Assembly: GCA_046292385.1 (NCBI GenBank)
Contig: JBKBRF010000045.1
Coordinates: 1 to 57,346, forward strand
Reading direction: 5' to 3'
Origin: Armatimonadota bacterium
GTDB taxonomy: Bacteria; Armatimonadota; SYMT01
DNA length: 57,346 bases
Positions 1-57,346 of the stretch are shown in pieces (position 1 is the stretch's first letter; each line of letters starts with the position of its first letter). The notes under the pieces were generated by a model. That model was not told where the DNA came from, made no database searches, and saw nothing but the letters and a program-made list of their open reading frames with translations. Both the position numbers and the translations under genes were made by a program.

Positions 1-120
1 CGGCAGCGGCAGCCAGTGGAAGTAGACTGCCATCGGCATGCCGATCACCAGCAGCGCGATCACGATCGTGACGCCCCAGAACAGGGTGTCGGTCCAGGAT
101 TCGGGGCTCTCTTGGTACAT
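1..120 (-). CDS. 5' end of a host membrane-protein gene (partial; runs off the window)
   Basis: ATG at 120-118 opens MYQESPESWTDTLFWGVTIVIALLVIGMPMAVYFHWLPLP..., with a clear TM helix; GGGAG RBS upstream lies in phage DNA. Confidence 0.6.
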   Translation of the reverse strand, partial: MYQESPESWTDTLFWGVTIVIALLVIGMPMAVYFHWLPLP

Positions 121-237
121 CTCGGGCTCCCTTTTCCCTCGCTAAGCAGGCTCCGGCAACCAGTAGTTCCGGACCTGAATCGTCGGCTTCATCCCCTTCG
201 CGACGGTGACCCGCAGGACGCTCTGGTAGATCTGCTG
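117..237 (+). repeat. 121-bp direct repeat, copy 1 (host-phage att junction at 116/117)
   Basis: Identical to 57226-57346; sequences diverge immediately left of ACAT. Confidence 0.95.
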
Positions 238-1737
238 GAGCAGCACGGGCTCATCTCCGGCCTCTGCCCAAGCGTCCTGAATCTCCTCGATCAGCGCGGC
301 CGCTTCCCGCGCCGCCTGCTCGGGCGACTGGAGGTGTCCCAGGGCCTCGCGCGCCTTCCGTAGCGCCGCCTGAATCCGCTCCCGCTCCACCGTCAGGGTT
401 GCTGCCTTCTTACCCAGGATGTCTGAGGGAAACACCCCCTTCAGGGCTTCGTCAGCGAGGCGCTCGAGACGGCCGGTCACCTGAGCCAGCTCCCGCTGGA
501 GCTGCTCTACCCGCTGCACGACGTCGCCGGCCTGGTCGCGGAGCTGCCGCGCATGCTCCCGGGCTCGCTCGATCAGGTACTCCGGGTGCCGGACGATCCG
601 CTCCACCTCGGCGTGCGCCGCCTGCTCCAGGGTCTCAGCGCGGACGCGGGTGCCGCAGAAGGGCATGCCGTCGCGCCGCCGGCTCTGGCACTGGTAGTAG
701 CGTGCTTCGTAGCCGGGCCGAGTCTTGTTCTTGCAGACCCGGAACGACTCGCAGCGGAGCCGCTGGCCGCTGAAGCCGCGGCAGAGACCGCACCAGGTGA
801 CCCCGGTGAGGAGATAGATGCTGCTCGGCCGGCCGGTCCGGCTCCCGGCGTCCTCTCGCCGCTGCTGCGCTCGCCGCCACAGCTCCTCGGAGACGATCGG
901 CGGGACCGGGATCTCGATCCACTCCTCGCGGGGGCGAGGGACCGCTGCGATTCTCGGCCGTCCGGCCGGCGTCTTCCCGGGCACGTGCCGGTGCTCGGCC
1001 GTGCCGTAGTACGCCGTGCCGTAGTAGGTGGTGTTCGTGAGCATCCGGCGCAGGGTCGTGCGGGTCCAGAGGGCGCCGGCCCGGGTGCGCAGCCCCTGCT
1101 CCGTGAGCCAGGTGGCGATGCGCCGGTCCGACCATCCCGCCGCGGCGCGCGCGAACATCTCCCGCACGACCGCGGCCTCCGATTCCACGATCAGATACTC
1201 TCCGCCCCGGCCAGCAAACTCCGGGATCGCCGCGGCTTCCGCCCGGCTCACCTGGCGATAGCCGTAGAGGGTCGGGCCGCCCGGCATCTTGCCGCTCTTG
1301 GCCTTGGCGTAGCGGCCGGCGTTGGTCCGCTCGCGGATCTGCGCGTGTTCGAATTCCGCCACCCCGCCGAGCACGTTGAGGAGGAGCCGGTCCGCGGGGC
1401 TGTCTCCGCTGGCGTGCTCGACGAACTCGATCCGGATCCCGCGCTGCCGGAGCTGGTGCAGCACGTTCTGCGAGAGGCGGTTCTCCCGGCCGAGGCGGTC
1501 GATCTTCATCGCGACGAAGAGGTCGACGACCCGCGCCTCGACCAGCTCCAGCACGCGATTCAACGCCGGGCGGTCCTCCAGGGTGCCGGAGATCCCGCCG
1601 TCGACCACGTGCTCGATCAGCAGGTAGCCGTGCCGGGCGCAGTGCTCGGCGAGCATCCGCTGTTGCTCGGGGAGGCTGTAGCCCTTCTCCGCCTGCTGGG
1701 AGGAGCTGACGCGGGCATAGGTGACAGCGCGGAGCAT
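142..1737 (-). CDS. Large serine recombinase (integrase)
   Basis: YARVSS catalytic Ser motif, DRLGR, recombinase domain, Zn ribbon (CGLC...YYQC...C) and coiled coil; 531 aa. Confidence 0.95.
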   Translation of the reverse strand: MLRAVTYARVSSSQQAEKGYSLPEQQRMLAEHCARHGYLLIEHVVDGGISGTLEDRPALNRVLELVEARVVDLFVAMKIDRLGRENRLSQNVLHQLRQRGIRIEFVEHASGDSPADRLLLNVLGGVAEFEHAQIRERTNAGRYAKAKSGKMPGGPTLYGYRQVSRAEAAAIPEFAGRGGEYLIVESEAAVVREMFARAAAGWSDRRIATWLTEQGLRTRAGALWTRTTLRRMLTNTTYYGTAYYGTAEHRHVPGKTPAGRPRIAAVPRPREEWIEIPVPPIVSEELWRRAQQRREDAGSRTGRPSSIYLLTGVTWCGLCRGFSGQRLRCESFRVCKNKTRPGYEARYYQCQSRRRDGMPFCGTRVRAETLEQAAHAEVERIVRHPEYLIERAREHARQLRDQAGDVVQRVEQLQRELAQVTGRLERLADEALKGVFPSDILGKKAATLTVERERIQAALRKAREALGHLQSPEQAAREAAALIEEIQDAWAEAGDEPVLLQQIYQSVLRVTVAKGMKPTIQVRNYWLPEPA

Positions 1738-1738
1738 C

Positions 1739-2005
1739 TCAGGCGGCGTCCTCCTGGTGGAGCTCGATCAAGTCGCGCTCGAAGTCGGCGAGCCATTCAT
1801 CGATCTCGGCTTTCGACCAAGCGGACGGCGGCCGCTGGAAACCGATGAAGCTCGGATTGGGAAACGCTCCGTAGCGATCCTGGAGGCGCACGAGGCCCTC
1901 GTTCAGGCGGAACATTCCGGTGAGGCCGGGCTCCTGCCGGCAGAGGATGCAGCGGTCGAACTGGGCGCTGTTCTTCCGTCCGCAGTTTTCGCAGGTCCAC
2001 TCCAT
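1739..2005 (-). CDS. Zn-finger plus AlpA/Xis-like small protein (candidate RDF)
   Basis: WTCENC...N...CILC finger; C-terminal GAFPNP...WSKAEIDEWL; GAAAGGA RBS before ATG 2005. Confidence 0.55.
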   Translation of the reverse strand: MEWTCENCGRKNSAQFDRCILCRQEPGLTGMFRLNEGLVRLQDRYGAFPNPSFIGFQRPPSAWSKAEIDEWLADFERDLIELHQEDAA

Positions 2006-2027
2006 CGCAGTTGTCCTTTCATCCAAG

Positions 2028-2864
2028 TCAGTGAGTCGTAGGGTGTTGGTACGTGCGCCGGCGCGCCAGGTCCGCGGACCAGGCCTGCAGCTCGTCGAGC
2101 TGGACGGGCAGCCAGCGGGGCCGCCGGCAGAGTGCCGGGAGCGTTTCCACCGCGAAGCTCCGGTACTTCGCGAGGATCTCCTGCGGGCGCATCGCCAGGA
2201 GATCCCCTTTCAGCCGCACCTCGCGATCGGCGCGGGTCTTCGCGCTGACCGGAATCCGAAGCCGCGGCCGTTCAGTGTCGAGTAGCACGAGGGATTCGGT
2301 CGGGCCGGTGTGCAGCTCCAACCGAAAGCGGCGGGCCGCACACCAGGCGGGCAAGTAGTTCAGCCGGAGCACCTCGCCGTTGACCCGCCGGACCCGCCGG
2401 TCGGCGATGTTCCAGGGCAGCTCCGTCAACTCCGAGATCTTCTCCGCGTCGTTGATCTCCGCGACCAGGTGCATGGGCATCCGGATCGCCAGGATCAGCT
2501 CGTCCGCCAGCTCCTCTTCGTGCTTGTCCGCGCGAGCAGCCACCCGGTACTGAAGCCGCTCCTGGTCATCCATGCTCTGCGCGATCGCGCTGAATCCCAC
2601 GTCGAGCAGCGCGTGCGCCATCTCGTGAAGCGCCAGGCGGTTCCGCTGCCAGGCCGAGAGCTGCTCCGGCACCAGGATCCGGTGCCGGCCGCCGCGGGCG
2701 GGTCTCCAGCTCGCCTGTTCCACGCCGCAGCGGCGGACCGTCACCAGCGGGCTCGCCCACTTCAGGAGCAGCGGCGTCTGCTGCACGCTCATCCAGCTGG
2801 TGAGCCCCAGCCGAAGCCGGAGCGCCGCCGCGCGCTCTTCGATGTAGACGTATCGAGTAAGCAA
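2028..2864 (-). CDS. ImmA/IrrE-family metallopeptidase
   Basis: ALHEMAHALL (HExxH) followed by EEELAD; lies in the lysogeny module. Confidence 0.75.
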   Translation of the reverse strand: MLTRYVYIEERAAALRLRLGLTSWMSVQQTPLLLKWASPLVTVRRCGVEQASWRPARGGRHRILVPEQLSAWQRNRLALHEMAHALLDVGFSAIAQSMDDQERLQYRVAARADKHEEELADELILAIRMPMHLVAEINDAEKISELTELPWNIADRRVRRVNGEVLRLNYLPAWCAARRFRLELHTGPTESLVLLDTERPRLRIPVSAKTRADREVRLKGDLLAMRPQEILAKYRSFAVETLPALCRRPRWLPVQLDELQAWSADLARRRTYQHPTTH

Positions 2865-2972
2865 CCGCCTGACCTCCCGCCGCCGAATAGCAAATTAATG
2901 TTTGCGTATCCGGCGCGTGAAGTCATGTCGATTGTGCGAACTCAGGGTGTCAAACGGTGCCGTGGATGCACG

Positions 2973-3860
2973 TCAGGAAGAGGCGGTGCTGGCCTCTTCC
3001 TGTTCTTCGTGCTGGCGCAGGCACTCCGCGATGGTCTCTGCGAACTGGTCGGCCTCTTCTTCCTCTACCAGATCGACCTCGATTGGAATCCGAGACAGAA
3101 GCTCCTTCGCGTCCTCGTAGGCGGATTGATGTTCCGGCTTACGGGGCGAGCCAAGAAGTAAGTGCAGCTTGATCGGCTCGGTCGCCCCGTCCAGCGCGTG
3201 GCCATAGCCAAGCCACTGAGCCGCCTTCTTCGCGATGGCGTCCTTCCGGACCAGGTCGAAGGACAGAGGCTGGAGCATATGCCAGACTTCGTTCTTGAAG
3301 GCATGATCGAACTTGTGGCTGAACGAGTCGGCTTGCACGATCTTCTCACGGAAGACAGCGCCGACCTGGACCCGCTGCAACGCCTGGGCAAGCGGCCGAC
3401 GGTAAACCGACGACCACACTTCGTCGTCGCTCCGTTTCTCCGGCTGTTCCTGGGTGTACTGAGACGTGACCAGACGTACGAACAGGTCGGTGAGCGTACG
3501 CTCCAAATCGTCCGTGACTCCAGCGAGCACCGGCCCGTAGCGGTAGCTTAAACCCTGGTCCGGCCAGACGAGAGCCGCTACTCCCGCGGCGTCCCTCGGT
3601 TGATCCACTATGGGCAGATCATCCTTCAGGGAGTCGCGGATCGCACCGACTGCGGCATAGAACTGGTTTACTACGCGCCGGTAGTGATCGCCATCAAACC
3701 CGACGAAGGCTTCCGAGAGCCGCGAGTAACGGGAGTCCAGCCGCGCGGCGAGCAACCCAGCTTCACGGGCGTAGAGGAGCACTCCAATGTTGAGCGCTTC
3801 CCCGACCACGGGGTCGTGGACGTACCGGAGCGCGCAATAGGTGTAGGTAACCCTACTCAT
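2973..3860 (-). CDS. DUF3037-like protein
   Basis: YTYCALRYVHDPVVGEALNIGVLL N-terminus; ATGA overlap with the upstream kinase. Confidence 0.8.
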   Translation of the reverse strand: MSRVTYTYCALRYVHDPVVGEALNIGVLLYAREAGLLAARLDSRYSRLSEAFVGFDGDHYRRVVNQFYAAVGAIRDSLKDDLPIVDQPRDAAGVAALVWPDQGLSYRYGPVLAGVTDDLERTLTDLFVRLVTSQYTQEQPEKRSDDEVWSSVYRRPLAQALQRVQVGAVFREKIVQADSFSHKFDHAFKNEVWHMLQPLSFDLVRKDAIAKKAAQWLGYGHALDGATEPIKLHLLLGSPRKPEHQSAYEDAKELLSRIPIEVDLVEEEEADQFAETIAECLRQHEEQEEASTASS

Positions 3861-4690
3861 TTGATGCTCCGTCTCAGCTCCCACCGGAGCTGGTCAAGAT
3901 GCGCTTGGACGGTACAGATATGCTGACACACCTTAATGGCCCACGGCTGCCACCCCACGGGCATGCAGCCCACGAGCGCTTTCATTCGCCCCTCTGTCAA
4001 CTGACCGAGCTTCGTGAGGAACGGTTCCCAATCGACCGCCTTCTCTCGGGATCGTAGGTGCCGATAGAAGACGTGGTGTTGATGTATACCCTGTTTCGTC
4101 ACTTCCCAGGGGTCCATCCTCTGCCCGAGCAGCGGAAGAAGGAAGGTGAACGCTAATTCAAAATCGTAGGCGAGCAAACGCTGCCCGCTGAAGGCACAGT
4201 TCGGATTGTGCCCCTTCCGGTCCGGGTTCTGGAAGACCAGGTCCCAAGCGAAGATCGCAACGGCCTGCGGAAACGTCTCGTTGGTCAGCGGGGCAAAGGC
4301 ACTGACCGGCGTGAAGTTCGCGTGGAAGTACTCGGACCCGAACGCCTCCCCCGGCTGGAGCTTCACCTGTTCCCGCCGCAGCACTTCCGCAATGTCGGGC
4401 CGGAGGAGCAAGGTCGGGTCGACGTTCACGACTGCCGGCGTCGGCGTCAGGATGCCCAGTTCTCTTGCGAGAAGATATCCAAAGGCCTCGCAGCAAAGGC
4501 TACGAGCATCAAGCTCGCCGCCCTTTCCCTTGACGACGAACTCCTGAGTGATCCGCGGGCCGCTCGGAGGTGACGCCCCGGGGATGATGATCTTGGGCGT
4601 GTGAACCTTCGTGCACAAGAATGTGGGAGGCCGATTCCGTCCCGTACGAGCTACGTCACGGATTTCTTCAGCTTCCCATCGCTCCAGCAC
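3857..4690 (-). CDS. HipA-like (PI3K-superfamily) kinase
   Basis: GRNRP loop, FVVKG Lys, E...LARELG, WD...NPDR...NPN and YDFE motifs. Confidence 0.85.
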   Translation of the reverse strand: MLERWEAEEIRDVARTGRNRPPTFLCTKVHTPKIIIPGASPPSGPRITQEFVVKGKGGELDARSLCCEAFGYLLARELGILTPTPAVVNVDPTLLLRPDIAEVLRREQVKLQPGEAFGSEYFHANFTPVSAFAPLTNETFPQAVAIFAWDLVFQNPDRKGHNPNCAFSGQRLLAYDFELAFTFLLPLLGQRMDPWEVTKQGIHQHHVFYRHLRSREKAVDWEPFLTKLGQLTEGRMKALVGCMPVGWQPWAIKVCQHICTVQAHLDQLRWELRRSIK

Positions 4691-4693
4691 CGA

Positions 4694-5287
4694 CTAGGCT
4701 CCCCCACCGCCCTGCTGCCGGCGCCGCTCTTCCTCCTGGCGCTCCTCTTCCTGCTCCGCCTTCAGGTCCTCTTCCAGCTCGGCGAGGATTCGGTCGACCT
4801 TCTCGTGGGTGAGGTCCCCAAGCCCGCTGAAGCGCCGTAGCGCAAGGTTCGGCACGTCGTAGCGCTGGGCCAAGGCGAGGATCCCGGCGCCGAGGCGGGC
4901 ATCGGGTGAAGGCCGTGCAGCAGGCGGGGCAGGCTCCGAATCCGGGTGAGCGCGCAAGCTGGCTACGTCAAGCCCGAGTTGCCTCGCCCGGCGCAGGTCG
5001 GCAGGGCTGGGCGTGAAGTCACCGGCCCGGTACGTGCCGCCCTCGGGTTCGCGCTTGGGCGTAGGCTCAACACGCGGATACCCCGTGAGCTCCAGCCACT
5101 CATTGACGTCCAGGCCGAATCCCTGGGCGAACTTCACGACCGACTCCATCGCGGGGATGCGGCCGGCGGCCATGTTCCCGATGGTGGTGTGGCTTACCCC
5201 CGTCTTCGCGTCAGCGTGGCGAAGGCTCATATCACCGAGCACTTCCCGCACTCGCCGCCCGAACTCTTCGTCTCGCTCTCGTCGCAT
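4694..5287 (-). CDS. XRE-family phage repressor
   Basis: HTH SLRHADAKTGVSHTTIGNMAAG; divergent from the cro-like gene. Confidence 0.85.
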   Translation of the reverse strand: MRRERDEEFGRRVREVLGDMSLRHADAKTGVSHTTIGNMAAGRIPAMESVVKFAQGFGLDVNEWLELTGYPRVEPTPKREPEGGTYRAGDFTPSPADLRRARQLGLDVASLRAHPDSEPAPPAARPSPDARLGAGILALAQRYDVPNLALRRFSGLGDLTHEKVDRILAELEEDLKAEQEEERQEEERRRQQGGGGA

Positions 5288-5348
5288 ACGTCAGTAGTAA
5301 CAACAACAACGCGTCGAAAGGTGCGGTATTTTCAGAGACGCGAAAAAT

Positions 5349-5406
5349 TGGTGTTGTCAGCAGCACATACAGGTGTCATAATTCGGTGTAGTTAGCAACA
5401 ACACCA
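5349..5406 (+). promoter_or_regulatory. Early rightward promoter and candidate operator
   Basis: TTGTCA (5354-5359), 17-bp spacer, TG-n-CATAAT (5377-5382); 9-bp inverted repeat TGGTGTTGT (5349-5357)/ACAACACCA (5398-5406). Confidence 0.65.
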
Positions 5407-5415
5407 GGGGACGCC

Positions 5416-5685
5416 ATGACGAAGACGGACAGGATGCTGCTCCTCGAAGCCCGTGCTGGCCGGGATATACGGGAGATCCTTCGGGACGCTTACGCTGCCG
5501 GAGGCGGAGTCCAGCGTGGGGCGGAGTGGATCGAAGAGCAGTACGGGGTCTCGATCAGCTTCGCGCTCTTCTCCGACTGGATTGAGGCCCTCGGTGGTGA
5601 GATCCAGCGCGAGCTCGTCTTCCCCGGACTGGATGCGGATGCTGGCATCGAGTCCGACCCCACTCCGATCGAGGCCCTGCCGTGA
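5416..5685 (+). CDS. Cro-like DNA-binding protein
   Basis: First gene divergent from the repressor; HTH-like VQRGAEWIEEQYGVSISFALFSDW. Confidence 0.6.
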   Translation: MTKTDRMLLLEARAGRDIREILRDAYAAGGGVQRGAEWIEEQYGVSISFALFSDWIEALGGEIQRELVFPGLDADAGIESDPTPIEALP

Positions 5686-5915
5686 GCAGCGCTGCCCGCC
5701 CCATCCCCGCCCAAATCCTGGCGATGTATGCGCCCGGCGAGATCGTCGGTGAGCCCCACTGGGACGAGGCCGGCGACCTGGTGATCCCGCTCGCGGACCG
5801 GGACGTGGTCCACACCGCCGCGGGAGCTGACGATGCCTGGCGCGGCGTGGTCGACCTCCTCGCCACCGCTGCCCGTGAGAAGCACAGTCGCACCGCGGTC
5901 CAGGAGGCCGCCTGA
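5682..5915 (+). CDS. Hypothetical protein
   Basis: GTGA-coupled ORF in the early operon. Confidence 0.6.
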   Translation: MSSAARPIPAQILAMYAPGEIVGEPHWDEAGDLVIPLADRDVVHTAAGADDAWRGVVDLLATAAREKHSRTAVQEAA

Positions 5916-5916
5916 G

Positions 5917-6426
5917 ATGGAAGGTTCCAACCCGCTCGATTTGACCATCCGCGAGCTGCTGAAATCGCATCGCGCTATGGGCTCCGACTACACCACCCTG
6001 CTTTCCCGAGACGGCGAGGAAGGCCCGGTGCTCTGGGCCGTGGTTGCTGCCACCGGTGAGGAAGCCGCCGCACTGGAGCGCTTCACGGACACCGAGTGCG
6101 ATGAGGACTCCCAGCCCGACCTCTCCGCCCTCGTGCAGACGGCGATCAAATACGGCGCCGTGCTCCAGGCCTCCGGTGAGGACGAAGACGGCGCTCCGCT
6201 GTTCCGCGTGGTGGTGGCCGCGGGTGAGCAGGCCGCGGAGCTGGAGGAGCGGGTGCGGCCGATGACCGCCGAGGGCGAGGACGATCCGGACCCCTATCGA
6301 GAGGCGATCGTCCGCACCCTGCGCGAGATCAACGCCGCCGCAGAAGCGGACATGCTCCGCGGCAACCCGGTGACGGGCGCTCACCACCGCGCCATTGAGG
6401 CCAAGCTCCGCGAGCTGGGAGCGTAG
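5917..6426 (+). CDS. Hypothetical protein with internal duplication
   Basis: AGGAGG RBS; two related segments GPVLWAVVAATGEEAAALE / APLFRVVVAAGEQAAELE. Confidence 0.65.
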   Translation: MEGSNPLDLTIRELLKSHRAMGSDYTTLLSRDGEEGPVLWAVVAATGEEAAALERFTDTECDEDSQPDLSALVQTAIKYGAVLQASGEDEDGAPLFRVVVAAGEQAAELEERVRPMTAEGEDDPDPYREAIVRTLREINAAAEADMLRGNPVTGAHHRAIEAKLRELGA

Positions 6427-6653
6427 CGCTCCCGCCGCCTGAGAGGTAGCCACCCCCACTCCTAGGTGCCGGTCGAGCCGGCGATGTGCAGCGCGAATTC
6501 TGGCCCGGATTTTTATGTGTGACCCGCCGGAGAGCGGGTATGGCGCCCGAAGCGTGGGCGCGGAAGGTTGCCGCTGGGAACGGTCCCAGACAGCAAAACC
6601 CCCGGTCGGGGACGAGCCGGCCGGGGGTCCGATGGACGAAAGGACGTTGCGTG

Positions 6654-7130
6654 ATGTCCATGTGCACTGTAACACAGTCCCCGCCCGCCCCGCAACCGAG
6701 CGACCTCCAGCGGGTCATCCTGCGCCAGGCGGTGATCCTGCGGGAGCTGCTGCCACCGCTCGGAAACGCCGTCGCGCGGGCCGTGCGGGAGAAGTTCGTC
6801 CAGTACTGGCAGGAAGAGATCTGCCGCCGCGGACGCCTCGCCCACCGGCTCGAAGAGCAGCGCGCGGCCTACCTCGCCGCGGTCCTGTCCCAGGCGAAGG
6901 ACTCCTTCTGGCTCGCACGGGCTTACCTGGACCCGGTGACCGATGACTGGCTCGCCGACGTGCGGGAGTGCCTCTCCTGCCGCGGCAAGGTCGAAGACTC
7001 GCGGGTCGCGACGCGCACCTGCCAGGCCTGCGCCCTCGCCTTCCTCTCCGCCGCCCCCCGCAGTCCCGAGCCGCAGCGCAACCGCCGTGGCGAGGTGATC
7101 GCCATCCGCCAGTTCGGGAGCGTCCGCTGA
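6654..7130 (+). CDS. Hypothetical protein with C-terminal Zn finger
   Basis: GAAAGGA RBS; CLSC...CQAC. Confidence 0.6.
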   Translation: MSMCTVTQSPPAPQPSDLQRVILRQAVILRELLPPLGNAVARAVREKFVQYWQEEICRRGRLAHRLEEQRAAYLAAVLSQAKDSFWLARAYLDPVTDDWLADVRECLSCRGKVEDSRVATRTCQACALAFLSAAPRSPEPQRNRRGEVIAIRQFGSVR

Positions 7131-7807
7131 TGGAAGTCAAGTGGGACCGGAAGTATCGGCCGTGGCTCTGCGCCGCGGAGCCCGACGCCAAGCGCCACCT
7201 GGACTGCGTGCTCATCACCGCGTCCGGCCTGATGGTCGCCACGGATGCTCACTACCTGTCGGTCACGCCGGCCCTCCTTCGCCAGCCGGCAGACGGGTTT
7301 GCCGGCGCCCTCGTGCCGGCCGCCTGGCTGGCGTGGGTGGCAGAGCGCCAGGAGCTGGCCTTCCCTGATGATGCGGGCTTCACCATCACGCTCCATCCGG
7401 GAATGGCCTCTGCGGAGACCGGCTCCGGCACGAGTACCACGGAGCTGCATCCGGCGGAGCGGTACGTCACCTGGGACCTCGTCGCCAGTAACACGCTGCA
7501 GAAGGCGATGGCGATCCTCGCCAGTGAGCGGACGGCAGAGCCGCCCCAGATCCGGCTGATACCGTCCTGCCTGGCGACGCTCTGCGAGGCGCTCGGGCTG
7601 ACTGACGCATTCGGCTTCGCACGCGAGACCCCGCTGATCATCGCGGGCGAGAACCGGCTGGAGCCATTGCTGGTCCTCACGTCCGAGCCGCTCGCCTTCG
7701 GGGTGCTGATGCCCGCCGGCGCCTCCTACACCGATCAGGATCCCTCTCTCCAGCGGAGCCTCTATGCCGTGCGGCATCACCGCGAACCCGCCCAGGAGGT
7801 GGCTTGA
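7130..7807 (+). CDS. Divergent beta-clamp (DnaN)-like protein
   Basis: MVATDAHYL resembles the DnaN VATDGHRL motif; C-terminal GVLMP. Confidence 0.45.
   Translation: MEVKWDRKYRPWLCAAEPDAKRHLDCVLITASGLMVATDAHYLSVTPALLRQPADGFAGALVPAAWLAWVAERQELAFPDDAGFTITLHPGMASAETGSGTSTTELHPAERYVTWDLVASNTLQKAMAILASERTAEPPQIRLIPSCLATLCEALGLTDAFGFARETPLIIAGENRLEPLLVLTSEPLAFGVLMPAGASYTDQDPSLQRSLYAVRHHREPAQEVA
7762..7779. promoter_or_regulatory. Palindrome copy A (degenerate), CTATGCCGTGCGGCATCA
   Basis: 13/14 match to the core ATGCCGCGCGGCAT; inside a CDS. Confidence 0.5.
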
Positions 7808-8280
7808 TGGAACGCCCATCCGTTGCCTACCGCCGGAAGGACAGCGCTTCCTTCGTAGAGTGCCCTGAGGGCAGCGCTGATTCAGCTCGACGCCTCTTCC
7901 AGACCGTTCACGAGCGAGCGATGGACCTGGGAGACATCGCCGAGATCGTCCTGCGCGAAGGCGATCACGTCGTCGATCGCTGGGTGGACGACTCCGAAAT
8001 CGTGCAGACCGTGCACTACGTGAACCTCACCGTCTGTGGACGCGATGTGCACAGTTGGCACGAAAGCTACGAGGCCGTACGAGACGCCCTCTGCACCCAC
8101 CTCGGGCAGTTCATCCACGATGACGACCAAGCGGAAGAGGGAATCCTCTGCGACGGGATTGAGCGGCTTGGCCGGGTGCTGCGGGATGTAGTCCGGGACC
8201 GCGAGACTGGCAGCTATTGCGGGCCGGTTCACCTTCAGGACTTCTGGCAGCACCGCGGTGGCGATGAGGAGCCCTCGTAA
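7807..8280 (+). CDS. Hypothetical protein
   Basis: AGGAGG RBS; TGATG coupling. Confidence 0.6.
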   Translation: MERPSVAYRRKDSASFVECPEGSADSARRLFQTVHERAMDLGDIAEIVLREGDHVVDRWVDDSEIVQTVHYVNLTVCGRDVHSWHESYEAVRDALCTHLGQFIHDDDQAEEGILCDGIERLGRVLRDVVRDRETGSYCGPVHLQDFWQHRGGDEEPS

Positions 8281-8549
8281 TGGTCTACCTCATCCACTTC
8301 GAACGGGCAGTCGGCACTCCGCGGAAGCGCGCGCAGCACTACCTCGGGTACGCCGAGGACCTTCCGTCCCGGCTGGACACCCACCGCCAGGGACGCGGCG
8401 CCCGACTGCTGCAGGTCGTCCAGCTGCTCGGCATCCGCTGGCGGGTGGTCCGCACCTGGGACGGCGATCGCGCCAGAGAGCGCCAGCTCAAGCGCTGGAA
8501 GAAGTCCCGCACGCTCTGCCCGGTCTGCCGGGGGAAGGAGGCGTTCTGA
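8280..8549 (+). CDS. Small GIY-YIG nuclease-like protein
   Basis: VYLIHF...HYLGY...RLDTH...G...ERQLK; C-terminal CPVC. Confidence 0.7.
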   Translation: MVYLIHFERAVGTPRKRAQHYLGYAEDLPSRLDTHRQGRGARLLQVVQLLGIRWRVVRTWDGDRARERQLKRWKKSRTLCPVCRGKEAF

Positions 8550-8791
8550 TGTTCACGGCCGAGCCCATTCCCAGCCCCGAGGAGCTGCGCGTCCTGGCTG
8601 ACGTGGGGCAGAGCGATCCGCAGGCGGAGCCCCCCTGCCTGGCGCCTATGCCGGACGGCATCGAGCCGTGGTGGTGGAACCCCGTGCTGGACTGGATGGT
8701 GCGGCACGCGGAGGCGCTCTGGCTGGCCTTCTGGTGGCTGCTGATCCTCTCCTGGCCGGCCTGGCTTCTCTGGGTCGCGCTGACGAAGTGA
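8549..8791 (+). CDS. Small Trp-rich membrane protein
   Basis: AGGAGG RBS; C-terminal TM helix. Confidence 0.6.
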   Translation: MFTAEPIPSPEELRVLADVGQSDPQAEPPCLAPMPDGIEPWWWNPVLDWMVRHAEALWLAFWWLLILSWPAWLLWVALTK

Positions 8792-8794
8792 GCT

Positions 8795-9160
8795 GACAGC
8801 CGGGAGAGACCGGCACTTGAGGCGTGCGGGCCTGGCGAGACACCAGGCCGTGAAGGTTCGAGGGCGATCCAGCCGCCCCCACGTTACGCGAGGAGCTGTT
8901 TCGAACCACTGATGGCTCCCGAGCCGGGTCGCACCCGGCCACGCCTCCTGCCCATCGCGCAAGGCGGTGGGGGTCCGCAAGGACAGGGCTCTCCGGTGCC
9001 CGGCGGCTATCGAAACCGGAGAACGTCCGCCGTCGCTTCTGGCGACGGGTTGCCCACCGCACAGGCGGTGGTTGCGTCCAGCGGGGCGCAGGGCCCGCCG
9101 GGGCCTGGCCTGGACAGCCACCCGGCACCGGGGGTGTCGTTCCACGGGGGCGGCACCCCC
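8795..9160 (+). ncRNA. Candidate structured RNA / leader upstream of bet
   Basis: Intergenic region with at least 8 stems, including a nested four-way junction at 8964-9060. Confidence 0.4.
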
Positions 9161-9180
9161 ATCCGAACTGCGAGGTGAAG

Positions 9181-10374
9181 ATGATGACCGAGACAGCCGT
9201 TCACGAGACGCCGCGGTTCACACTGACCGAAGAGGATAAGGCCCTCCTCGCCAAGACGATGCTGGCGGAAGGGACGCCGGACGAGCGGGAGATCTTCTAC
9301 AAGACCGTCGAGCGCACCGGTCTCGATCCCTTCGCGCGGCAGATCTACGCGATCTGGCGCCGGGAAGGCGGCCGCGACGAGCGCAAGAAGATGACGATCC
9401 AGGTCTCGATCGACGGCCTGCGGCTCATCGCGCAGCGATCCGGCGAGTACGAGGGCCAGATCGGTCCCTTCTGGTGCGGATCGGACGGGGCCTGGAAAGA
9501 CGTGTGGCTGGAGAAGATCCCGCCCGCTGCCGCAAAGGTTGGCGTATGGCGGAAGGACTTCCGGGAGCCGCTCTGGTCTGTCGCCAACTGGGAGAGCTAC
9601 GTCCAGAAGAAGCGTGACGGCGGCTACCTCGGCCTCTGGGGCAAGATGGGCGCCCTGATGCTGGGAAAGGTGGCGGAAGCGCTCTGCCTTCGGCGCGGAT
9701 TCCCGCAGGAGACGTCCGGGCTCTACACGGCAGAGGAGATGGACCAGGCGGATCACCCGGAGAGCAGCGGCGACCGCGCCGCGACGCAGGCTTCCCGCTC
9801 CACCTCGCCGGTCACCACGCCGGCCCCGGAGAGCAGCGGCGATCGCGCCGCCACTCAGGCCGCCCCGGCACCGCAGCCGGAGCCCTCCGGACCCCCGGCC
9901 GAGAAGGCGCCCGCGGACCTGGCCGAGTACCGGAAGGCGTTCTTCGCCAACTTCAGCAATCACTTCGGCCAGGTGGATGACCACACCCGGCACGCCATCC
10001 TCTCCGACCTGCTGGGAAAGCAGATCACCACGCAGCAGGGCTGGACGATCAACCACTACGCGTCCGCGCTGCGCCGGCTCGAAGAGCACATGGGCCACTG
10101 CGACGTCTGCGCGGGGTGTCCGATCGCGGAGAAGCACCGGAAGGCCACACCCGCCCCCGCCCAGCAGGCGGCACCACAGAACGACACGCCTGCCGGGTCC
10201 CCCACCCCCGCGCCGCAGCCCGCCCCGCCGGCCGAGGGCGGCCCGATGGTCTGCACCGGCGACGGCTGCGAGAAGGCGCTCACCAAGAGCCAGCACAGCA
10301 TGAGCGTCCGCGCCTTTGGCCAGCCGCTCTGCCCCGCCTGCCAGAAGGGCGCCACCCGCCGCGCCGCCGCTTGA
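9181..10374 (+). CDS. bet: Phage recombination protein Bet (Red-beta/RecT-family annealase) with C-terminal Zn finger
   Basis: [58 protein letters not shown]. Confidence 0.9.
9757..9860 (+). repeat. Two imperfect ~35-bp repeats encoding [12 protein letters not shown]
   Basis: Copies start at 9757 and 9826. Confidence 0.8.
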
Positions 10375-10384
10375 GGAGATCCCC

Positions 10385-11125
10385 ATGTCCGTGACTGAGA
10401 CCCCCGTGATCGACAACCCGTTCGAGGACGCGCAGCCGTCGGATGAGACTCCCACCCAGCTCACCGAGGCCGAGGCCCGCGCGATGGGCTTCAGCGAGGA
10501 GGACCTCGCGATTCTGGTCGAGGCCGGCGTGCTGGTGGAAGAGCACCGCCGCGAAGCCTGGGAGCCGAGCACCCTCGCTGACGTCGCCTGGCTCATCCGC
10601 AAGCGCAAGCTGATCCGCTTCGAGATCTCCGAGCGCCAGCGCTGGCACGAGGAGGCCGTCGCGCGGCTCCAGCGGGCGGAGCAGGCGCTGAGCCGGTGGG
10701 ACGAGATCTGCGCGCAGATCACCCGGGAGAACCTGCCGCGGAAGAAGGACGGCTCCTACGCCGCGAAGAGCATCCCGATCGAGGGCGCGCTGGTAAAGCT
10801 CACCGCTCAGAAGGGCGGACCGAAGGTGGTCGATGAGCAGGCGGTCCTCTCCTACATCCTCTCCGGCGGCGAATGCTGCGTCGCCCTGGCCGAGGCGGTG
10901 AAGGTCTCCGTCACCGAGACGTTCGAGGGCCCGGCCGCGCTGGAGGTGCTGCAGGATCCCGCCTACGCGGAACTCGCGAAGCCGAAGGTGCTCCACCAGC
11001 CGGTGCGGGACTTCGTGGCCGGTTTACCGCCGCTCACGAAGGAGGAGACGGGGGAGGTGCTCGGCCCGGCTTCGATCCCCGGCGTGGAGATCGTGGAGCC
11101 GTCGGAGCGGTGGTCATGGGAGTGA
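10385..11125 (+). CDS. Mu Gam-like host-nuclease inhibitor
   Basis: VAWLIRK followed by a coiled coil and KSIPIEGALVKL...VVDE; adjacent to bet. Confidence 0.55.
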   Translation: MSVTETPVIDNPFEDAQPSDETPTQLTEAEARAMGFSEEDLAILVEAGVLVEEHRREAWEPSTLADVAWLIRKRKLIRFEISERQRWHEEAVARLQRAEQALSRWDEICAQITRENLPRKKDGSYAAKSIPIEGALVKLTAQKGGPKVVDEQAVLSYILSGGECCVALAEAVKVSVTETFEGPAALEVLQDPAYAELAKPKVLHQPVRDFVAGLPPLTKEETGEVLGPASIPGVEIVEPSERWSWE

Positions 11126-11179
11126 CTGGACGAGGCGGCCGCGGCGGCGCCGGCGGCACCCGTAGACTCCGCACCAGCT

Positions 11180-11518
11180 TTGACCTGGTGTCACTGGTGC
11201 CTGCGTCCCTGTCCCGGCCTGGATCCGGACGGCTTCTGCCTGGATGCCGACCGCGAGGAGCTGGCGCGCTACTCCCTGTGGCTGCGGACCGGCGTGATGC
11301 ACCCCAAGCAGGAGCGCTGGCACGCCACGGACGCGGGCGCCTGGCGGTGGCGCGTCTACCTCGACGGCGAGCCGGTGCGCCTTGCCTGGTCTGCCGACGT
11401 GGCGGCCGGCGAAGTGCAGGTCACCCGCACCGGCAAGAACGGCGTCATCCCGAAGGACATGGCGATCGAAGAGCTGCTCGAAACCCGCACCGGCCGGGTG
11501 GAGATTCGCGCGCGGTGA
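11180..11518 (+). CDS. Hypothetical protein
   Basis: ORF track; CHWC motif; start uncertain. Confidence 0.5.
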   Translation: MTWCHWCLRPCPGLDPDGFCLDADREELARYSLWLRTGVMHPKQERWHATDAGAWRWRVYLDGEPVRLAWSADVAAGEVQVTRTGKNGVIPKDMAIEELLETRTGRVEIRAR

Positions 11519-11527
11519 GGCCCTGAC

Positions 11528-11971
11528 ATGCCCCGGATCATCAGCTTCGCACACACCACGGCCGCGCTTGTGAACGGCTTCAAGACGGTCACCCGCCGCC
11601 CCTGGAAGGACCACTATGCCCGCACGTTCCGGGCCGGCGAGGAGCTGCTCGCCTACGATCGGACTCCCCGCATCGGCGGCGTGCCGGTCGCGCGCATCCG
11701 CCTCACCGCCGACCCGGTGAAGGAGCCCTGGGCCGACGCTCCGGACGCCGACTGGGAAGGCGAAGGCTTCCATTACCTGTTCGGCCGAGACGTGCGGGAA
11801 TTCCATCTCTACGGCTCCGCCCGCGAGGCGTGGGACCTGTGCAAGTCCGGCGACGCCGTGGAGTGGGTGGTCCGCTTCGAGCTGCTGGAGCTGCTGCCCG
11901 GCGCCGCCCCGTACCGCGATCCGCGCCCGCTCGACCAGATCCCCTTCGCGCGCCTGGAGGATGCCGCGTGA
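11528..11971 (+). CDS. ASCH/PUA-like domain protein
   Basis: ISF...GFKTVTRR...EGF...WVVRF. Confidence 0.65.
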   Translation: MPRIISFAHTTAALVNGFKTVTRRPWKDHYARTFRAGEELLAYDRTPRIGGVPVARIRLTADPVKEPWADAPDADWEGEGFHYLFGRDVREFHLYGSAREAWDLCKSGDAVEWVVRFELLELLPGAAPYRDPRPLDQIPFARLEDAA

Positions 11972-14631
11972 ATCGGCTCCTCGAAGCAGCATTGAGCTAC
12001 GCGCAGCGCGGCTGGCTGGTCTTCCCGCTCCACACTCCGGAGGGTGACGGCTGCTCGTGCGAGAATCCCGAGTGCGATCGGATCGGCAAGCACCCGCGGA
12101 CGAAGCACGGGTTGAAGGACGCGACCACCGATCCGCGGATCCTCAAGCGCTGGTGGGAGCTGCAGTGGCCGGACGCCAACATCGGCATCGTCACCGGCAG
12201 CGGCTCCGGCCTGGTGGTGATCGACGTCGATCCAGACCATGGCGGCAGCGACAGCTGGTACGAGGCGCAGCGCGAGCACCAGGGCTGCAGTGTCGACACC
12301 GTCGAGGCGATCACCGGCAGCGGCGGCACCCACGTCCTGTTCCGCCACCCCGGCGGGATCCGGATCGGCAACCGCCAGGAGTGGCTGCCGGGTGTCGACG
12401 TCCGCGGGGACGGCGGCTACATCGTCGCTGCGCCGTCGCTCCACGCCAGCGGAGCCTGCTACGAATGGGAGGCGTCCTGCCATCCGGACGACGTCTCGCC
12501 GGCGCCGCTCCCGGAGTGGCTGCTGGACCAGCTCGTCAACCGCCGGAAGACGGCCGAGGCGACCGGCCCCAAGGGCGTGGACCAGGGCCAGCTCGCGCTG
12601 GTCGACCCGGTCCTGGCCGGGTGCGCGTGGCTGCGTCACTGCGTCGACGATGCCGCCAGCCTGAAGGAGGCGCCCTGGCACGCGCTGGCGACGATCTGCG
12701 CCCAGCTCCAGGACGGACAGCGGCTCTACCACGAGTGGAGCAAGCCCTTCCCCCGTTACGACCAGGCAGAGACCCAGGAGAAGCTGGACCACGCGCGCCG
12801 CACCTCCCGCCCGCGCACCTGCTCCGCCATCCGCATGGAGTTGGACGGCGAGCCCTACTGCTCCGGCTGCCCCCACTGGGGCAAGATCCGCTCGCCGATC
12901 GCGCTCGGCCGGGGATTCATCGCGGAAGCGGATCTCCTGGCGCCGCCGCCGACGCAGCGGATCCAGGTCGGACTGCTGGAGGATGTCCCGCTGCCGGATA
13001 ACGTCGAGCGGCGCCGCCCCACCCCGCGCGCCAGTACCGCGGTGCCGCCGCCGGCCACCCGGAACGGTCACCCGAATGGGCACGCCAACGGCAACGGCCG
13101 CACCCAGGCGCACGCTCCCGCGGCCGCGCCGGCACCGGATGAAGCGGAGTGGGGCGCGCCGCCGCTCACCGAGGAGGCCCTGGGGCACGCGGCCGCCGAC
13201 GCCAACGAAGGTGAGGGCCGCGGCGGTCCGTCGGAGCTGTCTCTCGCTCGCGGCTGGGCCGGCGAGGTGCGGGAGCAGTGGGCCTTCTTCGAGGGCGCCC
13301 AGTGGTATCGCTACGCTCGCGGCTGCTGGCGCTACTCCAGCGCGGAGCGGGCAGAGGCGGAGCTGCAGCACTGGCTGGAGCGGGCCCGGCTCACCGGCAC
13401 GAAGGTCTCCGTCACGGCGCGGAAGGTGAGCAACATCCTCCGCCTGGCGCGGAACCACCTGGGCCCGCACGAACTGACGGAGCTCAACTCCCGGCCGACC
13501 TGGATCCCGCTCGCGAACGGCGTGTACGACACGGAGACGAACGAGATCCGGCCGCACTCGCCGAAGCACTGGCTCACCCACCAGCTCCCGTTCGCCTACG
13601 ATCCCGGCGCCGACTGCCCCCGCTGGAAGGAGTTCCTCCTGCAGGTGATGCTGCGCTCCGACGGCACTCCCTGCCAGGAGTGGATCGACGCGCTCCAGGA
13701 ATGGTTCGGGTACTGCCTCGTCCCGGACAACCGCTACCAGATGTCGATGGTCTGGGTCGGCGAGGGCCAGAACGGCAAAGGGGTCGCGACCCGTGTGCTT
13801 CAGGAGCTGGTCGGCTCGGCGCAGTGCTGCTCGGTGCCGATCGAGCAGCTCCACGATCCCTACTACCGCGCGAGTCTCCACGGCAAGCTGGTCGGCTTCG
13901 TGAACGAGCCGGACCCGCGGGCGATGCTCAAGAACGGCTCGTACTTCAAGGCGCTCACCGGCAAGGACGCGATCGACGGCCGCCGCCCCACCGAGAAGGT
14001 GTTCTTCTTCGTGCCGACGGTCCGCCTGGTCATCTCCTGTAACGCGCTCCTCACCACCCGGGATCTGAGCCACGGCTACTTCCGGCGGCTGGTGATCATC
14101 GAGTGGCGCTACCAGGTGCCGGACGGCCAGCAGGATACGAGCCTCGACGATCGCCTGAGCGAGGAGCTGCCCGGGATCTTCAACTGGGCCCTCGAAGGCC
14201 TGCGCCGGTTCCGCGAGCGAGGCTCCCGCCTGGACCGGCTGCCGGAGAGCGAAGCGCTCCTGAAGGACTACAAGCTCTCCGAGGACAGCTTCGCCCAGTT
14301 CCTGGATGACGAGTGCGAGCGGGGCCCGGAGCTCAAGTGGGTCACGGGCGACCTCTACGCCGCGTACGTCGCCTACTGCCAGGAGAACGGGTTCCCTCGC
14401 GCTCAGAGCAGCACCTCCGTCGGCACCCGCCTCACGAAGATGGGCTGCGAGAAGGGCAACACCGTGATCGATGGGGTGACGGTCCGGTACCGGCGCGGGA
14501 TCGCGCTGCGCGAGAACAGCCCCTACGCTAACGTGCGCGCGGGTCAGGGCCGGCGCCGCCGGTCCAAGCGGGAGTTCGATCCCGGCGAGCCGCCGCCCGA
14601 GCTACCGGCCCAGCGGGAGATCGTCTACTGA
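11968..14631 (+). CDS. Bifunctional primase-polymerase fused to a D5/P4-type SF3 helicase
   Basis: GWLVFPL, GKHP, ANIGIVTG, VIDVD, GGTH, DVRGDGGYIVAAPS; Walker A GEGQNGKG; RRLVIIEW. Confidence 0.92.
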   Translation: MNRLLEAALSYAQRGWLVFPLHTPEGDGCSCENPECDRIGKHPRTKHGLKDATTDPRILKRWWELQWPDANIGIVTGSGSGLVVIDVDPDHGGSDSWYEAQREHQGCSVDTVEAITGSGGTHVLFRHPGGIRIGNRQEWLPGVDVRGDGGYIVAAPSLHASGACYEWEASCHPDDVSPAPLPEWLLDQLVNRRKTAEATGPKGVDQGQLALVDPVLAGCAWLRHCVDDAASLKEAPWHALATICAQLQDGQRLYHEWSKPFPRYDQAETQEKLDHARRTSRPRTCSAIRMELDGEPYCSGCPHWGKIRSPIALGRGFIAEADLLAPPPTQRIQVGLLEDVPLPDNVERRRPTPRASTAVPPPATRNGHPNGHANGNGRTQAHAPAAAPAPDEAEWGAPPLTEEALGHAAADANEGEGRGGPSELSLARGWAGEVREQWAFFEGAQWYRYARGCWRYSSAERAEAELQHWLERARLTGTKVSVTARKVSNILRLARNHLGPHELTELNSRPTWIPLANGVYDTETNEIRPHSPKHWLTHQLPFAYDPGADCPRWKEFLLQVMLRSDGTPCQEWIDALQEWFGYCLVPDNRYQMSMVWVGEGQNGKGVATRVLQELVGSAQCCSVPIEQLHDPYYRASLHGKLVGFVNEPDPRAMLKNGSYFKALTGKDAIDGRRPTEKVFFFVPTVRLVISCNALLTTRDLSHGYFRRLVIIEWRYQVPDGQQDTSLDDRLSEELPGIFNWALEGLRRFRERGSRLDRLPESEALLKDYKLSEDSFAQFLDDECERGPELKWVTGDLYAAYVAYCQENGFPRAQSSTSVGTRLTKMGCEKGNTVIDGVTVRYRRGIALRENSPYANVRAGQGRRRRSKREFDPGEPPPELPAQREIVY

Positions 14632-14650
14632 TGCCGCGGTGTACATACAG

Positions 14651-14880
14651 GTCCCTTGCGGGTTCCATACGGGTTAGGACGGGCAATCCGTGCCTGGTAC
14701 GTGCGGGTTGTGCGGGTTTGCAGGTTCTCCTTAGAGGGCTGCGGTACTCAACCCTCTCTCCTCGTACCTTCCCATGTCATGGAACTAGCAAGTACTTGCA
14801 AACCCGCAAGTACGGAGTTCAAAGCGTGGCTGGATTGCGGTCGATTAGTACATACGGGTTGATCTAAACCCGCAAGGGAC
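14651..14880. repeat. Iteron-rich candidate replication origin
   Basis: T(G/A)CGGGTT octamers in direct and inverted orientation; 14-bp perfect inverted repeat 14651-14664/14867-14880; palindrome GCAAGTACTTGC at 14788-14799. Confidence 0.65.
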
Positions 14881-14959
14881 TCGCACGTACATCCGCATGG
14901 GACGGGTGGACTCGTCGCGCTTGTCTTTGTTGTTCGAAGTTCTTGGAGATCCAGAGCGA

Positions 14960-16642
14960 ATGCTTCAACTGCGACCCTACCAGGAGGAGGCCGTGCAGAG
15001 CGTGCTCGCCGCACGCGCCGAGGGCCTCCAGCGCGTGCTCTACACGAAGCCAACCGGGACGGGCAAGACCGTGACGTTCGTGGCGCTGCGCAACCAGTGG
15101 CCGGAGGGAGGCAAGACCCTCGTCATTGCGCACCGCGAGGAGCTGCTCGAGCAGGCAGCGGTCTCATTCCATCGCGCGGACCCGAGCGTACACGTCGAGA
15201 TCGAGCAGGGCAGTCGTAAGGCCAGTCAGTGGGCCGACGTGGTAGTCGCCAGCGTCCAGACCCTGGGCCGGAAGAACAGCACCCGGCTGGCGTGGCTGCG
15301 GGAGAAGCTCCGCCTGGTGATCGTCGACGAGGCGCACCACGCGCCGGCCCGGATCTACAAGGACACGTTCCACCGCTTCGGCTGCTACGACCTGGGCGGG
15401 CCCATGCTGGTCGGGTGCACGGCGACGCCGAAGCGGATGGACAAGCTCGGCCTGCACACCGTCTTCCAGCGGCAGGTGTTCTCCTACCCGATCCGGCAGG
15501 CGATCGAGGACGGCTACCTCTGCGACATCCGCGGCTTCCGCGTGAAGAGCACGGTCGACCTCTCCGAGGTGAAGACGGTCGCCGGCGACTACAACCAGAC
15601 CCAGCTCGCGGCCGCCGTCAACGTCGAGGCCCGCACGAGCGCCGCGATCCGGCACTGGCAGGAGGTGGCGAGCGACCGCCCCACCATCGTCTTCTGCGTC
15701 GACGTGGCCCACGCGAAGGACGTAGCCGAAGCCTGGCGGAAGGTCGGCGTCCCGGCGGAGCACGTGGACGGCACGATGTCGAGTGACCAGCGCCGGGCGG
15801 TGATCCAGCGCTTCAAGGCCGGCCGGATCCAGGTGCTCACCAACGTGGAGGTGCTCACCGAGGGGTTCGACCACCCACCCGTGAGCTGCGTGGTGATGCT
15901 GCGGCCGACGCAGAGCTGGGCTCTGTACTGCCAGTGCGTCGGCCGGGGCACGCGGATCCACCCGAGCAAGCAGGACCTGCTCGTCCTCGACGTCGTGGAC
16001 GCGTGCCAGCAGCACAGCCTGGCCACCGTCCCCGCCATCCTCGACCTGCCGCCGCAGCTCGACCTCCAGGGCCAGAGCCTCCGCGCGGCCGCCCGGAAGA
16101 TCGAGGAACTCGGGGAGAAGGCGGCGGTGCTCCAGTCGTACCAGCCGGAGCTGTTCTCCGACATCGACACAATGCTGGAACGCGTCGATCTGTTCGCCGC
16201 GGTGGAGCCGCCGCAGGAGGTGACGGACGCCAACTGCCGCCTGGCCTGGCTCAAGCTCGGCGACAGCTCCTACGTGATCGGCTGCGGCCGCGGGCGCGAG
16301 GCCCGGCTCACCCGGGATCTCCTCGGCGAGTGGACGCTGGAGATGAGCGACGCCGGTGGCGTGGTGAGCCGCGGCCGCCTCGATCCGGAGACCGATCCGC
16401 AGGACGCCCTCGCCCGCTCAGACGGCGCCGTACTGAAGCGCTGGTCCGACGCGATCGCCGTCGCCGGCCGCGGGATGAAGTGGCGCCAGGAGCCGCCCAG
16501 CGAGAAGCAGGTACGCTGCCTCCGCCGAATGGGCTACGCCGCCGAGGTGATCGCGACGATGACCAAGGGCCAGGCCTCTGGCCTCATCACTCAGCACTTC
16601 GAGCGCCAGGGCAACGGCGCCGGCGCGCGGAGGTCCGCATGA
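14960..16642 (+). CDS. SF2 DEAH-box helicase
   Basis: LRPYQ, PTGTGKT, DEAHH, TATP, LTEGFD, QCVGRGTR. Confidence 0.92.
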   Translation: MLQLRPYQEEAVQSVLAARAEGLQRVLYTKPTGTGKTVTFVALRNQWPEGGKTLVIAHREELLEQAAVSFHRADPSVHVEIEQGSRKASQWADVVVASVQTLGRKNSTRLAWLREKLRLVIVDEAHHAPARIYKDTFHRFGCYDLGGPMLVGCTATPKRMDKLGLHTVFQRQVFSYPIRQAIEDGYLCDIRGFRVKSTVDLSEVKTVAGDYNQTQLAAAVNVEARTSAAIRHWQEVASDRPTIVFCVDVAHAKDVAEAWRKVGVPAEHVDGTMSSDQRRAVIQRFKAGRIQVLTNVEVLTEGFDHPPVSCVVMLRPTQSWALYCQCVGRGTRIHPSKQDLLVLDVVDACQQHSLATVPAILDLPPQLDLQGQSLRAAARKIEELGEKAAVLQSYQPELFSDIDTMLERVDLFAAVEPPQEVTDANCRLAWLKLGDSSYVIGCGRGREARLTRDLLGEWTLEMSDAGGVVSRGRLDPETDPQDALARSDGAVLKRWSDAIAVAGRGMKWRQEPPSEKQVRCLRRMGYAAEVIATMTKGQASGLITQHFERQGNGAGARRSA

Positions 16643-17289
16643 GCGCCGTCTTCGACCCCGCAGGTCCGCGCTTGGAGCTGGAAGTCCCACTCCCGCCGCC
16701 GGACAACCAGTGCCACCGCAGCGGGCGCTTCAGCCGCTACGCCACGGCCGCCTACCGCGACTGGCTCGACGTGGCCGGCGAGCCGCTGCGCGAGGCGCTC
16801 GGCGGTTGGCAGCCCGACACCGAGCGCTGGTGGAGCGTGTCGCTGGTCCTGCGGCTCGGCTCCCAGGGCGACGGCCCGAACTACCTCAAGCCGGCCCTGG
16901 ACCTGCTCACCGGCTCCCGCGCCGCCCGCAGCGGGGACCGGGACCAGCACGGCAACAAGATCGACGCCGGCCGGATCATCAAGCCCGGCGCGCTCTGGAA
17001 TGACGACCGCCGGGTCGCGCGGGTGGAGCTGGTCGTCACGCAGGTCCGGCAGCCGGAGCCGCGCCTGCTGCTGATCGCGACCGCGGAGGAGCGGGGGCCG
17101 CTCGACTTTCGGGCGTGGCAGGAGGGGCAGGCTCGCCGGGAACGCGAGCGGGAGCGCCAGGAGGCCCGAGAGGAGCGCCAGCGGACGAAGGAAGCCGAAA
17201 AGGCCCGGAAGGCGGCTGAGCGGGCGGAGAAGCGGGCTCAGCGACCGGCCGCGAGCCGGCGGAGCCGGACGGCGGGAGGGCAGGCCTGA
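16639..17289 (+). CDS. RusA-like Holliday junction resolvase
   Basis: PLPPPDN, DGPNYLKPALDLL, WNDDRRV; GGAGG RBS. Confidence 0.65.
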   Translation: MSAVFDPAGPRLELEVPLPPPDNQCHRSGRFSRYATAAYRDWLDVAGEPLREALGGWQPDTERWWSVSLVLRLGSQGDGPNYLKPALDLLTGSRAARSGDRDQHGNKIDAGRIIKPGALWNDDRRVARVELVVTQVRQPEPRLLLIATAEERGPLDFRAWQEGQARRERERERQEAREERQRTKEAEKARKAAERAEKRAQRPAASRRSRTAGGQA

Positions 17290-18728
17290 TGCGTGTCGCA
17301 GCCCCTACGATCGCCCTGCTGCTCACCCGCCGGGGCCTCAGCGCCTGGCCGCACTTCCGGGCCGCGCGGACGGAGGCGCAGCTCGCCCACGTGCGCATGA
17401 TCACCGGCCTGCACCCGGACGAGCTCTCCGCACTGAAGCAGCTCCGCGAGAACCTGGACGGCCTCTCCGATCCGATCGTCCCGCGCGGACCGCACCAGGA
17501 CCCGGACGGCTGGTTCCAGCGCAGCACTGGCGCCGGAGTCAACCCCTGGCGGGTGAAGCCGGGGATCCTCGATCGACTGCTCGCCGGCCTCACGGTCCAG
17601 GAGCGCGCCTTCGGGTTGCTCCTCACCGTGCTGATGCCGGCGGAGAGCCATTTCCGCAACTCGCTGGAGAGCACCCTCAAGCGACGGCTGGAGCCGGACT
17701 GGGAGCGCCAGCGCGCGGAAGAGGATGCACGGCTGGAGAGGCAGCGCGCCGAGCGCGAGCGCCTCGCCGAGGCCGAGAGGAATGCCGTGGAAGCAACCGC
17801 GGCAGAGACAGCCCGCAGGCGGCGTGACGCCGCGGGTGGAGACGAACGACACATGGACGAACGGACGAACACGGCGACCCTGAACGGGCAGCCACCGGGC
17901 AGTAAGGATCGTGTGGCCCGGGCCCTCGAACAGCGAGGCCTCGACCTCGCGGAGCCGATCCCCGACCAGGCGAAGCGGGAGATCGCCCGCGTGCTCGGCC
18001 TCAGCACCAGCCTGGTGAGCGCGCACATCGCCAAGCTGCGGGACGAGCGTGGGATCGTGGTCGGCACCACCCGGCCGAAGAGCGAGGCCCGCACCCCGGC
18101 GGCCAACCCGGAGCCGGCGATCACGCCGGAGAGCACCGGGGACGCGGCGGCCGCGGAAGTGGCGCCGGAAGCTGCTGCCGCGGCTGAGCCGGAGCCGGGC
18201 GAATTCCCGGAGCCCCAGAGCTGGCAGCATTCCGCGGAGGTCAAGCGGCTCCAGGACGAGCTCGCCGCGCTCCGGGCCTCGTATGACGAGCGTGGCCAGG
18301 CACTGATCCAGGCCTGCGATTCAAAGGGCCAGATCGAGACCGACCTCGAGGCCACGCGTGAGCAGCTCCAGCAGCTCCAGGTGAAGTATCAGGACCTCCT
18401 GCTGAGCCGTGAGGAACTGCAGCGGACCATCCTGCGGCTCGGGCAGAACCTCCAGAAGGCGCTGCGGGGCGAGCCGGAAGAAGAGGGGGCAGGCTTCCCG
18501 GATGAGCGGATCATTCTCTGCCTGAAGCGGTATCAGCAGGGCCGGCCGGCTCCGCAACCGCCGGCTCGTCGGGTCTCGATCCTCGATGAGATGCTCCCGG
18601 CTCCGTCACCGGACTGGCAGCCGCAGCAAGGATGGGAGGCGCTCCGGCTTGCGCTGGACCACGATCCGGCTGTGCTCCTGCTGGCGGCCGACCTGGGCGG
18701 TCTGGCGCGGCGAGGGCCCCGACTATGA
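17289..18728 (+). CDS. Hypothetical HTH/coiled-coil protein
   Basis: KREIARVLGLSTSLVSAHIAKL HTH; long coiled coil; possible internal start at 17853. Confidence 0.6.
   Translation: MRVAAPTIALLLTRRGLSAWPHFRAARTEAQLAHVRMITGLHPDELSALKQLRENLDGLSDPIVPRGPHQDPDGWFQRSTGAGVNPWRVKPGILDRLLAGLTVQERAFGLLLTVLMPAESHFRNSLESTLKRRLEPDWERQRAEEDARLERQRAERERLAEAERNAVEATAAETARRRRDAAGGDERHMDERTNTATLNGQPPGSKDRVARALEQRGLDLAEPIPDQAKREIARVLGLSTSLVSAHIAKLRDERGIVVGTTRPKSEARTPAANPEPAITPESTGDAAAAEVAPEAAAAAEPEPGEFPEPQSWQHSAEVKRLQDELAALRASYDERGQALIQACDSKGQIETDLEATREQLQQLQVKYQDLLLSREELQRTILRLGQNLQKALRGEPEEEGAGFPDERIILCLKRYQQGRPAPQPPARRVSILDEMLPAPSPDWQPQQGWEALRLALDHDPAVLLLAADLGGLARRGPRL
18091..18152 (+). repeat. 62-bp element, copy 1 (inverted copy at 46575-46636)
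   Basis: 59/62 identity by manual alignment. Confidence 0.9.
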
Positions 18729-20065
18729 GCGGAGTCCTCACGGCCGAACCGTCGGGTGATTATGCCGCGCGGCATAACCCGGCGCTCCCGGAGCTGCTGG
18801 AGCTCGACCCGGCGGAGATCCGGTTCTGTCCGATCAACCCCCGGATGCTCGATGACGCGGACGAGTCGCTGCGGCTCCTCGCGGAGAACATTCGGGAACA
18901 CGGGCTCAAGCAGCCAATCACCGTGCGAGAGACCGGCGACGCCACCCAGCCGTACGAGGTGGTCGCCGGAGAACGCCGACTGCGGGCCTGCCGCTTGGCG
19001 GGCCTGCCCCGGATCCGGGCCTTCAACGAGGGCGCGATCAGCCTGGAGAGAGCGTTCGAGACCACGATCGCGGAGAACGAATTCCGCGAGCAGCTCTCGC
19101 CGATCGAGCAGGCTCGCGCGATCGAGCAGGCGAGAGGCGCCTTTAACTGGCCGCAGGAGAAGATCGGCCGGCTCTTCGGCGGCAAGAGCCAGAGCTGGAT
19201 CTCCCGCACCTGTGGGCTCCTGCGCCTGCCCGCTGCGGTCCAGGAGCTGCTCAAGACCGGTCAGCTCAGCCGCACCAACGCGGAGGAGTTGCTCGCGTTG
19301 GCCCGGTGGCAGGGCGAGCTGATCCGGATCGCGGAAGACGCCGCCCGGGAGAAGTGGACTCAGGAGCACACCGCGGAGATCGTCGCGAAGCGGAAGCGGA
19401 CGCTCGAAGAGCGCGAGCAGCCGTCGCTCCAGGTCATGGACGAGCCGGAGCAGTCGGCCGCTCCCAGGCAGGCAGCCGCTCCCGTCCCGGCGGCAACCAC
19501 TCAGGACGAGCTGCCGAAGGCGGATGAGCTGGTCGGCTCCATGCGGGACCTGCCCACCAAGCAGGATCTCCGATCGGAGCCGGCTGCCGCTCCCAGCGAG
19601 CCGGCGGCGGTCACCTCCGTCGAGATCCAGCCGGGTGACCGGGTGACCTGGACCGAAGGCGGCCAGACCTGGGAAGGCATCGTCGAGGGCCGCGAGGGCG
19701 ACGGCTGGGCGGTCCAGGCGGAGCGGCCGCAGCCGGGTCCCACCGGAGTGCGCGGGGACGAGCCGACGCTCCGGAAGCTGCCGCCGAAACCGGCTGCCCC
19801 CGCGGCTCCGCCGGCGACATCGTCGAGCACCGCGGCTCCCGCGTCCAGCCCGACGGCGCCGCCCCCCACCGGTACCACGCCGGCCGCCCAGAAGTGGGTG
19901 ACCTGCCTGGTCACCGAGACGGACCACACCTGGCTGTATAGCAACCTGCTCACCGTGAGCGATGCCATCCACCAGGCGCGCTGCCTGCACGAGGCCGCCG
20001 CTCAGCGCGGCCTGCGCGTGGGCGAATTCCTGACCCAGCTCAAAGGAGACGAGACCGATGCGTGA
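18725..20065 (+). CDS. parB: ParB/Spo0J-family protein (PRTRC-associated)
   Basis: NPR, GLKQPITVR, YEVVAGERRLRAC, ENEFREQLSPIEQA and HTH QEKIGRLFGGKSQSWISR; long Pro/Ala C-terminal extension. Confidence 0.9.
   Translation: MSGVLTAEPSGDYAARHNPALPELLELDPAEIRFCPINPRMLDDADESLRLLAENIREHGLKQPITVRETGDATQPYEVVAGERRLRACRLAGLPRIRAFNEGAISLERAFETTIAENEFREQLSPIEQARAIEQARGAFNWPQEKIGRLFGGKSQSWISRTCGLLRLPAAVQELLKTGQLSRTNAEELLALARWQGELIRIAEDAAREKWTQEHTAEIVAKRKRTLEEREQPSLQVMDEPEQSAAPRQAAAPVPAATTQDELPKADELVGSMRDLPTKQDLRSEPAAAPSEPAAVTSVEIQPGDRVTWTEGGQTWEGIVEGREGDGWAVQAERPQPGPTGVRGDEPTLRKLPPKPAAPAAPPATSSSTAAPASSPTAPPPTGTTPAAQKWVTCLVTETDHTWLYSNLLTVSDAIHQARCLHEAAAQRGLRVGEFLTQLKGDETDA
18760..18777. promoter_or_regulatory. 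Palindrome copy B, perfect TTATGCCGCGCGGCATAA (candidate parS/operator)
   Basis: Perfect 18-bp palindrome within the 5' end of parB. Confidence 0.7.
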
Positions 20066-20246
20066 ATTCCGCTTTAACGGGGCCATCCTCGCGGACCCCA
20101 ATCCCAACATGAGCGCCGAGGAAGTCCGGCAGATGTACGCCCAGGCGGGTTACCCCGCGCTCACCAACGGTAGTGTCGTCGGACCGGAGACGATCAATGG
20201 CCGCCAGGTCTACACGTTCAAAGCAGCCGTCGGCACCAAGGGATAA
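20058..20246 (+). CDS. PRTRC system protein C (ubiquitin-like)
   Basis: 62 aa; REFRFNGAILADPNP...EEVRQMYA..YPALTN...FKAAVGTKG ending in Gly. Confidence 0.9.
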   Translation: MREFRFNGAILADPNPNMSAEEVRQMYAQAGYPALTNGSVVGPETINGRQVYTFKAAVGTKG

Positions 20247-20408
20247 CGAGCCATGCCCGCAACCCTTCAGCGCGGCGATCGCCCGAATACGGAGCGGCGA
20301 GGAGACGGAGAACGGCGCCCTGGCGACGGTGTTCCTCACCGATCCGGACGCGCCGGAGATCGCCAAGCAGGTGGCAAAGTGGGTGAGGCCCGGAAGGGGG
20401 CGGCCGGT

Positions 20409-21470
20409 GTGGCCGCCCTCCGCTTCCCTGCCGCTCCTGCCCTGATCCTGCCGCGGCTCTCTCCGGCGATCCCCACGCTCATCGACGTCAACCGGTGGGC
20501 GCGGGACAGCGCGGAGATCGCTGCGGGGCTGCTCGCCGAAGGCATCCTCCAGGAGTCCGACTGGACCGGCAAGCTGGGAGAGTCCCTCGTGAAGGGGCTC
20601 TCCCGCTGGCTGGCCGAGCAGGGCGCGGACCTTCGGCACCTTCCGCTGGCACTCAGCTTCACCGACACGGTCGAGCACTGGTCGCTGGAGGCGAGTGCCT
20701 ACCACCAGGCGATTCCGGACGCAGATCCGGAGCGCGACGTGGGCGGCCTCGCGCTCCGCCTGCCTACGTACACCATCGGATCGGTGCACGTGGGCGAGCG
20801 CGTTCAGGCGCTGGAAGGAATACACAGCGGCGCCGGCTACAGCGTCCTCGGGCTGGTGGAGACCGCCCTCTGGCGCACGGTGACCGCCGCAAGCCCTTCC
20901 TGGGCGCTGGATCAACTCGAGCGTCACGAAGAGTGGATGGACTATCAGGAGCCCGATAGCGAGGCCGATCCGGACGAGCAGCGACTGACCCGCGAGGTGT
21001 TCCACGAGGAAGTCCCGCTGCAGGCCTGCTCGATGAAATGGGACTCCAAGCCGGTGAAGTCCGCGCTGCGGAAGCGGCCGCCCGGAGTCCTGGGCGACAT
21101 CCTCCGCGCCGCGGAAGACCTCGCCGCTCTTCTCACCCAGGTTCCGGAAGGACACCGCAGCGAGTTCGAGCGGGGCGCCTGCGACTGGTGCGATTCGATC
21201 CCGCCGCTGCTCCTGCGGTGGAGCCAGGACGACATCATCCCGCAGCTCTTCGACGACTACGCGGAGATCGCCCAGCAGGGGAACTGGACGGACGTGAACT
21301 GGATCTACGCGTTCCAGGTGAGCCGGCCCGAGACGATCCGTGAGGCCGCGCGGGCTCTCAAGCAGGTGATCGCGATCCTCGTGCGGGTCGACCGCCTGCT
21401 TGAACTCCTGGACACACCGACGCTCGAGAAGACGTTTGCCGAGGAAGAGCGAGTGAGGGTGCGTGTATGA
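20409..21470 (+). CDS. PRTRC system protein F
   Basis: LILPRLSPAIP N-terminus, ALEGIHSGAG segment and position after protein C; GTG 20409 with GGAAGGGGG RBS preferred over ATG 20253. Confidence 0.75.
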   Translation: MAALRFPAAPALILPRLSPAIPTLIDVNRWARDSAEIAAGLLAEGILQESDWTGKLGESLVKGLSRWLAEQGADLRHLPLALSFTDTVEHWSLEASAYHQAIPDADPERDVGGLALRLPTYTIGSVHVGERVQALEGIHSGAGYSVLGLVETALWRTVTAASPSWALDQLERHEEWMDYQEPDSEADPDEQRLTREVFHEEVPLQACSMKWDSKPVKSALRKRPPGVLGDILRAAEDLAALLTQVPEGHRSEFERGACDWCDSIPPLLLRWSQDDIIPQLFDDYAEIAQQGNWTDVNWIYAFQVSRPETIREAARALKQVIAILVRVDRLLELLDTPTLEKTFAEEERVRVRV

Positions 21471-22207
21471 ACGTGATCGACGACCTCTCCGCGCAGGAGA
21501 CGATGCAGCTCCAGCGCGCGATCCTGATCTACCAGTCCAGCTCATCCGGCGCGCTAGCGACCGTGCACGAGGTGAGCAAAGGCCGCCGCGGAAGCGAGAT
21601 CGGTCCCGGCCGGCTGCTTACCCGGGACGTCCTCGAGTCGCTGGCCCGGGATCTCAACCAGGCGCCCAAGACCCGCGAGGTGCTGTCGGAGCGGATCCTG
21701 TGCGCCGACGGCAGCCGCATGGCCTGGTGGCTCCCTTCGGGCCGACGGCCGATCTTCTTCCGCACCCGCGACCCGAAGTGGGACCGGGCGATGTCCGGGA
21801 AAGTGGCGCTGCATCCGCCGCTCCTCTTCATCGCCTCCCCGGGCCAGCTCGCGATCCACGCGCTGGCGGAGAACCGGCGGCCAAACGCAGATACTCCGCT
21901 CTTCGTGGCGCCCTACTACAACCTCTACGACCACGGGGGGATGTGCCTGGGGAACGTGCGACTGCCCGGGGCGCTCTCGGTGGACGATCTGCAGGCCTGG
22001 GAAGACGGGTTCTTCCAGACCAACTTCACGCACAGCAACTACCCCCAGGGCCAGCTCACCCGCCACCCGCAGGGCCACAACGGACTGTGGCGGGAGCTGA
22101 CGTCTCCGCGCCGCTGGGCCACCTTCATCCGCGGTCGGAGTCCGCGCTTCCCCGCGCAGTGGCTCACCCCGCTCAAGCAGACCATTGTGCAGAGGATCAA
22201 CGCATGA
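21467..22207 (+). CDS. PRTRC system protein B (E2-like)
   Basis: AILIY...LATVH.V, WWLP, HPPLLF, LFVAPYYN, GGMCLGN (candidate catalytic Cys), FFQTNFTH. Confidence 0.88.
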   Translation: MNVIDDLSAQETMQLQRAILIYQSSSSGALATVHEVSKGRRGSEIGPGRLLTRDVLESLARDLNQAPKTREVLSERILCADGSRMAWWLPSGRRPIFFRTRDPKWDRAMSGKVALHPPLLFIASPGQLAIHALAENRRPNADTPLFVAPYYNLYDHGGMCLGNVRLPGALSVDDLQAWEDGFFQTNFTHSNYPQGQLTRHPQGHNGLWRELTSPRRWATFIRGRSPRFPAQWLTPLKQTIVQRINA

Positions 22208-23025
22208 GCGCCGAGCACACCATCATCCCCGAGCTGCTGCAGCGCATGGTCCGGGTCCACCTGGTGGGCGCCGGCGGGAACGGGGCGCAGATGCTCACCG
22301 GCCTCGGCCGGCTGAATCACGCACTGACGACCCTGGGGCACCCGGGCGGGCTGTTCGTCACCGTCTACGACCACGACACGGTGAGCGCATCTAACGTCGG
22401 ACGCCAGCTCTTCAGCGAGGGCGACCTCGGCCGCGCTAAGGCGACCGTGTTGGTTCACCGGCTGAACGCCTTTTACGGGCTCCACTGGAAGGCGATAACC
22501 GGTCGTTACCCGGAGTCGGCCGATCAGACGCATCCCGACCTGGTGATCACCTGCGTGGACACTGCGGCGGCTCGGCGGGAGATCTATCGCCACCTGAAAG
22601 CACGGAACTACCATCCCGGTTACTGGCTGGACCTGGGCAATCGCCAGACGGACGGGCAGGTGGTCCTGGGTGAGCAGCCGCTCAACGGTACGGGAAAGGC
22701 GCGCCACCCGCGAAAGCCGTCGGCGCCGCCGGCGCTCCCCACGGTGGTCGACCTCTTCCCCGACATCCTGGACGAGCGGATAGCGGAAGACGACCGGCCG
22801 AGCTGCTCGTTGGCGCAGGCCCTCGAGAGCCAGGATCTCTTCATCAACGACCACGTCTCCCGGTGGGCGCTGCAGCTGCTCTGGGACCTGTTCCGGAAGG
22901 GCCGGCTGGCTCACCACGGCTACTTCGTGAACCTCGCGACCGGCCGCGTGAATCCCCTCCCGGTGCCCGTCCCGAAACCGTCGGCGGAGGTGACCCCCGT
23001 GAAGAAGGCGAGGGCCCGGCAATGA
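22204..23025 (+). CDS. PRTRC system ThiF-family protein (E1-like)
   Basis: LVGAGGNG, DHDTVSASNVGRQLF, CVD, YWLDLGN, PSCSLAQALESQDLFIN. Confidence 0.92.
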   Translation: MSAEHTIIPELLQRMVRVHLVGAGGNGAQMLTGLGRLNHALTTLGHPGGLFVTVYDHDTVSASNVGRQLFSEGDLGRAKATVLVHRLNAFYGLHWKAITGRYPESADQTHPDLVITCVDTAAARREIYRHLKARNYHPGYWLDLGNRQTDGQVVLGEQPLNGTGKARHPRKPSAPPALPTVVDLFPDILDERIAEDDRPSCSLAQALESQDLFINDHVSRWALQLLWDLFRKGRLAHHGYFVNLATGRVNPLPVPVPKPSAEVTPVKKARARQ

Positions 23026-23288
23026 GCGAGTTCAACTTCTTGGACCTCGACCTGTGGCAGGAGCTCTGCGAGTTCCTGGCGAGCCGCCCGCGGAAGTGTG
23101 CCTACGCCAGGTTCATTCCGAATCACCTGAGCCCGCTCGTATCGGCCGACGCCAAGTCGGCACGAACCCAGGTCGGCCTGATCTTCTGGTCCACGGGCTG
23201 GGGCTGGCGACTCCGAAAGAACTGGCAGGAGCGGCTGGCCACGCTGCGGCGCGACGGGATCCCGGCGGAAGGGAGCAACCCATGTTAG
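23022..23288 (+). CDS. Hypothetical protein
   Basis: ATGA-coupled to the ThiF gene. Confidence 0.55.
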   Translation: MSEFNFLDLDLWQELCEFLASRPRKCAYARFIPNHLSPLVSADAKSARTQVGLIFWSTGWGWRLRKNWQERLATLRRDGIPAEGSNPC

Positions 23289-23923
23289 ACGTGCGCTTCC
23301 AACCCCTCACGCAGTGGCCTGGCGCGCCGCGGAGCCAGCGCAAGCCGTCGCGGTTCCGGGTGATGTTCCCGGCGATCCTGGACGACTTGGAGCGGGAGCT
23401 CGAGTACCTCGGTGCGCGGGACATCCTCATCCAGATCGCCGTCGAGCCGAAGGACATTCGCAACGACGGCTGGCCTCGCTCTGGGGCACGGCCGTCGCAT
23501 CCCGGCGTGATCCTCAACTTCGCCGCCGGCCGGGTCCCCTACCAGTTCGCGTGCGACACGTACGACGACTGGCAGGACAACCTCCGCGCCATCACCCTCA
23601 CGCTCCAGGCGCTGCGGGCGGTGGACCGCTACGGCGCCACTCAGCACCGGGAGCAGTACCGCGGGTTCGCGGCGCTGCCTCCGGGCGAGGGCGCTCCTGA
23701 ATCGCAGCCCGAGGCGATGACGCTGGACCAGGCGGCGAAGCTGCTGGCGGAGCTGGGTGGATTCACCGCGGGGGCGCTCCTGGCCGACGCCGAGGTGGTC
23801 CGGATCGCCTGGAAGCGGGCGGCGGACCGGCTCCATCCGGACCGCGGAGAGGACGGCGCGAAGTTCCTGCGCGCTCAGAAGGCCCGCGATCTACTGCTGG
23901 CACACCACGGGAGGACCAAGTGA
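23282..23923 (+). CDS. Phage protein with C-terminal J-domain
   Basis: PGVILNF...FACDTY..WQDNLRAI.LTL.ALR.VDRYG; C-terminal RLHPDRG. Confidence 0.75.
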   Translation: MLDVRFQPLTQWPGAPRSQRKPSRFRVMFPAILDDLERELEYLGARDILIQIAVEPKDIRNDGWPRSGARPSHPGVILNFAAGRVPYQFACDTYDDWQDNLRAITLTLQALRAVDRYGATQHREQYRGFAALPPGEGAPESQPEAMTLDQAAKLLAELGGFTAGALLADAEVVRIAWKRAADRLHPDRGEDGAKFLRAQKARDLLLAHHGRTK

Positions 23924-24915
23924 GCGAGACGAGCACAGTCGCCGGTCAGATGCACGAGCTGAAGATCTGGCCGGAGTACTTCGAAGCGATCCGCACCGGC
24001 AAGAAGACGTTCGAAGTGCGGAAGGATGACCGGGGCTTTCAGGTCGGGGACCTGCTCTTGCTTCGTGAGTGGGATCCGGAGACGAAGACCTACTCCGGCC
24101 GCGCTCTGTTCCGGGACGTGAGCTACGTCCTGCGCCTGGAGCCGGGTGACTGCGTGGTGATGTCGCTGACGGTGGATCCGGATGCAGGCGGCCCCAGGCC
24201 AGCGACGGAGCCTAAGCAGATCTCACCCGTCCATGCGCTACGCCTGTTGGACTTCGCCAGAGAGCTTCCACACGTGGATCTCTGGTGGGACCCGGAAGGC
24301 TTCTCCCTGCAGGACGAGAAGCGCCAGGTGCATGCCTACTTCGCGTACGACCTCTCCGGCGAGGGCGACTTCGAGCGGTGGAACCGCCTGGCGAAGCTGC
24401 GGGCACACCTCTGCCAGCAAGCTCCGGCGGCCCTGATCGCGCTGGCAGAGGAGAACGAGCGCCTCCGGAAGGCGCTGGAGACGTTCGCTGCGCCGGATAT
24501 GTGGGAGCAGGTCGAGGGAGAAGTGTTCGGCCCTGACTGCCCCGACGGTCACAACGACCCGCTGATCTGGCTCGGCGCCGAGGACCCGATTCAGATCGCC
24601 CGCGCTGCCCTCGCTCCGCCGGAGGTGCCCGCTCAGACTCTGCACGTCTGGGAGGCTGGTGACTACGGGGAGAAGATCGTCGCGGCGAGCGCGGAGCATG
24701 CGGCCGAGATCTACACGGAACTCACCGGCGAGGCCGCCCCCTCGGAAGAGGACCAGTGGGAGCAGCTTCCGGACGACCACGTCATCACCATCACCTATCC
24801 CGACGAGCCGAGGGGCGAGGACGGTGAACCGGTGAGAGTCAGCCACACTGCGGCCGAGTGGGCCAACAACGGCGAAGGGCCGCGCTTCCTATGCCTGAGC
24901 AGCGACGTCTGCTGA
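23920..24915 (+). CDS. DUF3850/ASCH-domain fusion protein
   Basis: HELKIWPEYFEAIRTGKKTFEVRKDDRGFQVGD.L.LREW. Confidence 0.8.
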   Translation: MSETSTVAGQMHELKIWPEYFEAIRTGKKTFEVRKDDRGFQVGDLLLLREWDPETKTYSGRALFRDVSYVLRLEPGDCVVMSLTVDPDAGGPRPATEPKQISPVHALRLLDFARELPHVDLWWDPEGFSLQDEKRQVHAYFAYDLSGEGDFERWNRLAKLRAHLCQQAPAALIALAEENERLRKALETFAAPDMWEQVEGEVFGPDCPDGHNDPLIWLGAEDPIQIARAALAPPEVPAQTLHVWEAGDYGEKIVAASAEHAAEIYTELTGEAAPSEEDQWEQLPDDHVITITYPDEPRGEDGEPVRVSHTAAEWANNGEGPRFLCLSSDVC

Positions 24916-25135
24916 GCGCCTTCCCCCAGCGGCGCTGGTGCTACGTGTCGTACGTCTCCCTCCGCGGACGGCTCGACACCCCGGCACTCTGGTACCACGA
25001 GCACGCGTGCCTGGAAGACGCGCTCACCCACGGCGGGCGCATCCGGAACCTGTGGAGCGGAGAGACGTGGGTGGTGAGGGACTGCTACGGGACGATCCTC
25101 GCCACCCGCACGGCTGGAGACCTGGAGAAGAGACC

Positions 25136-25504
25136 ATGAACGAAGAGCGGAAGGGATTCGAGAGTTGGGCGGTGGTCGAGGTGCTGGGCCACCAGACGTA
25201 TGCCGGGTTCGTGAGCGAGGAGCAGGTGGCAGGTACGAGCATGCTCCGAGTCGACGTACCGGAGTTGTCGCCAGACGCGGGCGAAGCGGTACCCGCGTAC
25301 ACGAAATTCATCGGCGGCGGCTCGATCTACGCGCTGACACCGGTGTCGGAAGAGGTCGCGCGGGCAGCAGCGCGGCGCCTGTGCAACCGGCCGATCAGCG
25401 TCTACATGCCGGAGCTGTATCCGCCGGCCCCACCGAAGGAGCTACCGGAGACCACCGAGGCAGACTACGTCACCGAATACGACGACCCGTTCCAGGACGA
25501 CTAG
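25136..25504 (+). CDS. Conserved phage hypothetical protein
   Basis: WAVVEVLGH...AGFVSE...MLRVDVP...SIYALTPVSEE; GGAG RBS. Confidence 0.7.
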   Translation: MNEERKGFESWAVVEVLGHQTYAGFVSEEQVAGTSMLRVDVPELSPDAGEAVPAYTKFIGGGSIYALTPVSEEVARAAARRLCNRPISVYMPELYPPAPPKELPETTEADYVTEYDDPFQDD

Positions 25505-25506
25505 CG

Positions 25507-25791
25507 ATGAGCCTCCTGCGCACCTTCGAGTGCACCAGCTGCGCTCAGCCTGCCGAGGGAATCCCCTTCGGTGGGCTGAGCGAGCAGCTCTGTCACGAGT
25601 GCTGGTTCGCCCCGGGTGAGGAGCCGCCCAGCGGCATCGTCTACGGTGCCCACGTGACGCACGCCTGTGGTCATCGGATGCACTACACGCTGGAGCACGA
25701 GCCGACTGCCGAGCTGGTCGCGGACCTGGCGGCGCGGCTGTGCCTGGGGTGCCAGGGATCGATCCCGCCGAAGAGCGGGCGGAAAGGATAA
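25507..25791 (+). CDS. Small Cys-rich (Zn-binding) protein
   Basis: CTSC, CHEC, CGH, CLGC. Confidence 0.55.
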   Translation: MSLLRTFECTSCAQPAEGIPFGGLSEQLCHECWFAPGEEPPSGIVYGAHVTHACGHRMHYTLEHEPTAELVADLAARLCLGCQGSIPPKSGRKG

Positions 25792-25793
25792 CG

Positions 25794-26360
25794 ATGGCCA
25801 AACGACTGGATACGATCGTAGTGATCGACGTGGAGTCGACCTGCTGGGACGGCGAGCCGCCCGCGGGCCAGGTGAGCGAGATCATCGAGATCGGCGTCTG
25901 CACGCTCGACGTGCACAGCCTGGAGCGGATCGAGAAGCGGAGCATCCTGGTGAAGCCGCAGCGCTCGGTGGTGAGCGAGTTCTGCACTCAGCTCACCACT
26001 CTTACCGCCGCCGATCTGGAAGGCGGGGTCTACCTGAGCGACGCGGTCCGGATCCTGAAGCGGGAGTACTTCACGCAGGAGCGGCTGTGGGCGAGCTGGG
26101 GAGATTACGATCGGCGGCAGTTCGAGCGCAACTGCGCTGACGCTGGCGTAAGCTACCCGTTCGGAATCAGCCACCTGAACGCCAAGAGCCTCTTCGCGGT
26201 GTGCCGGGGACTGGAGCGGGAGGTGGGCCTAGACGAGGCGTGCCGGCTCTCACGCCTGCCGCTGGAAGGCACCCATCACCGGGGCCACGATGACGCATGG
26301 AACATCGCGGCGGTGCTTGCCCAGGTGCTGCGTCGGGGGCGGATTACGGATCCCTGGTAG
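25794..26360 (+). CDS. DEDDh 3'-5' exonuclease (KapD/ERI-like)
   Basis: IDVESTCW, EIIEIG, SWGDYD, HHRGHDDAWN. Confidence 0.9.
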   Translation: MAKRLDTIVVIDVESTCWDGEPPAGQVSEIIEIGVCTLDVHSLERIEKRSILVKPQRSVVSEFCTQLTTLTAADLEGGVYLSDAVRILKREYFTQERLWASWGDYDRRQFERNCADAGVSYPFGISHLNAKSLFAVCRGLEREVGLDEACRLSRLPLEGTHHRGHDDAWNIAAVLAQVLRRGRITDPW

Positions 26361-26399
26361 GCTGCTCGTCAGCTTTACGGAATCCGTATTGGCGCATTT

Positions 26400-26436
26400 G
26401 CCTGCAAATAGGTCGTGGTGTGTCCTATTTGCAGGC
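26400..26436. terminator. Hairpin between the convergent early and late arms
   Basis: Perfect 13-bp stem GCCTGCAAATAGG/CCTATTTGCAGGC. Confidence 0.7.
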
Positions 26437-26440
26437 GCGT

Positions 26441-27553
26441 TTACATCTCCACCTCGAGGACCACGCGGATGTCGGCGGTGGTCGGAGCCCAGTCCGGGGA
26501 GCAGTCCACTCGCACGGAGAGCTCGTCCCCGGCGGCAAAGGCAAGCACGTCCTTCGCCGCCGTGGTGACCTTCCAGGTGGTGTTGGTCCCGTCGAGCACG
26601 GCCGTCAGCGCGGTAGCAGCGCCGTTCTTGTAGACGGTGACGGTGAGGGTGCCGGCGGTCCGGGCCTCGTTGCTCTTGACGGCCACGGCGGTGACGGATC
26701 CGGCCCGCGGCATCAGCGCCTTCTTCGGGAAGGCAGCACCGGCCCCGAAACGATTCATGTCGTCCACCGAGCTGCCGAGCGGGTTGTCCGCGTACCAGCC
26801 TTCCAGCAGCATCCGGTAGCCGCCGCCCATGTTCAGGTCGCCGGAGCCGGCCGCGCCGCCCGTCAGGTTGGTGAGGCTGGTGATGTCGCCGTTCGCCCCA
26901 CTCGCCGCCGCTCCCAGGGCCGTCCGCGCGGCCGCCGCGGTCGCCGCCCCGGTGCCGCCCTTCGCCACCGAGAGCTGCCCGGAGAACTTCGCGTCGGTGA
27001 CGGCGCCATCGGCGATCTGCGAGCTGCCGACGGAATTCGCCTTCAGCGCGCCGTTGTCTTCGAGCGCGACGGCGAGGCGGGCAGGCAGGGAGCTGAGGGA
27101 GCCGCGCGCGGCCAGGATCTCGTCGGCCAGGGCGGCCAGCGCGATCAGGTCGTTGCGGCCGGCCGGGTTGTCGTCGATGCTGGTGATGGAGGCGGCGCCG
27201 GTGACGATCTCCGCCAGCAGCGCCGCGCGCGCGGGCGTCGTGCCGTCGGTGCGGGCCTCGTACGTGCAGCGCTCGGCATGGTCCGGATCGACCACCGCCC
27301 ACAGCTTGTTGGTGGCGCTAGGACTCAGCGCGACGGAGGCGGCCGCCTTCGCGAAGTAGATTCCGATCAGCAGTTCGGTGGCGTCGACGCTGGCCACCAG
27401 GCCGCCGCCGTCGGTGACGTTGCCGCCGGAGAGGACGCCGGCGCCGAGCCCCTCCAGCAGCGAGTCCTCCAGGTCCTGGAGGTTGGCGTTGTAGTCGCTG
27501 GAGCTGGCGAGCCCGGTGACCGCCTGGCGCAGCGCGTAGTCGGAGGCGCTCAC
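26441..27553 (-). CDS. Tail fibre / receptor-binding protein
   Basis: LSVAKGGTGAATAAAARTALGAA..GANGDITSL and QIADGAVTDAK fibre motifs; last gene of the tail operon. Confidence 0.8.
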   Translation of the reverse strand: MSASDYALRQAVTGLASSSDYNANLQDLEDSLLEGLGAGVLSGGNVTDGGGLVASVDATELLIGIYFAKAAASVALSPSATNKLWAVVDPDHAERCTYEARTDGTTPARAALLAEIVTGAASITSIDDNPAGRNDLIALAALADEILAARGSLSSLPARLAVALEDNGALKANSVGSSQIADGAVTDAKFSGQLSVAKGGTGAATAAAARTALGAAASGANGDITSLTNLTGGAAGSGDLNMGGGYRMLLEGWYADNPLGSSVDDMNRFGAGAAFPKKALMPRAGSVTAVAVKSNEARTAGTLTVTVYKNGAATALTAVLDGTNTTWKVTTAAKDVLAFAAGDELSVRVDCSPDWAPTTADIRVVLEVEM

Positions 27554-27556
27554 TGG

Positions 27557-27970
27557 TTACTCCTCCGGCCCTGCCAGCATATGCCAGTCGCGATCCCGCG
27601 TCGCCTCCGGCCCGTGCCCGCGCTCCAGCACCCACACCGCGCCGTTCAGGCGCACGGAGAGGCGGACGACAAAGCCCGGGCCCTCCGCGCTGAGATAGGC
27701 ATCGATCTCCATCGCAGACAGCATCGAGCTCGGCAGTTGGGCGACGTCCAGCCAGGTCTCCGACTGGTCTGTCGGCCGGCTCCCGCCCTGGTCCGGCGCC
27801 GCTTCGGCCCCGTCGGCCGGGAGGTCGGCGTGAGTGCTGAGCCCCTGGACATAGTGTCCGTGGCTCGCGCGATAGGCTTCCTGGCGCGAGAGGATGTAGG
27901 GCCACTGCGCGGTCAGGCGGGTAGAGATCTCGTCCCGGATCGCCTGAGCCTGGGGCTCGGTAAGCGGCAT
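27557..27970 (-). CDS. Hypothetical tail-region protein
   Basis: ORF in the tail operon; ATG 27970. Confidence 0.6.
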   Translation of the reverse strand: MPLTEPQAQAIRDEISTRLTAQWPYILSRQEAYRASHGHYVQGLSTHADLPADGAEAAPDQGGSRPTDQSETWLDVAQLPSSMLSAMEIDAYLSAEGPGFVVRLSVRLNGAVWVLERGHGPEATRDRDWHMLAGPEE

Positions 27971-27975
27971 CGTCG

Positions 27976-28665
27976 TTATCCCCGGTAGGCCCGGATCTCG
28001 GGCCAGGTGCGGCCGGCGCTGAGCCACGATACGTCGGATGGCGCATGCGCCCAATCCCAAATAATGAGCTGGTCTATGGGGCCGTCGTGGTGGCCGTTGA
28101 AAGCGGCCCCGAGGTAGAAATTCGCCGAATTACCCGCGGGAGCGTTGAGGGTGGTGTTGAGTTGCTCCACGCCGTTGACGTAGCCCCGGATGTTTCGTCC
28201 TGAGTCCCGAGTGAGCACGATGTGATACCAGGTCCCGACGGCGAGCACTGGTCCGGAGAAGTTCCGGAAGGAGCTGCCCTCCGCATAGATCCGGAGGGCC
28301 GTGCTGTTCGCCTGGAGGAAAAGCCGGGCGGCGCCGTCGAGGGGGGTGCTTCCCAGGCACCAGATGCCCCGGTTCGCGGCGAGAGAATCGAATTTGACCC
28401 ACAGCGCTACGGTCCATTCGGGCCCGGTGAGGAGGTCGTTGACGCGACTGAGATACTCGCTATTGGCGCTAACGAACCAGGCGGCGTCACCCACCTTCCC
28501 GGCCGTGGAACCGACCGTGTTGTTGTCGGTGAGAGGACGCGCGCCGTACGACGAGACCCGGACCCCCGAGGCTTCTCCGAGCTCCCAGAGGCCGACCAGC
28601 CCGCGCAGCAGACGCGCCGGCGGCTGCTGCATTAACACCCGACGTAGCTGGAGGGAGCCCGGCAT
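27976..28665 (-). CDS. LamG/concanavalin-A-like tail protein
   Basis: WTVALWVK, TWYHIVLT, YVNG, GPIDQLIIWD. Confidence 0.8.
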   Translation of the reverse strand: MPGSLQLRRVLMQQPPARLLRGLVGLWELGEASGVRVSSYGARPLTDNNTVGSTAGKVGDAAWFVSANSEYLSRVNDLLTGPEWTVALWVKFDSLAANRGIWCLGSTPLDGAARLFLQANSTALRIYAEGSSFRNFSGPVLAVGTWYHIVLTRDSGRNIRGYVNGVEQLNTTLNAPAGNSANFYLGAAFNGHHDGPIDQLIIWDWAHAPSDVSWLSAGRTWPEIRAYRG

Positions 28666-28668
28666 CGG

Positions 28669-30045
28669 TTAGTCCTGCAGCACCTGCACGCGCAGCTTCA
28701 GGTCGCTGGCGCTGGCGTAGGTCGGTGTGCCGCGGGCAATCACCACTGCGTAGAGAATCCGGGCCGCGGAGAGCTTGAACGGCAACGCGATCGCGGCCTT
28801 GACCGCCACCGCGGTGGGGCCGAGGTCGACGTAGTCGGACGCCTGAATCGAGACCACCCCGAGCAGCTTGCCGATGTCGGCGGCGACGACGGAGACCGGC
28901 TGGTTGTCGGTGAGGGTGCTCCCCGTGGGGTCCGCGTCGAAGAAGGCGATATCCACCGCCGCCTTCTGGTCGGCTTTGTCGGTGAGGACGATCCCCTGGA
29001 GAATGCCGGTGCCGGCATCCGCGCGGACCACGTCCGCCAGGCTGAGCTTGCCCCCGATCACGTCTCCCGCCGCGTAGGCCGCCGGCACGATCGCCGGAAC
29101 CGCTTCAGCCTGCTTCGTGATCCCTACCGCGGTAACTTCCGCCATCAGCTCTCCCCCCGTCCCGATCAGATAAAGCGTGTCGAACAGCTCGTCCGTGAGC
29201 GGCGCGGGCCAGGCCCGCACGTCCGCCACGTGGCACCCGGCCGGCGCTCCCGCCGCGGTGCCCTGCCCGATCCCGAGCGTGCTCCCGAACTCCCCGAACC
29301 GCTGTGCCGTCGCGGCCGTCGCCGTCTCCAGGTCATCGACCCGGAGCGAGATCTCGTCGGCTGCCCGGCTCCAGCTCGCACCCAGCAGGAACCACTGGTC
29401 CGCGATCAGCCCGGAAATGTCCCGCTCCACCGTCGCCGTGCCGCCGCCCACCAGCGGCACCTGCCAGCACAGCGCCGTGCTGCCCGCCGGCTTCCACAGC
29501 TTCCAGCCCCCGGACTGGAGAAAGATCCGGTCCACTGCCTCCGGCACCCAGCCGCACCAGGCCGGGCGGATCCAGAGCGTCAGCGCTCCCTGGCTCCGCG
29601 TCAGATTCCGCTCCGCCGGCACCGCGAGCAGCGCGTCCGCCTGGTCCGCGCGGTAACACCAGTGCTCCCCGCCGCGCGCACCCGTCAGCCAGTCGTAAGC
29701 CGGCGCGTCAGCCGCTACGCTCTCACTCGCCCCGGACCGGTTCGTCCGCGTGGTCGTGCTCGGCCGGGTAAAGCTTGCCGGACCGGCGCCGGCCCGCAGC
29801 TCCAGCCCGCCCGCGAGGCGCAGCGTGAGCCCTTCCCACTGGCCGTACCACGCGCCCTCGTCCCAGCCGGCCCCCTCCACGTCCCACGCGAAATTCGTCT
29901 GGCTGGACTGGCTGTAGGGATCCCAGCCAGTGAGCGGCAGATTCCCCGCTCCCGCCGGCGCGGCCCCGCCTCCCGGTCCCGCGAACGGTGTCGCCGGCGG
30001 CCGGAACAGCTGGGCGGCCTCTGCGATCCGAAAGTCCAGCCCCAT
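28669..30045 (-). CDS. Tail protein, LamG-like domain plus separate C-terminal domain
   Basis: GALTLWIRP, WFLLGASW, ADVRAW; internal RBS and ATG at 29145. Confidence 0.65.
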   Translation of the reverse strand: MGLDFRIAEAAQLFRPPATPFAGPGGGAAPAGAGNLPLTGWDPYSQSSQTNFAWDVEGAGWDEGAWYGQWEGLTLRLAGGLELRAGAGPASFTRPSTTTRTNRSGASESVAADAPAYDWLTGARGGEHWCYRADQADALLAVPAERNLTRSQGALTLWIRPAWCGWVPEAVDRIFLQSGGWKLWKPAGSTALCWQVPLVGGGTATVERDISGLIADQWFLLGASWSRAADEISLRVDDLETATAATAQRFGEFGSTLGIGQGTAAGAPAGCHVADVRAWPAPLTDELFDTLYLIGTGGELMAEVTAVGITKQAEAVPAIVPAAYAAGDVIGGKLSLADVVRADAGTGILQGIVLTDKADQKAAVDIAFFDADPTGSTLTDNQPVSVVAADIGKLLGVVSIQASDYVDLGPTAVAVKAAIALPFKLSAARILYAVVIARGTPTYASASDLKLRVQVLQD

Positions 30046-30058
30046 GCCGCCTCACCCG

Positions 30059-32170
30059 CTAGAGGACCCGCCGCGCGCGGATCTCCGTCACCGTCTCCGC
30101 CTTCGTCGGCCGCCACCGGTGGCCCAGCGCCTCCGCCCGCAGCCACTCCGTGCCGACCAGCCCCGCCTGCTCCACGTGCTGGCACCGCAGCACCTGGCCC
30201 CGGTAGAGGTCCGGCGTGCCCGGCACGACCAGCTCCGCATGCAGCGGCACATCGTCGAGCAGGCTCCGCCGCCACGCCGCGATCAGCACCGCCTGCTCCA
30301 GCGAGACCAGCGGCTGGTTGTCGAGCCGCTCCCAGCGCCGGAAGCCGACAAAGCCCGGCCAGCCCGGCAGCCGCTCCAGGAAGTAGTTGAAGCTCGTCGC
30401 CCAGAAGCTGCCGCCGCGGCCGTCCCGCCCGGAGCAGACCACCGCGGTCTTCTGGCTCCGGTGCTCCGCGCGGTACCGGATCGACTTGATCCGCAGGTCC
30501 GGATCCGCGCCCTGCCCGTCGAAATTGAAGGAGACAAATCCGTCGGTGTAGCGAGCAGCCCGCTGGGACCAGATCCCCGTGGCGTCGACGAAGGTCTCCG
30601 TCTCATCTATGAGGTCGAGAGCCGCGTAGATTTCGGCCACCGACATCCCCGGCGACGGCCGCCAGCGCCGCTCTTCCGGCGGGCCCGCGGGGAGCACCCG
30701 GCCGTTGGCCAGGAACGCGCCGCGGCTGGGCGGCAGTCCCATCCGGCGCAGCAGGTAATGCCGCGCGGCATAGGTGCTCATCCCGTCCAGCGCGCGCCAT
30801 CCCTCATCCGCCGTCACCTCCGCGGCCCGCTGGTAGAGGTCGACCAGCTCCAGCTTGACGTCGGCGTCCCAGTCCTCGGTCGCCCCCGGCTCCGGCTGGA
30901 CGACGTACATCACCGCGCGATCGTGGAGGTCGAAGGTCCCGTCGGCCAGGAGGTAGCCGAGCTCGATCTCCACCAGGCGCCAGCCGTAGACGCCGGAGAA
31001 GGCTTCGTCCGGCTCCCAGAGCAGCGAGATCTCCCCGTGTCGCTGGGAGACCTCCTCGTCCTCGTTGAGGTCGATCGCGGTCACGTAGCCGAGGGTGGCC
31101 AGGTCGACCGGAGAGCCGGCGCCCGGCCGCAGCGTGGTCGGCCAGGAGATCCGGGTGCCGTAGACCTCCGGCGCGTCGTACCAGGTGTGGCCCAGCAGGT
31201 CGAGGGAGCTGCTCACCGAGAGATAGACCCGGTAGGCGCACGTCGCCGGCGGGCAGGGCACCTCCGCGATGCGCACGTCGGTCCCGTCCGGCAGGAGCAC
31301 GTCGGAGAGGTCCACCTCCGGCGCCGCCATGCGCGCCTCCAGGATCGGCAGCGGAAACGTCTGGTACCAGCTGTTGTCCAGGGTGAGCTGGTGGAGGCCG
31401 AACGCCATCTGGCAGGCCGCACCCTCCACGCTCAGCGTGCCCGCGGGGATCGAGATCGCCGTCTCGCCCCGGATCACCTCCCACCGCTCGCCCTGGTCGA
31501 TCGAGACGCAGAAGGCGCCGCGGCGGATCATCACCCAGACCATCACCTCGCGGCCCTTGGCGCTGATCGAGAGGTGCTTGACCTGCTCCCAGCGGCCGGA
31601 AGCCCGGGTCCAAATTCCGGCCGAGCGGGTGTCGGAGAAGCGCAGCGACCAGGCGTCGGAGAGGATCACCTCCACGTAGGCGGGGACCGTCTCCGCGTCG
31701 TGATCGTGGGGCAGCTGGGTGCGGCCGATCGTAAACGCCAGGTTCGGGTTCGCGGGGATCGGTGTCGAGTATTCCGCCCGCCAGACCTCATCCGCGGTGA
31801 CGGCAGTCTGGCAGAGGCGCAGCTTGCGCGGCGGCTCCAGCGGGCGCCACTGCTCCCACGCGCCGCCGAAGGTGTTCCACCGGGCCAGGAACGTGTCTTG
31901 CTCCTCCGTGCGCGGGCGCGGGCAGACGCAGGAGATCTCCGGCAGCACCATGAGCGCCGGCTCGAAATCGCCGGGGTGGGCCGGGTCCTCGCGGTAGCTG
32001 CAGGCGTAGCTCCACTCCTTGTAGGCGCGGCCGTAGCCGCCGGCGTCCCGCTCCACCTGGAGCCGCTTCGCCGGCACGTCCACGAGGTCGAAGCCGTCCT
32101 CGATCGCGTAGCCTTCCGCTCCCGCGGGCCACAACAGCACCCGCGCCGCGGGCAAACACCGGTCCGACAC
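30059..32170 (-). CDS. Tail/baseplate hub-like protein
   Basis: 703 aa, downstream of the tape measure gene; GAGGAGG RBS. Confidence 0.6.
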   Translation of the reverse strand: MSDRCLPAARVLLWPAGAEGYAIEDGFDLVDVPAKRLQVERDAGGYGRAYKEWSYACSYREDPAHPGDFEPALMVLPEISCVCPRPRTEEQDTFLARWNTFGGAWEQWRPLEPPRKLRLCQTAVTADEVWRAEYSTPIPANPNLAFTIGRTQLPHDHDAETVPAYVEVILSDAWSLRFSDTRSAGIWTRASGRWEQVKHLSISAKGREVMVWVMIRRGAFCVSIDQGERWEVIRGETAISIPAGTLSVEGAACQMAFGLHQLTLDNSWYQTFPLPILEARMAAPEVDLSDVLLPDGTDVRIAEVPCPPATCAYRVYLSVSSSLDLLGHTWYDAPEVYGTRISWPTTLRPGAGSPVDLATLGYVTAIDLNEDEEVSQRHGEISLLWEPDEAFSGVYGWRLVEIELGYLLADGTFDLHDRAVMYVVQPEPGATEDWDADVKLELVDLYQRAAEVTADEGWRALDGMSTYAARHYLLRRMGLPPSRGAFLANGRVLPAGPPEERRWRPSPGMSVAEIYAALDLIDETETFVDATGIWSQRAARYTDGFVSFNFDGQGADPDLRIKSIRYRAEHRSQKTAVVCSGRDGRGGSFWATSFNYFLERLPGWPGFVGFRRWERLDNQPLVSLEQAVLIAAWRRSLLDDVPLHAELVVPGTPDLYRGQVLRCQHVEQAGLVGTEWLRAEALGHRWRPTKAETVTEIRARRVL
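30756..30773. promoter_or_regulatory. Palindrome copy C, TAATGCCGCGCGGCATAG
   Basis: Perfect 14-bp core within a tail CDS. Confidence 0.6.
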
Positions 32171-32242
32171 TCGCTGCCCTCCTCACCTACAGGGGCGGCA
32201 GCGGCCCGGCACCGGACACGGGCTTGCCAGTCCCAGAAAAGC

Positions 32243-32276
32243 AGCAGACCCCCGAATGGCAGTTCGGGGGTCTGCT
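32243..32276 (-). terminator. Intrinsic terminator after the moron
   Basis: 14-bp stem AGCAGACCCCCGAA/TTCGGGGGTCTGCT followed by GCTTTT on the minus strand. Confidence 0.75.
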
Positions 32277-32362
32277 TGTCGCCACAAGAGCTGGCTGTCG
32301 TGCTGTCCACCCATCTACTCGCGGCGGGGCCGAGAGGTGGACACCGGTTTACGGCCGCCGCG

Positions 32363-33139
32363 TTACGTTGCGAGCGACTCGACCAGGGTGCTGCGATCAC
32401 TCCACGGGATTACATCCGAGAAGCGCTGCAGGTGCGCCAGGTCGTAGTCGCGAAGTCCTGGGCCTTCATCATCAATGACCGTGACACGCCGTGCCGGATT
32501 CTCAAGTTCGCTCAGATCCAACCATCGCAGGGTCACCTCGTTGGCGATCTGATGCGCGGATTGCGAGCGAGCTGGCACGAGCTGCACCCAACTGGTGGAT
32601 GATCTGCCCGACACCGCATAGGGAATGACGACTTCCCGTGTAGGAGTCTCGATCTTGACGTTCTCCTCATACGGGAACTCGTGTGCCTCAAGCAGCTCTT
32701 GGAACGACTCCTGGAGTTCTGGGGCCTGTACCAGCCGCTGGGTGTAGATCAGATCGCTCACGCGCAGCGCCGCTTGCCCCACCCGGAGCACCGCGTCAGC
32801 AATCTGCGGGATGCCATCGACACGCCGAAACAGTTCTCCGTTCTGGTGGTGCACCTCGAGTACGCGTAGCACGTCCTCCAGGAACTTGCGGCGACGGCGG
32901 GTCTTCCACGGGTCGATCGCCATATCCGAAAGCCAGGCGAACGTCTCCCCCAGATCGCTTACCTTCACCTGAGCCAGCTCGGGAAAGCCGTCCTCGCGTT
33001 CGACGTAGACGTCGATGGCGCCGCCGTCAGGGTAGCGGAAGCAAGTGCTTATCCGAAGCAAGCCCGGCGTGGGGGAGTCGACCTCCCGCGCAATTGGCAC
33101 GCACTTCAGAGTGCGCTCGACAGCCATCCAGTCCAACAT
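32363..33139 (-). CDS. DUF1828/DUF1829-like protein (moron)
   Basis: ISTCFRYPDGGAIDVYV...VSDLGET; restriction-endonuclease-like C-terminus (VIDD...VIPWS); TGATG coupling. Confidence 0.7.
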   Translation of the reverse strand: MLDWMAVERTLKCVPIAREVDSPTPGLLRISTCFRYPDGGAIDVYVEREDGFPELAQVKVSDLGETFAWLSDMAIDPWKTRRRRKFLEDVLRVLEVHHQNGELFRRVDGIPQIADAVLRVGQAALRVSDLIYTQRLVQAPELQESFQELLEAHEFPYEENVKIETPTREVVIPYAVSGRSSTSWVQLVPARSQSAHQIANEVTLRWLDLSELENPARRVTVIDDEGPGLRDYDLAHLQRFSDVIPWSDRSTLVESLAT

Positions 33140-33570
33140 CAGCTCCCCTCCGGATCGTGGAAGGTGCCAGTAAACGTGATGTTCGCCTTCTGGCAAAAGT
33201 CGTCGAAGATCTCGCGCGCGGTCTTGCCGGCCAGATCATTACGCGGACGAACATCCTGACCGATGTTGCTCCGCGGGCAGTCCGGTGTCTTGAGGGAGTG
33301 CTTGTGGTGGCGCCCGGCATTTCCGTGGACAGTCGAGTTTACGCAGAGCCGGCAGATGGGACCTACTCCATCCAGACGGACGTTGTAGGTCACCGCTCCG
33401 AAGCGTTCTCGGAACCGGCCATTCAAGACGATGGCATACCCTGCTTCGTTGAAGATCTCGACCCCGTCGAAAGCGAGGAAGTTGGCGTTCCGGGTGGGCA
33501 GGAATCGGATGTCAGCGTCGATCCTCTTGCCCGGAAGATCGCGCAAGTACTTGAACTCTTTCCGATCCAT
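33139..33570 (-). CDS. DUF6978-like small protein (moron)
   Basis: ICRLCVN..H...HKH...FDDFCQKANI pattern; GAGG RBS. Confidence 0.6.
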   Translation of the reverse strand: MDRKEFKYLRDLPGKRIDADIRFLPTRNANFLAFDGVEIFNEAGYAIVLNGRFRERFGAVTYNVRLDGVGPICRLCVNSTVHGNAGRHHKHSLKTPDCPRSNIGQDVRPRNDLAGKTAREIFDDFCQKANITFTGTFHDPEGS

Positions 33571-33714
33571 GGGTGCACCTCACGTAGCTGCGGCCCGTGC
33601 ACGAGCGGCCGCAGCCCAGTTGAGGAGCAGCCAGGCAGTTTCCTTCACCCGCCGACGCTTCTCGCCGAAATAGCCAACTTAAAGTTTAATACTTCGGCAA
33701 GAGGTGTCAGTCAC

Positions 33715-36606
33715 CTACCCGCCGCCCCGCCGATCCTGCTGGTAGTTCCGGAGCTTGCTGAACGCGCTGCCGATCTCGGTCCGGACCACCTCGGTGGCGA
33801 TCCGCTGGATCTCCGCCACGTCGTTGACGGTACCGACGTTGACGTTGACCTGCGGCGCCACCGTGACCCCGCCCTGCTGGGCCACGGGGCTCGCGGTGGC
33901 GCCCTTCGGCAGCATGCCGACCGGGTCCCCGCCGCCCATCAGGCGCTGCGCCTCCCGGTCCAGGTCGATCGGCGCCGGGTTCAGCGCGAAGCCGAGGAGC
34001 TGCTGGATCATCCGGCCGAAGTCGCCGCCCATCCCATCCGGCAGCACGCCGGCTTCCGGGCCGGAGCCGCGGACTCCGAACGGCGTGCCCGGCCGGGTGA
34101 GCATCGGCTGCCCGACTCGCTGGTTGACCTCTCCCAGCTCCTTTCGCAGGGAGACGATCTTCGCCACGATGTCGACGATAGTGGACCGCTGCTTGAACCA
34201 CTCGACCGTTCCCTGCTCCACCGTGGCCAGGCGCGCGCGCTCGGTGAGCAGGGTCTGCACCAGCAGCGCCTGCCGCTCCTGCGCGATCGCCATCATATCC
34301 GCCGCGCCGAAGCCGGCTTCTTTCCCGAGGCTGAACAGCTTGGACTGGACGTCGTCAGCGGCGTTGAGCCGGCTCACGTCGAAGAGTAGCTCGCGGATGC
34401 TCTCGCGTAGACCGGTGAGCCCGGCGGCCGTCTTGTTGATGGCAGCAAGGCCTTCCATCCATTCCTTCGTCCAGGGCGTCTGTGCCGCCACCAGCGCCGC
34501 CTGCGCGCCGTGGAGACGATTCAGTGCGGCGAGCTGGCCGAGCAGTCCCTGCAGCACGCCGCGGGTCGCCAGGCTCTGATCCCCCAGCCCCTCCGCGTAG
34601 CTCTGGGATGCCTCGACCACGGCGGACCACATGGAGACCTGCGCTTCCAGGAGATCCACGTGCTCCGCGAGCTGCTCCTGAATCTTCTCCTGGGCCTTCG
34701 CGGCATCCGTGGCGGTCGCGGTAGCGACGGCGCCGGCGGACCGGGTCATCCCGATCAGCATCATCTGCGGCGCCAGGTCGTCTTCCGCGGATCCCTGCGT
34801 ACGCGAGCCGGCCCAGAGCCCCTTGGCTATCCGGATCCGGTTGCGCTCGAAGTCACGCCAGAACGCATCCTGGGCGCTCGTGTCCCGGTTCCGGCCGGTG
34901 AACGCATCGTGCATCCGCTGGCCGAACGGGTCGTGCCGGAAGGGGTCCTGGCGGTTCCGTGCAGCGTCACGAGCAGCGCGCGCGGCGGCCGCGGTCCGCT
35001 CGTCCTCATCGAGAGAGTCGAACTTGGCCCTGCGGTGCATCCGCTCTGCGGGCACATTCCAGAGCGCATCCTCGATCCCCGTAGTGTCGATCGCGAACGG
35101 TCGCTGCCCGAAGAGCTCGACCCGGTTGAGCCCGTCGGCAAGTGCTAGGAACGACTCCATCAGGGTCGCGGAGAACTCCGCGATGGTGTTTTCGAGACCC
35201 AGGAAGAGCCGGGTGAAGAAGCGGCCGGTGTCCTCCGTAAAGTCCGAGATCGTCGCCAGCATGTCCGCAAACACGCCGGAGACGATGACCCGCACCTCTT
35301 CGAAGACCCGCACCAGCCCGTAGAAGGTGTCGACCGCGCCAGCGACCGTGACCCCGACCTGCTCCACCCAGGCGTGGATCGCCTTCGGATCGAGCATCTT
35401 CGCGAAGTCGATCCCCATCAGACCGAGCAACCGCTCTCCCACGGTCTGGATGAGCGCGATGATATTCAGGAGCAGGAGCCGGAAGCCGTCCGCAGCGGCG
35501 ACCTTCTCCAGCCAGGCGACGAACCGCGGCAGGTGCGCGGCGGCGCCGGCGATCGCGCGACCGACCGCGTCGAAGACCACGCGCAGGGTGTTGACCAGGC
35601 GCTCGTTTTTGAGCACGTCCTCCAGGACCGAGCTTACCTGCTCGAAAGCGGGCTTCAGCGACTCGAAGAGGACGGTGGTCGCCTTCATCGCCACCCGGCG
35701 CCAGTTGGCCACCATCGTGCTGAAGGCGGCGTCGAATCCGGAAGACGCGTTCTGCATTGCTCCGCCGAAGCGGGACTGCAGGAGCGCGATTCCGGCCGGC
35801 AGCAGCGCGTCCCGGTTCTGGGCCTCTCCGCTCTTGCTGAACTTGGCGCCGAACTGCTCCAGGCCCTCGCGGGTGATACCGACCGGAGCCATCTCGCTCA
35901 GGTCGAACATCCCGGCCTTGAGCTTGGCCATCGCGGTGACGACCTGCTCCAGCGGGATCTTGAGGGAGAAGGCGGTGTCGCCGACGAGCGACAGCATTTC
36001 CCGCGCGTCGAAGCCGAAGGTGAGCAGGGCCTTGCCGGCCTCGATCACCTCCTCGTCATCGAACGGGGTAACGTCAGAGAATTTGGAGAGGAACGCGTAG
36101 AGCTCTTCGGATGCCTGTTTGCTCTTCGTCATCGCCTCGAGCGAGGCGAGCACGTTCTCGCGGAAGCGATTGGCTCCGATCCCGAGCTCGGCAAACTGGC
36201 GCCCGCCGTTGAAGGCACCGACGCCGAGGCCCACAGCCCCGACAGCACCGATGAGGGCGGTGAGCGGTCCGCCGAAGTGATTGCTGATCGCCTGCGCCGC
36301 GGCGTTCCGGATCCCGGCAAAGGCGGTGCGTGCCCGCTGCGCGACCCGATCGAAGACGGCGCCGAGGCGACCGAGGCCCTGGCCGATTCCCTGGACCGCT
36401 CGTGCTACGGCCTGCGAGGACCGCCGGACGGCGTTGGCTACGCTGCCGAAGCCGGATGTGAGGGTGCGCGTCACGCGATCCGCTAGCGGTCCCAGGCTGC
36501 GCAGCACGCCCATGAACTCCGCCATCATCGCGCGGAGTTGCGTGAAGCCGTTCGAGTTGAACTGCGACTGGATCTGAAGTACGAGCTTGGTGAGCCGGCC
36601 GCCCAT
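33715..36606 (-). CDS. Tape measure protein
   Basis: 963 aa, Ala-rich and helical; FSDVTPFD.EEV..AGKALLTFG motif; follows the tail chaperone. Confidence 0.9.
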   Translation of the reverse strand: MGGRLTKLVLQIQSQFNSNGFTQLRAMMAEFMGVLRSLGPLADRVTRTLTSGFGSVANAVRRSSQAVARAVQGIGQGLGRLGAVFDRVAQRARTAFAGIRNAAAQAISNHFGGPLTALIGAVGAVGLGVGAFNGGRQFAELGIGANRFRENVLASLEAMTKSKQASEELYAFLSKFSDVTPFDDEEVIEAGKALLTFGFDAREMLSLVGDTAFSLKIPLEQVVTAMAKLKAGMFDLSEMAPVGITREGLEQFGAKFSKSGEAQNRDALLPAGIALLQSRFGGAMQNASSGFDAAFSTMVANWRRVAMKATTVLFESLKPAFEQVSSVLEDVLKNERLVNTLRVVFDAVGRAIAGAAAHLPRFVAWLEKVAAADGFRLLLLNIIALIQTVGERLLGLMGIDFAKMLDPKAIHAWVEQVGVTVAGAVDTFYGLVRVFEEVRVIVSGVFADMLATISDFTEDTGRFFTRLFLGLENTIAEFSATLMESFLALADGLNRVELFGQRPFAIDTTGIEDALWNVPAERMHRRAKFDSLDEDERTAAAARAARDAARNRQDPFRHDPFGQRMHDAFTGRNRDTSAQDAFWRDFERNRIRIAKGLWAGSRTQGSAEDDLAPQMMLIGMTRSAGAVATATATDAAKAQEKIQEQLAEHVDLLEAQVSMWSAVVEASQSYAEGLGDQSLATRGVLQGLLGQLAALNRLHGAQAALVAAQTPWTKEWMEGLAAINKTAAGLTGLRESIRELLFDVSRLNAADDVQSKLFSLGKEAGFGAADMMAIAQERQALLVQTLLTERARLATVEQGTVEWFKQRSTIVDIVAKIVSLRKELGEVNQRVGQPMLTRPGTPFGVRGSGPEAGVLPDGMGGDFGRMIQQLLGFALNPAPIDLDREAQRLMGGGDPVGMLPKGATASPVAQQGGVTVAPQVNVNVGTVNDVAEIQRIATEVVRTEIGSAFSKLRNYQQDRRGGG

Positions 36607-36671
36607 GGTGTGCCCTCTGCCCTATAGGGCGCGAGAGCAGGGGGAGGCGGACAGGGGCTTCGGGCTCTGGA

Positions 36672-36968
36672 CTAGCGAGCGCTCAGGTGCCGGCGGACCT
36701 TGAGCACGCAGAGGGTGCAGAGGTAGGCGGAGAGCAGCAGGCTGAGGATGGCGCCGAACCCGCTCCCGAACACAGACGCGACGGCGAGGACACCCCAGAA
36801 GGCGGCCCAGACGGAGAGCCACACGAGGCGGACGGTGGACTCGATCGGATCAGTCGAGCCTGGGGTTGCGGGCGGTTGATCTACCGAGCCGCTCCCATCA
36901 CACACGCTGCAGTCCTGGCCCTGAGTCGTCGGCCGCCCGCACTTGGGACACGGATGAATCGCCTGCAC
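36672..36968 (-). CDS. Small Zn-ribbon plus two-TM membrane protein (moron)
   Basis: CPKC...CSVC followed by two hydrophobic helices. Confidence 0.55.
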   Translation of the reverse strand: MQAIHPCPKCGRPTTQGQDCSVCDGSGSVDQPPATPGSTDPIESTVRLVWLSVWAAFWGVLAVASVFGSGFGAILSLLLSAYLCTLCVLKVRRHLSAR

Positions 36969-37117
36969 TACTGCGCACCTCCGACTGAGTGAACGTCTGG
37001 CTGTGTTGTTCGATGCGCCGCCGAGCAGGCTCCTCCCTGGCTATCGTGGAGGGAACCCACGGCTCTCGCACAAAGTGAATGATGCGGTATCTGCCGCCGT
37101 GAGAGGAAGGTTGGATT

Positions 37118-37297
37118 ATGGATCACAAGGCTGAAGAAGCAGTGCGTGGCGCGGTGATCGACGAGCTTATGAAGATCGTTACGAAGAGCGACGGAATTAA
37201 CTACAACACCAGGGCTCGCTTGGAGGCTGCGAGGCTCATCTTCTCGGCGACGCAACAGACGCCGATCCCTGCGAAGAATGAAGGCGACTCGTCCTAA
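37118..37297 (+). CDS. 59-aa antisense hypothetical protein (not in ORF track)
   Basis: GAGAGGAAGG RBS; MDHKAEEAVRGAVIDELMKIVTKSDGINYNTRARLEAARLIFSATQQTPIPAKNEGDSS. Confidence 0.6.
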   Translation: MDHKAEEAVRGAVIDELMKIVTKSDGINYNTRARLEAARLIFSATQQTPIPAKNEGDSS

Positions 37298-37333
37298 CCC
37301 GATGGGCCCGCGGGCAGGGGGCAACCTACGGCC

Positions 37334-37609
37334 TCACTGCCCGCGGTTGCGACGCTCCTCTTCCAGCTTTCGGCGGTGCTCGGCCTGGATCTCCGCCTCT
37401 TCCGCCAGGAGCCCGTCCATACAGGCCACGTAGAGCTTGTGCTGATCCGTATAAGCGCCGGGCAGGGGGAGTTGGTTCTTCTCCAGCCACGCGCGGGCCT
37501 GGAGCATCTGCGACTGAAGCGGCGTGAGCGGCACCGACCAGGCACCGCTCTCCGCCGCTCCTTTGTCTTCCACGCGCTGGCGGACCAGGCTACGCAGTCT
37601 CTTTACGAA
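37334..37609 (-). CDS. Tail assembly chaperone, frameshift extension (gpGT-like)
   Basis: Open +1 frame starting at the UUU-CGU site; LPLPGAYTDQ motif. Confidence 0.7.
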   Translation of the reverse strand, partial: FVKRLRSLVRQRVEDKGAAESGAWSVPLTPLQSQMLQARAWLEKNQLPLPGAYTDQHKLYVACMDGLLAEEAEIQAEHRRKLEEERRNRGQ

Positions 37610-38162
37610 ACTCGTCCTCGGCCTGCTCCGCCTCCCGGCCCCAGCCGTTGATCCGGTGGATCTGGTCCTGGACCCAGGCGCCGAACCACTCCGGGAATTC
37701 CTGGTAGGCGAGGCGGTTGGTGCGCTCCTGGTGCGGGTTGAACTTCACGACCTTGCCGTTCCGCTTCGTGTAGCTGAAGTCGGCGATCGCGTGCTCGCAC
37801 TCGTACAGGAAGAGGCCTTCGGGATCCAGCTCCAGGGTGGCGTACGACACCTCGGGCTTGCGCTTCCCCTGGTCGTTCCGGATCTCGGTCCGCTGTCGGC
37901 CGAAGCGGGCGCGGCCCAGGCTCACGCGGTAGGCGCAAACCTTCACGGAGACGAACGTATCCGGCCGGGTCGGGTGCGTCACCGGGACGATTTCGCCGAC
38001 GTCGTAGTACTCCGGCTCAGCCGGCCCAGCGGACTCCTGCGGCTTCCGCATGTTCTCCGCCTTCTCGCCTTCCCCGTAGACCGAGAAAGCCTCCGGGCCG
38101 CGCTCTTCGCGCTCCTGGAGCTCCGCGTCCCGCACGCCAAAGGGCTTCAGTCCGTTTTCCAT
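37590..38162 (-). CDS. Tail assembly chaperone (gpG-like)
   Basis: Between tail tube and tape measure genes; ends EDEFRKETA. Confidence 0.7.
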   Translation of the reverse strand: MENGLKPFGVRDAELQEREERGPEAFSVYGEGEKAENMRKPQESAGPAEPEYYDVGEIVPVTHPTRPDTFVSVKVCAYRVSLGRARFGRQRTEIRNDQGKRKPEVSYATLELDPEGLFLYECEHAIADFSYTKRNGKVVKFNPHQERTNRLAYQEFPEWFGAWVQDQIHRINGWGREAEQAEDEFRKETA

Positions 38163-38449
38163 TAGTGGCCCGTCGCTTCCACCCGCACGGTCACGGCGGA
38201 GAGGTCAGTGGTGTTGGCGACCTGCGCATTTCCGGCGCTGGCGATCAGCTTGGAATTCGCGTGGTCGTAGTGCGCCACGTAGCCCGTGGCAGCGCCAGGG
38301 GTCACGTGGTCGAGGGTGTTCATCCCCAGGTCCGCCGCGGTGAGGCTCTCGCCGCCGGTCGGATAGGAGTTGTCGAAGGTGATGTCCGCGATGACGGACT
38401 TCCGGTTGCCGCGGCTGGTCCGCTTCCGGATCGCGATGGTGAGCGCCAT
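38162..38449 (-). CDS. Small virion structural protein
   Basis: ITFDNSYPTGGESLTAADLG; AGGAAG RBS. Confidence 0.6.
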   Translation of the reverse strand: MALTIAIRKRTSRGNRKSVIADITFDNSYPTGGESLTAADLGMNTLDHVTPGAATGYVAHYDHANSKLIASAGNAQVANTTDLSAVTVRVEATGH

Positions 38450-38458
38450 GAGTCTTCC

Positions 38459-39325
38459 TTACGGGGTGTCGGTGAAGGCGACGTCCCAGTCCCTGAACAC
38501 GATCTCCAGCGGCCAGAGCGACTCCGAGCTCTCGGAGAAGGTGTTCTCCCGGCGGGCCGGCTTGCCGTTGCTGAAAGTGAAGGTCAACACGTCGGCCGTG
38601 ACGTCGCCGGTCGCGATGAGCGTCATGCTGGCGATCTCGGTAAGCACGTCGGCGATGACGTTCTGCGACGGCCGCTCGAAGAAGCGCAGCGTGGCCCGCA
38701 CGCTCTGCCGCCCCTCCTTGATCCGGTAGGGTGCCCGGCTCTGGCCCGTGACGGGGAGCACGGTGCCGGTCCCGGAGATCACCGCCCGGCGCTGGAGATT
38801 CTGGTTGATGGTGAATTCCATCCCCGCGATCTCGCCGGAGAGGGAGTGCGCGCACTCAGCCCAGTTGAAGATGTCCTTGTCGGTCGGGATCACCGCGGCG
38901 ATCGCGGCGTTGTCGACCGCGCCGAGCGCGAACCAGTCCATGTTCATCCGCAGGCGGCCGCCAGCGTCGACGGAGCCGCGGAGCTGGTTGATCTTGCAGC
39001 CGGTGTGATTCACGCCCGCGCCGCCGCCGGTGGCGTGGAAGGTGTAACTGCCCAGCTTGCCGGTGGAGGCGTTCCGCTTCGCCAGCAGGAGCGCCGTGGC
39101 GTTGATCGGCAGGATCTCGCAGGAGCCGCCGACCTCCAGGATGCCTTCCTCCAGACTGACCGGCTTCCAGGTGCCGACGGCGCCTTCCTCTTCGAGACCT
39201 GCCGCCGACTGGACGTTGACGTTCTTGACGTAGCCAAACGCGGTGGCCGGTACCACCGGCGTCCCCGGAGTTATCTCCGCGCCGTACAGAAACGACCCTT
39301 CCCAGCCTTCGTAGATCTCACCCAT
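38459..39325 (-). CDS. Tail tube (major tail) protein
   Basis: YGAEITPGTP N-terminus, FTINQNL, beta-rich; position. Confidence 0.8.
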   Translation of the reverse strand: MGEIYEGWEGSFLYGAEITPGTPVVPATAFGYVKNVNVQSAAGLEEEGAVGTWKPVSLEEGILEVGGSCEILPINATALLLAKRNASTGKLGSYTFHATGGGAGVNHTGCKINQLRGSVDAGGRLRMNMDWFALGAVDNAAIAAVIPTDKDIFNWAECAHSLSGEIAGMEFTINQNLQRRAVISGTGTVLPVTGQSRAPYRIKEGRQSVRATLRFFERPSQNVIADVLTEIASMTLIATGDVTADVLTFTFSNGKPARRENTFSESSESLWPLEIVFRDWDVAFTDTP

Positions 39326-39357
39326 CGTTGCGCTCCCGGCCTGAGGCCCTGTGCTGC

Positions 39358-39558
39358 CTACTTAGCCGTCGCGCGCTTCTTCACCGGACACGGCTTCGCC
39401 GGCTGGCTCTTGACCACCCGGAAGGCGCTGTTGGTGAGCGCGATCTCCGCCGTCTCCGGGTCCACGTCCTGGGGCTTGTTCCGCGCCCACTCCCGGCCGG
39501 CACACAACACTCGAGCGTGCTCGCCCCGGTAAACGATCCGCACCTGATTCCGCTCCAT
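39358..39558 (-). CDS. Small hypothetical protein
   Basis: GAGGAAG RBS; ORF track. Confidence 0.55.
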   Translation of the reverse strand: MERNQVRIVYRGEHARVLCAGREWARNKPQDVDPETAEIALTNSAFRVVKSQPAKPCPVKKRATAK

Positions 39559-39573
39559 GGCTCTCTTCCTCGG

Positions 39574-40056
39574 TTACAGCGCGAAGAACGGCCGCTGCCG
39601 CACCCCGCACTCCAGCTTGATCACGGCGATGTTCTGGCCGGACGCCACGTAGACCAGTTCCTCGTCCGGCTCGTAGTCGATCTCCGGCATGCCCGGGCCG
39701 CCGCCCCCGTCGTTGATGAACAGCTTGTAGTTGGTCCCGCTCTTGTGGTCCGCGAGCCAGTCGAACAGCTCGGCGCCGTGGGACAGCTTGAGGAGGTTGA
39801 TGTCGTCCCCGTCGGCGTAGGCGAACAGCAGGTAGAGCGTGAGGGTGTGGACCGCTTCCGTCGCGCCGCCCACGCCCCGCGGGACCGTGCCGGTGCCGCC
39901 GATCAGGACCACCGCCTGGGGCAGCAGGTCGTGCTCCGTGAATCGCCGCGGATCCCGGCCGGTGGGGATGCTGGCCAGCGTGAAGCCGTCGAAGGCCTGG
40001 GCCGCCAGCGCGGTCCGCAGCTCCTCGGAGATCTCTACCGCCTTCAAACGAGCCAT
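39574..40056 (-). CDS. Tail terminator-like protein
   Basis: LPQAVVL motif; position before the tail tube gene. Confidence 0.6.
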   Translation of the reverse strand: MARLKAVEISEELRTALAAQAFDGFTLASIPTGRDPRRFTEHDLLPQAVVLIGGTGTVPRGVGGATEAVHTLTLYLLFAYADGDDINLLKLSHGAELFDWLADHKSGTNYKLFINDGGGGPGMPEIDYEPDEELVYVASGQNIAVIKLECGVRQRPFFAL

Positions 40057-40292
40057 TGGTTCTCTCCCAGGGCGCGCCAGAGCACCCACGGCCAGGTGAC
40101 GATCACCCGGGCCTGCTGCCGCACGTGGGCCGCCAGCATCCCCCTCGGCATGCTGGACGGCAGCGCCGGCGTGATCAGATCGCCCCGCTGCATCGCCAGC
40201 GCGAACTCCCGCAGCTTGAGCGCCGCGGCGACGTAGAGCCCGATCCGCAGGTAGACCTTAACCAGCGTGATGAGGATGAGGATCAGCTCCAT
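40044..40292 (-). CDS. Small membrane protein
   Basis: Hydrophobic N-terminus; GGGAG RBS. Confidence 0.5.
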   Translation of the reverse strand: MELILILITLVKVYLRIGLYVAAALKLREFALAMQRGDLITPALPSSMPRGMLAAHVRQQARVIVTWPWVLWRALGENQWLV

Positions 40293-40566
40293 CTCCCGAC
40301 CTCACTTCTTCGAGACATTCCACCTCCTCCGGCTTCCAGCGGAGCTGGCGCTTCGGGGCGTTCTCCCGCGGAGCGCTCCCCACATGCCAGCGCGAGCAGT
40401 AGCGGCAGCGGTAGGGCACCAGGCGCAGCTCCTCGCCCCGCCGGCTCTGCATCCGACCGCGAGCCGAGCGGCGCTCGATCGAGCGTTCAGCCCGGCTGTA
40501 GCTGTCGAACCCGACCTTCCCGGAGCAGGCCGCTAAACGCGATGCCTTCGGATGCCCTCTCATCAC
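40258..40566 (-). CDS. Small Zn-binding phage protein
   Basis: CSGKVGF...AERS...YRCRYCSRWHVG. Confidence 0.6.
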   Translation of the reverse strand: MMRGHPKASRLAACSGKVGFDSYSRAERSIERRSARGRMQSRRGEELRLVPYRCRYCSRWHVGSAPRENAPKRQLRWKPEEVECLEEVRSGDGADPHPHHAG

Positions 40567-40595
40567 CGTCTCCGATTGAACGCAGAGCCTCTCCC

Positions 40596-41144
40596 CTACC
40601 GGAACCCGTGCTTCTGCGCCAGCCGCAGCAGGTCCGCCTCGATCTGCGCCGCGTACTTCTCCAGCAGCTTTGTGAGGAACGGCTGCGGCTTCGCGCCGGC
40701 GATGCTGCCCCGGAAGAGGTAAGCCGTCACCGCGTGCTTCCCCCGGGACTCGACCGCGTCGACCGCTTCGGCATCCACCGCCTTGAGGTTGCGGAAGTTG
40801 CCGATCGGGATCTTCAGGGCCTTGCCGTTCTTGGGCCGGATCCGCTGCTTCGGCGCCCCGGGCCAGACCGAGTGGATGCCGGTCCCGAACTCCTGGTAGA
40901 ACCCGTGCTTGAGGTTCGTGCCGACCACCCCGAGGATCTGGTTCGCGCGCCGGAACACCTCGCCCACGATGCTCGCGCGGAGCTGGCCCTTATCGACGGG
41001 CGCCAGCTTCTTCGCTTCCGCTGCCAGCCGTCGCACCCACAGGCCGAGGAGCTGCGCCAGGGCCCGCTCGAAGTCCCGCTCCAGCTCATCCGACCGGAGC
41101 AGCTGCCACTCCGGACCCAGGGTCAGGAGCTCGACCTTGATCAC
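40596..41144 (-). CDS. HK97 gp10-family tail completion protein
   Basis: AKKLAPVDKGQLRASI, VGTN, YQEFGT, GAKPQPFL. Confidence 0.88.
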   Translation of the reverse strand: MIKVELLTLGPEWQLLRSDELERDFERALAQLLGLWVRRLAAEAKKLAPVDKGQLRASIVGEVFRRANQILGVVGTNLKHGFYQEFGTGIHSVWPGAPKQRIRPKNGKALKIPIGNFRNLKAVDAEAVDAVESRGKHAVTAYLFRGSIAGAKPQPFLTKLLEKYAAQIEADLLRLAQKHGFR

Positions 41145-41479
41145 CCGCCCGTCCTCCGATTCAGGTGGGCCGTCACGTGATGCTCGCCGTCCTCGTCTAC
41201 CGGCCGCTCGACCCCGCGCACGTCGTACTCCGCGTCCCCCACGATCACCAGGTCCTTCTCTCGCACGTCCACGCCGGCCAGGAAGTAGGCCTTGTGGTCG
41301 CTGTCGGTGACGTAGCCGCCGATGGCCTGCTTGCTGTCCGCCTTCACCGGCTTCACGCGGCACTTCACGCCCGCGGCCACCTCGACGTAGGCGGTGGTCG
41401 GGCGCTTCGCCGCCTGGAGCGTATCGGTGGGCCGCCGGATGGTCGCGGTATGGATGAGCAGGCTCTCGAAGGGATCCAT
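41141..41479 (-). CDS. Head closure (stopper) protein
   Basis: HTATIRR, CRV, DVREKDLV...YDV..V; position. Confidence 0.7.
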   Translation of the reverse strand: MDPFESLLIHTATIRRPTDTLQAAKRPTTAYVEVAAGVKCRVKPVKADSKQAIGGYVTDSDHKAYFLAGVDVREKDLVIVGDAEYDVRGVERPVDEDGEHHVTAHLNRRTGG

Positions 41480-42141
41480 CAGAACATCCGCCGCCCGTGG
41501 CCGTAGTGATTCAGGATCGTGAGGGCGCGCGTGGTCCACTCCTTCACCTGCTGCCGGTATTGGCCTTCTCCATACTGCACTTCGAAATCTTCGATCTTCT
41601 TCCGGAGCAAGCCGCCGGAGACCCCGCCGCCGAGAGTGAGCACCACCAGGCACGCCGTCACCAGGGCCTGGGCGAGCACCACGTCCGCCGGCGGCGCCGC
41701 GTAGCCCCACGTGAGCGTGATCTCCACGTTGCGGAAGTCCCGCGGGAAGGTGCTGCTGCGGCCGCGCATCCCCCGCCGCAGCGCCAGGCGCTCTGAGCCC
41801 GCAGCCTGGAAGCCGACGATGCCGGCGGAGCTGTCGACCTTGAGGTCCGTGAGGTCGAGGGCCGAGCCGTAGACGGAGATCGCCGAGACGCTCACGATCG
41901 GCACGCACAGGGTGCGGTCGTCCTTCCACACGGCGAGGCGGTCCGCCCCGTTGCCGTCGAGCTCGACCACGTCATCCGTATGGAGGTCGAAGTCCCGCTC
42001 CGCCGCCTGGTCCACCATCAGCTTCGAGGCGTCGAGGAGAGCCGTGACGTACGCGGTCTGCGCCGCGCTGTCTCCCAGCGTGGAAAGGTCGAGGCCCTTG
42101 AGTGGGCCGTCCAGCACGTCACTCGCGTCACAGTAGGACAC
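41479..42141 (-). CDS. Head-tail connector (adaptor) protein
   Basis: SYCDASDV...AS.MVD, NVEITLTWGYAAPPADV..A. Confidence 0.8.
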   Translation of the reverse strand: MSYCDASDVLDGPLKGLDLSTLGDSAAQTAYVTALLDASKLMVDQAAERDFDLHTDDVVELDGNGADRLAVWKDDRTLCVPIVSVSAISVYGSALDLTDLKVDSSAGIVGFQAAGSERLALRRGMRGRSSTFPRDFRNVEITLTWGYAAPPADVVLAQALVTACLVVLTLGGGVSGGLLRKKIEDFEVQYGEGQYRQQVKEWTTRALTILNHYGHGRRMF

Positions 42142-42150
42142 GGCTCCCCC

Positions 42151-42168
42151 TTATGCCGCGCGGCATAG
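42151..42168. promoter_or_regulatory. Palindrome copy D, TTATGCCGCGCGGCATAG
   Basis: 17/18 match; intergenic, abutting the RBS of the adaptor gene. Confidence 0.7.
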
Positions 42169-42175
42169 CCTCCGC

Positions 42176-42832
42176 TCAGAGGCGGACGAAGTCACAGCCG
42201 ATCGCCGAGCGCGACGGCCGCGCCGCCACCTCGATCCCGTTCCGGCTGCCCCCGCCGTTCGAGTTGCCCTCGATCGTCGGGAAGCGGTTGGCGCTGGCCG
42301 GACCGGCCACGAAGCCGGTGTGCTGGTGGGTGCGGCCGCCGACGCCGCCGCGGACCAGGAAGATGTCGCCGGGCTGCGGCGTGGAGACGAGCTTGCCGTG
42401 CCGCTCGGCCCAGGCGTAGAGCGCGGAGCAGCTCGCGGTGACCGGCATCGGGGACCTCACGTCCAGCTCATCCGCGGCCTCGCGCACCTTCGCGTGGACG
42501 AATGACATGCACCAGAAGCTCCCCACCGGCACGCCGGCCAGGCGGTTCCAGGCGTCGATCTTCGGCCCCCGGTTGCTGCCCGGCGGCTCCTCGCGCACCC
42601 CGATCTCCTTGCGGGCGAGGCGCAGCGCCTGGTGCCGCACCGACAGCAGCGCCGCCCACGTCACCGGGCCGGCGACGCCGTCGGCGGTGAGCCCGTGCTG
42701 GCGCTGGAATTCGCGGACCACCTGCTCCGTGGTCGGTCCGAAGACGCTGCTCTGCTGGACGCCGAGCCGGGCCTGCAGGATCCGGACCGTCTCGCCCCGG
42801 CTGCCGCGCTGTACGGTCTCAAGCTGCCTCAT
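42176..42832 (-). CDS. Endolysin (peptidoglycan-binding domain plus CHAP)
   Basis: FGPTTEQVVREFQRQHGLTADGVAGPVTW; FWCMSFV, PGDIF, HTGFV, TIEGN. Confidence 0.9.
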   Translation of the reverse strand: MRQLETVQRGSRGETVRILQARLGVQQSSVFGPTTEQVVREFQRQHGLTADGVAGPVTWAALLSVRHQALRLARKEIGVREEPPGSNRGPKIDAWNRLAGVPVGSFWCMSFVHAKVREAADELDVRSPMPVTASCSALYAWAERHGKLVSTPQPGDIFLVRGGVGGRTHQHTGFVAGPASANRFPTIEGNSNGGGSRNGIEVAARPSRSAIGCDFVRL

Positions 42833-43148
42833 CGAGCCCTCCTTCGGGCGTGCCGCCGAGGACGGCGGGAGCGACGTCGCCGGCGTTCGGAACCCGGCCG
42901 GCGAGCGTGAGGATCGTGTCCTTGACGTGGGGCTTGGAGCCGTAGTTGTAGGCGGCGAGCACCAGGAAGAGGACCGAGAGCACGCAGGCGGCCGGCCAGC
43001 CCATCGTCACCAGCACGTGGGGGTGACAGAGCGTCAGCCAGACCACCGCCGCGGTGACCGCCAGCATCGAGCAGCGGCCCAGTGAGAGGCACGGCTGCCG
43101 CGGCTCCATCACCAGGCCGCCGACGAAGATTCCGAGCGCGCGGAACAT
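42819..43148 (-). CDS. Holin-like membrane protein
   Basis: SLGR followed by two TM helices; adjacent to the lysin. Confidence 0.6.
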   Translation of the reverse strand: MFRALGIFVGGLVMEPRQPCLSLGRCSMLAVTAAVVWLTLCHPHVLVTMGWPAACVLSVLFLVLAAYNYGSKPHVKDTILTLAGRVPNAGDVAPAVLGGTPEGGLDEAA

Positions 43149-44038
43149 CAGAACGAGAACCCCGCCATCAGGAGCGGGCTGCGCTCTCGGACGGCGTAGC
43201 CCGCTCCCAGGAAGAGCCGCCCCTTCCCGGGACGGAGATTCACCTGCGGGCCGCCGTCGAGGCCGTCGCCGCTCTTGGTGACGAAGAGCCCGGCGCCGAG
43301 GCGCCCGAGCCCGAAGGCCCGGGGCCCCAGCGACGCGCTCGCCAGGTCGTACGTGAGCGCCGGCTGCAGCTGGCTCGTGAGGGCCAGGCCGAGGGGCGGG
43401 GCCCGCTCCGGCTCGGCCGGACGCTCTTCGGTGCGGCTCTCCACCGTGGTCCGGGTGGAGGTCTCCGCGGTGGCCACCTGCGTGGTCGTCTCCTGCGCTT
43501 GGCTCTCCGAGGAGGCGACGGTCCGCTCGTCCGTGCGGCTCTCGGAGGCGCGGGCGGTCTCGCTGGTGCTCCGATCGACGCTCTCGATCGTGCGGGTCAC
43601 CACCTCCACCGGGGTCGCGGAGATCGAGACGGGGACCGGCGCGGGCGGGCTATCCCGCACGATCACCACCGGTGCCGGCGCGGATGCGGGCGGACCGGTA
43701 GCGATCGGCTGGGACACGGGCGGCGGGGACGGCAGGTAGCGCTCGATCCGCTCCACGGTCCGGGTGGCCACGTCGGCCTTCCGGGTCTCCTGGGCGGTGA
43801 GACGGCTGTCCTGCGTCCGAACCTGCTCCGCGAGCTGCTGGACCGCGGCGACGAGCTGCGTCTCCAGCTCGCTCTTCATCACCGTCTTGCCGACCTCGGC
43901 GACCTGCAGCTCCGCGGTCTTCGCCGGCGCCGGCGGACCCAGCGCGTCTGAGAGGCAGCCCGCGCCCACCAGTCCCACCACCAGCAGGGCCGCGGCGAGT
44001 CCGCCGGCCCAGTAAAGTCTCGTGCTCCTCATCGTCAT
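43148..44038 (-). CDS. Lipoprotein, spanin-like candidate
   Basis: Signal peptide with GAGC lipobox, coiled coil, Pro/Thr linker, beta-rich C-terminus ending in Phe. Confidence 0.55.
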   Translation of the reverse strand: MTMRSTRLYWAGGLAAALLVVGLVGAGCLSDALGPPAPAKTAELQVAEVGKTVMKSELETQLVAAVQQLAEQVRTQDSRLTAQETRKADVATRTVERIERYLPSPPPVSQPIATGPPASAPAPVVIVRDSPPAPVPVSISATPVEVVTRTIESVDRSTSETARASESRTDERTVASSESQAQETTTQVATAETSTRTTVESRTEERPAEPERAPPLGLALTSQLQPALTYDLASASLGPRAFGLGRLGAGLFVTKSGDGLDGGPQVNLRPGKGRLFLGAGYAVRERSPLLMAGFSF

Positions 44039-44328
44039 CTCCCGTCGATCTTCGTTTCCACTCGGCGCATCACCACCTCGAGGGCGGCGAGGCGCTGCAG
44101 TACTTCCGAGCGGTCCCGCTCCACCTGAAGCGACCGCTTCTCCACGTCCCCCACGCGGGTCTCAACCCTGTCAGTCCGCGCCGATAAGGGCGAGACCACC
44201 AGCGTGTTGAAGGCGACCACGGCGGCCACCACCAGGCTCCCGAATGTGAACCCGAGGCCGGTCACCTTCTGCCAGGTGTCGATGGCCACGGCCGGCGCGC
44301 CATCTGTTGCTCGCGTCTCCGCAGCCAT
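44035..44328 (-). CDS. Single-TM plus coiled-coil protein (holin/lysis accessory-like)
   Basis: One TM helix followed by heptad repeats. Confidence 0.55.
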   Translation of the reverse strand: MAAETRATDGAPAVAIDTWQKVTGLGFTFGSLVVAAVVAFNTLVVSPLSARTDRVETRVGDVEKRSLQVERDRSEVLQRLAALEVVMRRVETKIDGR

Positions 44329-44346
44329 CGCGCTACCTGTGCTCCC

Positions 44347-44697
44347 TTACTCCTGCGACTCAGCGCCGCCCGCGCCGACCAGGTTGGCGACCTTCGCTGC
44401 GGTCAGGCCCTGGCCCTCCGGCGAGGGCGTCTCCGGCTGCTGGGGGTTCTCCCCCGTCTGCGGCTCCTGGTCCGTCGCCGGCTGCTTCTCCGGATCGTCC
44501 AGCTTCTTCTTCCGCCCGCGCGGCTTCGGCTCGGAGTCGCTCGAGGGCTCCTCCGGCGAGGAGGTCTCCGAGCTCGTCCCAGCTCCGCTCTGCAGCTGCT
44601 CTTCCAGCTCGGTAAGCTGCTGCGGCGTCATCTTCTTCAGCGGGCCGAGGCCCTGGCGGCCAAGCTGGATCTGGTGCCCCAGGTCGAGGTTCTTCAC
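44347..44697 (-). CDS. Low-complexity hypothetical protein
   Basis: GAGGAAG RBS and GTG start; Pro/Glu-rich. Confidence 0.5.
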   Translation of the reverse strand: MKNLDLGHQIQLGRQGLGPLKKMTPQQLTELEEQLQSGAGTSSETSSPEEPSSDSEPKPRGRKKKLDDPEKQPATDQEPQTGENPQQPETPSPEGQGLTAAKVANLVGAGGAESQE

Positions 44698-44881
44698 GGG
44701 TCTCTTCCTCCGCCGGCAGGTCCGGCAGCTCTTCCACCACGTCGTAGCCCCGGCGGATCAACTCGTCGCGGGTGGTCACATGGCAGCACACCCCCTCTCC
44801 GGCGGTGATCTCGACGCGCTCGCGGTACGTGTGCTCGACCCATCGGCTCCCGCGGTCCGCCCGGAGCAGGACCTGGCGCAT
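44360..44881 (-). CDS. Hypothetical protein (3' part overlaps the next gene)
   Basis: First ~60 codons (MRQVLLRADRG...) have coding-like GC3; remainder looks off-frame. Confidence 0.4.
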   Translation of the reverse strand: MRQVLLRADRGSRWVEHTYRERVEITAGEGVCCHVTTRDELIRRGYDVVEELPDLPAEEETREEPRPGAPDPAWPPGPRPAEEDDAAAAYRAGRAAAERSWDELGDLLAGGALERLRAEAARAEEEAGRSGEAAGDGPGAADGGEPPAAGDALAGGPGPDRSEGRQPGRRGRR

Positions 44882-44895
44882 CCTCCACCGTGGCA

Positions 44896-45192
44896 TCAGC
44901 GGTTCTCCGCGGGCGCGGCGGCCGCCGGCCCCGAGAAGACCGGCCCGAGGTCGAACCGGGTGCCGCTCTTGTCGTGGTCGCCGAAGCGCTTGATCTTGAT
45001 CAGCCCGTCGTCACCCAGCCAGCGGCGGATTCCGTCGCGGCAGGAGCACCGGCGGTATTCGGGGGCGCAGCGCCCGCACTGGGCGTAGGCGCCGCTGTAG
45101 TTGCGGCAGCCGCCACAGCTACCACAGAGGCGGTAGCAGGACTTCGCCTGCATCTGCTGATCACGGCGCTCGACTTCAGCGCGAGAGGCCAT
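44896..45192 (-). CDS. Cys-rich small protein
   Basis: C..LCGSCGGC...CGRC...CSC; GGAG RBS. Confidence 0.55.
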   Translation of the reverse strand: MASRAEVERRDQQMQAKSCYRLCGSCGGCRNYSGAYAQCGRCAPEYRRCSCRDGIRRWLGDDGLIKIKRFGDHDKSGTRFDLGPVFSGPAAAAPAENR

Positions 45193-45297
45193 AGGGGGTC
45201 TCCAGGTGCCCGTGAGGGCCGGGGTGGGTCGTCTTGTCACCCATTAGGGCGGAGACCCGTCGGAGACCGGACACGGACCTGTCGCCCGTACAGCAAG

Positions 45298-45327
45298 AGA
45301 GCCCTCCCGCGGGGGCAGGAGGGCTCT
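45298..45327 (-). terminator. Hairpin downstream of the capsid gene
   Basis: 10-bp stem AGAGCCCTCC/GGAGGGCTCT; weak U tract. Confidence 0.5.
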
Positions 45328-45353
45328 ACGGATGCTCAGCGGGCAGTGCCGGA

Positions 45354-46292
45354 CTACCCGGGCGTGATGCCGTTCAGCTCGCTGATGTACTTCTCGTTCC
45401 GCAGCACCAGGGTGGTGTCGAGGAAGATGTCGAACCGCTCGAACTGCGAGCTGGTCCGCGCCAGCACCATTCGGGTGAGCGGCGTCAAGTCTTCCGCGTA
45501 GCACTTGCCGACGTTGACGAAGCGCATCGTCGAGGCGTTGTTGGCGGTGCCCTTCGCCTCGGTGATGCTCTGCCACTGCGTCCACACGAGCGGGATGCCG
45601 TCGTAGCTCGCCAGCCGGAAGCCGCCGTCCACCTCGACCTTGTCGTTCCAGCGCTGCTGCGCCTGGAGCAGGGCGTTCAGCTCGCGGTGGACGCGCTGCG
45701 CGAGGGTGATGAAGGTCGGCTTGCCGAAGCAGAGGTCGATCGCTTCATCGATCTTGTTCAGCGTCAGCGGGGCGCCGTTGGCACCCATCGCCACCTTCTG
45801 GCCGGCCGGGGTGAGGGTCTTCAGGCCATCGAACGAGTCGGCGTCATCGGCGACCGCCCCGTTGATGACGCAGTTCTCCCACACGTCCCGCACATCCTGA
45901 ACGCCCGACTCGATCTCATCGGCGACCAGGTCGACCTGATCGCGAGTGATGGCGGAGGCGCGCCTGGTGACCTTCCCCGGGTAGAGGATGGTCTTGTACG
46001 GGAAGTTCTTCGGCACTCCGAAGGACGACTCCACCGTCGCCGGATCCTCGGTGTCGGACACGAAGCCGGCGGCGCCTCGGGCGGTCCGCTGCTTGATGTT
46101 CGCGGCGGGTCCGGATCCGGGCCGACGCGGCAGGAGCGCCCACAGCGGGTTGTGCACCCGGATGAGGTCCTCCAGCATCCGGTCGAGCACGTCCAGGACG
46201 ATCTTGTCCTCGACGTCGGTCTGCGACAGCGCGCGCCGGATCGGCACGCCGCTGCGGGTGCCGCTAAACGCTACAAACGAGGCTGCTCCCAT
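45354..46292 (-). CDS. Major capsid protein (HK97 fold)
   Basis: ENCVING...SFDGL, LTLNKIDEAI, SYDGIPLV; follows the protease gene. Confidence 0.85.
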   Translation of the reverse strand: MGAASFVAFSGTRSGVPIRRALSQTDVEDKIVLDVLDRMLEDLIRVHNPLWALLPRRPGSGPAANIKQRTARGAAGFVSDTEDPATVESSFGVPKNFPYKTILYPGKVTRRASAITRDQVDLVADEIESGVQDVRDVWENCVINGAVADDADSFDGLKTLTPAGQKVAMGANGAPLTLNKIDEAIDLCFGKPTFITLAQRVHRELNALLQAQQRWNDKVEVDGGFRLASYDGIPLVWTQWQSITEAKGTANNASTMRFVNVGKCYAEDLTPLTRMVLARTSSQFERFDIFLDTTLVLRNEKYISELNGITPG

Positions 46293-46295
46293 CCC

Positions 46296-47657
46296 TTACT
46301 CCTCCCCCGCGCCGAGTTCGGCGTAGGTCTGCGCGCCGCCGGTCTCCTGGAGCGCGATCGCGTCTTCGAGCATGCTGCGCCAGCCGTGCCCGTTGGTGTA
46401 GGGCGTGCTCTTCGCGCGCTCGACCAGGCCCTTGATATTCGCCGCCTTCTTCACCTCGGGCTTCTCCGCACCGTCGGCCTGGAGCCCCTTGGTGGCGCCC
46501 GGGGTCGCCACGCGATTCGCGAGCGCCGCCGCGAGCTTGTCGATGCCGGCGTCATCCAGCACCAGGCCCTTCTGGGCCGCTGCGTCCCCGGTGCTCTCCG
46601 GCGTGGCCGCCGGCTCCGGGTTGGCCGCCGGGGTGCCGGCGCCGAGCTTCTCGCTGATCGATTTCAGCGCGGTGGCGAGCGGCGAGACCGCCTTCTCCAC
46701 TTCCGAGGCGACCAGCGCCTGGACTTCCTCTGCCTTCATGTCGTCTCCCTCATCGGCCCCCTCGGGCGCGGACTTCTGCGCCGGCTGCTTCTCCGGCTCC
46801 GCCGGCTTCTCGGGCTCCGGCTGCTTCCACAGGCTGCGGATGCTCTTGCTGGCCGCCTGCGGGGTCTCCGTGGCCTGGCCGCCCATGATCGCTTCGATGG
46901 TGCGCAGGCCCAGCTCGGCGAACTCGCCGAACATCGCCTTCACCATCTCGACCCGCTCTTCGGCCGGCGTGGCGGAGGAGTCGAGCACGTCGGCCACCTT
47001 CCACATCAGCCGGTCCTGCAGGCTGTAGAGCGCGGCGACCGCCATATCGCTCTCGGCATAAGTGCCGAGGTAGACCGCCTTCCGCTTCTCCAGCTCCGAC
47101 ATCTGCACGTCCTCCGCGGGCTGCTCCGCCTGGCCGGCGGGAAATTCGTTGTCCTGTGCCTGACCGAGCTTGAGCGCCTTGCTCCGTACCTCGAAGAGGG
47201 CCGCCGGGTTGCAGGGGATCGGCGTCGCCGTCACCTCGACTAGGTCCACTTCGTAGTGCACCGGGATCTGCTTGCCCGACTCATCCATCCGGATCTGCGT
47301 CTTCGCCGGGTTAATGAATCCGAACCAGCTGAAGCCCCGGAGCTCGCCCCGCTCCATCTGGCCCCAGGCGTCATCCTCACTGACCAGAAACTCCCCGTAG
47401 GCGCCGACCTCGTCGTAGCCCAGGGTGCTCACATCCGCGCGGCCGATCAGCCGGTTGGAGTCGTGGTTGTAGAGGAGGACCGGGTTGTTGTAGTAGTTGC
47501 CACCCGGGGCGATGCTCGCGGCGAACGCGGATGGGTCGAACTCCTCACCCTCACGGTCCGTGAAACGCGTGGAGAAGAAGCCGCCGATCCGCCGGTTGGC
47601 GGTGTCCACGGCCTTGATGACTACCCAGCCGTTGACCGCTTTTCGCGCTTCTCCCAT
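46296..47657 (-). CDS. Prohead protease plus scaffold
   Basis: DREGE, NPVLLYNH, LRGFSW, LVEVTATPIPCNPAA; long C-terminal scaffold. Confidence 0.88.
   Translation of the reverse strand: MGEARKAVNGWVVIKAVDTANRRIGGFFSTRFTDREGEEFDPSAFAASIAPGGNYYNNPVLLYNHDSNRLIGRADVSTLGYDEVGAYGEFLVSEDDAWGQMERGELRGFSWFGFINPAKTQIRMDESGKQIPVHYEVDLVEVTATPIPCNPAALFEVRSKALKLGQAQDNEFPAGQAEQPAEDVQMSELEKRKAVYLGTYAESDMAVAALYSLQDRLMWKVADVLDSSATPAEERVEMVKAMFGEFAELGLRTIEAIMGGQATETPQAASKSIRSLWKQPEPEKPAEPEKQPAQKSAPEGADEGDDMKAEEVQALVASEVEKAVSPLATALKSISEKLGAGTPAANPEPAATPESTGDAAAQKGLVLDDAGIDKLAAALANRVATPGATKGLQADGAEKPEVKKAANIKGLVERAKSTPYTNGHGWRSMLEDAIALQETGGAQTYAELGAGEE
46575..46636 (-). repeat. 62-bp element, copy 2
   Basis: Reverse complement matches 18091-18152 at 59/62. 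Confidence 0.9.
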
Positions 47658-47743
47658 CGCTCCAGGTCGCTCCTACCTAACGTGCGCAGGAGACCAGGGG
47701 GAAACGGACAACGTTTTAGGTGAAGATGGAAGGGGGATCCGAA

Positions 47744-47986
47744 ATGGACGCTTGGGAAGAATACGCCCCGCTGAAGTGGCGCCGTGAGTACGGCGGTGGC
47801 ACGCAGGGGCTGATCGCGGGCGACTCGGGCCGGAACTGCTACGAATTGGGGGTCTATCACGACGGGAAGCTCACCAGCGAGCCACGGGCAAGACGTCTTC
47901 AGGACGCGAAACGGCTGGTAGACGAAGCGGTGAGCAGGCTTCGAAGCGGGAGCCCGGATGCCAGGTGCGAGACATGCCGGTCGTAA
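47744..47986 (+). CDS. Antisense moron, hypothetical protein
   Basis: AGGGGG RBS; opposite strand to the late operon. Confidence 0.55.
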   Translation: MDAWEEYAPLKWRREYGGGTQGLIAGDSGRNCYELGVYHDGKLTSEPRARRLQDAKRLVDEAVSRLRSGSPDARCETCRS

Positions 47987-48204
47987 CACCGGAAGAGCAC
48001 ATGGCGGCAGCGATCGCCGAATGCGAAGCGACCGTGGAGCGGTGCCGACAGGACCCACGCGCCGAAGTACGCGGCGCTGCCAAGCTCGCAGAGGCGATGC
48101 TCTACCACAACCGCCGGCGACCGTTCCCGGGCTATGACAGCATCTTCAGCTACCTGAAGGTGGAGTTGGAGTGCCTGGAGGAGAAGGCAGATCCGGTCTG
48201 GTGA
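47974..48204 (+). CDS. Antisense moron, hypothetical protein
   Basis: AGGT RBS; coupled to the previous ORF. Confidence 0.55.
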   Translation: MPVVTPEEHMAAAIAECEATVERCRQDPRAEVRGAAKLAEAMLYHNRRRPFPGYDSIFSYLKVELECLEEKADPVW

Positions 48205-48233
48205 GCGCCGTCCAGGTAGCCGAGCGGGTCGAG

Positions 48234-48410
48234 CTACGTCCCCTCGCGCTTGCCCAGCCGCTCGATCGCCCACTCGGCTACCGGTCGGTTGGCGGTGATG
48301 ACCTGTACGCCGAGCCAGGTAAGCTCCAACATCCAGGGCTCACCTCGGGCACCATGCTTGAGCGCGAGCGGCACGAGGCGCCGCCGGGCTGTGAAGTTGA
48401 TGAGGATCAT
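48234..48410 (-). CDS. Small hypothetical protein
   Basis: ATGA-coupled to the minor head gene. Confidence 0.45.
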   Translation of the reverse strand: MILINFTARRRLVPLALKHGARGEPWMLELTWLGVQVITANRPVAEWAIERLGKREGT

Positions 48411-49390
48411 CCCAGCAGCTCCGCCCGGAGCCGCTCGAACTCGTCCTCGCCCAGGTCCCACGTGCACCGGCAGCCGGGATGGGCAGGGATGCTCACCGTG
48501 TCGTCATCGATGGCGTAGACTTGGCCGTCCCTCGGCCCGCACACCGAGCACGTCCGCTCGTCCTCTGTCGCCGTCCAGGTCTTCTGCTGGACCTCCAGCT
48601 CCCGCAGCGCTGAGAGCTGCCCTTCCGCGTGGGCCCGGATGATCTCGGTCCGGGCGATCCGCTCGCTCTCGAACCGGTGCAGGGTCTCGTGCGCCGCCTC
48701 GATCTCCGTGGCCGTCTCCGCGGCGCTGCGCCCCTTCGCCAGCCCTGCCAGGAGCACCTTACGGATCTTCTCCTCACTCCCGCGGGCGGTCCGCTCCGAG
48801 AAGGAGAGGGCATACTCCTTCAGGAAGTCGATCGCTCGCTGGTCCGGCAGGGTGAAGCTGATCCCCAGCCCGATCGCGTCGAAGACGCTCTGGCCGCCGG
48901 AGATCGCCGCCAGGTCCATCCAGGTGGTGAGCGCGCTGGTGACGCTGCCGATGAGGTTCTGGACGCCGGCCTTCGCAGCGGCCCAGAGCGCTCCCGGGTC
49001 GAACGCCTTCGAAGCGGCGTCGGCGCTGGCCAGAGGCGTGAGGCGCTGCTGAAGCGTGTCCCACTGGGCGTCGTCCAGGGAGAGCCGGCCGGCGAACCAG
49101 GCGAGGTAGTCGTCGATCACCTCCTGGCGGGTGCGCTCCGCCTCCCCGTAGAAGGTGGTCCGGAGCAGGTTGTCCAGCTCCAGCCAGGTGAGCCGCCAGG
49201 AGACGAGATCGACCGCGGCGTCGACCAGGTCGACCTCCGGCAGCTCCGCCGGCAGCGCCGCCAGCGTGGCCTCGCGCGCGACCGCGAAGGCGGACTGGAG
49301 CTCGGCCTGGAGCCTCTGCATCTGCCCGACCACTTCCTCGCCGCGGTCGCCGGCCCAGTCAGAAACGTCGATCGACTTGAGCGCGATCAT
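48407..49390 (-). CDS. Minor head protein (Mu gpF/SPP1 gp7-like)
   Basis: RIARTE, KTWTATEDERTCSVC...DG, PAHPGCRC. Confidence 0.9.
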   Translation of the reverse strand: MIALKSIDVSDWAGDRGEEVVGQMQRLQAELQSAFAVAREATLAALPAELPEVDLVDAAVDLVSWRLTWLELDNLLRTTFYGEAERTRQEVIDDYLAWFAGRLSLDDAQWDTLQQRLTPLASADAASKAFDPGALWAAAKAGVQNLIGSVTSALTTWMDLAAISGGQSVFDAIGLGISFTLPDQRAIDFLKEYALSFSERTARGSEEKIRKVLLAGLAKGRSAAETATEIEAAHETLHRFESERIARTEIIRAHAEGQLSALRELEVQQKTWTATEDERTCSVCGPRDGQVYAIDDDTVSIPAHPGCRCTWDLGEDEFERLRAELLG

Positions 49391-49683
49391 ACGGCCTCGT
49401 TCAGGCGCTGCGCCAACCAGACCACGCCCTCTTTGGTGAGCCCTGCCGGACCCCGCAGGCGCCGGCGATGGAACTGCTTCACCGTTACAGGGACGTCCGG
49501 CTCCAGGGGGAAAGTGAGCTTGACCGGCGGGGTCGTCACGACGACCTTGTAGTCGTGCTTCTCCTCTCCGGGCTCGCACGGTAGGACCTCCCCGTCGTCC
49601 GCCTGGAAGCAGAAGTAGTCAACGAGCTTGTCGCACTCGGGGAGCCCGAGAGGATACCCATAGATCCGGGTGGTGACGCTCAT
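49387..49683 (-). CDS. Hypothetical protein
   Basis: ATGA-coupled on both sides. Confidence 0.6.
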   Translation of the reverse strand: MSVTTRIYGYPLGLPECDKLVDYFCFQADDGEVLPCEPGEEKHDYKVVVTTPPVKLTFPLEPDVPVTVKQFHRRRLRGPAGLTKEGVVWLAQRLNEAV

Positions 49684-51290
49684 CGGATGGCTTTCTCCCT
49701 CGCGGAGCGGAGTCGCTCCAACAGGCTCTTCTTGCCGGGCTCCGCGGGCGGCGGCTCGGTGGTGGGCGGCGCGTCCGCGTCCGCCGGCTTCGGCTCGGTG
49801 GGCTCTGGCGGGATCAGCGGCACCGCCCCCGTGGCGGAGAGGATCCGCGGCGGCTGGTCCTTCGCGAACATCAGGGTGATGCCCTGGACCCGCACCAGGC
49901 GGATGTCACCGCCCTCGACCCGCGCGTCGGCGCCGTGCTCCGCCTCCAGCAGGTCGTTGATCGTCTCCAGGCCCAGCTCCAGCCGATCCCTACGCACCGT
50001 GTTCTTCTGCGTTTCGGTGCGCAGGTCCGCCTGGCTGAAGCGCAGCTCATATGCCTCGATGGCGAGCTCGTCCCGGAAGAACTGGTTGAACCCGTCGGCG
50101 ATCAGGTCGGCGAGCGGCTGGACCTCCTCTTCCAGGAGGGCCTTGTCCTGCTGCTCCATGTTCGCGCGGTTCACCGAGTCGGTGAAGCCGAGCTTCCCGC
50201 CCGGGACGTTGGCCACGGAGAGCATCAGCTCCCGGCGGTACCGGGGCGCGTGCTCCGGCTCGATGTCGATCGGCGTGGAGCCCATCGCCTTGTAGTCGGC
50301 GCCGCCCTCGTTGTCGACCCCGATCACGTAGGTGCGGCCGGCGTGCTCCGGGCCCTTGTGCCGGGTGTCGAGCTCCAGCTGGATCCGCTCCAGCTCCCCC
50401 TTCTTCGGGTTCTTGACGGTCATCAGGCCGTCCGGCGTGGCCCGGTTGTGGAGGTAGCTGTGCTTGTAGACCTGGATCATCTGGTCCACGTCATCGACGA
50501 AGCGCAGCGACTCGAACGGCGCCAGGGCGTGGGCGCCACCGAGCGGGTTCGGCCCCTTGATCCAGAGCACGTCCTTCTCGGCAAACCAGGCGCGCTCCCC
50601 CGTGGCGATGATCTGCACGAACGCCCGCTCCGGATCGCTGAAGGCGCCGTGGCGATCGACGATCGGGTTGACCGTGCCCTGGAGCACCTTGAACCCGATC
50701 GGCATCTGTTTCCGGAGCGCGATCGCGTCGCCGGCCGCCTTCACCGCCTGGTCGCCGAGCGCCTTGATCCGGGCCTCCGGGACCGCCCCCTTACACCGGG
50801 CGTTCTCCTGCACCAGCATCTGCCGGAAGAGGCTCTTGCTCACCGTGGGGAGCTGCTGGTCCAGCGCCTCGCCGTCCGCGTAGATCCACTCGAGGTAGTT
50901 CTCGCCGACCACCTTCAAACGGACCACCATCTCCTGCAGGGTGTTGGAGAAGGGCTCGCGACCGTTCGGATGGTCGAAGAGGTCTTCGAGGTAGGCGCGC
51001 TGCTGGGGCACCTCGGCGAAACCGTCCCGGAGCGAGATCGTCCACTGGCAGCCGGCGACGATCTTCGCGACCTTGTCCACGGCGCCGCGGAGGAGCGGCT
51101 GCAGGGCGTAGCGCTCCAGGAGCTCGTCCACGGGCGACTCGCTCTCCTGGCCCTCGTGAGCGTGCTCCTGGTAGCGGTCCATGAGTCCCCGCTTGATCTC
51201 CGCCACCTGTGTCCGGACCTGCCGCTCCGTCGCCCTTTTGATCGCGGGCCCGAAGGCGCGCTCCACGAATCCCTGAACCCAGCGTGCCAA
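49680..51290 (-). CDS. Portal protein (HK97-like)
   Basis: HPN...GENY, NRATPDG, NVP...LG...NRANMEQQ, TIND. Confidence 0.9.
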   Translation of the reverse strand: MARWVQGFVERAFGPAIKRATERQVRTQVAEIKRGLMDRYQEHAHEGQESESPVDELLERYALQPLLRGAVDKVAKIVAGCQWTISLRDGFAEVPQQRAYLEDLFDHPNGREPFSNTLQEMVVRLKVVGENYLEWIYADGEALDQQLPTVSKSLFRQMLVQENARCKGAVPEARIKALGDQAVKAAGDAIALRKQMPIGFKVLQGTVNPIVDRHGAFSDPERAFVQIIATGERAWFAEKDVLWIKGPNPLGGAHALAPFESLRFVDDVDQMIQVYKHSYLHNRATPDGLMTVKNPKKGELERIQLELDTRHKGPEHAGRTYVIGVDNEGGADYKAMGSTPIDIEPEHAPRYRRELMLSVANVPGGKLGFTDSVNRANMEQQDKALLEEEVQPLADLIADGFNQFFRDELAIEAYELRFSQADLRTETQKNTVRRDRLELGLETINDLLEAEHGADARVEGGDIRLVRVQGITLMFAKDQPPRILSATGAVPLIPPEPTEPKPADADAPPTTEPPPAEPGKKSLLERLRSAREKAIR

Positions 51291-51294
51291 CTCC

Positions 51295-52752
51295 CTACCC
51301 TCCCCTCATCTGCCGGCGGCGGAGCATGTTCCGGTAGCCGGTCGCCTGCTCCAGGATCGCCTTCGCTTCTTCGGTCGGCTCCGGCGCGCGGGACACCAGG
51401 CTCGTGCCGCCGCCGGCGAGCCCGTCCACGTAGGCCACCGCGTAGCGCATCGCATCGAGGCCGTGATCGTCACTGGGTGCCGGCAGCTCTTTGACCGGCT
51501 TGCCGTCTTTGTCTTTCTTCTTGGGCCAGGCGTAGCCATCGATCTCCTGCACCGTGGAGATCGGCCGCTTGGCGGCCAGGAGCTGCTCGTCTTGCTCCAC
51601 GAGACCGTCACGCAGGATGTAGAGCCGCGGCCGCCCGTCGCCGGCGGTCTGGAGCCGCTGCTGCACCGCCTGGATGCCCACGCTGATGCTCTTGTAGGCC
51701 GCGATCGTCTCGATGCCCTCGGCGTGCAGGGTGGCCCGGTCCTCGGCGTCGTGATCCGCGACCGTCGCCTCGATCTCCTCGCCCTCGGAGAGCGCCAGGA
51801 TCTGCTGCGCGTGATCCCGCACCAGCCGATGCGTGTGGTAGAGCTCGCGGTAGCGATACATCCGCTCATCCGGATCGATGGCCCACCACTGGCACACGAA
51901 GGCATTGACGTAGCCGAAGTCGATTGAGCGGATCTTCCGCCAGCTCTCCCACCCCGCCGGCATCCGGTCGATGATGTGCACCGCCGGCTCCCATCCGTCG
52001 TAGACCAGGCCCTCGGCGGAGACCCAGCGCCCCTTCCGGAGGCGCTCATACCGCGCCCCGGTGAGGCGGTCCAGGGTGGCGATGTAGCGCTTCCCCTCGG
52101 GCGTCCAGCACTTCCGGGCGTGATCGTAGAGGACCGGGTTCTCGTGGTGGAGCGTGTCCAGCATGCGGCAGACCCCGGCATCCGCCCGCAGCTTCAGCCA
52201 GTGGTTCGGGGTCCAGGGATTCGTATCCGCGATCAGCTGCTGGTAAGGCATCACACCGTTCCGGAGGCGGGTCGAGGCGCTCTCCCAGTCGTCTTCCGTA
52301 AGCTCGATCGCTTCCTGGACGTAGATGATGTCGTATTCCGTCGACATCACCTTGGTCGGGTTGTCCATCCCCCCGACGATTAACTCGCTCCCGTTGGGGT
52401 AGCGGTAGGCCTGTCGCATCCGCCGCTGGATCGACCTGGCCAAGATCGGGTGCCCTTCCGGGACCACCTTCGCCTCGAACGTCACCAGCCCAGACTCCGT
52501 CAGCGAGGCGCGGGTCTTCCGGAGGATGAGGCCGCGCATCCCGGGGTAGCGCTCCGCCAGCCAGTGGAGCTTCTCCAGGATGCCGCGGCTCTTCCCCGTC
52601 CCCGCCGGCCCGGACAGCACCAGCTCCGGATCCCGGCTGAACCACATCGTGCGGGCGGTCCCGAACGGCTGGTACGGCCGGTTCTCCGGCCTGATGTCAC
52701 TCTTCGTCGCCCTCGGATGGCGGCTCCGGCTCTGGCTCTGCGTCGTCGGCAT
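51295..52752 (-). CDS. terL: Terminase large subunit
   Basis: GPAGTGKS Walker A, YVQEA, DTNP, IDFG nuclease motif, DHGLDAMRY. Confidence 0.93.
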   Translation of the reverse strand: MPTTQSQSRSRHPRATKSDIRPENRPYQPFGTARTMWFSRDPELVLSGPAGTGKSRGILEKLHWLAERYPGMRGLILRKTRASLTESGLVTFEAKVVPEGHPILARSIQRRMRQAYRYPNGSELIVGGMDNPTKVMSTEYDIIYVQEAIELTEDDWESASTRLRNGVMPYQQLIADTNPWTPNHWLKLRADAGVCRMLDTLHHENPVLYDHARKCWTPEGKRYIATLDRLTGARYERLRKGRWVSAEGLVYDGWEPAVHIIDRMPAGWESWRKIRSIDFGYVNAFVCQWWAIDPDERMYRYRELYHTHRLVRDHAQQILALSEGEEIEATVADHDAEDRATLHAEGIETIAAYKSISVGIQAVQQRLQTAGDGRPRLYILRDGLVEQDEQLLAAKRPISTVQEIDGYAWPKKKDKDGKPVKELPAPSDDHGLDAMRYAVAYVDGLAGGGTSLVSRAPEPTEEAKAILEQATGYRNMLRRRQMRGG

Positions 52753-53287
52753 CCGGGTCAAATCCCACGTAGACCTTGAAGGGCTGGCCGGCCGAGGTGA
52801 TGTCGGTCTTCTTCACCGCGTTCAGGCCCCAGATCTGGCGGACCGCTGCCTTCGCCGCGAGCGCCTGCGCCAGCAGGGCCGGGTTGCCACTTTGGCCCCG
52901 CGTCTCCCGGACGTACTCCACGAGGTATTCGTCGCCGGGCTCTTCCGGCTCCAGTTCCTCGTCCTCGTCGGAGTCCCGCTCCTCGCGCTCAATCCGCTTC
53001 TTGACGATCCGGACGCATTCCGCCGGCTGACAGCTCCGGTCCCACTGCTCCAGCGCCTGCTCATACACGTAGTCAAGCTGGGCGGTCTGTTCGGCCTTGA
53101 TCTGGGCCGCGGTCTTTTCAAACTCTTTGGCGAGGCGGGTGTTGATCCGCTGGAGCATCCGGCAGACGGTGCTGGTGTCGACGTCCAGCTCCGCCGCGAT
53201 CCGGGGCTGGCTCCAGCCCTTCACCCGGAGGGCCCAGGCGCGTCGCTCGAGCTCCTCGCGCTGTTGAGCGTTCAGGGGCTTAGCCAT
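52697..53287 (-). CDS. terS: Terminase small subunit (HTH)
   Basis: GWSQPRIAAELDVDTSTV; KTDITSAGQP C-terminus; immediately upstream of terL. Confidence 0.75.
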   Translation of the reverse strand: MAKPLNAQQREELERRAWALRVKGWSQPRIAAELDVDTSTVCRMLQRINTRLAKEFEKTAAQIKAEQTAQLDYVYEQALEQWDRSCQPAECVRIVKKRIEREERDSDEDEELEPEEPGDEYLVEYVRETRGQSGNPALLAQALAAKAAVRQIWGLNAVKKTDITSAGQPFKVYVGFDPDADDAEPEPEPPSEGDEE

Positions 53288-53765
53288 CGGCGGTCGCCAG
53301 TTTTGCACTCATGCGTTGCACTCGCGGATGGTCCGGCCAGGCCGCCTTCAGCTTCTCCACGGCCGACCGACGGCGCCGGCGCACGGTCCGATCGGAGCAC
53401 TCGAATCGCTGGGCGATCTCCGTCTCCGAGTAGCCCTCGGCCAGGAGGACCAGGCACTCCCGCTCCTCGCGGATGAGGCAGGCCTCACCCATGATCTGCT
53501 CGAGCTCGGCAGCGTCTTCCACGCGGCGAATGGAGTCGGCCGGATCCCGCGCGATCTCCTCGCAGAGGATCGTCTCCCGGCTGCGCCGGCGGCGCTGCTG
53601 CTGGGGCCCCAGAATGGGACGGTCCCGGTCCGGCGGCTGCTGGACCAGGATGATGCTGGAGATCGTCTCCAGGGCCTCGTCTACGCTGAGGCGGCCGCAG
53701 GAGACCCGTTCGAGGCACTGCTTGAGCGAGAGCTGGGCTCGCTCCGGGCGACGGAGTGTCATCAC
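53280..53765 (-). CDS. Sigma-70 region 4-like HTH regulator
   Basis: EERECLVLLAEGYSETEIAQRFECSDRTVRRR...A.EKL; AGGAG RBS. Confidence 0.7.
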   Translation of the reverse strand: MMTLRRPERAQLSLKQCLERVSCGRLSVDEALETISSIILVQQPPDRDRPILGPQQQRRRRSRETILCEEIARDPADSIRRVEDAAELEQIMGEACLIREERECLVLLAEGYSETEIAQRFECSDRTVRRRRRSAVEKLKAAWPDHPRVQRMSAKLATADG

Positions 53766-53784
53766 TTCCTAACTCCTTCGTTCA

Positions 53785-55068
53785 TTAGCTCCAGGTGCCC
53801 GTCCCGTCGGCGGCGAGGTTCGAGCAGCGGACGATCTTGTTGGCGCCGGTGGCGTCATCGCGGTAGAGGAACTCCCACACGCCATCGGCGCGCTGGAGCA
53901 GGCGGCCGAGCACCGGGGCGGCCGTGACGCCGATGTCCTGCGCGGCGCTCCAGGTCCAGGCCCCGGCCTCGGAGAGCTGCCCCACGCGGACGCTCCACTT
54001 CTTGCTGGAGGCGCTGTAAACCATCGCGACCGGCATCGGCCGGCCCGGGAGGCTGGTCCCCCACTCGTAGGTCGCGAGGTCGTAGCCGGTGCCGATCGTC
54101 GTCGCCACGGTCCAGGTCCTTCCGTTGTTGCGGCTCACGGAGAGGCGCAGCTCGTCATCCTGCTGGAAGAGGACGCGCTGAATCCCATCCGCGAGGATGG
54201 AGAGCTTCGGGCGGTGGCAGTCGGGCCCACCGTGGATGGAGATCGTCTCCTCGATGGTGTCGGTCTCCGCGTCGGTGTAGCGGTCGAGCACCACGGCGCC
54301 GGAGGTGTTGGTCCGGACCACGAAGAGCTGTCCCGTGAGCGGGTGGCGCGCGAAGTCCATCGACTCCCAGGCGGCACCCTCGACCAACCGGAAGTTGTCG
54401 ATCGACGCCACCATCCGCTCGCAGGGCTGCGCCGTCGCGCCGCCGATCGAGTAGGCGCCGGAGGTCTCGACCCGGTAAGCCACGAAGCCGGCGACGCCGC
54501 GGCCAGGCCCGAAGATGCTGGCCATCCCGCTACTGCCGCCGGCGCTGGCGGTCCAGCCGGCAGCGTCCTGCGTAAGAGACGGGATTTCGCCGAAGTCAGG
54601 CTCCAGGGTGCACACCCCGCCCACGAGTAGCTGCTCCTCGGAGGCGGCGACTGGTCCGGTGGTAACCGACGCGTTGCCCGGCCCCTTTACGTCCTTGTCG
54701 CCGTCCGAAACTCGCTCGACTTGAGGCTCGGTCAGGTCGGAATCTTCGAGCTTGAGCAGGTAGCCGTGGTACCAGGTCGGGATCGAACCCACGTAAGGGG
54801 AGAAGTAGTCCCCGATCGCAATGTCCGCCGTCGTCTTCCCGAACAGAGTCAGGACGTCGCCATGCCCGATGGGCACGTCCGAGAGGAAGGTGTTACCGGC
54901 CGAGTCGGCTGAGGATGCTGGGAGGTTGACCGACCCCGTGGCCACGGCGAACACCCACACCAGGTTGGTGCCGGCCGGAATTGCCTGACCATAGACCATC
55001 ACCGGGGCAAGATCGCCTTCCGGCATGTACCGGTTGATGGTTTGAAGAACCGTGACGCTGAGTGCCAA
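53785..55068 (-). CDS. Beta-rich protein with Asp-box-like motif (possible virion/adhesion protein)
   Basis: GGAGG RBS and TTG start; SADSAGNTF, VSRNNGRTW. Confidence 0.55.
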   Translation of the reverse strand: MALSVTVLQTINRYMPEGDLAPVMVYGQAIPAGTNLVWVFAVATGSVNLPASSADSAGNTFLSDVPIGHGDVLTLFGKTTADIAIGDYFSPYVGSIPTWYHGYLLKLEDSDLTEPQVERVSDGDKDVKGPGNASVTTGPVAASEEQLLVGGVCTLEPDFGEIPSLTQDAAGWTASAGGSSGMASIFGPGRGVAGFVAYRVETSGAYSIGGATAQPCERMVASIDNFRLVEGAAWESMDFARHPLTGQLFVVRTNTSGAVVLDRYTDAETDTIEETISIHGGPDCHRPKLSILADGIQRVLFQQDDELRLSVSRNNGRTWTVATTIGTGYDLATYEWGTSLPGRPMPVAMVYSASSKKWSVRVGQLSEAGAWTWSAAQDIGVTAAPVLGRLLQRADGVWEFLYRDDATGANKIVRCSNLAADGTGTWS

Positions 55069-55140
55069 GGACTACCTCCGAGAGGGCTCTCTCAGCTACT
55101 AGGCAGGTAGCGGCCCGCGACGGGGCCACGGTTTTCGCGG

Positions 55141-56103
55141 CTACAGGCCGACCTGCCCAGCGGCATTCTCCCGGAAGAGGCTCCCGTCCCGGATGTAGCG
55201 GCGGACCATCTGCACCGACTTGTGTCCGGTCTGGGCCATGATGGCGCGCTCGCTCGCCCCCGCCGCCGCGGCGCTGGTCGCCAGGCCGGCCCGGAGCGAG
55301 TGTCCGGAGTAGAGGTCCGGATCTAGCCCGGCGGCGGCCGCCGCGCGCTTGACCACCAGGGCTACCGCGCGATCGGAGAGGCGGCCGGGCTGGAGCTGCC
55401 CGTGTCGGGTCACGCCGCGAAAGAGCGGTCCGCTCTCGATCCCGGCCATTCGCATCCAGGCCTGCAGCGAGCGGACCGGACAGGTGGGAGCCGCGGATCC
55501 GTGAGGGATCCCCTTCTTGGACCCCTGCCCTTCCTGGTCCGTCTTTGAGCGCCGGAGGTGGAGCACCAAGCCGGAGCGGGTGACGGTCACATCCTCTCGA
55601 TCGAGGGAGACCAGCTCGGAGCGGCGGAAAGCGCCGGCGAAGCCGACCAGCAGCAGGGCGCGGTCCCGGACGCCGGCGAGGTCGGAGCCAAGTGTCTCCA
55701 CCATCCGCCGGAGGTCCTCGGTGAGGGTGGGCGCCTTCCCGGCCTGCGCGGTTCCATGGACGCGCCGGATCCCGGCCCAGACGGCCCGGACTATCGGGTG
55801 CTTCGTGGGAGACGGGTGGCCGGCGAGTTGGTGGGCCTGGGAGATCGCACAGAGGCGGCGCTGGAGGGTGGAGACCTTCGCCGTCTCGATCCGCTCGGTC
55901 AGGTAGAGCGCGACCGTCTCCGGGTCCGCGGGAAGGGGCGAGCAGCTCCGGGCGTCGCACCAGGCGCACCAGTCCCGCCAGTCTGAGCGGTAGGCCCGGA
56001 CGGTGTTCTCGGCGCGGGCATGGGCCGCGTAATCGCGGGCCTGAGAGGCCGTCTCTCGGACCGCCGCGAGGGCCTCGTTTCGAGGAACAATTCCGGTCTC
56101 CAA
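55141..56103 (-). CDS. Cre-like tyrosine recombinase
   Basis: NTVRAY.SDW, RDRALLLVGFAGAFRRSEL, SKTDQ, HSLRAG, QTGH, RRY. Confidence 0.92.
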   Translation of the reverse strand: METGIVPRNEALAAVRETASQARDYAAHARAENTVRAYRSDWRDWCAWCDARSCSPLPADPETVALYLTERIETAKVSTLQRRLCAISQAHQLAGHPSPTKHPIVRAVWAGIRRVHGTAQAGKAPTLTEDLRRMVETLGSDLAGVRDRALLLVGFAGAFRRSELVSLDREDVTVTRSGLVLHLRRSKTDQEGQGSKKGIPHGSAAPTCPVRSLQAWMRMAGIESGPLFRGVTRHGQLQPGRLSDRAVALVVKRAAAAAGLDPDLYSGHSLRAGLATSAAAAGASERAIMAQTGHKSVQMVRRYIRDGSLFRENAAGQVGL

Positions 56104-56167
56104 CTGCGCCTTCCGCCTCCTACCCAGTAGGCACGGAGGGAGGGGCGCTCGGCCACGAAAGCTAGCT

Positions 56168-56190
56168 TCCGATAAGGTTCAATTATCGGA
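56168..56190. promoter_or_regulatory. lox/dif-like crossover site candidate, TCCGATAA-N7-TTATCGGA
   Basis: Perfect 8-bp arms around an asymmetric 7-bp spacer, about 65 bp upstream of the recombinase gene. Confidence 0.65.
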
Positions 56191-56203
56191 GCCCAGAAAC
56201 GGG

Positions 56204-56626
56204 CTAGGAGACGGGGGTCTGGACCCGGCGGAGCTTCTCCCGGGCGGCCGCGGACCGGCGCTTCACCGTCCGCTCCGGCATGCCGAGAAAGGCTGCCGCT
56301 TCCGCTACTCCGAGCTGCGCGGAGAGGGTGAGCGACTGGGCTTCTTCGCGGGTGAGGTGGGCCGCGGAAATCCTCTCTTCCACCTCGGCCCGATCCGTGA
56401 GACTGCCGATGATCTCACGGGAGATCAGCTCGTCGGAGAGGGCGCGCTCCCGCCGGCGCCGGTGCCGGAGCTGGTGCTCCGAGAGGACCGGGTAGGGGTC
56501 GCCCTCAACGACACCCACCTGGGTGAGCAGCGTGGTCCCGAGCGCGTCCAGCACTGCCGGCAGCTCCACGCCGGGACGCAGCAGCGGACGCAGCGCTGCG
56601 TAGAGTTGCCTCCCCATATCCGCCAT
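56204..56626 (-). CDS. Sigma-70 region 4-like HTH regulator (paralogue of 53280-53765)
   Basis: LTREEAQSL...GVAEAAAFLGMPERTVKRR...AREKL; GGGAGG RBS. Confidence 0.7.
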   Translation of the reverse strand: MADMGRQLYAALRPLLRPGVELPAVLDALGTTLLTQVGVVEGDPYPVLSEHQLRHRRRRERALSDELISREIIGSLTDRAEVEERISAAHLTREEAQSLTLSAQLGVAEAAAFLGMPERTVKRRSAAAREKLRRVQTPVS

Positions 56627-56666
56627 ACGCCCTCCCGTCGCGGGGACATAGGAATCCCCTATGCAG

Positions 56667-56696
56667 ATTATAGGGGGAGTGAGCGCTTTCCTGCAA
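56667..56696 (-). promoter_or_regulatory. Promoter for the right-end minus-strand genes
   Basis: TTGCAG, 18-bp spacer, perfect TATAAT on the minus strand. Confidence 0.55.
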
Positions 56697-56722
56697 TCGG
56701 GGTAGGCGCTTGCCCGCTTGGA

Positions 56723-56740
56723 TTATGCCGCGCGGCATAA
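56723..56740. promoter_or_regulatory. Palindrome copy E, perfect TTATGCCGCGCGGCATAA
   Basis: Intergenic; 22 bp (56721-56742) identical to 18758-18779. Confidence 0.7.
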
Positions 56741-56754
56741 CCGGGAGGCTTGAG

Positions 56755-57192
56755 CTAGTTCGGCGCGCCCGCCTTCTCCAGCGCCGCGAACAGCGCCTTC
56801 TGCTCCCACCTCGGGCGCCCGTGGGCCCACCGGTCTCCGAGCCACTCCGCCCGCAGCTCCGGCAGGTACTCAAGGTAGGCCCCGATGCCGAACCGGCGGG
56901 CGCAGGCGACCAGCGCCTCCGCCGTGGTGGCGCCGAGGTGGGTCTTCTGAACTCCCAGCACGGTGAGGCGGCCGAGCACTCCCTCCGGCATCGGCGTCCA
57001 GTCGTACGACCAGCCGGCCGGACCGACCACCGCGTCGAGGCGATTCATGGCCGCCTGAGCGGGGACCGTCACGATCACCCGAGTTACTCCCGGCGCGCGG
57101 TCCTCGGGCTCGAGCTGGAGCTCGTCATCCCAGATCACATCCGCGAGGCGGGACAGGATCTCGGGAGTGAGGGAGGGTCGCGGACGTGACAT
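56755..57192 (-). CDS. Rad52/Rad22 (Sak/DdrA-like) annealase-domain protein
   Basis: MNRLDAVVGPAGWSYDW...RLTVLGV.K...AL..CARRFGIGAYL..LP; start uncertain. Confidence 0.7.
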   Translation of the reverse strand: MSRPRPSLTPEILSRLADVIWDDELQLEPEDRAPGVTRVIVTVPAQAAMNRLDAVVGPAGWSYDWTPMPEGVLGRLTVLGVQKTHLGATTAEALVACARRFGIGAYLEYLPELRAEWLGDRWAHGRPRWEQKALFAALEKAGAPN

Positions 57193-57225
57193 TTGTGCGA
57201 GGAGAGGGGAAACCACACCCGTTAC

Positions 57226-57346
57226 ACATCTCGGGCTCCCTTTTCCCTCGCTAAGCAGGCTCCGGCAACCAGTAGTTCCGGACCTGAATCGTCGGCTTCA
57301 TCCCCTTCGCGACGGTGACCCGCAGGACGCTCTGGTAGATCTGCTG
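57226..57346 (+). repeat. 121-bp direct repeat, copy 2 (circular attP junction)
   Basis: Identical to 117-237; ends at the window edge. Confidence 0.95.

Follow-up and report, generated by a model that had tools for sequence, protein, structure and literature searches.

Why does a temperate phage carry five near-identical palindromes dispersed around its genome, some in coding and some in intergenic sequence? The window analyzed here, a stretch of 57,346 nt, corresponds to a temperate phage of 57 kb whose host is an uncultured bacterium from a hot spring. The final 121 bases of the window (57226–57346) are identical to positions 117–237, and positions 1–116 are host flank, common to the ends of contigs C48 and C54; the period of the phage unit is therefore 57,109 bp (Table 1). 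The phage integrates via a serine recombinase. Logan contigs from the single run that holds this phage include both a circular-junction piece and host-junction pieces, indicating that a non-integrated form exists in the sample.

When up to three mismatches are allowed, the 18-base palindrome TTATGCCGCGCGGCATAA has exactly five matches in the window. The mean expectation over 100 dinucleotide-preserving shuffles is 0.03 copies, and none of the shuffles reached five. The 14-bp core is exact in four copies and matches at 13 of 14 positions in the fifth, at 7764. An earlier, sequence-only reading had described five copies with these positions and cores on a circle of 57,109 bp, with three sorts of neighborhood (coding sequence, including the first codons of parB; an RBS; and a promoter-like element), and all of this holds. 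The promoter-like element, TTGCAG–18 nt–TATAAT, was read by eye and adjoins only one of the five copies, with the palindrome lying upstream and its end 26 nt away; a consensus scan made no call there because the –35 matches at only 3 of 6 positions. A weak sixth copy, CTATGCCGGACGGCATCG, retains intact arms, but it has two central mismatches and its center is not palindromic; its function is doubtful.

Table 1. Coordinates of the phage unit, the palindrome copies and associated features in the window
Feature	Position	Strand	Details
Full phage genome unit	117..57225		57,109 bp
Palindrome copy 1, CTATGCCGTGCGGCATCA	7762..7779		3 mismatches; 3' end of ORF 6968–7807, codons 265–270 of 279 aa (YAVRH); upstream of the RBS of gene 7804–8280, ~14 nt ahead of its AGGAGG
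Palindrome copy 2	18760..18777		0 mismatches (perfect); codons 12–18 of parB (YAARH)
Palindrome copy 3	30756..30773		2 mismatches, perfect 14-bp core; inside 703-aa tail gene 30059–32170 (–), ~codon 466 (YAARH)
Palindrome copy 4	42151..42168		1 mismatch (17/18); intergenic, between the stop of a PG_binding/CHAP hydrolase gene and the RBS/GTG of a head–tail adaptor gene; followed by GGGGGAG-N2-GTG, 9 nt from start codon
Palindrome copy 5	56723..56740		0 mismatches (perfect); intergenic, center ~72 nt upstream of the likely transcription start of a long minus-strand operon
Promoter-like element	56667..56696	–	TTGCAG–18 nt–TATAAT; ahead of sigma-region-4-like gene 56204–56626
Weak sixth copy	8647..8664		arms intact, 2 central mismatches
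Orphan ParB, 446 aa	18725..20065	+	ParB_N and HTH_ParB domains; ATG overlaps upstream stop
PRTRC system protein C, ubiquitin-like	20058..20246	+	78.1 bits (cut-off 45.95)
PRTRC system protein F (alpha-hel2)	20253..21470	+	59.6 bits (cut-off 58.4)
PRTRC system protein B (Prok-E2_D)	21467..22207	+	179.2 bits (cut-off 131.45)
PRTRC ThiF-family E1-like protein	22204..23025	+	316.4 bits (cut-off 144.75)

The ParB encoded around copy 2 scores 52.6 bits against PF02195 and 101.8 bits against TIGR00180 (cut-off 58.45), and contains both nucleotide-pocket motifs (GxxR, as GERRLRA at residue 82; ENxxR, as ENEFR at residue 117). Its HTH (PF17762, 52.5 bits) aligns to those of solved ParBs, the best relatives being Spo0J/ParB and Noc (7ol9, 7nfu, 6sdk, 1vz0 and 6t1f). 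The recognition helix, GGKSQSWISRT, has Gln and Arg where canonical ParBs have Arg and Asn. Pfam gave no match to the C-terminal dimerization domain PF23552 (ParB_C), so clamp closure is an assumption; a short C-terminal block is kept between this ParB and that of the sibling phage described below. Consistent with the earlier report that no ParA was recognized, six-frame searches with PF13614 (AAA_31) gave no match on the window contig or on those of two further prophages (C12 and C37), nor did a Pfam scan of 63 window ORFs. The ParA-binding motif [LFI]G[KR]G[LFI] is likewise absent from the window ParB.

Proteins C, F, B and ThiF of the PRTRC system (TIGR03734–03742) all score above their curated cut-offs and form one cassette. 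An NCBIfam scan of 30 ORFs from the window and C12 gave no match to proteins A, D and E; small ORFs outside this set could hide them. The sequence-only reading had called the ParB a PRTRC ParB, which does not stand: the PRTRC_parB equivalog (TIGR03734) was rejected at 53.5 bits versus a cut-off of 278.6, with only an N-terminal 155 of 555 positions matched. The Noc equivalog TIGR04285 was also rejected (102 versus 315 bits), and the KorB domain PF08535 gave no match. Judged by these profile scores, the protein is a TIGR00180-type, chromosomal/Noc-like ParB that takes the ParB position in a genuine PRTRC cassette. Other PRTRC elements had been named earlier as a place to look for such palindromes, and nothing comparable was found within 10 kb on either side at 48 further viral loci with PRTRC genes, of which 15 also have a distant ParB. 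Thus, the array is not a general feature of PRTRC systems.

The host chromosome had been put forward as a further comparison, and the motif proved not to be host-wide. Across the 7.04-Mb genome, the 18-mer has 14 matches at up to three mismatches, all in prophages: five in the window phage, seven in C12 and two in C37. The shorter pattern ATGCC-N4-GGCAT occurs 20 times, 16 of them within the same three prophages, while TTATGCC-N4-GGCATAA was found in only one of 150 other genomes searched, as a single copy. A center variant, TTATGCCACGTGGCATAA, with ACGT in place of the GCGC seen in the window, is present in seven perfect copies in the C12 prophage, whose 59,758 bp are bounded by 55-bp att repeats at a tRNA-Leu gene. 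The head and structural gene families of C12 differ from those of the window phage (HK97-type Phage_capsid versus SU10_MCP), and of the 57 window proteins used as queries just 11 have a match there, the sole DNA binders among these being ParB and one HTH_3 protein. The two ParBs are 54% identical over 210 aa and have identical recognition helices, and C12 carries the same ubiquitin-like PRTRC cassette. In both phages, one palindrome immediately precedes the ParB N domain, on its 5' side, and is read in different frames (YAARH versus VMPRGII); this feature is therefore conserved at the DNA level. Intergenic placement is significant in C12 (5/7 copies, P = 0.02) and not in the window (2/5, P = 0.23). 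The third prophage, C37, visible from ~33.5 kb to the contig end, has three to four sites, one of each perfect center type plus degenerate ones. A ParB_N search of it gave no match, and it shares no DNA-binding protein with either of the other two, which speaks against a ParB-based reading. On contig C38, the host encodes its own ParB, whose helix is canonical (GKSRSAVSNT) and which has a parS-like site of canonical type close by, making the phage ParB–site pair orthogonal to that of the host. An orphan ParB-like gene is also present in the host, on contig C28.

Metagenomic sequences link the palindrome to ParB more widely. Among 79 contigs examined, a sample ascertained by the site itself, 14 have a ParB homologue overlapping or abutting an exact TTATGCCRCGYGGCATAA; for viral contigs holding this word, the figure is one of three. 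At 11 linked loci, the site is inside parB, just past the HTH, and reads MPRGI; at three, it lies 12–81 bp downstream of a parA–parB operon. One linked locus has two sites flanking a degraded parB, and provirus G151 has a single site, within its own parB. Some other matches fall by coincidence within conserved genes (PCMT, DEAD-box helicase, FAD_binding_4), and two metagenomic orphan ParBs (L200 and L227) match PF08535. A ParB beside the same arms with any center was seen at none of 120 viral loci, a control drawn from a different collection and with 300-bp flanks only in 40 of the 120. The recognition helix covaries with the site: the signature Q...R is present at 12 of 15 site-linked loci, and a thirteenth retains Q. 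Among 119 homologues retrieved with the window ParB, R...N occurs in 82, Q...N in 22 and Q...R in just one, P0003, the closest relative of the window ParB.

On the 57,109-bp circle, the gaps between copies are 10998, 11996, 11395, 14572 and 8148 bp. The sequence-only reading had described this spacing as even, and the copies are indeed more evenly distributed than random points, both in the window phage (P = 0.007 for minimum gap, P = 0.002 for CV) and in C12 (P = 0.0035 and P = 0.0056). When the weak sixth copy is counted in, evenness in the window is gone (P = 0.61 for minimum gap). Even spacing in two phages fits coverage of the whole genome, which may serve regulation or compaction; it could also be a by-product of palindromes lying at module boundaries.

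The pairing of palindrome and ParB in the sibling phage, the linkage to parB in metagenomes and the shared helix signature together lead us to read the palindromes as parS-type sites, as had been proposed earlier. Their geometry, that of an even, spacer-less palindrome, is also parS-like. They are probably the points at which the orphan ParB of this phage, a predicted CTPase-fold clamp of the chromosomal/Noc type, loads onto the DNA. From sites that are confined to prophages, co-occur with ParB genes and are evenly spaced, we infer binding, CTP-dependent sliding and a biological role. A ParB dimer would recognize the 16–18-bp palindrome through its HTH, then close into a clamp and slide off the site, and with five sites 8–15 kb apart, clamps would reach the whole 57-kb genome. 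Given the lack of ParA and of a ParA-binding motif, together with integration by serine recombinase, the array is most likely a device for genome-wide control or organization rather than a partition centromere. Possible roles are the switching or timing of phage transcription modules or compaction of the DNA, comparable to KorB on RK2 and BisD on ICEclc. If so, this would be a phage counterpart to those plasmid and ICE systems whose ParB clamps control an entire mobile element.

Could the sites instead form a centromere? ParB–site complexes would then position or segregate an extrachromosomal form of the phage (excised, replicating or carrier-state) via host ParA or host SMC loading, comparable to the N15 IR sites with SopAB. 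The chromosomal type of the ParB and the non-integrated form in the sample agree with this idea, as does the available part of an account of N15, in which dispersed centromere sites, IR1–4, are known (PMC7205306). Yet all three prophages lack AAA_31 ParA and the ParB lacks the corresponding motif, integrases and att junctions are present in both phages, and virion or replicating DNA would give the circular junction just as well. Moreover, one site would suffice for a centromere, with no need for even spacing over the whole genome, and we regard this explanation as unlikely. Similarly improbable is that the palindromes are operators of another DNA-binding protein, whether from the phage (a repressor with dispersed, stoperator-like sites) or from the host (for instance, the C28 orphan ParB-like protein). 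A host factor would account for the sites in the ParB-less C37, the C12 copies are mostly intergenic, and an HTH_3 protein is common to the two phages (38% over 71 aa). However, the repressor/cro-type intergenic region has no copy in either phage (the nearest are at 7762 in the window and 64128 in C12), the HTH_3 match in C12 is a plus-strand gene and not the positional repressor, and the window GerE and sigma-like proteins and the HTH protein at 17289–18728 have no C12 counterpart. The host chromosome outside the prophages has no good copies, and both metagenomic linkage and helix covariation favor ParB.

Functions at the RNA level, with hairpins serving as terminators, attenuators, processing sites or modulators of translation beside ribosome-binding sites, appear very unlikely. 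Several copies do adjoin an RBS, and three C12 copies are within longer hairpins (z –3.3 to –5.9), one directly 3' of the major capsid gene. But in the window, the folding of the five copies does not exceed that of shuffled sequence (z –0.1 to –1.8) and none coincides with a called U-tract terminator; two to three copies are deep within coding sequence. In addition, the sequence is constant even in the four loop bases, the center is palindromic, which a hairpin would not need, and the same word is in or beside parB genes elsewhere. We give even less credence to recombination sites for a second, XerC/D-like tyrosine recombinase. Both phages encode such an enzyme (window 55141–56103; C12 83316–83990), with a palindrome 0.6–1.3 kb upstream in each; however, the two recombinases are not detectably related (tblastn, 1e-3), and the site is a perfect palindrome with 7-bp arms only and no asymmetric 6–8-bp spacer. 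Recombination among 5–7 dispersed sites would also delete or invert the genome, and Logan contigs have no junctions joining two palindromes within 56500–57346.

The favored reading, loading sites for the phage ParB, can be set against known systems. Noc–NBS and chromosomal ParB–parS comprise the closest sequence relatives of the window ParB and likewise use a 16-bp spacer-less palindrome; Noc sites are also dispersed over the replicon, and in B. subtilis a parS-type site lies within the parB gene itself, spo0J. The phage system departs from them in its half-site, which is not that of parS, and in its recognition helix, where Q and R replace R and N. In cluster A mycobacteriophages, the immunity repressor binds stoperators, which have an orientation and an asymmetric sequence and mostly occupy short gaps between genes. 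They resemble the phage array in that one (here putative) protein-binding word is dispersed in many copies through a temperate phage genome, whereas the window sites are palindromes that do not occur in the immunity region and that show linkage to ParB. For N15, PMC7205306 cites Ravin and Lane (1999).

The sequence-only reading had considered the array a candidate for an undescribed system. This claim falls, since N15 (IR1–4), KorB–OB and BisD–bisS are known examples of ParB-family sites dispersed over a mobile element. As far as the available part of PMC7205306 goes, temperate phage N15 likewise has four separate, single palindromic SopB sites and no one cluster, but it is a linear plasmid prophage with SopA that uses its sites for partition, whereas the window phage integrates and lacks ParA. 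In the available part of PMC11790492, KorB of the IncP plasmid RK2 is a ParB-family CTP clamp that loads at 16-bp palindromic OB sites proximal or distal to promoters and slides to control distant genes. Both cases combine a ParB-family protein with palindromic sites on a mobile element, the clamp role being predicted here. As portrayed there, KorB has a ParA (IncC), the clamp-locking KorA and a KorB domain; the window ParB has no PF08535, ParA or recognized partner, and its sites, on an integrating tailed phage, are evenly spaced, with one of the five beside a promoter-like element. The available part of PMC12409273 describes BisD of ICEclc as an orphan ParB-like CTPase with parS-like palindromes inside genes that spreads ~50 kb and coordinates element-wide expression. 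An orphan ParB on an integrating element with such palindromes inside genes is found here too, with loading and spreading predicted. Within that part, BisD relies on two bisS sites separated by 2 kb, from which it slides over very long distances, as opposed to 5–7 genome-wide sites; it also has a C-terminal activator domain and a partner, BisC, neither of which was recognized in the window phage, and the bisS sequence is unrelated to the phage palindrome.

The consistent ACGT center of all seven C12 copies, versus GCGC in the window, suggests that ParB–site specificity is private to each co-resident phage. The sequence-only reading had also raised a role in marking the phage DNA as self or in recruiting the ubiquitin-like machinery, and both ideas are speculative. 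By a broader and rather improbable reading, an orphan ParB and a regular private parS array would be the whole-genome identity tag of integrating tailed phages. Orthogonal ParB–site pairs (GCGC versus ACGT) would then resemble immunity or incompatibility groups, the clamp might be a platform for the PRTRC machinery (Ubl, E2, E1, protein F and a J-domain protein), and C37, with both site types and no ParB, might eavesdrop on its neighbors' ParBs or be controlled by them. The central CACGTG of the C12 variant is also present in the Pseudomonas parS consensus quoted in the available part of PMC12409273.

C45, a whole contig within a 7.04-Mb, 91-contig genome, carries a temperate tailed phage by gene content (Pfam, NCBIfam, PHROGs). 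Its terminal 121 bases (57226–57346) duplicate positions 117–237, and positions 1–116 are host flank common to the ends of contigs C48 and C54, which leaves a phage unit of 57,109 bp. The presence of this flank at the ends of C48 and C54 suggests that occupied and empty attachment sites are both in the sample. Logan contigs of the single run with phage DNA, possibly the source sample, include circular-junction and host-junction pieces; no RNA run with the phage is listed. A non-integrated form therefore exists, but virions or replicating phage would be enough to produce it. Junction depths from these contigs are inconsistent (31.5, 31.4 and 10.7 versus ∼47) and not usable as copy numbers.

The early genes lie on the plus strand and the late genes on the minus strand (see table). 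The genes beside the integrase may form a kinase-type toxin–antitoxin or abortive-infection module next to the repressor. The 479-aa protein encoded just upstream of parB, which has no counterpart in the sibling prophage on contig C12, could be a ParB partner. The J-domain protein is the best-conserved protein between the two phages (70–89%). ParB–DUF3850 fusions are reported in phages in passages of PMC12704722. Since phrog_15982 matches ParB as well as the DUF3850/ASCH protein, such a fusion may be present here in split form. A Pfam scan and profile search of the contig found no ParA-like gene, as the sequence-only reading had also noted.

Features of the phage on contig C45
Feature	Position	Strand	Remarks
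Large serine recombinase	142–1737	-	Left end; adjoins host junction
DUF3037, HipA_2-like kinase and HTH_3 genes in a row	2973–5287	-	Beside integrase
Early block, part 1: RecT, primase-polymerase/D5, helicase		+	
479-aa protein with HTH-like segment and long coiled coil	17289–18728	+	Matches no family; stop overlaps parB start (ATGA)
Early block, part 2: ParB, PRTRC C, F, B, ThiF		+	ParB at 18725–20065
Early block, part 3: J-domain protein, DUF3850/ASCH protein (both itemised in the next two rows), RNase T-like exonuclease		+	
J-domain (HPD motif) protein, phrog_9210	23054–23923	+	PHROGs
DUF3850/ASCH protein	23920–24915	+	Directly after J-domain protein gene
Late block, upstream part: sigma-region-4-like gene, XerC/D-like recombinase, GerE-type HTH (itemised in the next two rows)	within 57.2 to 26.4 kb	-	
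Two small sigma-region-4/GerE-like proteins	53280–53765, 56204–56626	-	Head of late operon
XerC/D-like tyrosine recombinase	55141–56103	-	Head of late operon; 67% identical to host gene on contig C10
Late block, head/packaging: terminase, portal, MuF, protease, capsid	within 57.2 to 26.4 kb	-	
Late block, rest: PG_binding/CHAP hydrolase, adaptor, tube, tape-measure, tail genes	within 57.2 to 26.4 kb	-	

The palindrome TTATGCCGCGCGGCATAA matches the window five times at ≤3 mismatches, at 7762, 18760, 30756, 42151 and 56723. Shuffles of the window gave a mean of 0.03 matches, and none of 100 reached five. Four copies hold the exact 14-bp core, and a weak sixth copy at 8647 retains both arms around a non-palindromic centre. 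The gaps on the phage circle are 10998, 11996, 11395, 14572 and 8148 bp. The sequence-only reading had proposed these palindromes as a dispersed parS/operator array on a circle of ∼57,109 bp; its coordinates, mismatch counts and spacing were all recovered, with a period of 57,109 bp, and its descriptions of the sequence contexts proved correct on inspection.

Across the whole genome, the 18-mer has 14 matches at ≤3 mismatches: five on C45, seven on C12 and two on C37, a contig with a third prophage. Outside these three contigs, the 7.04-Mb genome contains none. Equal frequency in the host chromosome, which the sequence-only reading had set against its own proposal, was thus not observed, all 14 matches lying in prophages. 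The looser pattern ATGCC-N4-GGCAT occurs 20 times in the genome, 16 of them in the three prophage regions, and the other four lack the T/A flanks. Control palindromes of matched composition (n = 7) gave 1–43 genomic matches each. TTATGCC-N4-GGCATAA was found in one of 150 other genomes (six of the same family, the remainder mostly of the same phylum), as a single copy. When viral contigs were scanned for the two arms regardless of the centre, 120 single, chance-like matches and no arrays came up. The 28-kb provirus G151 contains a single site and shares no proteins with the window.

The sibling prophage (59,758 bp; C12:62194–122006; L005–L008, L011, L012) is bounded by 55-bp direct att repeats at a tRNA-Leu gene. 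It carries a tyrosine integrase and its own ParB and PRTRC cassette of ubiquitin-like proteins, and TTATGCCACGTGGCATAA occurs in it seven times without mismatch. Both phages have identical arms, whereas the centre is ACGT in C12 versus GCGC in the window, one symmetric change per half-site. This difference is concerted: the centre is GCGC or GTGC in 5/5 window copies and ACGT in 7/7 C12 copies. Such a pattern in co-resident phages suggests separate specificities, as in plasmid incompatibility groups. The head gene families differ (Phage_capsid in C12 versus SU10_MCP in the window), and portal and MuF are fused in the C12 phage. Of 57 window proteins used as queries, only 11 have a C12 match: ParB (54% over 210 aa), the J-domain protein (70%), PRTRC F, B and ThiF, RecT, one tail protein, a small ORF (joined in frame to the upstream end of ParB in C12), an HTH_3 protein (38% over 71 aa), and two weak matches. 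In both phages, one palindrome directly adjoins the conserved N domain of ParB on its 5′ side. Its translation is YAARH in the window and VMPRGII in C12, in differing frames, so what is conserved is the DNA word and not the peptide.

Solved canonical ParBs have the recognition helix G-K-x-R-S-x-V-A-N, and the host's own ParB (contig C38) is canonical too, with a canonical parS-like word 1.2 kb upstream. The window and C12 ParBs have an identical helix, GGKSQSWISRT, with sequences diverging right after it; Gln and Arg here occupy the positions of the canonical Arg and Asn. Noc proteins also have Gln at this helix position, and the Noc site begins with TAT, as the window site does. Among 119 homologues retrieved with the window ParB and classed by regular expression, 82 are R...N, 22 are Q...N, 12 are unclassified and a single one is Q...R. 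The latter, P0003, is the closest relative and the one true relative found by protein search (52%, Logan only). Upstream of its N domain, the peptide SDAARHH may hide the palindrome core. Other relatives comprise one distant locus on viral contigs and 54 loci in GTDB genomes, all distant chromosomal ParBs (29–44% identity, mostly Bacteroidota); the palindrome motif is absent from these 54 loci.

A metagenome collection was scanned for exact TTATGCCRCGYGGCATAA, giving 84 stretches. We examined 80 loci from 79 contigs (all but L269–L272, with 300-bp flanks), and also three viral loci. In 14/79 contigs and 1/3 viral loci, a gene for a ParB homologue either overlaps or directly adjoins the site (tblastn, Pfam). 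In a rough control set of viral loci that share the arms, whatever the centre, 0/120 encode a ParB; this set comes from another collection and 40/120 have 300-bp flanks only. The Q...R helix is present in 12/15 site-linked loci, as in the window, C12 and P0003, and a thirteenth, L188, keeps the Gln. In 11 loci (L198, L200, L212, L214, L216, L217, L227, L241, L257, L268 and viral L188), the site lies within the parB ORF right after the HTH, read as MPRGI, and looks like a self-encoded parS. These loci fall into four groups, each distant from the others: the L200 type, L212, L257 and L214/L188. In the L200 type (L200/L227), the ParB is a chromosomal orphan, and the metabolic genes around it are conserved. 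In L203, L235 and L245, the site lies 12–81 bp past the stop of a parA–parB operon whose ParB has a ParB_C domain, a classical parABS layout. The L205 contig has two sites flanking a degraded parB. The remaining matches either fall by coincidence within conserved genes (PCMT, DEAD-box helicase, FAD_binding_4) or are unexplained. The reading of the palindromes as predicted ParB sites is well supported on comparative grounds.

The sequence-only reading had called the window protein a PRTRC ParB and proposed a search of other PRTRC elements for palindromes that co-vary with the HTH of ParB. Among 48 PRTRC viral loci found via ThiF, neither sites of the TATGCC family nor convincing palindrome repeats occur; the array is thus not a general PRTRC feature. 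A chromosomal-type ParB sits in the window cassette, where it has replaced the usual one.

The third prophage (C37, ∼33500–66665; L009, L010, L321) runs off the contig end; its head is Mu-like and its polymerase is of the NrS-1 type. Only two tail-fibre-region proteins are common to it and the window. It has three to four sites of the palindrome family, with differing centres: CTATGCCGTCCGGCATAG; ATATGCCACGTGGCATAA, 14 nt ahead of where the small-terminase gene starts; TTATGCCGCGCGGCATAA, ahead of the tail tube gene; and one degenerate copy. Yet ParB_N has no match in its visible part. This is the strongest argument that another DNA-binding protein reads the sites, an explanation we consider unlikely. 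The only DNA binders among the 11 proteins matched in C12 are ParB and the HTH_3 protein; counterparts of the window GerE, sigma-like and 17289–18728 HTH proteins were not found there. The C37 sites could reflect a response in trans to the neighbours' ParBs, a ParB on the unassembled part, or another factor reading them. Operators of a repressor were rejected, as no copy lies in a repressor/cro-type intergenic region of either phage. A partition or centromere-type function would fit the non-integrated form seen as a circular junction, but that junction is also expected from virion or replicating DNA. ParA is absent, the ParB lacks a ParA-binding motif and both phages integrate, so that this function seems rather improbable. 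That the palindromes serve as recombination sites is barely conceivable, given their wrong architecture and the scrambling of the genome that dispersed sites would cause. RNA hairpins or terminators are highly improbable and were rejected as a general explanation: the window copies fold no better than shuffles and no terminators were called at the sites. Three C12 copies, and only those, are embedded in longer hairpins (64128, 82045 and 97273).

Placement of the predicted ParB sites was compared with random points on a circle. For the window, the five gaps gave P = 0.007 for a minimum gap this large or larger and P = 0.002 for a CV this small or smaller, post hoc values that lose their signal when the weak 8647 copy is counted in (P = 0.61). 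The C12 gaps of 10246, 7671, 7226, 8002, 14626, 6784 and 5203 bp (the last across the att junction) gave post hoc values of 0.0035 and 0.0056, respectively. Copies fully outside GC3-supported ORFs number 5/7 in C12 (P = 0.02, on a crude estimate of 0.275 for the non-coding fraction) and 2/5 in the window (P = 0.23). Module boundaries carry copies in both phages, before late/packaging genes and near the ends, and in C12 also after the capsid gene, so module size may account for part of the even spacing. The layout looks designed for whole-genome coverage.

From family knowledge (passages on KorB, PMC11790492, and BisD, PMC12409273) and the ParB pocket motifs, we infer the following mechanism. 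ParB dimers would nucleate at the palindromes, the GxxR/ENxxR pocket would bind CTP, and the clamp would close and then slide. With sites every 8–15 kb, the entire phage chromosome would be within clamp reach. Because parB belongs to the early replication operon, with its start overlapping the upstream stop codon, the protein would be expected to work once the phage has been induced or has infected a cell, and not while the prophage is quiescent. Conceivable outcomes are silencing, activation, timing, compaction and a platform for PRTRC proteins. ParB-fold proteins can be enzyme partners, since one from a phage, without a DNA-binding domain, activates a DNA dioxygenase (excerpts of bioRxiv 10.1101/2025.08.14.668559).

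Dispersed sites are known on chromosomes for Noc. For other ParB-family proteins, they are described on RK2 (KorB; passages of PMC11790492), ICEclc (BisD; passages of PMC12409273) and N15 (passages of PMC7205306). For integrating phages, we found no published description of such arrays, judging mainly on titles, abstract openings and passages. Portions of PMC12704722 catalogue orphan prophage ParBs with unexplained function, put prophage-encoded proteins at ∼1% of ParB homologues, and describe orphan ParBs on mobile elements as mostly without known function. New here are a putative parS variant with its matching Q...R helix signature (Gln/Arg for Arg/Asn), an apparently regular site array in integrating tailed phages, a predicted orthogonal ParB–site pair (GCGC versus ACGT centre) from two phages that share a cell, and the apparent association of the array with a PRTRC ubiquitin-like cassette holding a chromosomal-type ParB. 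The locus is a concrete candidate ParB–site pair open to experiment. If binding proves true, long-range ParB-clamp control, as by KorB on a plasmid and BisD on an ICE, would reach to integrating tailed phages as well, and the unexplained PRTRC cassette would gain a first defined DNA target. The host itself encodes an orphan ParB-like protein of 453 aa (C28:8842–10200), with no ParA gene adjacent and with C-terminal Cys-rich, zinc-ribbon-like motifs.

Follow-up and report, generated by a model that had tools for sequence, protein, structure and literature searches.

A PRTRC-type ubiquitin-like cassette without a JAB peptidase in the early operon of a temperate siphophage

What might a ubiquitin-like conjugation cassette do among the early genes of a phage, and how could it work without a JAB peptidase? 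This question is raised by a locus in the genome of an Armatimonadota bacterium, which was analyzed here in a window of 57,346 nucleotides, the whole stretch of DNA under study. Cassettes of this kind are known as PRTRC (ParB-Related, ThiF-Related Cassette) and appear as the "fourth operon type" in row 6d of Table 1 of Iyer, Burroughs and Aravind 2006 (PMC1779556). They have been catalogued since 2006 and occur on many plasmids, conjugative elements and phages. Among the papers listed by a full-text literature search, there was no experimental study of the cassette; the passages on it record its presence and no more.

Genes of the cassette

A first-pass annotation of the sequence had proposed five tightly coupled genes at positions 18725-23025, encoding ParB, a ubiquitin-like protein (Ubl), protein F, an E2-like protein and an E1. 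All five were confirmed there on the plus strand, and the motifs quoted for them (VGTKG, MCLGN, GAGGNG and PSCS) were found in the translations. The HMM comparison suggested at that time was carried out with the PRTRC family models (NCBIfam TIGR03734-03742): four of the five genes exceed their cut-offs, and ParB is of a generic type. The coupling is indeed tight, with an overlap of 8 nt between parB and the Ubl gene and overlaps of 4 nt each (ATGA) between F and E2 and between E2 and E1.

The Ubl (PRTRC C; 20058-20246, plus strand) comprises 62 aa and reaches 78.1 bits against PRTRC_C (TIGR03738, cut-off 45.95), aligned to the last position of the profile. Its C-terminus is VGTKG, so that it is made already ending in Gly62. 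Pfam assigns it to the Prok_Ub family and not to ThiS/MoaD, and a Shine-Dalgarno-like GGAG is located 9 nt upstream of its start. A sixth cassette gene of 82 aa, unannotated so far and termed x (20197-20445, plus strand), is newly recognized here from GC3, homologues and HMM matches. It starts with an ATG 49 nt before the Ubl stop and overlaps the 3′ end of the Ubl gene in the +1 frame. This frame has a GC3 of 0.87-0.90, the highest of all frames across 20250-20400, and a GGAG lies 7 nt upstream of the start. The protein ends in the conserved peptide PPSASLPLLP. Homologues of x were found at the same position in four JAB-less loci, namely a second prophage of the same genome (C12) and the loci L011, L089 and L105. 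In 102 of 163 loci, a combined x HMM picks out a single ORF each, located between Ubl and F; within the window, it matches the ORF of gene x alone.

Judged by profile comparison, x is a relative of the tail at the C-terminus of the Ubl precursors from cassettes with JAB. The x HMM places 20 real precursor tails above the first of 186 decoys, and hhalign relates x to the tails with a probability of 85% (E = 6e-6), aligning only the last 29 columns; E-values of single sequences are weak (best 3e-4).

Protein F (PRTRC F/alpha-hel2; 20253-21470, plus strand) passes PRTRC_F (TIGR03742) with 59.6 bits, a margin of only 1.2 bits over the cut-off of 58.4, and Pfam alpha-hel2 with 33.7 bits (cut-off 25). 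Its start is uncertain, the candidates being ATG 20253, GTG 20409 and CTG 20442 at the stop of x. In 97 of 102 loci, the x stop and the F start overlap in an ATGA or GTGA, whereas the junction in the window reads CTGA. The AF2 model of F has a pLDDT of 89.2 and no clear solved relative; Foldseek gave nothing at E <= 0.001. For x and F, a complex is predicted with ipSAE values of 0.70, 0.69 and 0.71, compared with 0.01 for the best of three controls. In calibration, 58 of 80 solved complexes and 2 of 110 mismatched pairs attained this mark. The prediction runs share at least 23% of their contacts; the partner in the complex model has a pLDDT of about 50, and its own fold is uncertain. Since no PDB sequence relatives of F or E2 passed the thresholds used, the score is unlikely to reflect a solved complex already known to the predictor. 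Gene x and its predicted hold on F provide the first testable role for F and would also explain why Ubl is made as a precursor in many relatives.

The E2-like protein (PRTRC B; 21467-22207, plus strand) scores 179.2 bits against PRTRC_B (TIGR03737, cut-off 131.45) and matches Prok-E2_D with E = 1.3e-34. The candidate catalytic residue is Cys160 in the motif MCLGN; C160, N152 and H189 show no variation among 62 sequences. Canonical E2 enzymes carry an Asn eight residues before the catalytic Cys, which is the position of N152. Residues 71-236 of the model (pLDDT 90.1) were aligned by VIA-align, in a search of 48,161 chains, to solved E2 enzymes; 26 of the best 30 titles name an E2, with weak Z-scores of 4.9-3.4, all below 5. 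Foldseek returned nothing at E <= 0.001 for this model. The E1 (22204-23025, plus strand) consists of one adenylation domain (273 aa) with a candidate catalytic Cys201 (PSC) and reaches 316.4 bits against the PRTRC ThiF model (TIGR03736, cut-off 144.75) and 51.8 bits against PF00899. All 141 unique relatives retain its GxGGxG motif as well as D56, R67, K79, D119 and C201 without variation; the roles of these residues are presumably those of their counterparts in MoeB/ThiF.

The reported absence of JAB (PRTRC A), D and E was borne out in the window and in the 7-Mb genome. Across the whole genome, PRTRC_A (TIGR03735) had no match with E <= 1, in a search whose control matched in no genome. Prok-JAB (PF14464), with a control matching in 11 of 14 genomes, has matches only on contigs C19, C46 and C69 and none on the contig of the window (C45). 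PRTRC_D (TIGR03739) has no match in the genome, and for PRTRC_E (TIGR03741) none exceeds the cut-off (best E = 0.37, on another contig). No JAB or deubiquitinase-type peptidase came up when 53 further ORFs of the window were scanned with Pfam, and since the E2 and E1 genes overlap, there is no room for another gene between them. The earlier description of the cassette as minimal has to be modified: it overlooked gene x, and the absence of JAB accompanies a split of the Ubl-x precursor gene. Among the loci compared, a C-terminal tail on the Ubl is always accompanied by JAB, and in all JAB-less loci with a recognizable Ubl, this protein ends in Gly. Many cassettes retain JAB although their Ubl is already Gly-ended (the sphingomonad type and some viral contigs), so processing alone does not account for the presence of JAB, and its loss takes away some other function as well.

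Phage genome, ParB and palindromes

According to PHROGs and Pfam annotation, positions 117-57225 constitute a temperate siphophage genome of 57,109 bp, in agreement with the intact-looking prophage noticed in the first pass. The calls include two integrases, RecT, primase, helicase, tape measure, capsid, portal and terminase. A large serine integrase (142-1737, minus strand; phrog_95, E = 6.8e-101; Resolvase and Recombinase domains) adjoins the attachment junction. Bases 1-116 are host flank and are also found on contigs C54 and C48, giving integrated and empty-site paths, and positions 57226-57346 repeat positions 117-237 with identity over 121 nt, so that the assembly contains the circular junction. 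Both the integrated and the circular junction are thus located at the ends of the phage contig. The cassette genes form a co-directional, overlapping series with the helicase gene and the ORFs behind it, and no terminator-like site was detected between 10771 and 24040, the stretch containing the cassette. This supports the proposed placement of the cassette within the early/replication operon, and the temperate phage appears to be active. The timing of expression, lytic or lysogenic, is judged here from gene order, which suggests early expression.

For parB, the ORF extends from 18632 to 20065 and the likely start is ATG 18725 (18725-20065, plus strand), the stop overlapping the start of the Ubl gene. 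The protein carries ParB_N and HTH_ParB domains and reaches 101.6 bits against TIGR00180 (cut-off 58.45). A PRTRC-type identity was rejected: against PRTRC_parB (TIGR03734) it scores 53.3 bits (cut-off 278.6), the alignment being confined to the generic N-terminal part of ParB. A C-terminal motif is common to this ParB and those encoded upstream of Ubl in C12, L105 and L011.

Inside the 5′ end of parB lies a perfect palindrome of 18 bp, TTATGCCGCGCGGCATAA (18760-18777), a candidate parS site. Further copies are located at 7762-7779, 30756-30773, 42151-42168 and 56723-56740. These are five matches with up to three mismatches, compared with 0.03 expected. In the whole genome, matches with up to two mismatches are confined to this phage, the C12 prophage (as a variant) and a single one on contig C37. 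The C12 prophage harbors seven copies of its variant, itself palindromic, one of them at the same place in its own parB, and L105 shows a further variant inside its parB. The five parS-like palindromes, as well as the co-varying palindrome of a second, unrelated prophage, are newly found here. With ParB_N and HTH domains encoded on the same replicon and co-variation in the second prophage, the palindromes look like parS sites, and ParB is their putative binder; they could instead be sites of another DNA-binding protein. The phage-specific palindromes lend indirect support to the part given to ParB in the first-pass annotation.

Relatives and known ubiquitin-like systems

The C12 prophage differs in integrase, terminase and capsid family, and the gene order ParB-Ubl-x-F-E2-E1, followed by a gene of 88 aa, is the same as in the window, with 32-55% protein identity and every frame open. 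Such an intact cassette on another backbone, together with related JAB-less copies in viral contigs, speaks against a decaying insertion, a possibility considered with the first-pass annotation. The E2 Cys is kept in the JAB-less relatives L011, L069, L084, L089, L100 and L105. Only a minority of copies lack JAB (5 of the 79 informative loci in genomes, 2 of 79 viral ones), and some of these JAB-less copies may be decaying, as a stop inside the E1 match of L033 indicates.

The locus resembles PRTRC in that its C, F, B and ThiF-type E1 proteins pass the family models and are encoded in the same order, with ParB upstream. It differs by the lack of the JAB protein, which belongs to the definition in the 2006 account (PMC1779556), and of D and E, by a ParB outside the PRTRC_parB family, by the Ubl-x precursor being split into two overlapping genes, and by a phage as carrier instead of a plasmid or conjugative element. 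PRTRC carriage by phages is already published. In Ralstonia phage Dina (NC_055026) and Burkholderia phage BgVeeders33 (OK665841), as in IMG/VR contigs of about 40 kb, the cassette is likewise located in the early region of temperate phages, and the E1 of the window is 49-52% identical to theirs. BgVeeders33 and most of the IMG/VR contigs also have an x module between Ubl and F, which was not detected in Dina. Unlike the window, cassettes of this type have the order E-C-F-B-A-ThiF with a DUF2016+JAB protein, a Ubl precursor of 129 aa and no ParB.

Bil (BilABCD) and type II CBASS (Cap2/Cap3) share with the window an E1/E2/Ubl logic without E3, and their target is thought to be chosen by the E2, according to PMC11601596. 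As described there, both have a JAB peptidase and Bil a tandem-domain E1, neither of which occurs in the window, and both are host defence operons, whereas the present cassette resides in a phage. NCBIfam and Pfam scans gave no family-level match to either system beyond the shared ThiF fold. Membership in Bil was rejected, the window having no JAB (BilC) and an E1 of one 273-aa domain compared with the tandem BilD. Type II Bub (6E.2) is, in the same source, a bacterial Ubl pathway typically without a JAB peptidase, a feature shared with the window, but it is described with an E2-E1 fusion, Ser replacing the catalytic Cys, and the DUF6527 serine protease BubE for de-conjugation (PMC11601596). 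In the window, E1 and E2 are separate genes with invariant cysteines, and Pfam scans of its ORFs (E <= 0.001 to 0.01) gave no match to DUF6527; membership in Bub was rejected on these grounds.

Possible function of the cassette

On balance, the sequence data argue for a working, streamlined member of the PRTRC Ubl-conjugation group in a siphophage early operon, translationally chained to a ParB that probably binds parS; the cassette is most likely an early-expressed conjugation module without a peptidase of its own. In such a pathway, the single-domain E1 would adenylate the C-terminal Gly62 of the Ubl, which would pass from Cys201 of E1 to Cys160 of E2 and be attached by E2 to lysines of target proteins. 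F, in its predicted complex with x, may serve as adaptor or substrate-selecting subunit. Most relatives make Ubl and x as a single precursor, which the JAB protein would have to cut after GTKG. The precursor gene appears split into two overlapping genes in the window, so that the Ubl would be born mature and JAB dispensable, which would also leave the cassette without its own de-conjugating peptidase. ParB probably loads at the five palindromes spread around the phage genome; that it brings the ligase there is a guess. A more far-reaching idea, which we regard as doubtful, is that ParB clamps loaded at these sites turn the phage genome, on entry or during replication, into a platform from which a complex of x, F and E2 irremovably tags DNA-bound host proteins with the Ubl, such as nucleoid, replisome or DNA-targeting defence factors. 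The conserved free C-terminus of x (..PS....LP-COOH) would then be the hook selecting the host target, and the mark could not be removed by the cell because the phage supplies no isopeptidase. Such a system, if real, would be the first in a bacterial virus to use ubiquitin-like tagging for counter-defence or host takeover.

Other explanations have to be weighed. An anti-phage defence borne by the prophage in the manner of Bil, expressed in the lysogen and tagging proteins of superinfecting phages so that assembly is blocked to the benefit of host and prophage, is in line with the defence role of type II CBASS and Bil, the characterized bacterial E1/E2/Ubl systems (PMC11601596). It also agrees with the retention of a cassette copy in each of two different prophages of one genome, and the E1 weakly matches an anti-phage 6A-MBL Cap2-type protein (NCBIfam; 23.3 bits, cut-off 320). 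We nevertheless consider it rather unlikely, given a position inside the early replication operon with overlapping neighbors and no promoter-like or terminator-like break, which is not moron-like, i.e. not near the repressor or attachment site, as well as a single-domain E1 where Bil has the tandem form (PMC11601596) and the missing JAB regulator. Adenylation chemistry without protein conjugation, with E1 and Ubl as a sulfur carrier pair of the ThiS/MoaD type or in another reaction such as a nucleotide or cofactor modification serving the phage, is highly improbable. The E1 does belong to the ThiF family, with weak matches to ThiF/MoeB models, and sulfur transfer is the ancestral role of such pairs in the statement of Iyer et al. 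2006 (PMC1779556), but an E2-like protein with an invariant Cys and the Asn eight residues before it is always present, the Ubl falls into Prok_Ub, and Pfam scans showed no rhodanese, cysteine desulfurase or biosynthetic partner in the operon.

In a maintenance or partition module, ParB and the cassette would stabilize or regulate an episomal (plasmid-like or pseudolysogenic) phage, with Ubl conjugation adjusting the element's own ParB or replication proteins. The phage-specific parS-like sites, the circular junction in the assembly and the company of ParB in canonical cassettes on plasmids and conjugative elements (family definition; TIGR03734) fit this role, and the view of PRTRC as a partitioning cassette is repeated in a passage of PMC13366799. 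Such a role seems improbable nonetheless, as no ParA-type ATPase adjoins ParB (NCBIfam/Pfam scans), the phage encodes two integrases and occurs in an integrated form, and in 77 of the 80 viral contigs examined the cassette has no ParB nearby. It is compatible with Ubl conjugation as the best explanation and does not exclude it.

For this preferred explanation, conjugation by a streamlined pathway, the locus offers a small, self-contained version for reconstitution, with six genes, no protease and a Ubl that needs no processing. Trypsin should leave a single Gly from the tail ...TKG on target lysines, a clear read-out, and the parS-like sites allow a direct test of whether the ligase acts on DNA.

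Behind the E1 gene, and coupled to its stop by ATGA, follows the gene of 88 aa (23022-23288, plus strand). It has no Pfam family and no further copy in the genome or the fetched loci beyond the C12 prophage; with 92% identity to the gene at the same place in that prophage, it is possibly an accessory of the cassette.

Composition of the cassette and its missing genes

Five closely packed genes on the forward strand, at 18.6-23.0 kb of the window, make up the cassette. In line with the PRTRC cassette named in the first-pass annotation, four of the five belong to this family according to profile searches with curated cut-offs: the ubiquitin-like protein Ubl (20058-20246, +; NCBIfam PRTRC_C, 78.1 bits vs a cut-off of 45.95; Pfam Prok_Ub), protein F (20253-21470, +; NCBIfam PRTRC_F, marginal with 59.6 vs 58.4; Pfam alpha-hel2), the E2-like protein (21467-22207, +; NCBIfam, 179.2 vs 131.45; Pfam Prok-E2_D) and E1 (22204-23025, +; NCBIfam, 316.4 vs 144.75; Pfam ThiF). 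The reported motifs, namely the VGTKG end, MCLGN, GAGGNG and PSCS, were all recovered in the window translations. The assignment of the ParB gene (ORF 18632-20065, +, probable ATG at 18725) stood with respect to its ParB_N and HTH_ParB domains and its syntenic place, but not with respect to the family model: since it reached only 53 bits against the PRTRC_parB cut-off of 279, it is regarded as a generic ParB in syntenic position.

The claimed lack of JAB, D and E genes was borne out by profile searches and Pfam scans of ORFs. PRTRC_A had no match in the 7.04-Mb genome (98% complete), the model being silent in all control genomes too, while the Prok-JAB model, positive in 11 of 14 controls, matched three other contigs (C19, C46 and C69) and nothing on the window contig. 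PRTRC_D was without a match in the genome search, and the best PRTRC_E match, located elsewhere in the genome, had E = 0.37. When the cassette and another 53 ORFs of the window were scanned with Pfam, no JAB or deubiquitinase-like peptidase appeared; a CHAP endolysin and a prohead protease were the only peptidases. In Ralstonia phage Dina (NC_055026) the A gene sits between B and ThiF, whereas the E2 and E1 genes of the window overlap by 4 nt and thus leave no room for it. Dina and Burkholderia phage BgVeeders33 (OK665841) differ from the window in having the order E-C-F-B-A-ThiF, an A protein composed of DUF2016 and JAB, and a Ubl made as a 129-aa precursor.

The E proteins of JAB-containing cassettes (loci L015-L170 from other genomes or viral contigs) almost all end in an acidic-hydrophobic peptide such as ..TLDLF, ..GVDLL, ..GVDMY or ..GLDLPI, which we take to resemble the bacterial sliding-clamp-binding motif. 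The host DnaN was located in the genome. Sliding-clamp docking was set aside for the window, as there is no E gene and no cassette protein with an xLDLF-like end.

A second copy of the cassette is found on contig C12 of the same genome, in a prophage with a tyrosine integrase and with terminase and capsid families unlike those of the window phage. Its gene order equals that of the window (RecT ... ParB, Ubl of 61 aa, F, E2, E1, an 87-aa gene and a phrog_9210 protein), its cassette proteins are 32-55% identical to their counterparts, and the Prok-JAB profile search detected no JAB there either. Because a prophage of another backbone carries the same cassette in diverged form, a recent decaying insertion, the objection raised in the first-pass annotation, can be ruled out. 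The 88-aa gene that starts on the E1 stop of the window (23022-23288, +; ATGA) is 92% identical to the C12 gene in the same place, although the adjoining cassette proteins show only 32-55%; no further copy was detected in the rest of the genome or in the fetched loci. Its N-terminal ..FLDLDLW.. faintly resembles the C-terminal end of PRTRC E proteins. No Pfam family matched this protein, the ParB C-terminus or the small gene x discussed below at E <= 1. The following phrog_9210 protein (23282-23923, +) has the same place in C12 with 70% identity and lies about 2 kb downstream of E1 in loci L021 and L127; its C-terminus contains an HPD tripeptide with a faint DnaJ-like match (E = 0.1).

Relatives of E1 are present in 6 of 50,697 records of isolated phages and in 2 of 60 relatives of the host. 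Locus composition was scored by tblastn with proteins of the window, C12, Dina and BgVeeders33 as queries, in the best 80 of 254 genome relatives (one genome per species) and the best 80 of 122 IMG/VR relatives. JAB was detected in 74 of these 80 genome loci and 77 of these 80 viral loci, so that cassettes without it are in the minority. JAB was absent from L011, L033, L069, L084 and L089 in the genome set, with L034 too short to judge, and from L100 and L105 in the viral set, with L163 too short to judge. L011 has two small ORFs between E2 and E1, one of them an HTH protein and neither a JAB, and L033 has a stop inside the E1 match. JAB-less cassettes reside in phage-like DNA from several lineages and frequently have a ParB gene as their immediate upstream neighbour (window, C12, L089 and L105); in L011, the ORF upstream of Ubl has the same ParB C-terminal motif. 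In a FastTree phylogeny of 141 E1 sequences four changes of JAB state are needed, and the JAB-less entries are all long branches; a single origin of the loss, with one change, would still be compatible with this tree.

Gene x, the Ubl precursor tail and protein F

In the interval that separates the Ubl stop from the conserved F start, GC3 is highest in the +1 frame (0.87-0.90 vs 0.50-0.63), so that the best coding frame by this measure is neither that of Ubl nor that of F. This stretch holds an unannotated gene of 82 aa, here called x (20197-20445, +), with an ATG 49 nt before the Ubl stop and a GGAG 7 nt upstream. The same arrangement occurs in C12, L011, L089 and L105, and three of the five loci have their ATG at -49; L100 has an x-like ORF ending in QLPILP. 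All x ORFs end in ..PS..LPP(L/I)P. Frameshifting or readthrough joining Ubl, x and F was rejected, as the junctions share no slippery site and x is equipped with an ATG and a GGAG of its own.

One class of C-terminal Ubl tails in JAB-containing cassettes is similar to x: its N-terminal helix reads A(L/I)xR(L/I)R.GG, and it terminates in APS....VLP. An HMM built from five x proteins placed 20 real tails ahead of the best-ranked of 186 decoys (reversed or shuffled), and hhalign aligned x with the tails at 85% probability (E = 6e-6) over the last 29 columns. A combined x/tail HMM, searched against 17,904 stop-to-stop ORFs, gave a single ORF match per source, invariably located between Ubl and F, in 102 of 163 loci and also in the window, where 20113-20445 was the sole match on the two strands. 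Thus x is a regular though unnamed component of this family branch, sometimes fused to Ubl and sometimes separate, as in BgVeeders33 with its annotated 61-aa ORF. Wherever Ubl has a tail in the scored loci JAB is present, and every recognisable Ubl of JAB-less loci ends in Gly. Many cassettes retain JAB though their Ubl is already mature, and processing is therefore one role of JAB, with others besides.

The start codon of F overlaps the x stop in 97 of 102 loci (ATGA in 73, GTGA in 24), the exceptions being the JAB-less L011, L105, C12 and L089 and one JAB-containing locus. Because the window junction reads CTGA, the F start is uncertain there (ATG 20253, GTG 20409 or CTG 20442). In JAB-less loci the F frame is open upstream to an ATG just past the Ubl stop. 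Dual coding of F over x is not claimed, given that 53 of 91 JAB-containing loci also have at least 55 open codons there (median 62).

The structure model of F (pLDDT 89.2, pTM 0.85) had no Foldseek match at E <= 0.001, VIA-align returned scattered type-III-chaperone and YbjN-like rows at noise level (best Z 4.8), and the sequence search for solved relatives gave chance-level rows only. The predicted x-F complex reached ipSAE values of 0.70, 0.69 and 0.71, the best of three controls being 0.01. Among solved complexes 58 of 80 attain this mark, and among mismatched pairs 2 of 110, counts which hold only roughly here because custom alignments were used. The runs have at least 23% of contacts in common, with a partner pLDDT of about 50, and show the conserved x helix (residues 21-46) packing against the first helices of F (28-68), leaving the C-terminal peptide of x unplaced. 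At the level of a prediction, this supports binding of x by F.

Enzymatic residues and readings of the cassette

In E1, the GxGGxG motif, D56, R67, K79, D119 and C201 are invariant in 141 unique relatives. The E2-like protein has C160, N152 (8 residues before C160) and H189 invariant in 62 relatives, and the cysteine is retained in the JAB-less copies. Sequence searches for solved relatives returned none for E2 (E <= 1) and none for E1 (E <= 0.001), and Foldseek found no match for the E2 fold. In its model (pLDDT 90.1), residues 71-236 align by VIA-align to solved E2 enzymes, with 26 of the 30 top titles naming E2 at Z values of only 4.9-3.4. In our reading, the protein has an E2 fold that has diverged greatly, plus an additional domain at its N-terminus. 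This domain (residues 12-72; window 21467-21680), modelled as three strands and a helix, matched PC4/Pur-alpha-type ssDNA binders and COMM domains so weakly (Foldseek probability 0.5-0.7 over 55 columns; Z about 3) that we draw no conclusion from these rows.

With moderate confidence, the cassette is taken to be a working conjugation module. Three other explanations are kept as rivals: defence in the lysogen, maintenance of the element, and a chemistry that does not involve conjugation.

In Iyer et al. (2006; PMC1779556), JAB is part of the operon type as defined. A 2026 paper records the cassette from BgVeeders33 and a Burkholderia gladioli prophage and calls its function unstudied (PMC13366799), and a 2026 preprint describes protein B of a Phocaeicola prophage as a mutational hotspot (10.64898/2026.10.01.756045). 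The list of characterised bacterial pathways in the Bub paper (PMC11601596) does not include the PRTRC family. A literature search on E1-like and ubiquitin-like proteins together with JAB and ParB in phages returned no relevant paper. Four points are contributed by the window: x is related to precursor tails, x and F are a predicted pair, ParB is paired with parS-like sites, and one genome holds two diverged cassette copies.

ParB-associated palindromes and the phage context

A perfect 18-bp palindrome occurs in five copies in the window at up to 3 mismatches (0.03 expected), 11-15 kb apart, with one copy 36 nt inside parB. At up to 2 mismatches it is restricted, genome-wide, to the window phage, the C12 prophage and contig C37. 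On the C12 prophage a variant, likewise a palindrome with the centre CACGTG, is present in seven copies, one of which occupies the corresponding position in the parB of that prophage. In L105 yet another variant is found within parB and a second time at a distance of 10.8 kb; the L089 contig has one 3.6 kb upstream. Phage-specific palindromes that co-vary with ParB look like candidate parS sites. C37 contains the palindrome once, as an exact copy at C37:64224; near it, at about 60.7-64.3 kb, lies DNA 70-71% identical to the tail-fibre region of the window (27582-28459), and this stretch possibly belongs to a third related element.

The window spans an entire contig and is a phage. Its left arm consists of a large serine integrase at the attachment junction (142-1737, -), a repressor-like HTH gene and, on the plus strand, RecT, a primase-helicase and a helicase, followed by ParB, the cassette, an ASCH protein and an exonuclease. 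Next comes the minus-strand late block of tape measure, tail tube, capsid, prohead protease, portal and terminase. A crude scan, which may not suit this organism, found no promoter-like site at 8.5-27.8 kb and no terminator-like site at 10771-24040; the cassette is probably expressed together with the replication genes.

Positions 117-237 are repeated exactly at 57226-57346, corresponding to the assembler's 121-nt overlap, and bases 1-116 also form the ends of contigs C54 and C48. From these shared ends it follows that the assembly graph holds the integrated junction, the empty site and the circular phage junction; the phage, 57,109 bp long, is mobile or polymorphic within the sampled population. 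A single assembly thus displays host-phage, phage-phage (circular) and host-host junctions. Insertion took place at the start codon of a gene for a small membrane protein, which runs leftwards from base 116. The phage carries two recombinases, the serine integrase and a tyrosine recombinase 1.1 kb from the other end (55141-56103, -). Beside the repressor-like HTH gene, a HipA-like kinase (HipA_2, PF20613) and a DUF3037 protein are adjacent to each other (2973-4690, -); they could form a toxin-antitoxin or defence pair of the prophage.
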